Part shown: piece after piece, positions 1 through 48,029 of the stretch | Layout: each line of letters starts with the position of its first letter | Position numbering within the stretch: the stretch's first letter is position 1 | From: a virus | Lineage: Duplodnaviria > Heunggongvirae > Uroviricota > Caudoviricetes | Virus record (IMG/VR): IMGVR_UViG_3300018475_001475 | Length of the DNA: 48,029 bases | Strand: one strand, 5' to 3' | Notes under the pieces: generated by a model | What the model was told of the DNA's origin: nothing | Seen by the model: the letters and a program-made list of their open reading frames with translations, nothing else | Database searches by the model: none | Made by a program: the position numbers and the translations under genes

Positions 1-302
1 CAGAACATCACCTCTTCCGCATTAACGATGGACTCTGCGATTTTAGCTTCGATGGCAGCTAATCTTTCTTCCAGATAAAGTTTGCTCACCGCATCACCGT
101 CATCCACAGGGTTTGGCAGGTTCTTCAAAGTGTTACCCAGCAGTTCTTCTACTTCTTCAATACTAACCGCGCTAATGTTTTCTCTAGCCTGAGCTTTCTG
201 TTCATCGGTTAAAGTCTGTTGTGTATATTTAACGACATTATTAATTTCGCCTAATTTTTCATCAATTTGTTGTGCCGTATAAGATAATTTGTATTCAGCC
301 AT
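1..302 (-). CDS. Small fibre-associated protein, 100 aa visible, runs to the window edge (not in ORF track)
   Basis: ATG at 302 with GGAGG SD; MAEYKLSYTAQQIDEKL..QTLTDEQKAQARENI..NLPNPVDDGDAVSKLYLE, motifs typical of phage fibre stalks; ends TG at position 1, so the stop is probably just outside. Confidence 0.75.
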   Translation of the reverse strand, partial: MAEYKLSYTAQQIDEKLGEINNVVKYTQQTLTDEQKAQARENISAVSIEEVEELLGNTLKNLPNPVDDGDAVSKLYLEERLAAIEAKIAESIVNAEEVMF

Positions 303-304
303 AA

Positions 305-478
305 TTATTCATCCTCCTTCGCAGTTAAAAATAATCCATTAATATCCATCAGAATATGTCCATCAGAGGATATGAGCCTAACACCATTCGTAATAGGCAA
401 ATCTGAAAACACGTTCAAATAATATGCAACGCCATCTAGGTTTATTTTAACCTTTTCACCACCTAAGTATAAAGCCAT
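305..478 (-). CDS. Small hypothetical protein, 57 aa (not in ORF track)
   Basis: ATG overlaps upstream TAA (TAATG); MALYLGGEKVKINLDGVAYYLNVFSDLPITNGVRLISSDGHILMDINGLFLTAKEDE; carries the SD of the next gene. Confidence 0.75.
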   Translation of the reverse strand: MALYLGGEKVKINLDGVAYYLNVFSDLPITNGVRLISSDGHILMDINGLFLTAKEDE

Positions 479-2655
479 TAGTCATCATCCTCCCATGTAA
501 TAATTTGAACCTGAGATTTTTGGGCAACCTGGGTGGTTACGTAGTCTTCGGAGGCTAGGCCTGCGATGGATGGAATGTGTGTGTCTGCAGCCAAAGCCCC
601 AACCTCTTCTGCAGTATAAGTGGGCTTAGTAGCCGCTTTGGCCCAGGCAGGGACAGTCGGGTCTGTTTCTGTATAAGACTGCAGAGCAGAATCCACTCTA
701 GCTTTATACTCGTCTGTAAAGTCATTGCTAGACAATCCCTTACCGTCTACTTTATCTACTTTTTTATACAGTGCACTTGTAATTTTATACCATAGATATT
801 TCAGTCCAGCTTTGTCTAGAAAATGAGCTTGTTTAGGCATTGACCCGGTAATTGATAAAGCATAAGATGCATAATAAGTGTCAGCAGTTAAACTAGGAAC
901 GTCGGCAGGTGCATAAGCCGTGCCGTTTGTGTTATACCAATAGCCATCTGCCGGTGTCGGCAGGACTGCGTAATGAGAAGGCTCGGTGGTTGTGCCATCG
1001 CCCTGGAAGGTGAACTTTTCACCCAGGGTGATCTTCTCAAGACGTTGCATGCCGGTGAACATGTTCTGCATTGTAGCTGTTGTGTGTCCGTTAGTGCTGC
1101 CTAAAACGCCATCTTTGGCTTTAGTAGTGTCAAAGCTGCTCAGGTCGAGCTCCTTCAGACTAGAGCAAGACAGGAACATTTCTTCGAAGCCAAGACCGGC
1201 AGAAGTATTAAAGTTCTCAAGACCGATGATCTCCGTCAGCTTGTTCGCACCCTGGAACATCTGGCTAAAGAACTGCACCTTGCTTGTGTTAAATTTAGAC
1301 ACATCAATGCTGGTGTTCTGAATGCTGAGGAACATGGCGTTCATGTTGGTACAAGCAGTAGAAGGTGCCCAGTTATCGACACCGGTGAGGGTCAGATTAC
1401 TATGCGCAAACATGTGGTCGAAGTTTGTGACCTTGCTCACATCCCAGCTGGACACATCCAGGGTCTTCGGGCCTTTGCAGCCATAGAACATGAAGGCCAT
1501 ATCTGTTGCAGAAGATGTGTTCCACTTACTGACGTCCAATTCCTTGATAATCATGGGCGAGTTGCCGTAATTACCACTGGAGAACATATGATTAAAAGTT
1601 GTAACATTGCTCACGTCCCAGTTACTTACATCCAACACATCAAGTGAAATACAATGACTAAACATGCCCTTCATTGTTGTACAAGCAGATGTGTTCCAAT
1701 TAGACGTATCTCCTATTGTTTCTAGGTTTTCACAGGAAGCAAACATGTCTGACATTACTTTACAGGCCGCCGTGTTCCAATTAGAGGTGTCTCCGATGGT
1801 TGTCAGCCTTGTACAAGTAGCGAACATGCCGCCCATGTGCGTAACCTTAGATACATTCCAATTAGATGTATTCAGGGTTGCTAAGGATTCGCACTGGAGG
1901 AACATCGCTTGCATATTCGTACATGCAGCCGTGTTCCAATTGGTGGTATCGCCGATCGTGGTGAGCGCGTGACATTTCTGGAAGGTGGCCGCCATATTGG
2001 TAACATCAGCCGTGTCCCAGTTGGTCATGTTCAGGGCGGTCAGATTGTTACATCCGTTGAAGGTCAGGTACATGCTCGTCAGACTGGAGGTATCCCAGTT
2101 GCTGACATCCAGTTCGGTAAAGGAACAGTACTGGAAGGTGCCGGTCAGATTCTGAACCTTGCTCACATCCCACTTGCTCACATCCAGGGAAACGAGCGCC
2201 ATCTTGGGAAGGCCGTCACTGCCGGCAAACATGGCCATCATGTTGGTTACATTGGAAGTGTCAAATTCGTCTACATCCAGGGTCGTTACTTTAATGAGGT
2301 TCCGGAACATGTTATTCATGTCCGTGGCTTTGCTGGTATTCAGCAGATTCAGACCATTGATGGCCGTAACAGAAGTGAAGTAATCCTTCTTGGCACTGTC
2401 AGCGAATGCGTAGCTGGAATTCGGGTTGGCAAAAACCTTGCCGGAACCGTTGCCGGCAATGATCAACTTCGTGCCTTCCACGTAAGCCATGACACTGCCG
2501 TCCTTGGCTGCGGATGCGTCCCAAGAGGCGGTGACGGTGCCGGCAGGAGTGTAGCTGTCCTTGATCTCAATCTCTGTAATGGAGGATCTCTTGACTGTCG
2601 TGCCGCCCTGGGTGAACCAGGTGCTGTTTGGTGCTAAAATAGGCTGTACACTCAT
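478..2655 (-). CDS. DUF285/BspA-like leucine-rich-repeat protein with C-terminal phage fibre/attachment module
   Basis: Many LxxLDVSxWDTSxVTxMxxMFxxC repeats; C-terminus FLDKAGLKYLW..KVDKVDGKGLSSNDFTDEYK..TETDPTVPAWAK..YTAEEVGA is typical of phage fibre proteins. Confidence 0.85.
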   Translation of the reverse strand: MSVQPILAPNSTWFTQGGTTVKRSSITEIEIKDSYTPAGTVTASWDASAAKDGSVMAYVEGTKLIIAGNGSGKVFANPNSSYAFADSAKKDYFTSVTAINGLNLLNTSKATDMNNMFRNLIKVTTLDVDEFDTSNVTNMMAMFAGSDGLPKMALVSLDVSKWDVSKVQNLTGTFQYCSFTELDVSNWDTSSLTSMYLTFNGCNNLTALNMTNWDTADVTNMAATFQKCHALTTIGDTTNWNTAACTNMQAMFLQCESLATLNTSNWNVSKVTHMGGMFATCTRLTTIGDTSNWNTAACKVMSDMFASCENLETIGDTSNWNTSACTTMKGMFSHCISLDVLDVSNWDVSNVTTFNHMFSSGNYGNSPMIIKELDVSKWNTSSATDMAFMFYGCKGPKTLDVSSWDVSKVTNFDHMFAHSNLTLTGVDNWAPSTACTNMNAMFLSIQNTSIDVSKFNTSKVQFFSQMFQGANKLTEIIGLENFNTSAGLGFEEMFLSCSSLKELDLSSFDTTKAKDGVLGSTNGHTTATMQNMFTGMQRLEKITLGEKFTFQGDGTTTEPSHYAVLPTPADGYWYNTNGTAYAPADVPSLTADTYYASYALSITGSMPKQAHFLDKAGLKYLWYKITSALYKKVDKVDGKGLSSNDFTDEYKARVDSALQSYTETDPTVPAWAKAATKPTYTAEEVGALAADTHIPSIAGLASEDYVTTQVAQKSQVQIITWEDDD
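1050..2360 (-). repeat. Tandem about 25-27 aa LRR units (DUF285 type); boundaries approximate
   Basis: Recurring WDVSKV/WDTSSL/WNTAAC units; IGDT(T/S)NWNT(A/S)AC three times. Confidence 0.85.
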
Positions 2656-2897
2656 TAGAAGTCTACCTCCTTACAGATTTCATCAATTTCATCGGTAGTA
2701 ATTGCGTCATGACAGAACGGTATGTCATTTACGTTTGTCACACCGTCACCAATCTTAATACGCTCGTAAGAATAATTTTCGTCTACGTCGTAGACAATAA
2801 GCTCTCCCTTCATGGGGGTGAAATTTATTGCCAACTGCCAGTTTGCCTCAATATCGTGTTTATGCACGATTCGGGCATTTAAAATTTTTTCAGCCAT
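2655..2897 (-). CDS. Stand-alone Mtd_N-like (major tropism determinant N-terminal) domain protein
   Basis: RIVHKHDIEANW..PMKGELIVYD..RIKIGDGVTNVNDIPF. Confidence 0.75.
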   Translation of the reverse strand: MAEKILNARIVHKHDIEANWQLAINFTPMKGELIVYDVDENYSYERIKIGDGVTNVNDIPFCHDAITTDEIDEICKEVDF

Positions 2898-2936
2898 TTT
2901 ACATTTCTCCTTTAAATTATCGGTTTCAAATTTTGG

Positions 2937-2968
2937 AGAAAAGGTGGGGCATCATTTCAGCCCCACCT
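2937..2968 (-). terminator. Intrinsic terminator
   Basis: AGGTGGGGC-N9-GCCCCACCT stem followed by TTTCT on the minus strand. Confidence 0.75.
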
Positions 2969-2987
2969 GTTCTTACGTCTTTATAAA

Positions 2988-4793
2988 TTAGGCAGTAACA
3001 CCAGAGTTACCGCAATCAAACACGAAGATAATGTTCTCGTCAATCTCAATAGCAATGTTATTGTCAGTTCTGGTAGCTTTTAGTCCGCTGTCAGCAGCAG
3101 CAGTTACGGTCTCAACCTTGGCATCCCATTTGGCCTTGTCACCAGAAGCAATTAGATCAAGCTCAGACTTATTAGCATGATCATGTTTCTTAGCAACTGC
3201 GTCAGCCAAATTAGCCTCGGTCTGAGTGTATGTATCTAGTAGCTCTTTGTTAGCGTGCTCGTGTGACTTCCCCTCAACAGCCTGCATTCTGGCATCCATT
3301 GCAGTATTTAGACCGTCAGCATGACCCTCTGCAGCAGTCTGAGCGTCTGAGATCTTACCCTCTAGCTCGGTCTTAGCTGCGGAAAGAGCGCCAGCAGCAG
3401 TAGTTTCTGCTGCGGACTGAGCAGCAGCTGCGGCACCCTTATCATCATAAGCGCCATTCGCACGAAGAACTTCCGCATCAATAGCGGCCTTTACGTCAGC
3501 ATCAATAGCATCATCAATCTGTTTATTGGTATAGTCATTAGCATGTGCCTCATTGTAGGCATTAAAAGTAGCAGCATCTAGCTTGGTCTCAGCAAGAGCC
3601 TTTGCACCAACTTCGTTATCCCAGTTGGAAATCTGAGTAGCAGTGATACCATAAGCAGGCTTACCCTCAATGACTTCAACCTTACCCTCTAGAACATCAA
3701 TGGCAGCGCCCATCTCAGCAGCTTCGCCACCATGAGTGTTAAGGTACTCAACAAGGTTAGCTAGACCAGTAATGGCATCTCCGTCAACAGCGCCAGCAAT
3801 AACGCCGTCAACGATATCTTTAACTTCCTGCTCAGTGGTGTACTGTGCTAGGTTGGCATCAGAAATTAGACCATCAGCATAAGATTTAGCTCTGGTTTCT
3901 GCGCCGATAGGCTCATAAGTAGTAGCTAGGTTTAGACCAGTAATCTTGGTGTCGATCTGAGAATTGACTTCATCTTCAGTTCTAGCAGCCTCAGCAGTAG
4001 CTTTAACACCAGCTAGAGCAGTATTGTTGGACTGCACGTATGCGGCTAGATCATCAGCGACCTGCTTAACGTTTGCCTTGGTCTCAAAGTCAGCAATATC
4101 GGCAGCAACAACATAGTCGTCCTCGATAACTTTGATTCTTCTATCCTGCTCGTCGTCAATAGCTTTCTGCGCTTCGGCGGTCTTATAGTTGGCAAACTTA
4201 GAATCCACCGCTTCAACCTCAGTCTTTAGAGCGTGAGTTTCGGAGGAGGCCTCTAGAGCGGAGACTCTAGTGTTCATGGCAGAATCCTTACCATCGGTGT
4301 AAGCATTTGCATCAACTAGGGCTTGAGCGGCTGCACCCTTAGCATCATAGGTCTCGCTTAGTTTTAGAGCAGCAATAGCATCAGCAATGGACTTTGCAAC
4401 AGAGCCAGCAGTTTCTGCATTACCATTTAGGGTTGCAATATCTGTCTCAGTTTTAGTTACACGACCAGCTAGAGTTTCCATGGCCTCGCTAGAAGCAATA
4501 CCCGCGTCGGCAATAACACCGTTTACGAAGGCTTTTAAGCCATCTTCAGTCTTACATGCAGCCAGTACATCAGATGCTTTGGCATAAAAACTCCAAGGTA
4601 GTTCCGCAAAAGTCTTTTCTTCCGCTGTGCCGATCTTCATCATTACAACAGGTTCTGTAAGCCCAGTGCCAGCGGATGCTGCAACGGTAGCTAGACAAAT
4701 TTCACCCTGTTTAATTTTTAAAGAAGACTTTCCCCAATTTTCTAGAGTGTCAATTTTATTTAGAATTCTAGTCTGTAAAATTTTCTCAGCCAT
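2988..4793 (-). CDS. Coiled-coil fibre protein with N-terminal Mtd_N-like domain
   Basis: N-terminus RILNKIDTLENW..KQGEICL..MKIGT..TFAELPW; long Ala-rich coiled coil with YDAKGAA and LNGNAETAGSV repeats; ends VFDCGNSGVTA. Confidence 0.75.
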   Translation of the reverse strand: MAEKILQTRILNKIDTLENWGKSSLKIKQGEICLATVAASAGTGLTEPVVMMKIGTAEEKTFAELPWSFYAKASDVLAACKTEDGLKAFVNGVIADAGIASSEAMETLAGRVTKTETDIATLNGNAETAGSVAKSIADAIAALKLSETYDAKGAAAQALVDANAYTDGKDSAMNTRVSALEASSETHALKTEVEAVDSKFANYKTAEAQKAIDDEQDRRIKVIEDDYVVAADIADFETKANVKQVADDLAAYVQSNNTALAGVKATAEAARTEDEVNSQIDTKITGLNLATTYEPIGAETRAKSYADGLISDANLAQYTTEQEVKDIVDGVIAGAVDGDAITGLANLVEYLNTHGGEAAEMGAAIDVLEGKVEVIEGKPAYGITATQISNWDNEVGAKALAETKLDAATFNAYNEAHANDYTNKQIDDAIDADVKAAIDAEVLRANGAYDDKGAAAAAQSAAETTAAGALSAAKTELEGKISDAQTAAEGHADGLNTAMDARMQAVEGKSHEHANKELLDTYTQTEANLADAVAKKHDHANKSELDLIASGDKAKWDAKVETVTAAADSGLKATRTDNNIAIEIDENIIFVFDCGNSGVTA

Positions 4794-4835
4794 AATTAAA
4801 TTTCTCCTTTAATTAAATATATTTTCTATATTAGG

Positions 4836-4862
4836 CTTATGAGGAGAGTAACCCCTCATAAG
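4836..4862 (-). other. Intergenic 9-bp hairpin with no U-tract
   Basis: CTTATGAGG / CCTCATAAG inverted repeat between two fibre genes; possible stabiliser or processing site. Confidence 0.5.
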
Positions 4863-4872
4863 TCTATATAAT

Positions 4873-4888
4873 ATTAATTTTGTATTGT
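4873..4888 (-). promoter_or_regulatory. ACAATACAAAATTAAT motif (perfect copy)
   Basis: Identical 16-mer also at 14295 and 29421. Confidence 0.65.
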
Positions 4889-7683
4889 TAAATAGAAGCC
4901 TTGCCGCCGTTTAGTACTAATACTTCGCCATCGGTTTGTACTAGCTTGTTAACATTGATAGAATTAACTTCCATAGTGCCATCAGCAGAGACCGCAACCT
5001 TATTCTCTGCGGAACTACCCATCACTAGACCAAGCACAGAATCAGTAGCAACCTTAGGAGCATTTGCGGCGATCATTGCAAGCACAGACCCCTCGGTATC
5101 AGCAGAGCCATTTAGCTTAGCAATCGCAGCGGCATTAGCAGCGATGTCAGAGTTCATCTTAGCCGCACCAGTGGTGTCGCTAACAATCCAGGCCGCAATT
5201 TCATTTAGAGTGTCAATATTACCATCATTGTTCTCATTAACAATCTTAGCAATTTCCTGAGCAACCTTGTAATCAACAGAACCCTCAGTCTTGTCGTCGC
5301 CATTTAGAACGGCGATAGCGTCAGCATTCTTCTTAATATCGGCCTTAACCTGAGCATCATCATAAGTAGCAGCAGTCTGAGCGTCAGCAATCATCTGAAC
5401 AAGTGTCTTGCCATCTGCGGGAGCGCCAGTGATGGCATTTACTTCGGCCTTGGTGTAAACATCAGCAGCATTAGCCTTCTTGCCAATCTCGGTATTAATG
5501 CCAGGAATTGTAGTCTCGTTTATAGTTGCAATGGCAGTAGCATTCTTTGCGATATCAGCAACAGCTGCATCAAGAGCAGTCTGCTCAGCTTTGCCAGCAA
5601 TAGAAGTGGTGTGACCAGACACAATCTCCATTAGAGTATTGTACTGAGCAGTGTGCTCATTCTGGAAGTTCTCTAGAGTGCCAATCTTAGTAGCATGCTC
5701 ACCAATGGTTGTGGTGTGTCCAGCAACGGTAGTGCTTAGACCGCCAATAGTAGCAGCGTTGGCCTCAGCAGCGGCTTTTGCTTCATTAGCAGTAATCTGA
5801 GCAGCAGAAGCATCATTTACACCCTTATTGGCCTGATTTTGAGCTGCGGTAATGCGAGCATCAAAGCCACTGTCATCAGTAATATCGGAGAACTTGGTAG
5901 GAACGGTAATGTCAACAGCCTTGTTCTCATCAGGAGTTAGTTCTTTACCATTAACCTTAACAACCTCAATAATGTTAACATCGGCGTCATCTTCGATGTC
6001 CTTTAGTTTTTCATTGATGGTAGCAATACTTTCGGTATTAGCCTTAACCTTAGGGTCGTTCTCATTCTTGTAATTCTGTAGAGCAAGAGCAACAGAAGCA
6101 GCAGTTTCAGAAGAACCACCCTGAGCGGCGGATAGAGTCTCCTCGGCCTTTTTGTTAATGTAAGCAACAACGGTGCCTAGATCCTTGTAGGCATCATCAC
6201 CAGTTGTAAACTCACCAACATATGCCTTTGTCGCATATAGACCTGCGGCGTCAGCTTTAGCATCAGCTAGAGCCTGATTTGCCTTAGTGGTAGCATCACC
6301 GGCTGCAGCATCGATAGCTTCCTGCTTAGCAGTAGCAATCTTTCCATCGGCATCAGCAATTGCTTCGGCCTTAGCGGTAGCGGCAGCACCGTGAGCGTCA
6401 TAAGTGCCCTCAGGAATAACGTCCTGCTTGCCCTCTAATAGCTCAGTGAGAGCCTCGGTGTTAGTATAACCAGCAAACTTAGCGTCCACATCATCTAGCT
6501 CAGACTTCTTAACATAAGGAGCATCTTCAATAGCCTTAACACGAGTGTCAATACCATCAACGGTAGTCTTATCAGCCTTTAGAGCTAGAGCATCAACCAT
6601 ATCAGTAGCGTCAGCCATATTATCTAGCTCAGCCTTGATCTCCTTTAGGGTATTAACAGTAGCGTCAACTTCCTCGCTCTTCATGAAGGTGTCGATAGCG
6701 CTCTTGGCGTACTCTGCAATCTCACGGATAGCGGCATCCTCATCTTCTAGAGCCTGCTTGTCGGTAGCATAAGCCTCTGTATCAACCTTGGTCTCAGCTA
6801 GAGCATAAGCAGCGTCAGCACGATCCTTAGCAACCTTTACGTCTGCATCAATCTCAGCAGAGATTTCAGTTCTGGCAGCAGCTAGAGCATCAGAAGCAGT
6901 CTTTTCTGCACCACTCTTGGCATCGGCAATAGCTTGAGTGTTCTCGCCCTTAAAGGTATTAAAATCCTCAGTAGCAACATAATCACCTAGAGCAGCCTCT
7001 AGCTCTTCCTCATCAATATAATCAATAGCATCAATACGCTCACCTAGAGCCTTCTCTGCGGCATCAGCACGAGCGGCCTCGTCAGCGATAGCCTTGAATA
7101 GACCAGTAGCAGCAACAGCATCGCCAGCACCCTCAGAAGACTCAGGCTTAGCGGCAACACCAACGGCAGACTCAAGAGCATCGATGTCATTTTCAACAGT
7201 ATCAACACGCTTAGTTAAGGCATCAATTAGAGTAGCTAGACCCTCAACGGTAGTCTTGCTAGGCTCAACCCAAACAAGACCATCCTTAGTCATTAGGGGC
7301 TGATACTGAACAGATTCTTTCTCACCAGTGGGTTGGTCGTCCTCACCAAGAATGTCACGCTCGAATACTAGCGCTCCAACTCCCTTTAGACTAACAGTGC
7401 CATCAACAGCGACAACAATAGACTTCTCGTCACCTACAGGCTTAGCACCAAGTTCCTTTAGGTTACCAGCGGCGTCCTCAATGCCATAGTGAGTAACAAC
7501 GCCATTTTCAACAACAACGATCTTCTGACCGATGTAGGCCTGAGCGCCAGCAGCATAAGTCTTTGCGGCCTCTAGGCTGTAATACACCTCACTAGCGTCT
7601 AGTGGCTGACCATTAGCACGAGCAAAGGATTTATCAAGAGTTAAAAGAGATTTAGCAGCAATCTCACCATATAATTTTGCCAT
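4888..7683 (-). CDS. Long coiled-coil fibre/whisker protein (931 aa)
   Basis: N-terminal FARANGQPLDAS..YIGQKIVVV domain seen in phage fibres; Ala-rich heptads; repeats shared with 2988..4793; ends LVLNGGKASI. Confidence 0.75.
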   Translation of the reverse strand: MAKLYGEIAAKSLLTLDKSFARANGQPLDASEVYYSLEAAKTYAAGAQAYIGQKIVVVENGVVTHYGIEDAAGNLKELGAKPVGDEKSIVVAVDGTVSLKGVGALVFERDILGEDDQPTGEKESVQYQPLMTKDGLVWVEPSKTTVEGLATLIDALTKRVDTVENDIDALESAVGVAAKPESSEGAGDAVAATGLFKAIADEAARADAAEKALGERIDAIDYIDEEELEAALGDYVATEDFNTFKGENTQAIADAKSGAEKTASDALAAARTEISAEIDADVKVAKDRADAAYALAETKVDTEAYATDKQALEDEDAAIREIAEYAKSAIDTFMKSEEVDATVNTLKEIKAELDNMADATDMVDALALKADKTTVDGIDTRVKAIEDAPYVKKSELDDVDAKFAGYTNTEALTELLEGKQDVIPEGTYDAHGAAATAKAEAIADADGKIATAKQEAIDAAAGDATTKANQALADAKADAAGLYATKAYVGEFTTGDDAYKDLGTVVAYINKKAEETLSAAQGGSSETAASVALALQNYKNENDPKVKANTESIATINEKLKDIEDDADVNIIEVVKVNGKELTPDENKAVDITVPTKFSDITDDSGFDARITAAQNQANKGVNDASAAQITANEAKAAAEANAATIGGLSTTVAGHTTTIGEHATKIGTLENFQNEHTAQYNTLMEIVSGHTTSIAGKAEQTALDAAVADIAKNATAIATINETTIPGINTEIGKKANAADVYTKAEVNAITGAPADGKTLVQMIADAQTAATYDDAQVKADIKKNADAIAVLNGDDKTEGSVDYKVAQEIAKIVNENNDGNIDTLNEIAAWIVSDTTGAAKMNSDIAANAAAIAKLNGSADTEGSVLAMIAANAPKVATDSVLGLVMGSSAENKVAVSADGTMEVNSINVNKLVQTDGEVLVLNGGKASI

Positions 7684-7703
7684 AGTTCGTTTACCTCCTT
7701 TAA

Positions 7704-9074
7704 TTACTTAAACCAAACACGGAATTTGGTAGATTCAGCCTGTAAAGGAGTGTCTAGCTCCCAGCAGTATAGCTTGTAGGCAACAGCACCATTTAGAGTG
7801 CCATCCTCATTAGTACCACGGTAGTCTGCAACCTGAATATTATCTTTAGCAACAATATCGGTATTTTCGCCCCATGCTAGACCAAACATCTCGAAATAAG
7901 GAGTGCCAGTCCAGGTAGCAGGATAAGCAAAGAACACCTTGGTTGCACCAGAGGCAGCAGTAAACTCAAGAGCTTCGCCCTCAGTGTCCATAGAAGACTT
8001 AGAACTCTTCTTAGCAGCCATGCTACGAACAACGGCGGAATCGATAGTTGCAGCGGTAGAACCGCCAGCAAAAGCATAACGATAGCCAGAGAAAGTAACG
8101 GTCTTATCTGCAATAGTTACATCTCCCGCAGGAATCTGAGCGGTAGCATATGCGTTGCCAAGGTTGGTTACAGGAACTTTACCAGCAGAATAAGAAGCTG
8201 TGCCAGAGAAGGTGTAGCTCTTAGAAGTGTCGGCGTAAAGTACCTTATCACCAGAAGCCTTTAAAGTAATTGTGCTATCCTTAGCCATTACCGCGTCGTT
8301 AGTTTTATAGTTAGTTGCAGTTGCGGGATCTGCGCCCTCAGCAAGTTTAACACTACCAACTGCAAAAGTAATTCCAGTTGCTTTGTCACCATACTCATAA
8401 GAACCGACATCAGTAATCTTTAGAGTGGCAGTAGGAACGGTGTATTCACTACCGACCTCGCCGGAACCACCAGCAGCGGTAATCTCAGCATTGGGCTTAT
8501 CGTTTGCGGTAGGATATAGTTCCTGCTGTAGCATGCCACTTAGTAAAGATTCTAGAGAAGTGCCAGCGGCAATAGTCTTGCCCTTGTTATAGTTACCAAC
8601 AGATGCAAAAGAACCAGCAAGCTCAATCTTGTTCTTTAGGAAAACATTAGTGGCGCTGTAGTTGCCATCCATTGCACTCCAACCGTGAGTTGAGTCGTCG
8701 CCTTCAACATCTAGAGCAGCGTCGTAAACATAGGAAGTGTAAGAATACTTGCCATCAGCGATAGCAGCCTTAACAATAGCTACATCACCATCCTGCTTTT
8801 CAGCATTCTCTAGATTAACCTGTGCTTCGATGGCAGCAATGTCGTCTGTACTACCAGCGGGTAGCTCTACCTGGAAAACATTAGCAGACTTAACGTCGCT
8901 ACCAATGTAAGGTAATACGCTCCATAGATGTTCTCCGTCGCCTGCCTTGATCTTAACATTACCATCTGCTAGGTATTCAAGACCCATTTCACCAGTTTTT
9001 AGCACTACGGTGGAATCAGCCCACTCTGCGGTAGTACCCTGGCGTAAAGTAATAATTGTTCTAAGTTCGGCCAT
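7704..9074 (-). CDS. Mtd_N-domain virion protein with beta-rich (Ig-like) C-terminal part
   Basis: TLRQGTTAEW..VLKTGEMGLE..KIKAGDG..SVLPY; Thr/Ser/Gly-rich beta-strand pattern downstream. Confidence 0.75.
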   Translation of the reverse strand: MAELRTIITLRQGTTAEWADSTVVLKTGEMGLEYLADGNVKIKAGDGEHLWSVLPYIGSDVKSANVFQVELPAGSTDDIAAIEAQVNLENAEKQDGDVAIVKAAIADGKYSYTSYVYDAALDVEGDDSTHGWSAMDGNYSATNVFLKNKIELAGSFASVGNYNKGKTIAAGTSLESLLSGMLQQELYPTANDKPNAEITAAGGSGEVGSEYTVPTATLKITDVGSYEYGDKATGITFAVGSVKLAEGADPATATNYKTNDAVMAKDSTITLKASGDKVLYADTSKSYTFSGTASYSAGKVPVTNLGNAYATAQIPAGDVTIADKTVTFSGYRYAFAGGSTAATIDSAVVRSMAAKKSSKSSMDTEGEALEFTAASGATKVFFAYPATWTGTPYFEMFGLAWGENTDIVAKDNIQVADYRGTNEDGTLNGAVAYKLYCWELDTPLQAESTKFRVWFK

Positions 9075-9418
9075 TATGCATTTCCTCCATTAATTAAATT
9101 TATTTTACTCGGATCAAATACCCCGCCATTGCTTAGTGGCTCGTACATTGATTCCGTAGTATTCCATTGATATAAGGCTTTTTCGTCGCCTACTTTATAA
9201 ATACAATTGGCATCACCTACAGACGGCAGGTCTGTATATGTATCTGCACAAAAAGTATCCCCATAACCAATATAAGGTAGGTCACACCAGGCAGTAGTAC
9301 CATCACCAATTTTTAATTTCTTTGTATCATATTCAAAACCAGGTTCACCTGCAGCCAAAACAGGGTTGACTTCTACCCAGCGGGCTGAGGTGCCTCTTTT
9401 TAGTTGTAATTCAGACAT
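9074..9418 (-). CDS. Mtd_N-domain protein
   Basis: LQLKRGTSARWVEVNPVLAAGEPGFEYDTKKLKIGDGTTAWCDLPY is a near-consensus match; ends LINGGNA. Confidence 0.85.
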   Translation of the reverse strand: MSELQLKRGTSARWVEVNPVLAAGEPGFEYDTKKLKIGDGTTAWCDLPYIGYGDTFCADTYTDLPSVGDANCIYKVGDEKALYQWNTTESMYEPLSNGGVFDPSKINLINGGNA

Positions 9419-9421
9419 CTC

Positions 9422-9916
9422 TTAAATCTCCCCATAGTCAGTATTTGCAGTTTCAATATTTTGAATTTGTTCGTTAATATAAGTTTTTAAACTTTCTTCC
9501 AGTTCTTCGACTGCTTCTGCATCGACCTTCATATCTAAGGTCTGCTGCACTGCAATCATTTCTGTTTTAGTTGTTTCCATTTGAGTAATAAGATTTGTGA
9601 CGTTCTCTTGTACTTCAACAACATCAGTCTCCCCAACTTGCTCTTCCATAGCGTCAACATCTTCTTGCATTGCTTCCATAGCCATTTTGATGGTTTGAAT
9701 TTCTGCCTGCAATGTGTTATCATCTCCGCCGCTAGAGTTGCCAAAGACCGGCAAATTTTCATAAGTCGTCTTGCCATCACCAATTCGCAGAGTTTTCAGA
9801 TCTACATCGTAGCAAGGTTCACCAGAGGCCGGAACAACGTCTTTGTTCAACTCCCAATTTTCTGTCTTATCTCTACGAAATTGGAATATGGTTTTAATTC
9901 TTTTAATTGTAGCCAT
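9422..9916 (-). CDS. Mtd_N-domain protein with coiled-coil tail
   Basis: FQFRRDKTENW..PASGEPCYDVDLKTLRIGDGKTTYENLP. Confidence 0.8.
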   Translation of the reverse strand: MATIKRIKTIFQFRRDKTENWELNKDVVPASGEPCYDVDLKTLRIGDGKTTYENLPVFGNSSGGDDNTLQAEIQTIKMAMEAMQEDVDAMEEQVGETDVVEVQENVTNLITQMETTKTEMIAVQQTLDMKVDAEAVEELEESLKTYINEQIQNIETANTDYGEI

Positions 9917-9942
9917 TATTTCACCCGCAATCTAATTAAGTG

Positions 9943-18971: not shown

Positions 18972-20660
18972 TTATTCATCTTTTTCGAAAAGGCCACCGT
19001 AGGCACTCTTCTTCTTGCTGGGCTTTGCGTTAAAATTGAGCCCAAGTGTTTGTGGTTTTTGAACTTCGTCTGCCGCTGCAAAATTTACAGCAAAAGAGCT
19101 AAAGTCATCTAGAATCTCGTCTGCCTTCTGGACACACTCTTCAACAGAGTAGTCTTTAGAATTAGAAATTAGCTTATGAAAAGCCTTTGTGTTAACAACA
19201 TCTTTATACTTTTCGTCAGCAAAAACTGCATCCTTCTGAGCCTGTAATGCTGCGGCTTCAGTGTCTGCCTTAAACTGCACTAGTTCATTATACTTTGCCT
19301 CTAAGGCCGCATAATCAACCTTTAATGCATCAAGCGCATCTTTCTCTTCTTTGGTAACAAGAATTTCAAATACTTCAATTCTGTCTCCTTCAAGATTAAC
19401 ATTTTCGCCGTCTACGGCATAATTCTGCTTATAGATTTTATTATTCCACCAATCCTGCATGACAAAATAACTGTCAAACACTTCACGGATATAGAAGTAT
19501 TCGTCGTCATTTTCATACTGTCTAATCAATGTATAAAGCGCATTACGAATGTCGTCGTGAGAAAGTTCTACAGTAAATGTTTTAGTGAATTTTTCGGGTT
19601 CACCATCACCGTCACCAGCGCCTTCACCTTCATCACCACTGTCGTTATCACCTTCGCCATCTCCGTCTCCAGAGTTATTGTCATCGGCATTATCACCTTC
19701 ACCTTCACCTTCTCCTGTGTTGGTGTCGCCATTGTCGTCGCTATCATCACCATCACAATCAAATGTTTCAGCAAACTTTGCTTCAAGTTCCTCATCAGAA
19801 AGTCCTTCAATTTCAAAAGTTACTTCCTCGGCAGTTATGCCATATTTAGCGAGTAATTCTTCAAACTTCATTTTGTCTCCTCCTTTCTGTGCGGTATTTT
19901 TATTAAAACCTTCTAAAGTCACATTCAACTTTTCAAGGGTCTCAATTAATTTGTCCTGATATGTAATTACAGGTTCTTTGTGGCAGAAATCTGCTATATC
20001 TGCTCTTGCACCAAGCATACCTTCACCAATTTCATTTCCTTCTTCGTCACACCCAAGTAGAGTACATCCACTAAAATAAAAATCAGTAAGATCAAGATAT
20101 TTTTCCTTAGCATTATATGACAATTCATTAATGACTAACTCACATGACACTTTCGTGCCCTTTTTTCTACGAATAATATCAGCTGCTTCAGTATACTGTT
20201 CTGGAATAACACTATATGCCATCACATAAGTCTTATCCATCTCCTTATCATATTCAAGCCATGGATCATCTGCTGTAAAACAACCAACCTGCTTCTCAAT
20301 ATAATTAATTTCAGACTCGCCGTCTTCATTTTCTACAATTTCCATATTGTGTGCATAGAAATCCTTTGATCCATCTGCAAGCTCATGGATATGTGCTAAA
20401 ATTGGTCTGTATTTCAAAGTTGGCATACCTTTTTCCATATTCTCTTGAGAAATAAAAGATCCATTACGGTTTAATTGAGTGTGACAAACTTTAAGCTTTA
20501 ATTTTAAAAGACCTGGCATGGCATCGTCTGCCTCAGCAAAAGTTCCAGGCAAAGATACTACAATTGGAGATCCAGACTCTTTTGAATTAAAATTAAATGT
20601 TTTATTCTGTTCAACAAAAAAATTATATAAATCATCAAAAGTTAAAAGTTTCTTAGCCAT
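18972..20660 (-). CDS. Prohead protease/scaffold fusion (YonD-like)
   Basis: N-terminal CHTQLNRNGSFIS..KVSCEL..FSGCTLLG protease-type domain, acidic G/D/E linker, coiled-coil C-terminus. Confidence 0.8.
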   Translation of the reverse strand: MAKKLLTFDDLYNFFVEQNKTFNFNSKESGSPIVVSLPGTFAEADDAMPGLLKLKLKVCHTQLNRNGSFISQENMEKGMPTLKYRPILAHIHELADGSKDFYAHNMEIVENEDGESEINYIEKQVGCFTADDPWLEYDKEMDKTYVMAYSVIPEQYTEAADIIRRKKGTKVSCELVINELSYNAKEKYLDLTDFYFSGCTLLGCDEEGNEIGEGMLGARADIADFCHKEPVITYQDKLIETLEKLNVTLEGFNKNTAQKGGDKMKFEELLAKYGITAEEVTFEIEGLSDEELEAKFAETFDCDGDDSDDNGDTNTGEGEGEGDNADDNNSGDGDGEGDNDSGDEGEGAGDGDGEPEKFTKTFTVELSHDDIRNALYTLIRQYENDDEYFYIREVFDSYFVMQDWWNNKIYKQNYAVDGENVNLEGDRIEVFEILVTKEEKDALDALKVDYAALEAKYNELVQFKADTEAAALQAQKDAVFADEKYKDVVNTKAFHKLISNSKDYSVEECVQKADEILDDFSSFAVNFAAADEVQKPQTLGLNFNAKPSKKKSAYGGLFEKDE

Positions 20661-20702
20661 ATTTGTCCTCCTTCCTTATAGAATCAGACATTTGTCTATT
20701 TA

Positions 20703-20888
20703 TTAAAAAGCAAGTATATTTGTATACACAAGCTTTTTAGTATCAATATCTTCAAAGTTAAAACACTTTAGTGTCGTGTTCATGAATGTGTATGTGCCAT
20801 TCATATTAGATACAAGAGTAAATCCGTTCGCAATTAATTTGTTTGCAGTACTGACATCTTGTACAACAATAAATTTTTCATTACCCAT
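20703..20888 (-). CDS. Small conserved protein, 61 aa (start MGNEKF)
   Basis: GGAG SD; KFIVVQDVSTANKLIANGFTLV motif. Confidence 0.65.
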   Translation of the reverse strand: MGNEKFIVVQDVSTANKLIANGFTLVSNMNGTYTFMNTTLKCFNFEDIDTKKLVYTNILAF

Positions 20889-20901
20889 ATACACAACTCC
20901 C

Positions 20902-22419
20902 TTACTTCTTGTTCTTTTCTTTATCTTTTGTCTCAGATCCTGCATCTGTCAACTCTCCATCATCTTTAGTTGGGGCTCCGCCAGTTTCAGACCCGGCAGA
21001 TTGTGTATGCGCACTAACCAACGGATGTATAAACTTAGTAACAGATAATCCAAGTTTGGTTTCTAACCAATCAGAAGCAATAGTCTCAAGTGGGTCGTAC
21101 CCCAACAGTGTCATATACTCTTGTTTGACAGGCAAGCCCAAAGATGCCGCTTTTTCAATCTGGTTAATTCGTTCTTCCTTTGTATACGTCACTGTGTCTA
21201 TAAACTTCATATAGGCCATGCTATTTGGGAACTGCATTAAAATGCGCTCATTAACAAAGGCCTCAATCTGCTTCATAATACCACGAGTAGCCATCAAAGC
21301 ATCAGAAAGCATACTCATCTTTACAGAACTTGCGCCAGTCAAGCGGCTACTATCAAATATCTGAGAAATGCCGGTTTGCTCCATTAGGTTCTGATAACTA
21401 TCAGCAATTGCATTTGTGTCAGAAGTTGCATTCTTGTCAAACGAAATACTATCAACATCCATACCAGGGGACAGAATTAATCCGATTTCTGGCGGCAATG
21501 ACTCTTGCGCCAAAGTAAAGAACTTCTTGGCCAAATTTAAGTTTAGCGCCAAGTCATCAGGATTTGTTGTCTTTAGTAGAGGAATCTTCATTACCAGCAA
21601 CTTATAGATGTCCAAAGAATCTTTTACTGCCATTAAAGACTGTAGATCAATCAAATCAATTAGTCCTTCAAATAAAGAAGCAAATGGGCTAATAACTAAA
21701 TCAATATCTGCAAGATCTATTTTAAATGCTCTTGCTGTATCAAGCTCTTGCCACTTCAAAGAAGAGTCTTTGTCAAACTTGTTATATTTCTGCTTATATT
21801 CCTTGTCCCATACATCCAAATAAAATGCATTCGTTCCTCTAAAGAAAGAAAAGTCGAACGCAACATGCAGTAATCCATTATATCCTACTGATGCAACTTT
21901 ACAGTATTGGGAATCTAATGGCATCAAATACATAGTGCCATCGTCGTCTTGGTATGGCTGAAAGTACACAATACCTTCTCTCCATGCCGTGACTAACAAC
22001 TTAAACATATTGAGTTCAAGATTCATTTTGCGAACAAATCTGCACGCATCCTCGTAATCTTGTAACAGAGACTCTTCATCATTATCCTCAATTATGCTAA
22101 AATCTAAATTAATTTTATACGCACTAAAGTCAGGAAGGCTGGCAAAATAATTTACAATTCTTCTGAGAGGGAATGATAATGTATATAAAAACTTAGCTAA
22201 GTTACGCAGTGAAGCCTGTGAGCTTGATGCGTATGGGTTTTGTAAGTATGAGCGCAAAGTTTCCTTACTGAATACAGTCCATACTTTTGTTGAATTTGAA
22301 GTTAAATCAACAAGCTTAAGGACATCTTCTACAGATTTTGCATATTGTTTGATTGCTTCTAGATTTTCAGTAAATTGAACATTTTCAAGCTCTGATTGTT
22401 TATTTGTCTTATTAGCCAT
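20902..22419 (-). CDS. Portal protein
   Basis: 505 aa directly after the terminase; acidic C-terminal GAPTKDDGELTDAG tail. Confidence 0.85.
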   Translation of the reverse strand: MANKTNKQSELENVQFTENLEAIKQYAKSVEDVLKLVDLTSNSTKVWTVFSKETLRSYLQNPYASSSQASLRNLAKFLYTLSFPLRRIVNYFASLPDFSAYKINLDFSIIEDNDEESLLQDYEDACRFVRKMNLELNMFKLLVTAWREGIVYFQPYQDDDGTMYLMPLDSQYCKVASVGYNGLLHVAFDFSFFRGTNAFYLDVWDKEYKQKYNKFDKDSSLKWQELDTARAFKIDLADIDLVISPFASLFEGLIDLIDLQSLMAVKDSLDIYKLLVMKIPLLKTTNPDDLALNLNLAKKFFTLAQESLPPEIGLILSPGMDVDSISFDKNATSDTNAIADSYQNLMEQTGISQIFDSSRLTGASSVKMSMLSDALMATRGIMKQIEAFVNERILMQFPNSMAYMKFIDTVTYTKEERINQIEKAASLGLPVKQEYMTLLGYDPLETIASDWLETKLGLSVTKFIHPLVSAHTQSAGSETGGAPTKDDGELTDAGSETKDKEKNKK

Positions 22420-22436
22420 TTCTTCACCTTCCTTCC

Positions 22437-24500
22437 TTAGTTAAAATAGCTATGTCTAGCTTTAGGCTTTTTAAAATCAAAAAAGTCTTCTAATTTGCTA
22501 GTATCAACTTTTCTAGTCACCAAATGCTCTCTTCGTAACTGTTGCAAAAAATGACATGCCATAACGAAAACATACGCACGGTCGTCGTTCAACTTATTAC
22601 TAACCGTTGGTGCCAAATCAAATCTATCATTTCCAGAGGCCTGTTTAAATCTATAAATATTAACAAGCTCAGTCTTCATAGCATCAATCTGTTTTAGCGC
22701 AACCTCTTCGTCACGACTTAAATCATACTTTTCACGAATAATTTCAATACCTTTTTTAGCAAGGTCTTTATATTCTGCTTCAGAAGGATCTTTGTCTCTA
22801 ATTGTTTTCTTGCCAGTCTTAGTGTCTAATTCGTATGTTAGTGTAATATAACCACGATTATCATATTCGGCAGGCCATTCAACTAGATTTAAATTAATCA
22901 TTTCAATAGCCGCCTTATACATTTCAACTTTATATTTACTTGGCTGAATTAGTATTAATTTATCAGTTATAGCATTGGGATATAGTCTTACAGCTTCTGG
23001 ACTATATTCCTTATCCAACAATCCACGATGCATATTACCATCTTTATCTAGCCAATCTTCCCATAAGAAGTCACTAGTTTGAACGCCTGCACCACCAGAA
23101 CCAGCGTCAATACCAATTCTCAAAATGTTCTCGTAATCAGCATATCCATCACCGTTATAAGTTAAAATTAAATTCTTTAACTCTTTGACCTGATTAGGTG
23201 TTGTCATTGGTGTTTTATTTTTCTTTTCAATATCAATAAGATTAACAACATTCTGTATTCTCATTTTCCAACCGACGACAGGATCTTGATAATATTCAGC
23301 ACACAGTATAACAGAGTTATCCTTGCTTCTTGCGGGGTCATAAAACAAACCCCATTTACCACCATTATCATTTTCTAATTTTGGAGGTTTAACACAAGAG
23401 TTTCTAATAATATCTGCACGCTTTATAATCTGTCCATCTCCACCTTCAGATGTAAAAATATTTTTATATTCTCTTAATGCGGCTTCTTTATCTTCACGCA
23501 TAGCTTGGTCAACCTTTTCCTGGGTCAGAAGAGGAACGGGCCACAACTTATTGTGAACTGTCGCATTAATAATTACATCGCAAGATATATCTGCACAAAA
23601 ATATCTCTTATCTCCGGCAAACATACGAATTGAAAACTCTCTATACTTTTTAAAGAAATACTGATCAGTTCGACCAGCAGAAGAACAGTATAGAAGCTGG
23701 TTAGGGAATGGACTCGGTTCTGCCAAAATATCTTCGGCGTTATAATCCTTACCCATTTTAAATTCTGAGTTCTGTGTTGTAAATGGTTCAGATGTATGGA
23801 ATAATTCATCTGCAGCATTCATGGCCTCATCATAAACATTAAGATTCGAACGCTTAGAGCGGTTATTATCAAAAGCGCCATTCAACGTAAAACACTGAGA
23901 TCCGCCATAGGTTCTCACAGTATAAGATGCAGGATTATGCACCCATCCAGTTGAATTGGCCTGAGATTTAACAACATTGCTCTGGAAAACGTCGTTTAGA
24001 TTAGTAAACGATGCAATATTCTTCATAGCAAATTGCTCCATCTTGGTAAACAACTCAATTGACTGTGAACCAACACCGGCCAATATATAAGCCTTAAAGC
24101 CAGGTATCAGCAACATCTTAGCCATAATAAACAAAGCGGCAAGCAAACTCTTACCGCCATTTCTACTCATGGCCCATACTACAAAAGGCTTATTCCATGA
24201 GCTATCAATTAAATATCTTTGGTAGTCCATTAACTGAACATTAAAAACCTCTTCTATAAAACGAGACGGGTTTCTACGACCCCATTGTAAAAATTCTGCA
24301 AGATCCATTTTTTCTCTATACTTCTTTGTTGTCATATCATATAGATTAGGTCTTACAAAAATGCCGTATTCTCCAAAGGTATCTTCGAGCTCTTTACACA
24401 GGTCTTTGAATCCCTCGAAACAATCTTCAATACAGCTTTCTAATATCTGTTGTTCGGTCAAAATGATATCACTCACTGTCAACCACCTGCCCAAACTCAT
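22437..24500 (-). CDS. terL: Terminase large subunit (true start may be the GTG at 24476)
   Basis: Walker A-like SRNGGKS, Walker B NVYDEA, RNase H-like nuclease FYDPARSKD..NDDRAY. Confidence 0.92.
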   Translation of the reverse strand: MSLGRWLTVSDIILTEQQILESCIEDCFEGFKDLCKELEDTFGEYGIFVRPNLYDMTTKKYREKMDLAEFLQWGRRNPSRFIEEVFNVQLMDYQRYLIDSSWNKPFVVWAMSRNGGKSLLAALFIMAKMLLIPGFKAYILAGVGSQSIELFTKMEQFAMKNIASFTNLNDVFQSNVVKSQANSTGWVHNPASYTVRTYGGSQCFTLNGAFDNNRSKRSNLNVYDEAMNAADELFHTSEPFTTQNSEFKMGKDYNAEDILAEPSPFPNQLLYCSSAGRTDQYFFKKYREFSIRMFAGDKRYFCADISCDVIINATVHNKLWPVPLLTQEKVDQAMREDKEAALREYKNIFTSEGGDGQIIKRADIIRNSCVKPPKLENDNGGKWGLFYDPARSKDNSVILCAEYYQDPVVGWKMRIQNVVNLIDIEKKNKTPMTTPNQVKELKNLILTYNGDGYADYENILRIGIDAGSGGAGVQTSDFLWEDWLDKDGNMHRGLLDKEYSPEAVRLYPNAITDKLILIQPSKYKVEMYKAAIEMINLNLVEWPAEYDNRGYITLTYELDTKTGKKTIRDKDPSEAEYKDLAKKGIEIIREKYDLSRDEEVALKQIDAMKTELVNIYRFKQASGNDRFDLAPTVSNKLNDDRAYVFVMACHFLQQLRREHLVTRKVDTSKLEDFFDFKKPKARHSYFN

Positions 24501-25659
24501 CTATTAATCCTTTATCTCTTAAGAAATCTTTCAAATCTTTGTTTTCTACAAGTAGTAGTCTGGCTCTTTCAACGGCCTTATCTCTTTCTTTTTGAAGACT
24601 ATCAACAAGCTCTCTACGAATGTTAGAAATTTCATTCATAACATTTTCGTCAAATCCAATCTGATCTACTTGTGCTTTACAACTAATATTTGCAACCTGC
24701 TGCATTCCCATACAATAATCAATATCATACATATTAATCTTGGCGTCTCTAAATCCGATAAGATCAAGCTCTTTCATTTTCCCAGTAAGAGTGTTTTGAC
24801 CTTTACTCTTGGAGTTATTGAAATTTACCGATATGCCATTATCTTTTGCAAGAGCATTTGCTCCAGACAATAACTTCGAAACAGTATCCGCAAGCTGTTT
24901 AATAGTACCGTTGTTATTATTAAGTTTCATTGTATCGGAGGAGAGTTCATCAATAGCATCATTGATCTTACTAATCTGATTAAACGACTTAACAATTTGA
25001 ATTACTGCATTCATTTTCATTCCATCGTTTTTTGTTTCCTCATCAATAAAACTAACAACCTGTGCATATAACATAGGCTTGTCTTCTTCTATTGGATAAT
25101 TAGCAAATGGGTCATAACCAGTCATTCTAATCACATCTCTCCGATTAGTTTTATATTCTTCGTTTACTTCAGGGAGATATGCATCTGGTAATCTATCTTC
25201 TTTGTCAAGTTCAACTTTTGCTGCAGCTTTAGCTTTCTCAATATAAACATCAAAAATGTCACTGTCTTGCCAACGCATGCCGCGATATTGGACCATTCCT
25301 ATATTTTTAATATATGCATCCCAAATTGTTGTTTTGCGATTTTTATTGGAGTCATCAGCCCACTCCAAATAACTAGAATCCCATATCTTACTTAAAAATG
25401 GTTTATCTAATCTAATTAGGGCTTCTTGAATTGATGCTTTAGTACAAGTTCCAAATGTATCTGTTCGTTCATCCCATTTCATCGCAATCTTTCTTGCGCA
25501 TTCTTTGCACATTGTAGTGATACCTGTTAATACCATTGGATCTGAACTCATATAAAATTCCGACTTCTTTTTTTCTTTATTACAATATGGACACAAATAT
25601 TTAGTATCATCTACCGTTTTCTTTGTGGAAGTAGTTTTCTTTCCTGCACTTCTTGCCAT
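24469..25659 (-). CDS. Zn-finger protein upstream of TerL (YonG-like; candidate terminase small subunit)
   Basis: CPYC..CKEC N-terminus; overlaps the TerL start. Confidence 0.6.
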   Translation of the reverse strand: MARSAGKKTTSTKKTVDDTKYLCPYCNKEKKKSEFYMSSDPMVLTGITTMCKECARKIAMKWDERTDTFGTCTKASIQEALIRLDKPFLSKIWDSSYLEWADDSNKNRKTTIWDAYIKNIGMVQYRGMRWQDSDIFDVYIEKAKAAAKVELDKEDRLPDAYLPEVNEEYKTNRRDVIRMTGYDPFANYPIEEDKPMLYAQVVSFIDEETKNDGMKMNAVIQIVKSFNQISKINDAIDELSSDTMKLNNNNGTIKQLADTVSKLLSGANALAKDNGISVNFNNSKSKGQNTLTGKMKELDLIGFRDAKINMYDIDYCMGMQQVANISCKAQVDQIGFDENVMNEISNIRRELVDSLQKERDKAVERARLLLVENKDLKDFLRDKGLIDEFGQVVDSE

Positions 25660-25698
25660 TTACTCTACCTCCTTCCTTATCTTATAAATAAAAGCCCA

Positions 25699-25914
25699 TT
25701 ACTGGACTTCTTCTGCAGACTTAGCCTCTGCAATTTCCTTATTAATTCTTTCAAATTCCTTTTGAAAATGCTCGTCGTTCTTAAAGACAAGAACGGTCTT
25801 ATCTGGGTTTACTCTATCTGGCTTACAGTCGATAGCAGTACACCCCGCTTTAAATAGCGCTCTAGCCACGCCCATATTGAAGACAAGCTTGGCTGCTTTC
25901 TTTGTATTTTCCAT
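25699..25914 (-). CDS. Small protein, DUF5659-like
   Basis: VFNMGVARALFKAG..DKTVLVFKND motif. Confidence 0.6.
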   Translation of the reverse strand: MENTKKAAKLVFNMGVARALFKAGCTAIDCKPDRVNPDKTVLVFKNDEHFQKEFERINKEIAEAKSAEEVQ

Positions 25915-25971
25915 AATTTCATTTGTCCTTTCAGTTTAAGTATTTTATTAATTAGTTGGCCTTGCGCCTTA

Positions 25972-26068
25972 AAATTAAAAGACCCGACGTGGTACGCATA
26001 GAAGCTGTCGCACCTAGAGGCGTGTCGGGTTCATTAACGCTCCGCGCTTAATGGTGGCGGAACACCAT
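25972..26068 (-). terminator. GC-rich multi-hairpin element ending in stem plus U-tract
   Basis: ATGGTG/CACCAT hairpin, ATTAA..TTAAT hairpin, ACCCGAC/GTCGGGT stem followed by CTTTTAATTTT. Confidence 0.55.
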
Positions 26069-27265
26069 TTATAGCTTTATGTTATAAGAACATAACTTTC
26101 CGTCTTCCGGTGTAAAAATACATAAAGTTTGCATAGGATAAGAGTAGAGTCTCTTATTATTTGCAAATTCATCTGTTCCACATAATGAACCTACAAGTGC
26201 AGATTCAATCCCAAATTGTTCAAAAGACTCAAGATGGTGTTTGTCCCCACTAAAAGTATAATCAATAGTCTTACCATACTTTTTAGAGAAAAGACTATTA
26301 ATGGTTACACCAAGTTGTTTGAACTGGTCTAAATCTCCATGGGTGCAAACTACATTATATCCACAAACATTAAAACAAATAAATTCATAAAATTCACTAT
26401 CAATAACACTGATTTGATTATTGAATGCCAGTCTCTGTTTAATCCACCATGGAATTACTCTCTCTAAATTATCCGAATGAATGCTGTCTTCCTTATTCTG
26501 AATAGTTCTAGCATGATTACCATAAGTAGAATAAATATTAATCTTTTCAGTATAAACCGATAACGCATTAATAAAGTTAGCTAAAATTTCAGAAACATGC
26601 ATTAGTTGCTCGCAAGTATTTTCCTCCGCAGCAACACGGGAAGTTGTGTGAATTGATCCGTTAACAAAATCCCCAAGTAAAACAACATGTAACGTATTAA
26701 CATTATGTTCCTGCAAAGCAGAAGATACTTTATTAAATAACTTTGCCACACGCTCTTTGCAAATTGTTGTATTGTATGTATTCCAAATATTATTTGACAC
26801 CTGCCCATAATGCCAATCAGACAGTAGTAAAATAGCCTCTTCATTCGATGCATTATTTTTAAAATTAAACATGCCAGAATAATTCTGAAGAGGAACAATT
26901 TCTGCTGCGGCAGTTAACCTCTCGACCAGATTTTCCGCACGAGCATCACTGGCAAGAATTTTATTATACTCACGTCTCTGATCCCACAATTGCCGCTTAG
27001 CTTTATAGATCTCATCAAGCTGTTCTTTAAGTTCGACTGTATACGCATTATCACCAACAAGCTTGTCCACATTAGCCTCAAACACCTTATTGAATGCAGC
27101 CCACTGCTTTCTGTAGGCAGTATCACCCTTATTGCAACCAAACTCAGCATTAAAAATCTCAGTCATTTGCGGCCATGTAAACCCAAGACTTTCTTTCATG
27201 CTACAGATACGATAAAAATACTGATCTTGCGTTTCTCCTTCAAGTCTTTTTAAATTATTATCCAT
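26069..27265 (-). CDS. Calcineurin-like metallophosphoesterase (YonJ-like)
   Basis: SDWHYG, LGDFVNG, GNHAR, THGD, GDKHH motifs. Confidence 0.88.
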   Translation of the reverse strand: MDNNLKRLEGETQDQYFYRICSMKESLGFTWPQMTEIFNAEFGCNKGDTAYRKQWAAFNKVFEANVDKLVGDNAYTVELKEQLDEIYKAKRQLWDQRREYNKILASDARAENLVERLTAAAEIVPLQNYSGMFNFKNNASNEEAILLLSDWHYGQVSNNIWNTYNTTICKERVAKLFNKVSSALQEHNVNTLHVVLLGDFVNGSIHTTSRVAAEENTCEQLMHVSEILANFINALSVYTEKINIYSTYGNHARTIQNKEDSIHSDNLERVIPWWIKQRLAFNNQISVIDSEFYEFICFNVCGYNVVCTHGDLDQFKQLGVTINSLFSKKYGKTIDYTFSGDKHHLESFEQFGIESALVGSLCGTDEFANNKRLYSYPMQTLCIFTPEDGKLCSYNIKL

Positions 27266-27270
27266 ATTAT

Positions 27271-27609
27271 TTATCCTTTCTTGTTTTTCTTTTTATAGTA
27301 TTTAGTTTTCTTATATAATTTCTGCCTAATAGATTGTTTGAATACGGCGTACGGAATAACCTTTTCCGGCGTAATAATTACAGACCGATCTCTTGGATCA
27401 ATAGATTCGCCTTCAGGCTTTCTCTCTCCGCATAACAACACTCCCGGTGCTAGGTGTAATTCACTATCAGCACCAAATTCTGCTGTTAAAAAATGCTCCT
27501 CTATAATATCAGATAGAGCATCCACGACATCTTTCATATTTTTCTTATAAAAACCAGTTCTAGCCGATAATTCTTCTATTAGTTCGGGTTTTTTCATAAT
27601 TCTTTCCAT
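27271..27609 (-). CDS. Divergent HU-family DNA-binding protein
   Basis: MKKPELIEELSARTGF..DVVDAL..IDPRDRSVIITPEKVIPYAVFKQSIRQKL. Confidence 0.8.
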   Translation of the reverse strand: MERIMKKPELIEELSARTGFYKKNMKDVVDALSDIIEEHFLTAEFGADSELHLAPGVLLCGERKPEGESIDPRDRSVIITPEKVIPYAVFKQSIRQKLYKKTKYYKKKNKKG

Positions 27610-27636
27610 CGTTTTGCTCCTTAAATTTTATTTCAA

Positions 27637-27834
27637 TTACTCATCATCAGAGCCATAATCATAGTCGTAAGTCACAGATAACTTAACTGCTTTATCTGCA
27701 AACTCAGACAATAGTACCTGCATATCAATGAGCTCACCAGTATCTGGATTCTCAATGGCTACGCCGTCATCTGTTACAGACAGAATGCCCTGAGCATTTA
27801 ATTTAAAACTCTTATTAATTGCTGCTTTTGCCAT
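27637..27834 (-). CDS. yonK: YonK-family protein
   Basis: LNAQGILS..ENPDTGELIDMQVLLSEFADKAVKLSV pattern and SPbeta-like synteny. Confidence 0.65.
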   Translation of the reverse strand: MAKAAINKSFKLNAQGILSVTDDGVAIENPDTGELIDMQVLLSEFADKAVKLSVTYDYDYGSDDE

Positions 27835-27859
27835 AATTTATGCCTCCTGTTTTGTTAAT

Positions 27860-28570
27860 TTATTCAATAAGTTCATCTGCAAATTGGCTTACCCATCCAC
27901 GATGATTAATTGTCAGTTCACAAATCTCACAATGTTCGTGCCCTTTAAAATGTTCAATATATTTTTTAAATCCACTAGATGATTTATCTTCTAAATCACA
28001 TTGTAGATCATGTCCAATGCAAATTATCTTACAATCATCAGAGCAACGCGTAAGTGTCTTTTTTAAATCTGCAACGGTATAGTTCTGGCATTCATCTAAA
28101 ATGATTACCTTCTTCTTTAAGTTTGTACCACGAAGAAATGTATGTGTTAGAAGCGTAACGTAAGCCTCTCCATATTTTTGATTAACCATTGAGTCAGAAT
28201 TAATACAAGTATTAATATTCATATTGCACTCAATCATTGCCTGATATGCGGGCTCGAAATACACTTCGCTCTTCTCTGTAATAGATCCTGGCAGATAACC
28301 TTGAGTTTTTTCTCCGTATGCAGAACAAATATACACAATGCCGTCATATTCATTATGACCATATAAAATATTAGCAGCGCCCATAGCTAAAGTAGTCTTG
28401 CCAGTACCAGCTTTTGCATTTACAAAAATAATAGTATTATCTGGGTTGAGAATGGCATTAACAAACTTCTTTTGATCTTCATCCAATGTTAAATTATAAA
28501 ACGGACGATCATCAATCGTCTTAGGTGCGTCGCCATATTCACAGGTTTTCTGTGCTTTCTTAGCAGCCAT
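27860..28570 (-). CDS. phoH: PhoH-family ATPase
   Basis: AKAGTGKTT, FLRGTNL, IILDECQN, LTRCSDDCKIICIGH..Q. Confidence 0.92.
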   Translation of the reverse strand: MAAKKAQKTCEYGDAPKTIDDRPFYNLTLDEDQKKFVNAILNPDNTIIFVNAKAGTGKTTLAMGAANILYGHNEYDGIVYICSAYGEKTQGYLPGSITEKSEVYFEPAYQAMIECNMNINTCINSDSMVNQKYGEAYVTLLTHTFLRGTNLKKKVIILDECQNYTVADLKKTLTRCSDDCKIICIGHDLQCDLEDKSSSGFKKYIEHFKGHEHCEICELTINHRGWVSQFADELIE

Positions 28571-28586
28571 AACAAATCACCTACAA

Positions 28587-29216
28587 TTAAAAAATTTCAT
28601 CCAAGTCAGTAATAATTGCGTCAATAACACCTTTCTCTAGTGCCTCGTTTTCATCCATATACCAGTCAGACGCACCCTTTTTCTTTAGAGTCTTTGCATC
28701 AATCTTAGTATTTCCAACAAATTCTTCTGTGGCTCTCTTTGTCAGTGCATCAACATACTTCTTGCAGCTTTCTGCCTGCTCCATGGTACCACCATATGAA
28801 CAAGATCCAGAATGAACCATTACGCAAGTTCCTGGCAAAGCATATCTCTTATGTCCGGCAGCCAGAATTTCTGCTGCGGCAGACATAGCGCTCGAAAAAC
28901 AAACAGTATGCACAGGAGTTTTGCTAACCTTCATAGTCTTGATAATTGTCAGCATAACCTGCACATCTCCACCACAAGAGTTAATCATAACTTTAATAGG
29001 CATTCTTTCCTCAACATTCTTGCCTTTGTCTTCTGTATTGCAGCGCACGATCATCTTGACTAATTCTAAAGTTTTTTCATCAATACTGTCATCCATCCAG
29101 AAAACTCTATTAGTTTCGTCTCTATAAAAGTCACGAAGGTCTGGATCTGGCAGTTGCATATTTGCAACCTGTCCCGGTACACCAACTAGTATAGTATCAA
29201 GTGTTAAATTGCTCAT
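28587..29216 (-). CDS. clpP: ClpP-family serine peptidase
   Basis: INSCGG, AMSAAAEILAAG (catalytic Ser), VMVHSG (His), DWYMDENEALEKGVID. Confidence 0.9.
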   Translation of the reverse strand: MSNLTLDTILVGVPGQVANMQLPDPDLRDFYRDETNRVFWMDDSIDEKTLELVKMIVRCNTEDKGKNVEERMPIKVMINSCGGDVQVMLTIIKTMKVSKTPVHTVCFSSAMSAAAEILAAGHKRYALPGTCVMVHSGSCSYGGTMEQAESCKKYVDALTKRATEEFVGNTKIDAKTLKKKGASDWYMDENEALEKGVIDAIITDLDEIF

Positions 29217-29266
29217 ATTTTTTGTTCCTCCTAGATTGTTTTTTATAAGATTTTATTAATATATAA

Positions 29267-29299
29267 AAATAAAACCCAGGGGCCCGTAGGCCACCTGAG
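29267..29299 (-). terminator. Intrinsic terminator with cUACGg tetraloop
   Basis: CTCAGGTGGCC-TACG-GGCCCCTGGG plus TTTTATTTTT. Confidence 0.75.
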
Positions 29300-29303
29300 T
29301 ATG

Positions 29304-29319
29304 ATCACTTTTGTATTGT
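29304..29319 (-). promoter_or_regulatory. Motif variant ACAATACAAAAGTGAT
   Basis: First 11 nt identical to the 16-mer; just upstream of a terminator. Confidence 0.5.
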
Positions 29320-29420
29320 TATCACCAACAATTACCTTGTGTTTTCTATATATCCATATAAGAAAATTTAGAATGAAAAAATTGGAAAGTCAAAAAGTCG
29401 TTGGTATTACTAGCTTTTTT

Positions 29421-29436
29421 ATTAATTTTGTATTGT
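29421..29436 (-). promoter_or_regulatory. ACAATACAAAATTAAT motif (perfect copy)
   Basis: Exact 16-mer in the 240-nt gap before clpP. Confidence 0.65.
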
Positions 29437-29455
29437 TAATTTACAAAACATACCG

Positions 29456-30340
29456 TTACATTTTATTATTTTCTCTATATTTTTGGACTCTTTGCTTAGT
29501 TTTTTCTTTGTTAACGATATGTTGGCATTCTTCGCACCTACATTTTGTTGTATTACGACTATCAATCTGAAATTCTTTTCCGCAATCAATACACCATTTC
29601 GTCTTCATAGCGCCATTAGAATCTTGACAACCCTTACACATATGGCCAAATTTTGTGCTTTTCTTAATTAACTTTCCGCACTTAGAACATCTAACAATTT
29701 TGCTTTGCCCAGTGTGTTTAAGATATGCATATGCCAATTCACAGCAATCTTGCTCGTTTAATTCCAATACTATATCGTCTTCGGTTTGATCCATAAACTT
29801 AACAAATAAGCATTTTGTATCATTTTTAACTGGTAATCCTATTAATCCAAGCTTTAAAAATCCATGTAATATATTTTCTCTATCCTCAACCGGAACAGAC
29901 ACTCTTGCCAACTTAAACAATTCGGTAATATTATAAGAAATTAATCCATTCTCGAAACCATATGATGCCTTCTGAACTTTGGCCATACATAATAGAACAA
30001 ACAATATTTTTTCATATCTTAAATTCTTTTGAGACGTGATAGTTTCTATTTCTTTTTTTGTTATCTTAACTGACTCAACATTGAAAAATGGCTTCTTTGC
30101 AGACTTCTTAATACAATCAGAGATAATATTTGAATAACCGTGTTCGCTAAAAATATCATGATGTTTCTCTAACCACTTAATAATAGAAGAGTAGCTATCA
30201 TCACTATTTTTATGCAATACATGATAATTATATCTAGCAATTAAGTCAATTTTTTGTTTGATACTCTTGACATCATCTCTTTGGCCTGTCAAAACATCCT
30301 TCGCATACTTTTCTTCATTCAGAATCATCATCATTTTCAC
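29456..30340 (-). CDS. RNAP-adjacent protein with wHTH-like segment and two C-terminal Zn ribbons
   Basis: YNITELFKLARV..LHGFLKLGLI; CSKC..CKGC and CIDC..CEEC; basic tail; start overlaps the RNAP stop. Confidence 0.7.
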   Translation of the reverse strand: MKMMMILNEEKYAKDVLTGQRDDVKSIKQKIDLIARYNYHVLHKNSDDSYSSIIKWLEKHHDIFSEHGYSNIISDCIKKSAKKPFFNVESVKITKKEIETITSQKNLRYEKILFVLLCMAKVQKASYGFENGLISYNITELFKLARVSVPVEDRENILHGFLKLGLIGLPVKNDTKCLFVKFMDQTEDDIVLELNEQDCCELAYAYLKHTGQSKIVRCSKCGKLIKKSTKFGHMCKGCQDSNGAMKTKWCIDCGKEFQIDSRNTTKCRCEECQHIVNKEKTKQRVQKYRENNKM

Positions 30341-33083
30341 CTCCGATTATTTTTGTATGCAGCGAAAATCTCTCACCGCAGAATTCAAAATCTCCGTTTT
30401 CATCTTTAACTGGGAAGCTTATAATATTATTATTGTTCTTAAGAACATTTTTAAACAGTTGTTCACCAGCAACATCCCATGCAAAAGTCTTATTTTTGCT
30501 TGAACTATAGCATAAATCTACAACTATGTTAGATAACACATCTAAACTTGGACAAATCTTATGACATTCTTCCATAAAAGTTTGTTTTAATTGATCCACG
30601 GCCAGTCCAACATTCTCATCAGATTCCTCATTTTTACGCTGTTTTCTTAAAATAAGTTGCATGTTTGTGTTATATTCTTCATACAAAACTCTTATAGCAT
30701 TAAACTCTTCATCGGTATATTCTGAGTCATTTTTTAATATATTTTTGTCAAAATACACATCAGGAAGCACATCTGTTGACTGGAAAATGCCCTCAATTTT
30801 CCAACAAATTCTATTCATAACACCTGGAGCAACACTAATTGGAAGATATTTTTCATAATTATCTAGAAAAATTTGTTCTTCTTGCGTTAAATTTTCACTA
30901 TTTTGCAACTCATATAGCGATTTTCCGAACCTAATTTTGCAATTTGACCCAACAGATTTATTGTATTGATCATATTTCGACTTAATGTGAGAATATCTAT
31001 AAATAAAGAAATATGGCTTCAAATCAGCAGCAACTCTCTTAAAAAGCATCATTTTTTCTCTTTTTTCTTCGCTATCAGAGTCTTTTATCTTACAAGAACG
31101 TGGATCAATCCATGTTTTAGGTATTGGACGAGCCACAATGCCCTTAATCCTATCAATTGCGTTTTGCTGATAGTTCATCATTGTATCAATTCTATAGCTT
31201 AAAAGCTTATATTCTTCACTATCTTTATCAAATTTTTCTCTCAGGGAAATCATATTCGTAGCTCTATTAGTAATACTTCCAATTGAATCTCCAAAACCGT
31301 TAATTTCAGATGCTACGAAGTCTTCCTCTGTGGGAATCTTCTTAACGGTATTACTTTGCACACACATTAATGTCTCTTTATATTTAAAAGCATCCAATAA
31401 TACCTTATTATTTGTAGAGAAGCAGCTATCAGAATCATAATCAGCACCATTCAATCTAATAGCAGTAGTGTCCCAACTATTAAGAAAACAACAAGTATGA
31501 ATATGTCTATACCACTTTTTCATCTCATCACTTGCTACAACACGCATTTTGCATACATTATTATGAGATGTCATAGGGGCTCTAAACATTACAATCTCAT
31601 CAACACCATTATCAGTCCAATATTGATGATAACATTCACCCTCTTTAAGTAAACCTGTAATTGGCATACCAAACATATTCTGTAGAAGAGAGTATGGGTC
31701 GTTTCCAATGATTGCATAGTCACCTTCAACATCTAAAACACCAATTTTTGCCGTTTTTATACGTTTTTGAATCATTCTTTGCACTTTTGAGCGCACATAA
31801 GGGTCGTCTACTAACCCTGGATTTGCCATAATTGCCTTGCACATTGGATCCATATAGTCAACTGTTCGCTCATCTAAACCTTGTCCACACATATATAAAA
31901 TCAATTTTCTCCAATCTAAACCAAGACAATCCTTAATTTTTTTAACAGTAGGAGAGATTAATTGATCAATTTGTTCGTCATTTAACTCAAAATCCTGCAA
32001 ATATTGATAATTTGTAGTATGAACATTTCTTAATTTATGAGGAGTGCTTTTTGCTACAGCAAATTCATAGCCGTGTTTCATACAATTTTCATAATATTCC
32101 TCATAACTAGAATAAGAGTCCCATAATTTTAACATTGATACTGTAATAATGGCATCAGCATCTCTAACATCTCTTTCAGTACCCCATGCGTCAATAATTT
32201 TATATGTATGAGCGACTTCTTCTGCAAATTCTTGAAATGGAATAGTAAATAACATACCTTTTAAGAAACTACATCTTGTATTCACACCAGATAATGGCTC
32301 ATCACCCTCATTTAATTCTTGCGCCCACTTGGCACTCATCTCTGGAGTAACAAACCCCATACCATCTGAAACATTATATTCAATATTATAATCAGCTATA
32401 GGCTTCACAATTGGCTCTTCAAGACTAGGATCAGAGTCGTCAACAAGTAACACATCACTCTTAAAGTGAGTAATTGCATCATTAACGACTATTATTCTTG
32501 GCCAAGAAACACCTATACTTGCAGAACAAGCCAATGCATAATATGCGTTTAACTTAGCTGGTACAAATTTTTTTTCTAAATTTCTGCCGTTATTTAAACG
32601 AGTCATTAATTCTTCATGGATTTCTTCATTTACAAAAATAATTGTGCTTTTCTTAATAGATCCTGCTGTTCCAAGTAATCTTTTATATTTAACGGTTCTA
32701 CCATCAACCGTGACAGTAAAACCTTGCAAAGCTCTTCTATAGTCCTTATTAGAATCCATTACAAGCATTAAATAATCCTGTTGAAATTGTGTTTTATATA
32801 GTTTATTATACAACTCACGTATTTTACTTTTATTTTCTACTGAATTATCTTGTTTTTTAATCTGTTTGATCTCTTTCTTGATATTAGTGGCAATCATATC
32901 GTCATTTTGCCGTCCCTGAATTTGCGTCATCCATCTTAAAACCTGAGACGATCCAAGACTTACTACCATTTGAGATTCTTTTCGTACTTTATTTAATTCC
33001 AAATGTAAATCCCAATTATGTTTAGATAAATACCCTGTATTTATTTTTAACACAAAAGTTTGATTTTTTTGTGACTTTGCCAC
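30315..33083 (-). CDS. yonO: YonO-type single-subunit (RdRP-like, double-psi barrel) DNA-dependent RNA polymerase
   Basis: VSDGMG, FLKGML, FRAP, catalytic NGADYDSD, IGSITN..YQQNAIDRIKG..PYFF motifs; SPbeta-like synteny. Confidence 0.88.
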   Translation of the reverse strand: MAKSQKNQTFVLKINTGYLSKHNWDLHLELNKVRKESQMVVSLGSSQVLRWMTQIQGRQNDDMIATNIKKEIKQIKKQDNSVENKSKIRELYNKLYKTQFQQDYLMLVMDSNKDYRRALQGFTVTVDGRTVKYKRLLGTAGSIKKSTIIFVNEEIHEELMTRLNNGRNLEKKFVPAKLNAYYALACSASIGVSWPRIIVVNDAITHFKSDVLLVDDSDPSLEEPIVKPIADYNIEYNVSDGMGFVTPEMSAKWAQELNEGDEPLSGVNTRCSFLKGMLFTIPFQEFAEEVAHTYKIIDAWGTERDVRDADAIITVSMLKLWDSYSSYEEYYENCMKHGYEFAVAKSTPHKLRNVHTTNYQYLQDFELNDEQIDQLISPTVKKIKDCLGLDWRKLILYMCGQGLDERTVDYMDPMCKAIMANPGLVDDPYVRSKVQRMIQKRIKTAKIGVLDVEGDYAIIGNDPYSLLQNMFGMPITGLLKEGECYHQYWTDNGVDEIVMFRAPMTSHNNVCKMRVVASDEMKKWYRHIHTCCFLNSWDTTAIRLNGADYDSDSCFSTNNKVLLDAFKYKETLMCVQSNTVKKIPTEEDFVASEINGFGDSIGSITNRATNMISLREKFDKDSEEYKLLSYRIDTMMNYQQNAIDRIKGIVARPIPKTWIDPRSCKIKDSDSEEKREKMMLFKRVAADLKPYFFIYRYSHIKSKYDQYNKSVGSNCKIRFGKSLYELQNSENLTQEEQIFLDNYEKYLPISVAPGVMNRICWKIEGIFQSTDVLPDVYFDKNILKNDSEYTDEEFNAIRVLYEEYNTNMQLILRKQRKNEESDENVGLAVDQLKQTFMEECHKICPSLDVLSNIVVDLCYSSSKNKTFAWDVAGEQLFKNVLKNNNNIISFPVKDENGDFEFCGERFSLHTKIIGGENDDDSE

Positions 33084-33097
33084 ACAACCACCACCTC

Positions 33098-33113
33098 ATT
33101 CATTTTGTATTGT
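33098..33113 (-). promoter_or_regulatory. Motif variant ACAATACAAAATGAAT directly before the RNAP SD
   Basis: 15/16 match, followed immediately by GAGGTGG. Confidence 0.55.
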
Positions 33114-33253
33114 CACTTTTTCTCAGGCTTATAAACCTTACCATTCTGATAAAACTTATTCATATCCTTCATAATTTCATCAGGATAAAGACAGCTCTCG
33201 TCCTTACATACGCATACAACCACGCCATCCAGACGCACTTCAATTTCATCCAT
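33113..33253 (-). CDS. Small protein, 46 aa (not in ORF track)
   Basis: MDEIEVRLDGVVVCVCKDESCLYPDEIMKDMNKFYQNGKVYKPEKK; fills the gap exactly. Confidence 0.65.
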   Translation of the reverse strand: MDEIEVRLDGVVVCVCKDESCLYPDEIMKDMNKFYQNGKVYKPEKK

Positions 33254-33254
33254 A

Positions 33255-33458
33255 TTAATCATAGCACTCACATACATCAAGATCGACATGTCTTCGTGTT
33301 GTCTGTAGTCTATCTAACTCTGCGTTAAGCCGCCCAGCCTCATAGATTGCATCTTTGATATACTTAATGCAAAGATTAAGAGACGGATCATTCCGCTCTT
33401 TAAGTTCCCACTTAGCGACATTTAGGTGTTGTAGCAGTCTTTCATATGCAGTAGACAT
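33255..33458 (-). CDS. Hypothetical protein
   Basis: AAGGAG SD; tight packing. Confidence 0.65.
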   Translation of the reverse strand: MSTAYERLLQHLNVAKWELKERNDPSLNLCIKYIKDAIYEAGRLNAELDRLQTTRRHVDLDVCECYD

Positions 33459-33469
33459 AAAATACTCCT

Positions 33470-34939
33470 TTATTTATCAAATATAGTTCCAGAACACATA
33501 GAATCGTATCCGGTTGCGCTTTCTAGATTCCACGTATCCATTCCGATGACTTCCGTTAAATTGCCACAACCCATAAACATTTCGGTCACTGCGACATTAT
33601 TAGTCATATCAAATCCAGACATATTAATCTTTGTTAACGCATAACAGTTTTTAAACATTCTTGCAGTATTGTCTGGTGACGAAATCCAAGATCCAATATT
33701 AATTTCTTGCAGGGCATAACAACAATGGAATGTTTCAGAGAACGCATAATCACTGGCGCTTGACACATCCAAGGTTTCTAAACCAACAATACTATGTAAG
33801 TTTACGCACGCCTCAAACATCTGACTAAATTGTATGCATCCAGCAGTATCTAAACCAGACACATCCACGATAGTCAGCGATCTACAATCATTTAAAAATG
33901 CATTAAACGAACATGCCGATAGCGTTTCCCATCTAGAAAAGTCAATACTTTGCAAACTAAAACAATCTGCAAACATATGAGAGAACGAGCCTACATTAGA
34001 CACGTTCCAATTTTCAACAGAAATATGTGTCATTGCGCCACATCCATAAAACATATAACTCATGTTGAACGCTGATGATGTATCCCATCTGCCAATATCA
34101 AGATACTGTAATTTCATATCCCCAGCGTTATCGTGACCTTGGAACATTCCAGTAAAATCATGTACATTTGATACGTTCCACGATCCAATATTCAAAGATG
34201 TAATGTTCGTACAGTGAGCAAAAAGCATCTTCATTTCATACGCAGAACCAGTATTCCAAGATCCTATCCCTTGTAACGAATCAAATTTACCACCATAAAA
34301 CATATAAGACATATTTGCAGCGGCAGACATATCGATCATATCCAGACCGTTTATAGAAACGAGACTAGACCATAATGCGTCACCATAGTTATTTTTAGCA
34401 GCAAACATATATCTACAATTTGAGTTTGCATAAATATAATCACCAACAATTATTACGTCTGTTCCAATTCTATATCCTACAATGCCATCTGTGTTGGCTA
34501 CATTGGCGATCCAAAACTCGTCATATGCGCTAGGGGCAATTTTTGAAAATGTAATTGTCTGAATTTCAGACATTGCCATTGATCCATTGTAAAAATCATA
34601 TGAGCTCTTTAATGTATAAACACCTTCTGAAATCAGTTCCGAAAGAGTCTTTTCTGGTTCTGTGGTTGGTGGCTCGGTGTATTCCGGCTCAGTCTCAGAC
34701 GGTTCTGTTGGGATTACAGTAGGTTCAACCGTAAACATAGGCTCTGTCTCAAGTCGTGGAAAGGTGGTTTCTATTGGTACTGTTTCATTTATCGTTGGGG
34801 AAATCGCTTCACAACTTTCTTTAGTTGATTCGGTTACTACTGCAGACTCTTGTGCATTAGTTGTACCAACAGGCATGTTTTCCGTCATGCATCCACAAAG
34901 CAACAATATACATAGCGACACCATAATAATGTTCTTCAT
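33470..34939 (-). CDS. DUF285/BspA-like LRR lipoprotein
   Basis: Lipobox LLLCG-C17; TEP-rich linker; LRR units WNVSNV..MFxxC. Confidence 0.85.
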   Translation of the reverse strand: MKNIIMVSLCILLLCGCMTENMPVGTTNAQESAVVTESTKESCEAISPTINETVPIETTFPRLETEPMFTVEPTVIPTEPSETEPEYTEPPTTEPEKTLSELISEGVYTLKSSYDFYNGSMAMSEIQTITFSKIAPSAYDEFWIANVANTDGIVGYRIGTDVIIVGDYIYANSNCRYMFAAKNNYGDALWSSLVSINGLDMIDMSAAANMSYMFYGGKFDSLQGIGSWNTGSAYEMKMLFAHCTNITSLNIGSWNVSNVHDFTGMFQGHDNAGDMKLQYLDIGRWDTSSAFNMSYMFYGCGAMTHISVENWNVSNVGSFSHMFADCFSLQSIDFSRWETLSACSFNAFLNDCRSLTIVDVSGLDTAGCIQFSQMFEACVNLHSIVGLETLDVSSASDYAFSETFHCCYALQEINIGSWISSPDNTARMFKNCYALTKINMSGFDMTNNVAVTEMFMGCGNLTEVIGMDTWNLESATGYDSMCSGTIFDK

Positions 34940-34942
34940 ATT

Positions 34943-35200
34943 TTATTCACCAGCCTCTTCCATCAAACTCAAACAGCCTTGCAAAAACTTTTTCATACGT
35001 TCTTCATCTTGACAATAAACGCCCGAATAATAAATAGGCTTGGCCCAAAACGCTCTCCAAGCTCTTTTGAATCTACCCTTGATACCCATATAATCACCGC
35101 CACAATAAGCGTCTTCAAAAGTAAGCTCGTAGTTAGTATCATTATAGTCCCAATCATGTCTGATAAATGTGACAATTTCTGCTTGACAATCACAACGCAT
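34943..35200 (-). CDS. Hypothetical protein (start MRCDC)
   Basis: AAGGA SD; CDC..RFKRAWRAF motif. Confidence 0.65.
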   Translation of the reverse strand: MRCDCQAEIVTFIRHDWDYNDTNYELTFEDAYCGGDYMGIKGRFKRAWRAFWAKPIYYSGVYCQDEERMKKFLQGCLSLMEEAGE

Positions 35201-35213
35201 ATTAATTTCCTTG

Positions 35214-35414
35214 CTAGTCATACTCATCTTCATCATCCTCCACATAGTCATCTATAAATACTAAGCCGTCAAATTCATTGCAACCTTGTATCACGTTCAA
35301 AGCAACAACATAATCTTTTGCGCCAGGTAAACGATACCTGTTTTCGTTTGGAACACAGACAATACAATTGTCATGGAATTGATTTAGTCGTTCCTTAAGT
35401 TCTTTTACTGTCAT
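35214..35414 (-). CDS. Hypothetical protein
   Basis: MTVKELKERL N-terminus common in small phage proteins; GGAGG SD. Confidence 0.7.
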   Translation of the reverse strand: MTVKELKERLNQFHDNCIVCVPNENRYRLPGAKDYVVALNVIQGCNEFDGLVFIDDYVEDDEDEYD

Positions 35415-35935
35415 TCACTTACCTCCATTAATTCTGTATTGTCAATAATATTACCAATAACCTTTATGTCAGAAAAATCCCCATAAGGATCCTGCATCAT
35501 AAAACAAAATGTAGAATATTCAAACTTTTGATATTTACCATTCCAATAATCCCAACCATTAAATTCAATACCGTCAAGCGGCACAGCATCCATCATATTC
35601 ATCTCATTATTCCACCAAATAAGATACCTATCTGACGTGTTTCCGCATTTAAACTCAACAATATCTCTCTCAAAGATTGGCGTTTTATAATTATCGTGCC
35701 ACCCCGTGTAACGACACACTGTACTGGGATCTATTTCATACCATTCCCAATAATCATATTCTGCGGCACCTCTATATCTACAATTAGTACTAATAATAGA
35801 ATGTGTTACGCCGTCGCCATATTCCTCGTTGGCTTTAACATAATACCCATAAATCCATTCACCATTTTGAGATTTGCGCCATGGTGAACTACTTTCCCAT
35901 TTTGCCCTACAAATATGTTTATCCATAAGCATCAC
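35411..35935 (-). CDS. YopX-family protein
   Basis: GEWIYG..IDPSTVCRYTG..IFERDIV..VIGNIIDNTEL. Confidence 0.85.
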   Translation of the reverse strand: MMLMDKHICRAKWESSSPWRKSQNGEWIYGYYVKANEEYGDGVTHSIISTNCRYRGAAEYDYWEWYEIDPSTVCRYTGWHDNYKTPIFERDIVEFKCGNTSDRYLIWWNNEMNMMDAVPLDGIEFNGWDYWNGKYQKFEYSTFCFMMQDPYGDFSDIKVIGNIIDNTELMEVSE

Positions 35936-36288
35936 TCCGCAATCTCAATTGTACATAAATTTTTATGAGCAGGGGAGACCACTGCCTCAAATGAAATATT
36001 TGTAGTCATAGTTTGGTTTCTAACAAAGTTACAAATGACGCTTCCTCCCAAGCCATATACACTATCGGTTTCACTATTAATTTCAATTGACATATCTGGC
36101 TTAAATCTAACAAGCTGAGTAATATAACACGGCTGTCCGTTTAATTCCGTCTTAATCTTTAAATAAAACGGTTCGCGTGCAGTCAAATCCAACGCAGACA
36201 GATCATAATAGCTAGTACCGCAATATGGACACTTGTTTAAATTAATATCATATGGAGCAGCGCAATTTGGGCAATTTCTATTACGCAT
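35932..36288 (-). CDS. Zn-ribbon protein
   Basis: CPNCAAP..KCPYCGT. Confidence 0.75.
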   Translation of the reverse strand: MRNRNCPNCAAPYDINLNKCPYCGTSYYDLSALDLTAREPFYLKIKTELNGQPCYITQLVRFKPDMSIEINSETDSVYGLGGSVICNFVRNQTMTTNISFEAVVSPAHKNLCTIEIAE

Positions 36289-36622
36289 TTATATTCTCCT
36301 TAAACGCTTGCAGATATCTTGTATCAATGCCCATGCTTTCAATAAACTTCTTGCATCGTGGACACTCATAAGGCACAAATGGCCTCTTCACCTTCCATCC
36401 GTCAACATCCACAATTGTACCAACTTCTAAGCCTGGAATCACATTTCCGCATTCACACACTGGTAGCAACATCACCGTTGTTCTCTCCATAAAATTCCTC
36501 CATGTAATATATAATATATTATCAACAAAATTTATTGCATCTTGAATTATCTCTTGGTACACGCCAATTACTAACAACAGTAATAATGCAATTATTACTA
36601 TACAAATTAATTGTTCAAGCAC
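36281..36622 (-). CDS. Hypothetical Zn-ribbon protein; start may be MERTTV at 36490
   Basis: CECG..CPRC; internal GGAGG before MERTTV; N-terminal hydrophobic extension uncertain. Confidence 0.55.
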   Translation of the reverse strand: MLEQLICIVIIALLLLLVIGVYQEIIQDAINFVDNILYITWRNFMERTTVMLLPVCECGNVIPGLEVGTIVDVDGWKVKRPFVPYECPRCKKFIESMGIDTRYLQAFKENINA

Positions 36623-36631
36623 ATAACCGCC

Positions 36632-37045
36632 TCAATCCCACAGGGAATAAAAATGTTTGCTGAATAACTCAAAGAATCTATTTTTCTTTGCGTCCATCAA
36701 ATCATTTACTTTTTTGTAAGACTCAGCAGACCAGTCATCATCAGCAACTCCAAGATATTCTTGCGCAGCATCTTCATTCATAAGGTCAAGACATTCAATC
36801 ATTTCAGTTAAAATATTTTCCCAATCAATTCTTTCATTTTCATCCTCGTGGTTATATAGATCCCACGGAATTCCAATGCCATGATCCCGTAACTGAATTA
36901 ACATTGGTTTAATAGTGTCCATAAACCAGCAATCAATGTCCCACACATCACTGTAAGCATATCCACGTTTAAAGCGCTGACAACGGCGACGGAAATCATA
37001 CCAAAAGTCTTTGATCGCATTCTTAATCATGTAATATAACCACAT
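36632..37045 (-). CDS. Conserved phage hypothetical protein
   Basis: QRFKRGY..DVWDID..WENILTEM..FSKHFYSLWD. Confidence 0.75.
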   Translation of the reverse strand: MWLYYMIKNAIKDFWYDFRRRCQRFKRGYAYSDVWDIDCWFMDTIKPMLIQLRDHGIGIPWDLYNHEDENERIDWENILTEMIECLDLMNEDAAQEYLGVADDDWSAESYKKVNDLMDAKKNRFFELFSKHFYSLWD

Positions 37046-37046
37046 A

Positions 37047-37568
37047 TTACCACCTCTTAAAATATTCGCTCAAATATTCCGTTGGCCATAGAACAATCTC
37101 GTCGTGGTCAATGCCCGTTTTAAAACACTCCATGACCCACTCGTCAAAATTGTTATACATAGCCTCTGCACCGCAGCCGCTTTCACCACGCTTGTCTCTG
37201 ATAAAGCAGCGGCCAACCCACTCAGCTTTGCAGCTATGCTCTGGGTATACAATTGTAAAGTCAACTCCTGCTTCTTCCAAAGCTTCTCTAACAGATGCGT
37301 GGCTACTTACAAAGATACAGTCGTACTTACCAGACTCAATTTTGCATTTAATATGGTCAATATAATTTTGTGGAAAACTCGGATTTCTTTCTTTGGTTTT
37401 TCTAGCGTTCGGACTATGCACGCCACGTTCATCATTTTCTGGACATTCCCAAATCCAACTAAAATAAGAGCTATCAGAATCAAGAATTTTTCAATCGTAA
37501 TCTTCTTGGTGTTCGCACAGATATGTCTTACCACACGCAGGGAAGACACTATAAATTTTTGTATTCAT
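37047..37568 (-). pseudogene. P-loop nucleotide-kinase-like gene with in-frame TGA at codon 26
   Basis: MNTKIYSVFPACGKTYLCEHQEDYD*KILDSDSS..RNPSFPQNYIDHIK..IFVSSHASVREAL; SD before 37568; TGA at 37493-37491. Confidence 0.8.
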
Positions 37569-37594
37569 ATTTTTTACCTCTTAAAACTCTATTT

Positions 37595-37903
37595 TTATTG
37601 CTTTCTCAATTGCTCCATATATTGGTTTATATATGTTTCCATCATATTATCTCTTTCATGAACATAACAAACTTCTATCGTATATATATTTTTCACATCT
37701 GGTACAACTCTTAAGCCATAAACAAAACTATCTTCTTCGTAGCGTCGTCCTAAATATTTTTCACCAGATTCAGACCTTAATAAATCAATAATTGCAAAAC
37801 CCAAGATAATTTTATTAGGTTCTATACCAAACTGATTAATCATATGCTCTCTCTGATTCCAAATAGTCGTCAGAATCTGATTATATATATCCTGTCTAGT
37901 CAT
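37595..37903 (-). CDS. Hypothetical protein
   Basis: SD AAGAGGT; stop lies inside the junction repeat. Confidence 0.7.
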   Translation of the reverse strand: MTRQDIYNQILTTIWNQREHMINQFGIEPNKIILGFAIIDLLRSESGEKYLGRRYEEDSFVYGLRVVPDVKNIYTIEVCYVHERDNMMETYINQYMEQLRKQ

Positions 37904-37928
37904 ACTCTTACCTCTTAAAATTTTATTT

Positions 37929-38111
37929 TTATGCTATTGTATTTAATGTAAAATTCCACATTGCACATACGCCACAAGTAATAAACATAATTGCAGCAAT
38001 TAATTCAACGCTTGCGATAAAGAACCTATCTCTTTTATAATCCATAAAGAATTGACACATCATAGAAGATGATAGCAACATGCTAATAATAAGAATAATA
38101 ATACCTACCAT
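37929..38111 (-). CDS. Small membrane protein, two hydrophobic segments
   Basis: MVGIIILIISMLLS.. and FFIASVELIAAIMFITCGV; bounded by junction repeats. Confidence 0.7.
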   Translation of the reverse strand: MVGIIILIISMLLSSSMMCQFFMDYKRDRFFIASVELIAAIMFITCGVCAMWNFTLNTIA

Positions 38112-38135
38112 AATACACCTCTTAAAAAATTGTTT

Positions 38136-38555
38136 TTAATACCTCATAGGATTCTTCATTGCTGCTCCACAGAAAGGACACCACATGCCAGCATCGTGTC
38201 TATATACACCTCTGTTGCACATAGAACAATGTGGATATTCTCTATTTCCGTTGCCATCTTCAAAGTCATCTATTACCATTATCCAATCAGCAAAAGCAAT
38301 TCCCTCATAAACAGATTCTTTAATATCCTTAAATGGAATAACTCTATAAGCAATTCCACCACCATATCCACAAACCTCTCTCGACAAAATTAAACAACGC
38401 TCGTTTGTTTCAGTGTTAATACCAATAAAATCATCTATCCATGCGTCTTCTCTAAGTTGCTGAACCTTTTTAAATTCGCCAAGATAATCGCCCAATCCAT
38501 TATTACCATATTTAGAACTATCATAAATCATTGAATAAATCTTTACTACTTCCAT
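38136..38555 (-). CDS. Hypothetical protein with C-terminal Zn ribbon
   Basis: CSMC..WCPFCGAAM. Confidence 0.7.
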   Translation of the reverse strand: MEVVKIYSMIYDSSKYGNNGLGDYLGEFKKVQQLREDAWIDDFIGINTETNERCLILSREVCGYGGGIAYRVIPFKDIKESVYEGIAFADWIMVIDDFEDGNGNREYPHCSMCNRGVYRHDAGMWCPFCGAAMKNPMRY

Positions 38556-38586
38556 AATTACCTCTTAAAAGTTTGTTTTTAAATGT

Positions 38587-38784
38587 TTACTCTTTTTCTT
38601 CCCACCTAATTCTATTAACGATAGCATCACACTGAGTTATTACTTCTTCTGTATAATCATCGTCATATCCCCAATCAGAATCGTACTTTGTAATGCCTAA
38701 ATGTCTCATAATCTTTTTCTGATTTGCCATAATTTGAGACAAAGATTCAAATAAGATTCTCTTTTCAAACAATTCATTATCCAT
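38587..38784 (-). CDS. Hypothetical protein
   Basis: SD within junction repeat. Confidence 0.65.
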   Translation of the reverse strand: MDNELFEKRILFESLSQIMANQKKIMRHLGITKYDSDWGYDDDYTEEVITQCDAIVNRIRWEEKE

Positions 38785-38808
38785 AATATCACCTCTTAAA
38801 GTCTAATT

Positions 38809-39015
38809 TTAAGTCAATTTTTTACCACATATAGGGCAATAATTTATTTTAATTTCTGCCCTACCTTCACCCTCCGCCTTAATACCAAACTTTTTGTCCT
38901 TGCAATCATAAACCATATATAAATATGTATAATCACCAATGTCTAAAGTTAATGTTTTTGTGCCGTTCCAAGGATGTTTTTGATATTTTTCTATACAACA
39001 ATATTCGCAATTCAT
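38809..39015 (-). CDS. Small Zn-binding protein
   Basis: MNCEYC..INYCPICGKKL. Confidence 0.75.
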   Translation of the reverse strand: MNCEYCCIEKYQKHPWNGTKTLTLDIGDYTYLYMVYDCKDKKFGIKAEGEGRAEIKINYCPICGKKLT

Positions 39016-39026
39016 ACCATTACCAT

Positions 39027-39428
39027 TTATTCCTTTTCAGCTATACAATACAAATCATCATCTACTCGATTTTTAATCAAATAAAGAATCTTCTGTTCTA
39101 AGTTGCCATCTGACTCTTCCCAGTCCATATACTTTTCATTGTATGGGTCTTCGACAAAATCAATCAGCTCGTCAATAAAACTTGAAAAAGATTCACATGC
39201 TCTCTCACCAGTGTCTGTCGATACCCATCTGTCATAGCTATCTCTTTCTGCTTTGATACGAGGTTCTAGTTCTTTTTCAATACGCCACTCGGCAGAGCTT
39301 CGTCTATCTATTTCTGATTCTAAATCTTCTCGATATTTGTATATTACGCAAGAAGAACACCATCTATCTCTGCATTCACTGCAAGGAGAATAATAACTTC
39401 TACCATCAATTTCAATGTACTTACCCAT
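39027..39428 (-). CDS. Hypothetical protein
   Basis: CSEC..CSSC N-terminus; coiled-coil middle. Confidence 0.7.
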   Translation of the reverse strand: MGKYIEIDGRSYYSPCSECRDRWCSSCVIYKYREDLESEIDRRSSAEWRIEKELEPRIKAERDSYDRWVSTDTGERACESFSSFIDELIDFVEDPYNEKYMDWEESDGNLEQKILYLIKNRVDDDLYCIAEKE

Positions 39429-39456
39429 ATCGTCACCGTTTAAAATTCGTATTTTA

Positions 39457-39798
39457 TTATATTGTCAATCCAATACTAGCAATTCGAAAATCAGATATCT
39501 TGCAGTCTTCAATTTCGTTGACAATAATATCTGCGCCACTATGGAAAATAACGCCATCTACTGTCAGCTTGCATACCTGGTTCTCAGAATCCCAAGTTAC
39601 AATATGAGATGTTCCAGTGGTTGCCCCAATAACCTTTGCATAGCCTTCAACGTCTTCTTTGTAAATGATAGGAAGATTCGTTTGTAGATTATTTAATGCA
39701 TTTTCTACGGCTTCCGCTGTATAAATAACCCCGTTACAATCTGGCTTATCGACTGGAATTGGGATTGTAATTTTTACTTTTGTATTTTCTACTCTCAT
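39457..39798 (-). CDS. Hypothetical protein with possible degenerate prohead-protease-like fold
   Basis: KPDCNGVIYTAEAVENAL..LPIIY..VIG pattern. Confidence 0.6.
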   Translation of the reverse strand: MRVENTKVKITIPIPVDKPDCNGVIYTAEAVENALNNLQTNLPIIYKEDVEGYAKVIGATTGTSHIVTWDSENQVCKLTVDGVIFHSGADIIVNEIEDCKISDFRIASIGLTI

Positions 39799-39816
39799 AA
39801 TATTTACCTCTCAAAA

Positions 39817-40014
39817 TTAAACCTTTAAACTCTCAAAATATTTCATTGCGTCTTCATATTCTTTTTTTATTTTTTCTTTCAGCTCTTTTCCACTTTCGCT
39901 ATAGTCAGGAAGAATCGCCATCATGCGTCTTACTGCGTGATAATATTTTTGTGTGGCAGGATGTACAGAATTTTGATTCTCTGCTTTGCCGCTGTATTTA
40001 GGATAAAAAATCAT
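39817..40014 (-). CDS. Hypothetical protein (start MIFYPKY)
   Basis: ATG 1 nt after the upstream TAA. Confidence 0.6.
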   Translation of the reverse strand: MIFYPKYSGKAENQNSVHPATQKYYHAVRRMMAILPDYSESGKELKEKIKKEYEDAMKYFESLKV

Positions 40015-40015
40015 C

Positions 40016-40111
40016 TTAATTCCCACCATTTGCCGAAAGCAATGCACATATTACTAACCCAAAAGATGCAGACAGTGGAATAATCCAAAGTAAATTCCAT
40101 GCACTAATCAT
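40016..40111 (-). CDS. Small membrane peptide, 31 aa (not in ORF track)
   Basis: MISAWNLLWIIPLSASFGLVICALLSANGGN; overlaps upstream stop. Confidence 0.65.
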   Translation of the reverse strand: MISAWNLLWIIPLSASFGLVICALLSANGGN

Positions 40112-40454
40112 TTTTATCCCTCACAGTATAAATTTTTCCTTCTTGATCTATGATTTCATATCTCTCTAGGAAAGAGTTCATAGATACTTCGTCTGAGATT
40201 GTGACTTTATATTGAGTTTCGTATTCAAGTGGGAGTGTATTACGTGCAAATAAAGCACACAGGAATGCACCAAAAAGGCATCCGGCAATTGCGCCAGCAA
40301 CGAAACTCCACCAACCAAGCTCTGGCATACAACACACGCCAACAACAATTGTTATGAATGCGGTCACAATCGTAAACGCCGCCCAAAATATATTCCAATC
40401 AAATCCAAACGTTACGGCGACTTCTTCTATTGCCAAAATTTCTACACCTGTCAT
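40104..40454 (-). CDS. Two-TM membrane protein (start MTGVEIL)
   Basis: GGAGG SD; two hydrophobic helices. Confidence 0.7.
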   Translation of the reverse strand: MTGVEILAIEEVAVTFGFDWNIFWAAFTIVTAFITIVVGVCCMPELGWWSFVAGAIAGCLFGAFLCALFARNTLPLEYETQYKVTISDEVSMNSFLERYEIIDQEGKIYTVRDKND

Positions 40455-40455
40455 A

Positions 40456-40731
40456 TTAATTACCTCCGTCCATCTTTGCACCGCAGTTGGGGCAGTACCA
40501 TGTTCTTTTGTGGTCATTGCACATATGGCATTCGGAACAGTACCACTTATCGTCTATCGGTTCGCCAGAATCGTAATGGTGATGAATCCACCGCCCATGA
40601 ACCACTTCCACGGCATCCACGGTGGGCATTTCCCCAACTATCGCAGTTGCATAACCATAACCCGGCTTTCGATTTTTACGAAGTTTTTCTAACAACTCAT
40701 TGGCATCAATCATCCGCTTTTTACTTGCCAT
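40456..40731 (-). CDS. Zn-ribbon phage protein
   Basis: MIDANEL..PTVDAVEVVHGRW..CSEC..YCPNCGAKMD. Confidence 0.8.
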   Translation of the reverse strand: MASKKRMIDANELLEKLRKNRKPGYGYATAIVGEMPTVDAVEVVHGRWIHHHYDSGEPIDDKWYCSECHMCNDHKRTWYCPNCGAKMDGGN

Positions 40732-40921
40732 CGTCTTTTCCTCCGTCCATTATATTTCCACAGGATTCACAATAATTTGGCTGTTCGCCTCTAAGCCATG
40801 CATGTCTGCGATCATAGTCGCAGATCGAGCATTTTAGATATCTTTCAGTCCAGAAGCCAGTTTCTGGAGTGCCTTGTTGTTTATCTATGGTGATCCAGTG
40901 GCCGTGTTTAAGTTCTTCCAT
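40721..40921 (-). CDS. Zn-ribbon phage protein
   Basis: KHGHW..CSIC..NYCESCGNIMD. Confidence 0.75.
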   Translation of the reverse strand: MEELKHGHWITIDKQQGTPETGFWTERYLKCSICDYDRRHAWLRGEQPNYCESCGNIMDGGKDDGK

Positions 40922-40975
40922 ACTTATTTCCTTTCATAAACTTGACGCAAAATTTCATCATACTTCCGCATACTG

Positions 40976-41164
40976 TCAAGCCAAGTCAGAAATCTCATAA
41001 TCATCTTCGGATGTTCCTTCATCGATATCCTTAATTTCTTTGCCCATACGATAACGCCATAAAGAACAGTTGGTGGAAGGACATCTACGTACTTCTGCCA
41101 TATTACCGCAGCAACAATCGATGCACTTTAGGCGAATTGCCTTAGATCTACTAATTCGCTCCAT
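40976..41164 (-). CDS. Small Cys-rich phage protein
   Basis: KAIRLKCIDCCCG..EVRRCPSTNCSLWRYRMG. Confidence 0.75.
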   Translation of the reverse strand: MERISRSKAIRLKCIDCCCGNMAEVRRCPSTNCSLWRYRMGKEIKDIDEGTSEDDYEISDLA

Positions 41165-41176
41165 ATAATTTGCTCC

Positions 41177-41506
41177 TTACTTATTAAACCACGCCACATA
41201 AACAGTACCAGTTGCTTTTGCAGCCTCTAAATACTTAACGTTGCATCTAACATATCCAAGTTCATTTCCGTCTGCATCAAGCAGATCACCGCAGCCATCA
41301 TAGGCGGTATAAAAACCACCACGAACATCTTCGATGAAATCATCAATAGGGAGGAAGAGACCATAACCCTTTTGGACATTTAGAATCATAGCTTTGGCAT
41401 ACAAAGTCAGAAGTTCCTTTCGTACTTTATGATCATCCTTATCTAACTTGGAGACTCGCGCCTCATAGCATTGCATAAGTAGACTAATTTCCCATTGTAA
41501 ATCCAT
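41177..41506 (-). CDS. Conserved phage hypothetical protein, first gene of the leftward accessory operon
   Basis: GGAGTG SD; downstream of a consensus promoter. Confidence 0.75.
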   Translation of the reverse strand: MDLQWEISLLMQCYEARVSKLDKDDHKVRKELLTLYAKAMILNVQKGYGLFLPIDDFIEDVRGGFYTAYDGCGDLLDADGNELGYVRCNVKYLEAAKATGTVYVAWFNK

Positions 41507-41517
41507 ATTATCACTCC

Positions 41518-41533
41518 ATTAATTTTGTACTGT
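41518..41533 (-). promoter_or_regulatory. Motif variant ACAGTACAAAATTAAT
   Basis: 15/16 match, between predicted TSS and SD. Confidence 0.55.
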
Positions 41534-41545
41534 TTAAGTATGAGG

Positions 41546-41574
41546 ATTATACCACATTTCCCTTAATTTGTCAA
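41546..41574 (-). promoter_or_regulatory. Consensus sigmaA promoter, leftward
   Basis: TTGACA-17-TATAAT with extended TG. Confidence 0.9.
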
Positions 41575-41619
41575 GAGGGTATAATCAGATAAAATTTTAT
41601 CAACTTTTAAATTATTTTT

Positions 41620-41853
41620 TACTCATCAGTATCAAAATGGCACTGATGATCGGTGTTAAAATAATACCCATAATAAATAATATAATAAATAATATATAAT
41701 ATATATAAGACTCGGTTTGGCTTTGCCACCTCGTCTTGAGACTCGCACATGCTCGTCTTTCGCTTCGCATTCGCTCAGCTTATGAAACTCGGCTTTGCCT
41801 CGTTTAACGGCTCGCTAATCGCTTCGCCTTAGGGGAACGGCGTTCGCTTACGC
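41620..41853. other. Candidate replication-origin-like segment
   Basis: Hairpin TCATCAGT/ACTGATGA, nearly pure A/T run of about 40 nt, then GC-rich CTCG/CGCTTCGC repeats. Confidence 0.35.
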
Positions 41854-42216
41854 TCACTTGGTTTCGTCGTCTTGGGGCTTGGGCTTTCTTTTTTCTTCTT
41901 CATACTTGGCTTGAGACACAATTTTCTTGGTGTTGATGTAGAGGTTGCCTTTTTCGTCTGTCTTTATAAAACCTTTTTTCTCCAACGCCTTTCGGGTTTT
42001 GTAGTAGTTGTTTGGTTGGGTAATACCAGCCATACGCTGTACATAGGCTGTGCTGGGAGCGAAGCTTCCGTCGCCCTTGCAACCTAATAGGGTGAGGAGG
42101 ACTTTGGCCTCATTGCCGTTGCATATTTGGTTTATAGCAGAGAATAACTCTACAGGGTACGCTACGAAGTTTTTTGTCTTTTCTGGTTTGTCGTGGAATA
42201 CCTGTGGGGCATTCAT
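41854..42216 (-). CDS. Winged-helix DNA-binding protein resembling a replication-initiator N-terminal domain (start MNAPQ)
   Basis: NEAKVLLTLL..STAYVQRMAGIT..YKTRKALEKKGFI; AGGAGG SD; own promoter. Confidence 0.7.
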   Translation of the reverse strand: MNAPQVFHDKPEKTKNFVAYPVELFSAINQICNGNEAKVLLTLLGCKGDGSFAPSTAYVQRMAGITQPNNYYKTRKALEKKGFIKTDEKGNLYINTKKIVSQAKYEEEKRKPKPQDDETK

Positions 42217-42246
42217 AGGCCATTCCTCCTTTCTGTTTAGTGACAC

Positions 42247-42262
42247 ATTAATTTTGTGTCGT
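42247..42262 (-). promoter_or_regulatory. Motif variant ACGACACAAAATTAAT at predicted TSS
   Basis: Exact ACAAAATTAAT core. Confidence 0.5.
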
Positions 42263-42266
42263 TGAT

Positions 42267-42295
42267 ACTATAGCATACTTTTTTTGGTTTGTCAA
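42267..42295 (-). promoter_or_regulatory. SigmaA promoter, leftward
   Basis: TTGACA-17-TATAGT with extended TG. Confidence 0.85.
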
Positions 42296-42299
42296 GGGG

Positions 42300-42730
42300 G
42301 AGTTTTAGTTTGAAGTACCCCCCTACCTGTGTAGTTAAAAGTACCCCCGGTCGGGCCATTTAATAGGGGATACTTGTTGTTTTTATGTTGTAGAAGTGGG
42401 TAAATAAGATTTACTTGTAGTTGGTTTTTAGTTATTTGTAAGGGTAAGTTTTATTTACCCGTGGTTTTTAATAGGGTTTTGTTGGGGTTTGGTAGTTTTG
42501 GTGTAAAGGATTACATTATTTGGTGTTATTTTTTGGGCTTTATTTTTAAGGAATATTAATAGGAGTTTTTAATAAGTATCTGTTAATGATCTACCGAATA
42601 GTTTGACAAACTTTAAAGGGTTGGTGAATTTAATAGGTATTTCTTAATGAATACGGGAAGTTGACGAGTTTTGAGGTTGGATGTAGATGTTTTTTGTGAC
42701 TATTTTGTAGGTTGTATGATGTGGGTTTAG
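42300..42730. other. Non-coding, strongly G/T-skewed tract with short repeats
   Basis: Few C on the + strand; TTAATAGG x4; AAGTACCCCC at 42313, 42339 (third copy at 42811). Confidence 0.6.
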
Positions 42731-42790
42731 CGTAGCTCGGATTTTGCAGTCAGTGTGTAAATAAACTACCTTAGATCCCCTCGCTAAAAA

Positions 42791-42838
42791 CCACAACATA
42801 TTGTGGTTTTAAGTACCCCCGACCACTATATATAGTAT
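42791..42838. promoter_or_regulatory. Tandem NrdR-box-like palindromes
   Basis: CCACAACATATTGTGG (42791-42806) and CCACTATATATAGTAT (42823-42838), 32 bp start to start. Confidence 0.65.
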
Positions 42839-42860
42839 AAAAAGTCGGACAAATAGGGAT

Positions 42861-42888
42861 TTGACTTACCATGTAAATGTGGTATTAT
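42861..42888 (+). promoter_or_regulatory. SigmaA-like promoter, rightward (early)
   Basis: TTGACT-16-TATTAT with extended TG. Confidence 0.65.
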
Positions 42889-42914
42889 GTTAGTGTAATC
42901 AATAACTGATTACG

Positions 42915-43073
42915 CCAAGGGCAATAGCCCTTGGGCTGTTCCTTGAAAACTTGGTCTGTTCCCTGTATCCGTTTTTTGGGCTTGAAAAAGCCGTTTCTGT
43001 ATCGGATACTTGGGCTTGAAAAAGCCGTGAACAGGTTACGCCAAAATTTTGGGGAAATTGTTCCTTGAAAACT
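42915..43073 (+). promoter_or_regulatory. rrn-like antitermination leader: hairpin, boxA, two GAAA hairpins, boxA
   Basis: CCAAGGGC/GCCCTTGG stem; TGTTCCTTGAAAACT at 42937 and 43059; GGCTT-GAAA-AAGCC twice. Confidence 0.65.
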
Positions 43074-43420
43074 GAATATCACGGCATATGGTAACATTGT
43101 AGAGATACACACGCCTAGCCACCAGTCCGAGCAGGCTACAAGTCCTTTGGGATACTGTAAAACTGTCGCAGGCAATGGGGGCGTCCTGTCTTATAAAGGG
43201 CAGGGGATGAGATTTCCGTGGAGTGATAACCGTAGGCACGCCATGCCCAGCCATACTCACTCGCCATATGTGCCCTGCATGGGGCTATTGGAGATAATAC
43301 ACACCCATAGGGTTATTGTACACGCAGCAAATACCACAGTATACAATAACCATGTGACACTATGGGTCACTTTGAGGGGATAGTATATCTGTCCCTTGAA
43401 AGTGGCTCACAGCCACAAAT
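43074..43420 (+). ncRNA. Candidate structured non-coding RNA or long leader
   Basis: No credible ORF; several stems including CCCATAG+GGTTATTGTA / TACAATAACC+CTATGGG (43304-43366). Confidence 0.4.
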
Positions 43421-43456
43421 ATATTGAGCGTAAACGCTCGGAAAGAGGTAATAACC

Positions 43457-44128
43457 ATGAGTAAGAACAACATGACTATTTTCGCCGAAGCACTTTCTGT
43501 AAACCGTGACTTCAAGAACGCCCGCATCAGTGGACCTGCCGTTGGTGTAGCCAACGCTCGCAAGTGGGTGGCTGCTGTCAAGGCACTGCGTTTCCCTGCC
43601 TATGCTGTCCGTGTATATCGCTACAACAACATGGGCGAAGCTGAAACTGTCGCCAAGTGCAACGAAACTCCCGTATACGACGCCCTTGCACCTATCCTGG
43701 ACATGGTAGGCGAAGTCAACGGTGCGAAGCTGAACGCCCACAACATCGCAGAGGAAGTCATCTCTGCCGCTCTGCGTTTCCGTGTCATCGATATCACTCC
43801 CGAAATGGCTCACGCTCGCTGTGAAAAGCGTGTAGCTAAGAAAGCCATGGACGAGGACGAGAGCGAGGATACTATCGCTGCATACAACGCTGCCTGTGAC
43901 GAGGTAAAACGTCTGGAAGAAGAGCCTGGCAACTGCAAGCGTCTTGCTGAAATTCAGGCTGAAACTGCGTTCATCAAGGCTGTGGAAATCCTGCTTGGTG
44001 ACGCCATCAACAAGCAAGCCATGAAGTCTGCCGAAGAAGTCGCAGCCGAAGAAGAAGCCAAGCGTGCTGCACGCCGTGAAAAGACTAAGGCTAAGCGTGC
44101 TGCTAAGAAAGCTGCTGCAAACGCCTAA
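43457..44128 (+). CDS. First early gene, highly expressed-type protein of unknown function (start MSKNN, 223 aa)
   Basis: AGAGGT SD; strong codon bias; Ala/Lys/Arg-rich helical tail. Confidence 0.85.
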   Translation: MSKNNMTIFAEALSVNRDFKNARISGPAVGVANARKWVAAVKALRFPAYAVRVYRYNNMGEAETVAKCNETPVYDALAPILDMVGEVNGAKLNAHNIAEEVISAALRFRVIDITPEMAHARCEKRVAKKAMDEDESEDTIAAYNAACDEVKRLEEEPGNCKRLAEIQAETAFIKAVEILLGDAINKQAMKSAEEVAAEEEAKRAARREKTKAKRAAKKAAANA

Positions 44129-44139
44129 CCCTGCACTCA

Positions 44140-44155
44140 ACAGCACAAAATTAAT
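44140..44155 (+). promoter_or_regulatory. Motif variant ACAGCACAAAATTAAT on the + (sense) strand
   Basis: 14/16 match with exact ACAAAATTAAT core. Confidence 0.5.
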
Positions 44156-44156
44156 G

Positions 44157-44207
44157 AACCTATAACCAGGGGGCATGAGTGAAAGCTCGTGCCCTTTATT
44201 ATGGGCT
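44157..44207 (+). other. Conserved intergenic stem-loop element, copy 1
   Basis: AACCTATAACCAG-[GGGC..GAAA..GCCC]-TTATTATGGGCT. Confidence 0.65.
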
Positions 44208-44237
44208 CATGCTCAAACAATTTCAAGAGGTGACGTT

Positions 44238-44387
44238 ATGCGTAAAACTTACAGAGTGTATTTCATTGATGCTAGGGATGGATACCCTAATCAAAAGCTG
44301 TTGGAAGTTGACTGCGTAGATGACATCTACGGCTATATGGCACATCTCGGTCATACTGTGACCAAAGTTGAAGAAGTGGTTTCCTAA
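44238..44387 (+). CDS. Small early protein (start MRKTY)
   Basis: GAGGTG SD. Confidence 0.7.
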   Translation: MRKTYRVYFIDARDGYPNQKLLEVDCVDDIYGYMAHLGHTVTKVEEVVS

Positions 44388-44457
44388 AGAGTCTGTACCA
44401 TAAACAGGCTCTATTCCAATACGGTTAATCCGTAAATATTAAATACGAGGTGACATT

Positions 44458-44571
44458 ATGAACTTCAAAGATACGCAGTATTACATTGCCCAGGTTAAGT
44501 ATTATCTTGGTCTAGCTGTATCTGCCATCTTGGTTGACGCAGTTGTTCTGCTTGGTATCCTGTTTGCATAA
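44458..44571 (+). CDS. Small membrane peptide, 37 aa (not in ORF track)
   Basis: GAGGTG SD; MNFKDTQYYIAQVKYYLGLAVSAILVDAVVLLGILFA. Confidence 0.65.
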   Translation: MNFKDTQYYIAQVKYYLGLAVSAILVDAVVLLGILFA

Positions 44572-44598
44572 TTCACCTCGGCTGTGAGGTGTATTTTT

Positions 44599-44889
44599 AT
44601 GAAAACCACTCAAGAATTCATTAAGCACAAAATTGAGTGTCTTGATAACAAGTATCCAAATGCTATCCCTGTATTCGGTGGTGCTCTATGGGTGTACCAC
44701 GACAACGACTTCGACAGCAAACGCTTTATTGCAGGGTTGCACCACATTGCCGAAAATGCCGAGTTTTTCAAATGGCATGAGGGCGTTGCAGGTGCAATAC
44801 GCAGATACTGTAACATCTGCATGGTAGACCCTGTTGTCGTAGAAGTAGTGCTTGGTATGAAACTTGAAGAACTTTGTACAAGGGGGTAA
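44599..44889 (+). CDS. Early hypothetical protein (start MKTTQ)
   Basis: GAGGTG SD. Confidence 0.7.
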   Translation: MKTTQEFIKHKIECLDNKYPNAIPVFGGALWVYHDNDFDSKRFIAGLHHIAENAEFFKWHEGVAGAIRRYCNICMVDPVVVEVVLGMKLEELCTRG

Positions 44890-44893
44890 TGTT

Positions 44894-45133
44894 ATGTATA
44901 CTTTATACATTCCAACTATTGGCGAAGTTACTTTGCACTTTGCAACTATCCGTATTCACGGGTTCAAAACCTATATTACTGGATTTGATGATGAGCACAA
45001 TCGTCTTGATTTCATTTTGGATAAATTAGTATATCCAGAGGAGCGTCCAGAAGATTGTGGGTATTGTCACATTACTTCATATACTATGCACGGTAAAACT
45101 GTGCCATATAATAAGTATCACTCTATTCACTAA
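44894..45133 (+). CDS. Early hypothetical protein (start MYTLY)
   Basis: AGGGGG SD-like; tight packing. Confidence 0.65.
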   Translation: MYTLYIPTIGEVTLHFATIRIHGFKTYITGFDDEHNRLDFILDKLVYPEERPEDCGYCHITSYTMHGKTVPYNKYHSIH

Positions 45134-45155
45134 GCTCAGTTAGGAGGTAATCACT

Positions 45156-45353
45156 ATGACCAAGTTTGAAAACATTGGTATTCTCTACCAATATGAGGCA
45201 CGCAACAAGCATGAGGCGAACAAGTCTTTTGAGCACTCTTGCAAGTGTTGCTGTGAAAAGGGTATGCGTATTGAGTGCGACCGCTGTGCGATTGCACATA
45301 CCCACTCTATGATTGTTGCTTACTTTGATGACAAAGAAGCACGAGAGGGGTGA
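45156..45353 (+). CDS. Cys-rich early protein
   Basis: GGAGG SD; SCKCCC..ECDRC. Confidence 0.75.
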   Translation: MTKFENIGILYQYEARNKHEANKSFEHSCKCCCEKGMRIECDRCAIAHTHSMIVAYFDDKEAREG

Positions 45354-45357
45354 GTGT

Positions 45358-45630
45358 ATGTATTATCTGCTTGTAACTGGACGCATTATCACAGAACACG
45401 ACTTACGAAGAGCATATGAGATTTGCAATGGTTGTGTTCCTGGTGTGCATCCTGGTCACTATGAAGAATGGATTCACTCTATTCACGGAATTATTCGCAG
45501 CATTCCGAGAAACGAAATCACGATTAAGCAGCTCTTAAAAGGAGACTGCAAAGTAGAGGCAATTAAATTGTATAGAAATATACACAATTGCACTCTAAGT
45601 GAAGCAAGAGATGCAATCAACAAAATGTAA
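45358..45630 (+). CDS. Early protein with ribosomal bL12 C-terminal-like motif (start MYYLL)
   Basis: KVEAIKLYRNIHNCTLSEARDAINKM. Confidence 0.6.
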   Translation: MYYLLVTGRIITEHDLRRAYEICNGCVPGVHPGHYEEWIHSIHGIIRSIPRNEITIKQLLKGDCKVEAIKLYRNIHNCTLSEARDAINKM

Positions 45631-45641
45631 GGGAGAAGTTT

Positions 45642-45830
45642 ATGGGTCCAGGAACAAAGAAACGGAAAGACAATTCCGTAAACACATACAGAAAATTTAA
45701 GCTTAAAATCCTCAAGCGAGATTTCTGTATTACAATAACGGAAGCAGAAAGTGAGTATGCCGAAACGCTTACAACGGAAACGCAAATTGACCAATTTTGC
45801 CTCGGTATGATTAATAAATACTGGGGCTAA
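45642..45830 (+). CDS. Early hypothetical protein
   Basis: GGGAG SD. Confidence 0.65.
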   Translation: MGPGTKKRKDNSVNTYRKFKLKILKRDFCITITEAESEYAETLTTETQIDQFCLGMINKYWG

Positions 45831-45834
45831 GTGA

Positions 45835-45894
45835 AACCTATAACCAGTGGGCTCAAGGGAAATCCCCCGTCCTTTGAGCCTATTATTATGGGCT
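45835..45894 (+). other. Conserved intergenic stem-loop element, copy 2
   Basis: AACCTATAACCAG-[GGGCTCAAGG..GAAA..CCTTTGAGCCT]-ATTATTATGGGCT. Confidence 0.65.
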
Positions 45895-45931
45895 TTATAA
45901 CCCAAGGCAAATAGAAAGGAGATGTCGACCT

Positions 45932-46300
45932 ATGAAATATACTGTCAATCTCAACCTAATGGAAATGGTTGGTCTTGCGAGTGCTTGTAGCCACGCCATT
46001 GACAAAGAGCATAGAAACTTCGTTCGCATTCTGAACGAAAATGGAGAAACAATAAAAGCACTTGAGCTGGCAAGAGAAAAGATACTTGTCGCTCTAAAGG
46101 AAAGCAACAACTGCATTGAGCTCGACCTAATGGAAATAGTTCAACTTTATGCCGCCTGTAACATGGCTTGGCACTATGAGTGTGACGCAAGGGAAAAACA
46201 ACACACAGAGTGCCGTCTTGCCCAATATGGTCAAGCTATCCAAGAACTAGAAAACGCAAGGGAAAAGATACTTGCAGCATTAAGAAAGGGAGGTAAATAA
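45932..46300 (+). CDS. Early protein built from two tandem helical repeats
   Basis: LNLMEMVGLASAC..LELAREKILVAL and LDLMEIVQLYAAC..LENAREKILAAL. Confidence 0.75.
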   Translation: MKYTVNLNLMEMVGLASACSHAIDKEHRNFVRILNENGETIKALELAREKILVALKESNNCIELDLMEIVQLYAACNMAWHYECDAREKQHTECRLAQYGQAIQELENAREKILAALRKGGK

Positions 46301-46302
46301 CC

Positions 46303-46458
46303 ATGAAAAAACTTATCTTAATCTTGCTTACACTTGCTGTGCTGATGTATGCAGAATACAGATACATCATGCTCAACATCACACCTAGCGTGGACAACGG
46401 AACTGTATACCTGGAAATCTTTGAACAGGTAGACGAATACGAAATGGAGGTAAAATAA
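46303..46458 (+). CDS. Small protein with N-terminal TM/signal segment, 51 aa (not in ORF track)
   Basis: GGAGG SD; MKKLILILLTLAVLMYAEYRY.. Confidence 0.7.
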   Translation: MKKLILILLTLAVLMYAEYRYIMLNITPSVDNGTVYLEIFEQVDEYEMEVK

Positions 46459-46656
46459 ATGAATCCTAGAGACTGTGGCTTTTGCTGCAACGAAAACAAA
46501 AAAAACTATCAGATCGTAATCATGCACGAAGACGGCATGACTTACTGCGTTGGTCGGCTCTACACCTTTGACGAGGTGCAGAAGGCAGCAAGAGAAATCC
46601 GTGAGCTTTATGCAAAGAATGGAATTACACATCATGTGGGCTTTAGAAAGGTGTGA
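46459..46656 (+). CDS. Early hypothetical protein
   Basis: GGAGG SD; abuts upstream stop. Confidence 0.7.
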   Translation: MNPRDCGFCCNENKKNYQIVIMHEDGMTYCVGRLYTFDEVQKAAREIRELYAKNGITHHVGFRKV

Positions 46657-46661
46657 GGCAA

Positions 46662-46943
46662 ATGGGAGCTATTACTTATGAACAATTTATAGCTTGGTGT
46701 AAGCATTGGAATTACACCGTAGAAGAAGGTTTTAAAGCCATGTGCTTTTCTGCTAATATTGTTGGTCAGTATTTTGGAAACTGCAATGATTATGCAACAG
46801 AAGTTACAAACAGCAATCATTCTGATGCGTTCAAGCGTCTGGTATCAACATTTCGAGAAGACGCTGTTCTTTTATCCACACTTTACAATAAACTAGAAAG
46901 CGAAGTATTCACCATGCTTGAAAAGAATGAAGGGAAAGTGTAA
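46662..46943 (+). CDS. Early hypothetical protein (start MGAITY)
   Basis: TGA-GGCAA-ATG junction. Confidence 0.7.
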   Translation: MGAITYEQFIAWCKHWNYTVEEGFKAMCFSANIVGQYFGNCNDYATEVTNSNHSDAFKRLVSTFREDAVLLSTLYNKLESEVFTMLEKNEGKV

Positions 46944-46948
46944 GGCAA

Positions 46949-47218
46949 ATGCTTAATCTATTGAAAGTACTTCCCGATGATGGTTGGCATCTGGTAAGCG
47001 AAAAAATGCCTGAGCCGAATACACAACTTATCATCGAGTGTGCAGAACCTTATGGTGGTGCAGCAACTTACGGAGATGACGGTAAGTGGTATTGGACATA
47101 TGATTGGCAGCGTGATATTCCTTGCGAATTTACTGTAACACGCTGGTGCTATTTAGGATATCCTGGGCCTAATGCTGAAAGTATAGCATATCTGAAAGAA
47201 AAATACGAAGAGGGATAA
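46949..47218 (+). CDS. DUF551-like protein
   Basis: GWHLVSEKMPE..VTRWCYL. Confidence 0.65.
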   Translation: MLNLLKVLPDDGWHLVSEKMPEPNTQLIIECAEPYGGAATYGDDGKWYWTYDWQRDIPCEFTVTRWCYLGYPGPNAESIAYLKEKYEEG

Positions 47219-47223
47219 GGCAA

Positions 47224-47427
47224 ATGGAAACTTATGCGATCATCGACCACAATGGAAAGGTAGTTGAATATGTAAGGGCGTACCATGAAAAACAAGCTCT
47301 TTGCATCTATCTTGCAAACCACGAAGAACTTACAGATGTTATGTTATGGATAAGTGTTTATAACAGAACATGGAAGCTCGCAGCGTATGATAAAGAAGAA
47401 GAATATCTGTCTGCAAGAAAAATATAA
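47224..47427 (+). CDS. Early hypothetical protein
   Basis: TAA-GGCAA-ATG junction. Confidence 0.7.
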   Translation: METYAIIDHNGKVVEYVRAYHEKQALCIYLANHEELTDVMLWISVYNRTWKLAAYDKEEEYLSARKI

Positions 47428-47452
47428 GATTGCTCATGAAGGAGTGACGCAA

Positions 47453-47695
47453 ATGAAAAAAGTTATTCTTGAGCTTAATTTACCAGAAGCTATGAAACTC
47501 GTTTCGGTTTGTAACGCAGCTATTGCAGTAGAAGAAGCAGCTTTGGCCTCAACACTGGAAGGTGAAGATTCCTATAAATTAAAATTGATGAGCGAAGCTT
47601 CTGCTGATACTATCAAGATGCTTAAGGCAAAAATAAAAACTGCGATTGCAGAAAGGAAAGAGTGCGATGAAAATCCATTCCATCATTCCAATTGA
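47453..47695 (+). CDS. Early protein, probable paralogue of the 45932 repeat unit (start MKKVIL)
   Basis: AAGGAG SD; LELNLPEAMKLVSVCNAAI. Confidence 0.7.
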   Translation: MKKVILELNLPEAMKLVSVCNAAIAVEEAALASTLEGEDSYKLKLMSEASADTIKMLKAKIKTAIAERKECDENPFHHSN

Positions 47696-48014
47696 AGAAA
47701 GGCAAAACCACAGATGCTATTTCTGTGGCGAAACCCGTTCAGTAAAATTCAGGACAGAAATACTGGAGCCTCCCATTATGGGAACTAAACCAACTCTGGT
47801 ATCCTGCTGTAATAGATGTATTCTGCATGATAACAAACGGAAAGCATGTAGATACCAGACCACAATTCCTGCAGTCGGTCTGTGTTGTGGAGCTTACTAC
47901 GCATCAACAACACCCGACAAACGGAAATGGATGCACTTCCCGTTCTGCGACGAACTCTACTGTCCGCTTCGGCACCCTGAGCTTTTTGATGGAGCGACGC
48001 TTGAAAGGAGATAA
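47667..48014 (+). CDS. Cys-rich early protein (start MKIHS)
   Basis: CYFCG..CCNRC..CPFCD-like Cys pairs; AAGGA SD. Confidence 0.7.
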   Translation: MKIHSIIPIEERQNHRCYFCGETRSVKFRTEILEPPIMGTKPTLVSCCNRCILHDNKRKACRYQTTIPAVGLCCGAYYASTTPDKRKWMHFPFCDELYCPLRHPELFDGATLERR

Positions 48015-48015
48015 A

Positions 48016-48029
48016 ATGATTAAACATGC
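48016..48029 (+). CDS. Start of next early gene (partial)
   Basis: AAGGAG SD then ATG ATT AAA CAT. Confidence 0.5.

Follow-up and report, generated by a model that had tools for sequence, protein, structure and literature searches.

A directional 16-nt repeat in a lineage of large gut and rumen phages as a candidate operator and roadblock array of an MrpR-type repressor

The closest described system is that of the Bacillus phage SPbeta. SPbeta carries a repeated element, SPBRE (SPbeta repeated element; Lazarevic 1999 as cited in PMC10516654), which is bound by the protein MrpR in both ChAP-seq and EMSA, and MrpR represses the promoters PaimR and PyosX (PMC10516654). A single SroF molecule binds an asymmetric box of 26 bp and contacts 24 bp (bioRxiv 10.1101/2025.11.27.690993); a monomer on an asymmetric box explains why the site is non-palindromic and directional. 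When SPBRE was re-derived here from SPbeta, we obtained ACAAATACAAA[AT]AATATGTATA with about 12 copies, all in sense orientation and placed either in the spacer of a promoter or between the -10 element and the SD.

The stoperators of mycobacteriophage L5 and cluster A, reportedly described by Brown and colleagues in 1997, are said to be bound by the repressor gp71. This helix-turn-helix repressor recognises a 13-bp site. L5 stoperators are asymmetric and occur in dozens of copies in short intergenic gaps, in one orientation relative to transcription, and have been proposed to stop both initiation and elongation, thereby silencing the prophage.

The window analysed here, the whole stretch of 48,029 nucleotides of phage DNA, encodes a YonO-type single-chain RNA polymerase (RNAP) of 922 aa (30315-33083) and contains nine copies of the 16-mer ACAATACAAAATTAAT with at most two mismatches, every one co-directional with the local genes. 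Allowing three mismatches, the window scan gave 11 hits versus 2.08 expected, and 11 hits were reached in 0 of 100 shuffles; the two 3-mismatch hits (25144 and 39773), both within coding sequence, are probably due to chance. The copies had been listed in a preliminary description, and all were found: the three perfect ones on the minus strand (4873..4888, 14295..14310 and 29421..29436), the variants at 29304, 33098, 41518 and 42247 (minus) and at 44140 (plus) with one or two mismatches, and a 15/16 match that ends yopX at 35427.

Both consensus leftward promoters of the window bear the motif, in agreement with the sigmaA start sites proposed earlier. The first leftward promoter is of sigmaA type (TTGACA-17-TATAGT with TG extension; 42267..42295, minus), and the motif copy ACGACACAAAATTAAT (42247..42262, minus, two mismatches) begins 4 nt past its -10, which is an operator position. 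The other, a TG-extended 12/12 consensus (TTGACA-17-TATAAT; 41546..41574, minus), has the copy ACAGTACAAAATTAAT (41518..41533, minus, one mismatch) 12 nt past its -10, directly abutting the SD GGAG of a 109-aa gene. Two further copies, each with one mismatch, touch an SD. One (35427..35442, minus) lies inside the final codons of a YopX-family gene (PF09643, 28 bits) and borders on the SD of the gene that follows; a promoter-like site scoring 10/12 (35445-35472) lies 2 nt ahead of its start. The other (33098..33113, minus) shares bases with the stop codon of a small ORF and, as had been claimed, runs directly up to the SD of the YonO-like RNAP gene. As no promoter is seen upstream of this last copy, it is a within-operon copy. 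The perfect copy at 14295 is 8 nt 5' of the SD of a NUMOD3/HNH-type endonuclease ORF, and copy and ORF are part of an intron-like 1.25-kb insertion; group I intron matches on both sides of the ORF are below threshold, and Rfam at gathering thresholds has no match in the window. The earlier argument that SD-abutting copies are unlikely to serve as classical upstream promoters is sound. We also considered the motif as the -10 element of a sigma-type promoter and rejected this, because at the SD-abutting copies the start would fall inside or after the SD.

Three copies are followed by strong hairpins, again as described before. The perfect copy at 4873 overlaps the stop codon of a 931-aa tail-region gene and the hairpin comes next (z -4.4); the copy at 29304..29319 (minus, two mismatches) lies 45 nt past a TTGACT-17-TAAATT site and has a terminator-like hairpin (z -4.0) directly after it, upstream of a ClpP-like gene; and the copy at 44140..44155 (plus, two mismatches) lies 11 nt beyond the stop of the first rightward gene (43457-44128) and precedes a strong terminator hairpin (z -5.9). 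Of the relatives, only the closer ones, L004 and L006, share the 29304 copy. The perfect copy at 29421 marks the head of the late region, 20 nt beyond the stop of a 294-aa gene downstream of the RNAP gene (no function from Pfam or PHROGs). Its position is kept in six of six aligned relatives; the hairpin 3' of it has decayed in the window and is intact in the relatives.

Megablast of 18 kb found no match among known phages, the RNAP protein had no relative among genome contigs and a 223-aa early protein none among viral contigs, and an exact 40-mer from the window end was absent from viral, metagenome and genome contigs. The motif was scanned in five relatives of 156-159 kb (G1 to G5), which have 30-42 copies each versus 0-1 for the reversed control. 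The strand of the motif flips blockwise together with gene direction. By a crude gene call, 73 of 86 copies lie outside called ORFs, in genomes with just 8-11% non-coding DNA, and the remaining 13 are by inspection mostly in short or antisense ORFs only. The conserved box is sharply 16 bp long with flanks that show no conservation, and all 16 positions are near-invariant among phages whose RNAP proteins are just 66% identical. A crude scan of the copies in G1, G2 and the window placed both an SD-like word and a start codon no more than about 20 nt downstream of roughly two thirds of them, frequently at a distance of 0-5 nt. Over half of the copies are within-operon sites ahead of SDs, and for these no promoter is seen within 50 nt; HNH genes inserted in the RNAP region of G2 are also preceded by the motif. 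In G2, about 7 copies are in the 56-kb late region versus about 32 in the 100-kb early region.

The relation to host-type promoters is close. By our own count, about 75-80% of the 'cTTGACAaat...TGnTATAAT' promoters in G1 and G2 bear the motif, most commonly at offset +1/+2 after the -10 and otherwise at +4 to +17; in a third placement the motif lies in the spacer, with its ACA forming the end of the -35. Copies at L057:3200, 5228, 8182 and 16800 also overlap sigmaA promoters. The motif had been described as always in sense orientation, and this holds throughout the window and at all loci of the relatives but two. Both of these conserved reversed loci are within sigmaA promoters: one (G2:20460, G1:64169) in the spacer of the promoter of an MrpR-like gene, the other (G1:16661, G2:70658) at about +10 to +25 of the promoter of a 389-aa integrase. 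Reversed copies in promoters point to recognition as DNA, and the copy at the MrpR-like gene's own promoter resembles the arrangement of a putative autoregulatory site. Against an operator, the corresponding promoter in the window's phage has only a degenerate reversed copy (13/16 with two 1-nt gaps).

The same placements bear on whether the motif could act as RNA instead, as a leader or inter-cistronic site for a translational repressor or enhancer, an antiterminator or an SD-side processing nuclease. The motif is A-rich and unstructured, its orientation is nearly always sense, several copies are directly 5' of hairpins and the majority have an SD-like word and start codon closely downstream, all of which would suit an RNA site. 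However, a copy within the -35/-10 spacer lies outside the transcript of that promoter, and in the commonest, +1/+2 class the start, itself inferred, would be at about motif position 6, leaving the well-conserved first five bases missing from the RNA. At the two reversed promoter loci the motif is not on the sense RNA, and the corresponding element of SPbeta is bound as DNA (PMC10516654). We therefore regard an RNA site as very unlikely.

A candidate binder is encoded in the lineage. G1 to G4 have a homologue of MrpR (YopR/SroF) adjoining a XerD-like recombinase, with PF22822 scores of 47.8-57.7 bits (cut-off 27 bits); the G2 protein also matches PF22823 (26.5 bits) and SPbeta YopR (blastp E 1.7e-11). 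These proteins are 23-27% identical to MrpR, and 120 of the 120 homologues listed carry both PF22822 and PF22823. The window's own phage has a 305-aa MrpR-like gene with the same two domains (L057:10186-11103), some 36 kb rightward from the divergent region of the window, reached via a chain of contigs (100%-identical overlaps and exact-protein look-ups) and not within one record; neither the window itself nor the 22 kb immediately following the divergent region on its right side contain an MrpR homologue. Among PDB entries the 305-aa protein matches 9rd5 with E 6.5e-14 and the YopR/MrpR structures with about 1e-7. 9rd5 is titled only 'Core-binding (CB) domain-containing protein' and is probably SroF of phi3T. 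The residues given as DNA-reading, L25, Y26, F234 and R238 (bioRxiv 10.1101/2025.11.27.690993), are kept in the alignment to 9rd5_H, provided that the chain has a 2-residue numbering offset.

Immediately upstream of the MrpR-like gene, both G2 and the window's phage have an integrase gene (324-326 aa, PF00589 1e-31 to 1e-35; 324 aa in the window's phage). A further integrase is of the 389-aa tyrosine type in G1, G2 and G4 and of the serine type in G3. The arrangement is that of a predicted lysogeny module of a temperate phage, with a tyrosine recombinase beside the putative repressor gene. The XerD-like recombinase was considered as the motif binder too, which is unlikely for an asymmetric site in about 40 copies. 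With SPbeta AimR as the query, tblastn gave no hit at E<=1e-3 in any of G1, G2 or the window; distant homologues are beyond the reach of this search.

In this lineage, an abundant, oriented and conserved motif in register with promoters occurs together with an MrpR homologue, and it is likely that the motif array is an SPBRE-type array of operators and roadblocks, the box of a master repressor of the MrpR/SroF/YopR type. The preliminary description had left three roles open, an operator, a promoter for the YonO-type RNAP and an RNA site; the operator is favoured because of the MrpR-family gene, the promoter register, the reversed copies and the SPBRE-like anatomy, and the other two are weakened. 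We infer that the MrpR homologue binds the motif and that binding would block initiation or elongation. The repressor would be a monomeric integrase-fold protein that reads an asymmetric box, hence the directional sites. Bound at copies 1-17 nt past the -10 or filling the -35/-10 spacer, it would shut off initiation by the host RNAP in the lysogen, while within-operon copies before SDs or hairpins would serve as oriented roadblocks in the fashion of L5 stoperators, or may alternatively be leftover 5' borders of exchanged gene cassettes.

The likeness to SPBRE extends to several levels. In both phages the repeated box is asymmetric, A/T-rich, intergenic and co-oriented with genes; it is placed in the sigmaA spacer with ACA ending the -35, or between -10 and SD; an MrpR-family integrase-fold protein with CB and CAT domains is encoded beside a tyrosine recombinase gene; and a YonO-type RNAP is present. 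The left half of SPBRE, ACAAATACAAA, resembles the phage motif ACAATACAAAA, the two having ACA-ATACAAA in common (with one gap). The right half, TATGTATA, is absent from the motif, which is a new sequence of sharply 16 bp, and the exact 16-mer does not occur in SPbeta, where the best match has two mismatches and lies in coding sequence. The systems differ also in number, with 30-42 copies per 157-kb genome here and about 12 in SPbeta, and in the many within-operon and some late-region copies, of which SPbeta has none. The 16-bp conserved box is shorter than the 24 bp contacted by SroF, which counts against an operator. As with L5 stoperators, the motif is one-directional and asymmetric, lies in short gaps and is often away from promoters, but the candidate binder is an integrase-fold MrpR homologue and not a helix-turn-helix protein of the gp71 type, and the analogy is functional only; hosts and phage lineages are unrelated. 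On sequence grounds, this is most likely a new example of a system already known from SPbeta and not a new kind. It would extend the SPbeta silencing scheme to an uncultivated gut and rumen phage lineage of about 155-170 kb with repressors about 25% identical to MrpR. The 16-mer and the 305-aa protein are a new candidate box-repressor pair for studying how the integrase fold reads DNA, and could be used to ask whether an elongating polymerase is blocked at within-operon sites.

Several observations argue against an operator array in its plain form. Over half of the copies are away from recognisable promoters, and several belong to the late region or are wedged between stop codon and hairpin; a plain operator would have no obvious job there, and a simple operator would not require near-absolute sense orientation. 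An alternative is a promoter, or start-spanning core element, of the phage's own YonO-type RNAP, with which the phage enzyme would transcribe early and late genes anew once the host polymerase has begun the programme. The motif is a directional, sharply bounded 16-nt word, and 30-42 copies per genome is a usual number for phage-polymerase promoters; those of the T7 class are likewise directional conserved words of about 16-23 bp, in many copies, in a phage that encodes an RNAP. The motif at 29421 is kept in all relatives just past the RNAP operon, motifs precede free-standing or intron HNH genes, G5 has retained motif and RNAP in the absence of the MrpR-like gene, and the YonO promoter is undefined in the literature (PMC5467207). 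Still, we consider such a promoter unlikely. SPbeta YonO starts at a single site upstream of yonK (PMC5467207), and the stretch that contains this start (about 60.33-60.57 kb of SPBc2, as bracketed by the primers of the published primer extension) has no SPBRE or similar word. Unlike promoters of the T7 class or of YonO, the motif is phased to the host-type -10, is less dense in the late than in the early region and is reversed at lysogeny-gene promoters, where transcription from it would run antisense into int and mrpR; there is no reason under this alternative for the 1-2-nt register behind the host -10 or for the spacer copies. The motif does not stand as a host-promoter-independent element at the head of late transcription. 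The late operon is headed instead by a different conserved single-copy block (TCGAGATTTTCCTAATGGAT-like), which is a better fit to the one-promoter pattern of SPbeta, with no counterpart in the SPbeta yonN-yonK gap. The repeated box is in this way set apart from a better candidate for a YonO-type late promoter.

G5 is 84-90% identical to G2 and G3 over aligned stretches. Its 155.6-kb record lacks an MrpR-like gene, both at the syntenic site and elsewhere, but still has 30 copies of the motif. This persistence may reflect slow decay after gene loss, or a second function of the motif could be responsible. Such a dual role, with the repressor site of the lysogen doubling as a lytic promoter or anti-pause signal read by the YonO-type polymerase or a partner, is in our view quite unlikely; the lytic signal would be either the same word or only the within-operon and hairpin-side copies. 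If true, it would explain the strict sense bias, the late-region copies and the persistence in the MrpR-less relative, and would provide the first defined recognition sequence for the YonO-type polymerase family.

A further alternative makes the motif chiefly a boundary for recombination or cassette exchange, with any regulation secondary: a short common sequence on the 5' side of exchangeable genes, such as homing endonucleases and accessory genes, that aids modular shuffling as do the promoter-stem-loop cassettes of T4-type phages. This is highly improbable. The sigmaA register, the spacer copies, the reversed copies at lysogeny promoters and the near-invariance of 16 positions across the diverged RNAPs are all unexplained by a cassette boundary, which is moreover compatible with, and not opposed to, an operator that travels along with promoters. 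Some copies do have the look of such a boundary: those between stop codon and hairpin resemble remnants, inserted HNH genes are preceded by the motif both in the window (14295) and in the RNAP region of G2, and one orthologous site has a terminator after the motif in G2 and G4, where G5 has an SD plus an additional gene.

The window derives from a phage distantly related to SPbeta of Bacillus: its 922-aa RNA polymerase (RNAP) is similar to the SPbeta polymerase YonO (~26% identity) and it encodes YonJ-, YonG- and YonD-like proteins, with no DNA-level match to known phage records. Contigs of JGI and ENA contain this phage at 100% identity, and relatives with RNAPs 66-88% identical to that of the window are present in IMG/VR; five of these relatives are genomes of 156-159 kb (G1-G5). 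A pattern search of the window identified 11 matches to the 16-nt motif with up to three mismatches versus 2.08 expected, and none of 100 shuffled sequences reached this number. Three copies are perfect (4873, 14295 and 29421), five have one or two mismatches and are on the minus strand (29304, 33098, 35427, 41518 and 42247), and one with two mismatches is on the plus strand at 44140, where the local genes run rightward; the two matches with three mismatches (25144 and 39773) lie within coding sequence and are probably due to chance. Copy 42247 starts 4 nt past the -10 box of a TTGACA-17-TATAGT promoter (42267-42295) and copy 41518 starts 12 nt past a 12/12 TTGACA-17-TATAAT promoter (41546-41574), with GGAG immediately after the motif. 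Copy 33098 overlaps a stop codon and adjoins the SD of the RNAP gene, copy 35427 lies within the final codons of a YopX-family gene and adjoins the SD of the next gene, copy 14295 is upstream of the SD of a NUMOD3/HNH-type ORF, and copies 4873, 29304 and 44140 are each followed by a strong hairpin. The search reproduced all motif coordinates of the preliminary description, and flanks and scans bore out the contexts it had named (promoters, SDs, the RNAP gene, the HNH ORF and hairpins): its observation of the motif is confirmed.

A scan of relatives, proposed there as a check, found 30-42 copies per genome (up to two mismatches) in the five 156-159-kb relatives versus 0-1 for a reversed-word control, and the strand of the motif changes blockwise with gene direction. 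In the window and in G1 and G2, the two relatives analysed as whole genomes, a crude gene call places 73 of 86 copies outside the ORFs it calls, while non-coding DNA makes up only 8-11%; for most of the other 13, inspection shows no overlap except with short or antisense ORFs. The box spans a sharply bounded 16 nt, with unconserved flanks except for a G at +17 that is contributed by the SD.

In an exhaustive list of near-consensus TTGACA-N16-18-TATAAT sites from G1 and G2, about 75-80% of promoters of the type cTTGACAaat...TGnTATAAT bear the motif by our count, in three registers: most commonly the motif starts 1-2 nt past the -10 box, in the second register it is 4-17 nt downstream, and in the third it lies in the spacer, its ACA being the end of the -35 box. 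Copies in any of these registers are ~35-40% of the total and more than half are away from promoters; in about two thirds of all copies (our count), the next ~20 nt contain an SD-like word and a start codon. The motif is reversed at two loci only, each kept in both G1 and G2: a variant (the reverse complement of ACAATACAATATTAAT) fills the promoter spacer of an MrpR-like gene, and a perfect copy lies upstream of a 389-aa integrase gene, between its -10 box and its SD. This arrangement weakens the possibility that the motif acts as an RNA site: spacer copies are outside the transcript of their own promoter, reversed copies are not within sense RNA, and in the commonest register the inferred start is at about motif position 6, so that the transcript would lack motif positions 1-5, which are well conserved.

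The MrpR-like gene whose promoter contains the first of these reversed copies (L028:2516-3403, on a stretch from a relative; 295 aa) lies directly 3' of a XerD-like recombinase gene and matches the Pfam families MrpR_N_CB (47.8 bits, cut-off 27) and MrpR_C_cat (26.5 bits). Its product aligns to MrpR of SPbeta (YopR; an integrase-fold master repressor, called SroF in phi3T) over residues 1-258 (E 1.7e-11). An MrpR-like gene is present in all four of G1-G4, and both MrpR domains are found in 120 of 120 homologues among the matches listed, many of them from contigs of 155-170 kb. No MrpR-like gene was found inside the window, but a contig walk from it, in which neighbouring contigs overlap by 2.3, 3.0 and 8.9 kb at 100% identity, reaches a 324-aa Phage_integrase gene and then a 305-aa gene with both MrpR domains (L057:10186-11103), ~36 kb rightward of the divergent region in the window. 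Among PDB entries, the product of this gene matches 9rd5 with an E-value of 6.5e-14 and YopR/MrpR structures with ~1e-7; 9rd5, titled only 'Core-binding (CB) domain-containing protein', is probably phi3T SroF. Residues L25, Y26, F234 and R238, which read bases according to the SroF-DNA preprint (bioRxiv 10.1101/2025.11.27.690993), would be kept in the 305-aa protein if the PDB chain numbering is offset by 2. Additional motif copies, of the classes described above, occur in the walked stretch, among them perfect or near-perfect spacer copies at L057:3200 and 8182 and +1-register copies at L057:5228 and 16800; in the window's own phage, the reversed copy at the MrpR promoter is no more than a degenerate one.

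The operator of MrpR in SPbeta is the repeated element SPBRE: binding was found by ChAP-seq and EMSA, and the promoters PaimR and PyosX are repressed by MrpR (PMC10516654). SPBRE, re-derived from the SPbeta record SPBc2 as ACAAATACAAA[AT]AATATGTATA, has about 12 copies there, all sense; they occupy the spacer of TAGACA-17-TATAAT promoters or the stretch from the -10 box to the SD, and the SPbeta late operon in this record has none. The left half of SPBRE resembles the present motif. The box bound by phi3T SroF is asymmetric and 26 bp long, and SroF encircles the DNA as a monomer (same preprint); a repressor of this type would account for a non-palindromic, directional site. Anatomy, protein family and gene neighbourhood therefore match a known system, with a box whose sequence is new. 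The most likely mechanism, rather probable in our view, is that the motif copies form an array of operators and roadblocks of the SPBRE type, recognized by a repressor of the MrpR/SroF family. Among the options of the preliminary description, the operator is thus the one that gained support, at the expense of both the RNA site and an RNAP promoter.

That the motif is a promoter for the YonO-type phage RNAP is difficult to reconcile with SPbeta, where YonO has a single initiation site, upstream of yonK (PMC5467207): the region bracketed by the published primer-extension primers (SPBc2 ~60.33-60.57 kb) is without SPBRE. The motif is also rarer in the late region (by our count of G2, ~7 copies in 56 kb late versus ~32 in 100 kb early), and a phage promoter offers no rationale for the phasing to host -10 boxes or for reversed copies at lysogeny-gene promoters. 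When the head of the late operon is aligned in six relatives, a conserved motif copy just past the RNAP operon is followed, ~55-65 nt beyond and in all six, by a second conserved block (29352-29372 in the window, minus strand; TCTAAATTTTCTTATATGGAT in the window, TCGAGATTTTCCTAATGGAT in G1). This block is single-copy in each of G1, G2 and the window, fitting the single YonO start site of SPbeta; it is a better candidate than the motif for a YonO-type late promoter, as a lead only, and the yonN-yonK gap of SPbeta has no counterpart of it. At SPBc2 61378 (L002:11357-11378, minus strand), the final yonO codons contain a perfect 17-nt SPBRE left half (ACAAATACAAAAAATAT), just upstream of the yonO terminator, a place similar to that of the window's motif copy after the RNAP operon; it is absent from the published ChAP-seq peak list.

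Copies away from promoters would be, under the operator reading, oriented roadblocks analogous to the stoperators of L5, or else what is left of cassette borders. In G2 and G4, the motif at one orthologous site precedes a terminator; in G5, it precedes an SD and an extra gene there. The HNH genes of the window and of the G2 RNAP region both have the motif in front. In the window, a 1.25-kb insertion relative to G2 (13100-14510) splits a structural-region gene into exon-like ORFs (14487-14837 and 12357-13094); its NUMOD3/HNH-type ORF is at 13404-14273 and the flanking group I intron matches (28.2 and 18.8 bits) are below the gathering score of 50. In G1 and G2, related intron-like elements lack an ORF and retain a sigmaA promoter and the motif. 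The RNAP region of G2 has an insertion of ~1 kb relative to the window (L008:9840-10540; G2 ~147.8-148.8 kb), where a perfect motif copy and an SD precede a 221-aa ORF in which an HNH-like sequence motif can be read by eye.

G5 has no MrpR-like gene, neither at the syntenic site nor anywhere in its 155.6-kb record, and keeps 30 motif copies despite this absence. It is 84-90% identical to G2 and G3 over aligned stretches, and at this divergence, by our estimate, ~70% of neutral 16-mers would keep two mismatches or fewer; the 30 copies thus neither favour nor oppose a second function of the motif. G5 may be a natural repressor-less (virulent) variant. After its XerD-like integrase gene (L031:700-1500, minus strand), the place of the MrpR-like gene is taken by a consensus promoter without the motif and by a small, Cys-rich ORF.

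In the 1.1-kb divergent region (42300-43456), which separates the leftward from the rightward units of the window, no ORF matches a family. Three copies of AGTACCCCC lie there (42314, 42340 and 42812). A TTGACT-16-TATTAT promoter is at 42861, and between it and the first rightward gene (43457-44128) is a long leader in which TTCCTTGAAAAC and GGCTTGAAAAAGCC hairpin units recur. The phage also has a gene for a 420-aa reverse transcriptase (RVT_1; L051:12981-14243), about 25 kb to the right of this region. Exact-protein look-ups found the 330-aa gene just 3' of it in only two contigs; this gene may be variable, for example as part of a diversity-generating retroelement or a retron-type defence.

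Follow-up and report, generated by a model that had tools for sequence, protein, structure and literature searches.

The early operon of this phage begins with a leader that holds two exact copies of the boxA sequence of Bacillota rRNA (rrn) operons. We propose, with a probability of roughly 0.6, that the leader acts through an rrn-type, NusB/S10-dependent modification of the host RNA polymerase. Given that two exact rrn boxA copies head the early operon, the phage most likely borrows the rRNA antitermination machinery of its host. The model is built on sequence features, namely the identity with rrn boxA, the order of hairpin and boxA, the 3' extension of the motif, its conservation on the sense strand, the promoter upstream and the terminator-like element downstream, while the transcription start, the binding of Nus factors and the read-through are its inferred parts.

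The window analyzed is a stretch of 48,029 nucleotides. Its terminase gene (22437-24497, minus strand) has relatives of 80-97% identity on IMG/VR contigs of 110-172 kb, and the first early protein is found on metagenomic contigs of up to 170 kb. The genome of the phage is put at roughly 170 kb. It appears to be a large gut or rumen phage infecting Gram-positive (Bacillota) bacteria. Leftward genes begin at 42246 and rightward genes at 43457, which makes 42247-43456 a divergent control region. The divergent gene at 41854-42246 codes for a LexA-like HTH protein. The sequence AAGTACCCCC occurs three times in the control region (42313-42322, 42339-42348 and 42811-42820) and nowhere else in the 48 kb, where 0.01 occurrences are expected; this 10-mer is also present upstream of the early gene in eight leaders, and is possibly an operator or an origin iteron. 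About 100 nt 5' of the early -35 lies TTTGCAGTCAGTGTGTAAAT (42743-42762), which is among the best-conserved blocks of the relatives' control regions, with 10-mers common to 8-10 of 14 leaders.

For comparison, 15 divergent loci were fetched via homologues of the early protein, with 59-83% protein identity to that of the window. The motif counts cover 16 leaders, with 12.8 kb in total. In all 15 relatives, 0.7 kb or more before the early gene is free of genes, and no ORF was called in any of their leaders. The leader gave no match when used as a DNA query against the phage collection.

The elements of the leader and of the region just beyond it are as follows.

42861-42888, plus strand: early promoter of sigma-A type from the promoter scan, TTGACT-16 nt-TGgTATTAT, with an extended -10
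42895-42913, plus strand: 5'-terminal hairpin of 7 bp, GUAAUCA-AUAAC-UGAUUAC; a similar hairpin is present in L038
42915-42934, plus strand: boxB-like hairpin CCAAGGGC-AATA-GCCCTTGG, with an 8-bp GC stem and an AAUA loop, 2 nt before boxA-1
42937-42951, plus strand: boxA copy 1 (boxA-1), TGTTCCTTGAAAACT
42952-43058, plus strand: folded inter-boxA domain, closed by CUGUUC/GAACAG and holding a UAUCCG/CGGAUA helix
42979-42992 and 43013-43026, plus strand: two GGCUU-GAAA-AAGCC hairpins within the inter-boxA domain
43059-43073, plus strand: boxA copy 2 (boxA-2), TGTTCCTTGAAAACT, followed by GAAUA, with a conserved GGGG 5-8 nt upstream
43074-43300, plus strand: structured middle leader without an ORF, kept only in the sub-group L038, L042, L173 and L178
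43300-43456, plus strand: conserved 3' leader module, including the long helix GGGUUAUUGUA/UACAAUAACC
43354-43370 and 43402-43416, plus strand: module hairpins, compatible with the sequences but with little covariation
43368-43383 with 43389-43404, plus strand: module helix, whose 3' arm is the "third copy" discussed below
43426-43439, plus strand: covarying hairpin abutting the Shine-Dalgarno sequence GGAAAGAGG (43440-43448)
43457-44128, plus strand: first early gene (gene 1), 223 aa, with 267 metagenomic homologues
44171-44202, plus strand: terminator-like element just 3' of gene 1, GGGCAUGAGU-GAAA-GCUCGUGCCC then UUUAUUAU

The position of the promoter gives a predicted start near 42895, and therefore about 20 nt before the hairpin at 42915. 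The earlier note on this DNA had described an 8-bp hairpin at 42915-42934 about 20 nt after the predicted start, and the 15-mer at 42937-42951 recurring at 43059-43073 with two GGCTT-GAAA-AAGCC hairpins in between; the coordinates and the promoter agree with this description throughout. The two sites are the only exact copies of TGTTCCTTGAAAACT in the 48 kb. The GCTTGAAAAAGC hairpins are seen again in L039, L042, L045, L167, L169 and L173. The leader as a whole (about 560-565 nt) has no conserved ORF and folds with a z score of -4.9 against shuffled sequences. Its middle part (43074-43300) is replaced or absent in relatives outside the sub-group, while within the sub-group indels fall at hairpin tips, as is typical of structured RNA. 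An Rfam search of the whole window, which included the known cis-antiterminator RNAs, found nothing at gathering score. A resemblance to the pemK RNA motif (RF02913) at 43099-43221 was rejected, having 25.2 bits against a gathering threshold of 34.8; the corresponding likeness in L038 (2023-2124) reaches 27.5 bits and is likewise below threshold.

The nature of the 15-mer was examined by scanning for exact matches in one genome per prokaryotic species; the 80 loci listed were then searched for 16S and 23S landmarks. At least 36 of these 80 loci lie 61-167 nt upstream of a 16S gene or 66-377 nt upstream of a 23S gene, and all 36 rrn-located sites belong to Bacillota, with taxa that include Bacillus, Priestia, Paenibacillus, Brevibacillus, Sporomusa, Heliobacterium, Exiguobacterium and one rumen Lachnospiraceae. 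Several further matches occur at locus or contig ends and resemble truncated rrn leaders; in a Eubacterium MAG, several contigs have the motif about 85 nt from their end, as in rrn leaders. A small hairpin stands before many of the rrn sites. The nucleotides that follow the 15-mer give a test of an nnAYA extension that is independent of the search, because positions +3 to +5 are outside the search pattern. At these positions A/Y/A is present in 36/36, 32/36 and 35/36 of the rrn sites, and in 18/24, 22/24 and 18/24 of the phage sites. Judged by its identity and location, the 15-mer TGTTCCTTGAAAACT is a genuine rrn boxA of Bacillota. The suggestion that the leader imitates the boxA of a host rRNA operon is supported in this respect: the 15-mer is identical to the boxA of 16S leaders and 16S-23S spacers in many Bacillota, at no fewer than 36 of the 80 loci listed. 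In a sample of 201 Clostridia genomes, the exact 15-mer was present in 12 and a reversed-pattern control in 3, a count that says little about the host because the majority are MAGs without rrn operons.

The exact 15-mer also occurs outside rrn operons, on one Anaerovoracaceae MAG contig (L080:3481-3495 and L115:2174-2188) and in a Bacillota MAG (L053). There it lies about 60-100 nt past an ORF that by eye resembles a sigma factor, and is followed by AAATA or GAATA. These sites may represent a boxA-led operon in a mobile element.

The earlier note had proposed to examine conservation in related phages, and the motif is indeed conserved there, with a strand bias. In the leaders of 14 of the 15 relatives, at 64-83% identity of the early protein, the sense strand carries TGT[T/a]C[C/t]TTGA[A/c]AA within flanks that are unalignable. 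The dialects seen in the phage boxA sites are TGTTCC, TGTACC, TGTTCT and TGCTCT. Relatives usually carry two copies, 109-174 nt apart and 284-852 nt before the start codon; L043 and L166 have a single copy, L041 has the variant CGTTCTTTGATAA, and the distant relative L169 has the motif only as variants with three mismatches. When up to two mismatches to the 13-mer are allowed, there are 30 sense and no antisense matches in the 12.8 kb of the 16 leaders, compared to 4 matches in 66.6 kb outside the leaders and a mean of 0.25 in shuffled leaders. A 100-kb relative has the motif at a single site, in the early leader.

The surroundings of the first boxA are also maintained. In 10 of 13 leaders it follows, at a distance of 0-4 nt, the end of a stable GC hairpin with a loop of GAAA, GCAA, AACA or AAUA. 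The stem sequences vary among leaders, and it is therefore the structure of this hairpin that is kept, not its sequence. The second boxA mostly has no stable upstream hairpin. In 10 of 14 leaders, the sequence 72-103 nt upstream of the first boxA contains a promoter of the type seen in the window, and in the remaining leaders TTGATT, TTGCTT or TTGCAT variants were read by eye. There is no conserved block after boxA-1 across the relatives; the boxC-like GU-rich element expected after boxA is that of the E. coli model.

In relatives with 80-87% terminase identity (G002-G006), the leader and the early gene are absent, and no non-coding boxA was seen in G002-G005; the single TGTTCCTTGTAAA matches in G002-G006 were rejected as leader boxA, all being inside coding regions. 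The absence in this clade speaks against the proposed model, as do the variants of L041 and L169. A scan of viral contigs for the two-copy pattern matched only collagen-like repeat genes, and these matches were attributed to chance. In a gut metatranscriptome run, a 232-nt contig of a relative spans the equivalent of 42926-43078; it shows neither transcription nor its start, since it is an RNA-library contig for which the share of words is small.

The earlier note had also proposed a degenerate third copy of boxA. The sequence in question, TGTCCCTTGAAAGT, is present at 43390-43403, but was rejected as a boxA because it forms the 3' side of a helix that covaries. This helix (43368-43383 with 43389-43404) has 15 of 15 pairs formed in all 13 leaders, with compensatory changes in 10 of the 15. 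None of 500 shuffles reaches the observed pairing, and sliding the partners abolishes it. In several relatives the 3' arm reads CCCTAGAAAG or GCTCAGAAAG, which is unlike boxA.

Gene 1, which follows this module, is the most conserved early gene. Its protein has no family match in Pfam or PHROG. The AlphaFold model (pLDDT 87) has no significant match in the PDB or in AFDB clusters, and is predicted to end in a basic helix of about 30 residues, rich in Lys, Arg and Ala. The stem of the terminator-like element beyond gene 1 covaries in L038, L042, L167 and L169. The element may be a weak terminator or a mere RNA-stabilizing hairpin, because its U-tract is interrupted. In L178 (2213-2271), L041 (3240-3304) and L044 (3220-3271), a twister-P1-like ribozyme is found instead about 40-60 nt past the gene 1 stop, with 50-61 bits (E = 3e-11 to 2e-8), a little short of the gathering score (67.2); none was found when it was looked for in the window. 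The ribozyme-like element thus replaces the terminator-like hairpin of the window, and either would give the gene 1 RNA a defined 3' end. Further along, a hairpin CACCUCG-GCUG-UGAGGUG followed by UAUUUUU (44574-44601) encloses the Shine-Dalgarno sequence of the early gene that comes next (ATG at 44599). It might act in termination, in the control of translation, or in both.

On the plus strand beyond gene 1, no promoter-like site scores above 9 of 12. The small plus-strand early proteins that were tested have no Pfam or PHROG family, and no N- or Q-like family was found among them; Pfam models of NusB and NusG found nothing in three related phage records. This is compatible with the idea, already put forward, that there may be no phage N protein: N-, NusB- and NusG-like genes were not found among the early proteins and the three related records.

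A mechanism can be proposed as follows. Host RNA polymerase would transcribe the early operon from the sigma-A-type promoter, starting near 42895, and within the first 60 nt the RNA would display the hairpin and the Bacillota rrn boxA, with boxA-2 following some 120 nt later. Host NusB-S10 would be recruited by the boxA sites and, together with NusA and NusG, would turn the polymerase into a fast, pause-resistant and termination-resistant complex of the rrn type. Such a complex would be able to cross the untranslated and strongly folded leader (roughly 400 nt), which translation would not shield from Rho, and would then read past the terminator-like hairpin of gene 1 into a long series of small early genes, apparently without strong promoters of their own. 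Rrn-type complexes serve transcripts of this sort, in which a long untranslated leader is followed by a terminator-like element. The model presupposes that the rrn boxA of the true host resembles TGTTCCTTGAAAA. B. subtilis can dispense with Rho, and rrn antitermination is so far undemonstrated in any member of the Bacillota (PMC13753749), so that the benefit to the phage may differ from that expected from the E. coli model.

Other explanations were considered. The leader could be a nut-like site that uses a phage factor, in which the hairpin next to boxA binds a phage RNA-binding protein and an N-type complex is formed with the Nus factors. The basic-tailed gene 1 product is one candidate for this factor, as the product of the most conserved early gene and with no known fold, and the structure of the hairpin before boxA-1 is maintained, several relatives having a GNRA-like tetraloop in it. 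However, the hairpin precedes boxA as in rrn, whereas in nut sites boxA precedes boxB; boxA-2 mostly stands without a stable hairpin, and no N- or Q-like family was found among the early proteins. Neither the loop nor the stem sequences before boxA are conserved, and therefore there is no specific protein site. We consider this explanation unlikely. A coincidental likeness to boxA, with the motifs acting in the DNA as -35-type elements or as operators for a DNA-binding protein of phage or host, is harder still to accept, since the strand bias is strict (30 versus 0) and the identity with rrn boxA extends over 15 nt plus the rrn-specific 3' extension. It is true that the motif contains TTGAAA or TTGACA, that weak promoter-like sites are seen at 43065 and 43396, and that the divergently encoded LexA-like protein (41854-42246) could supply a DNA-binding partner. 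But the conserved promoter is located upstream of the motif, and no conserved -10 follows the motif at a fixed spacing in the relatives, so that the motif is not itself a promoter. The chance of such a DNA-level role is slim.

Three further explanations accept the boxA but give it a different purpose. The leader might titrate NusB-S10 as a decoy and starve the host rrn operons, as a form of host shut-off in which any benefit from read-through is secondary. A strong promoter, two or more boxA sites in each leader, and an RNA that is long, folded and probably stable are what this would call for; yet a decoy has no need of a position at the start of an operon or of the rrn hairpin order, and L043 and L166 manage with one copy, which makes this role improbable. 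A related but somewhat less improbable idea, although still a doubtful one, is that the leader is a miniature mimic of an rRNA operon, in which a functional phage RNA requires the boxA complex for its co-transcriptional folding, and not for read-through alone, while the boxA pair diverts NusB-S10 from host rrn. This RNA would comprise the inter-boxA domain, the structured body and the conserved 3' module, which would make the leader an early RNA effector, more than a 5' UTR. Least probable is negative control as at E. coli suhB, where leader-bound NusB-S10 would cut translation or favour Rho termination. BoxA is able to promote termination in some contexts (PMC5725501, PMC12360218), but suhB-type sites are within about 50 nt of the start codon, while here boxA is 284-852 nt upstream, and the element adjacent to the ribosome binding site is a different, covarying structure.

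It was reported only in 2026, in work that included NMR titration, that B. subtilis NusB binds rrn boxA-like RNA directly after a small 5' hairpin, and according to the same work an rrn antitermination complex has yet to be demonstrated in Bacillus (PMC13753749). Two rrn-type boxA sites kept under selection in a widespread phage family, at the head of a protein-coding operon, are independent evolutionary evidence of an effect on RNA polymerase in Bacillota. The succession of promoter, hairpin, boxA, folded leader, gene and terminator-like hairpin is also a compact natural test piece for reporter or in vitro assays.

Compared with the Bacillota rrn signal, the phage leader has the identical 15 nt, the nnAYA extension, an adjacent upstream hairpin, a position within about 40 nt of a strong sigma-A promoter, and structured untranslated RNA downstream. 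It differs in that it precedes a protein-coding early operon and has no 16S/23S processing stems, and in that the phage copies are about 120 nt apart whereas the rrn copies flank 16S. BoxA is known outside rrn at suhB and upstream of CRISPR arrays in gamma-proteobacteria (PMC13753749, PMC5725501). These share with the phage a boxA outside rrn on a long RNA that is untranslated or poorly translated, where it modulates Rho-dependent termination; unlike the phage leader, they are Gram-negative chromosomal loci, and suhB is repressive and adjacent to the ribosome binding site. Lambdoid nut sites (boxA, spacer, boxB and N) similarly place boxA and a hairpin early in a phage operon with terminator-like elements, but the order of elements is reversed in the window and its relatives, the hairpin sequence is unconserved and no N-like protein was recognized.

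The closest precedent is T7, in which a boxA antitermination element is located behind the early promoters for host RNA polymerase and boxA mutations give a genetic phenotype (PMC3709561). The proposal that the leader is an undescribed system therefore does not stand in that form, as the boxA of the T7 early leader is already published (PMC3709561); in the literature searched, there was no report of boxA in phages of Gram-positive bacteria. In both cases, a phage of virulent type has a host rrn-type boxA after early promoters for host RNA polymerase (A1-A3 in T7) and has no recognized N protein. The differences are in the host phylum, in the boxA dialect (UGUUCCUUGAAAA here and UGCUCUUUAACA in E. 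coli), in the stable hairpin before boxA, and in the conserved RNA module near the ribosome binding site and the protein gene that follow. The leader thus appears to be the Bacillota-dialect counterpart of N-independent phage boxA use, with good comparative support, and would extend the T7 strategy of using the host boxA without N to large phages with a Bacillota-type boxA.
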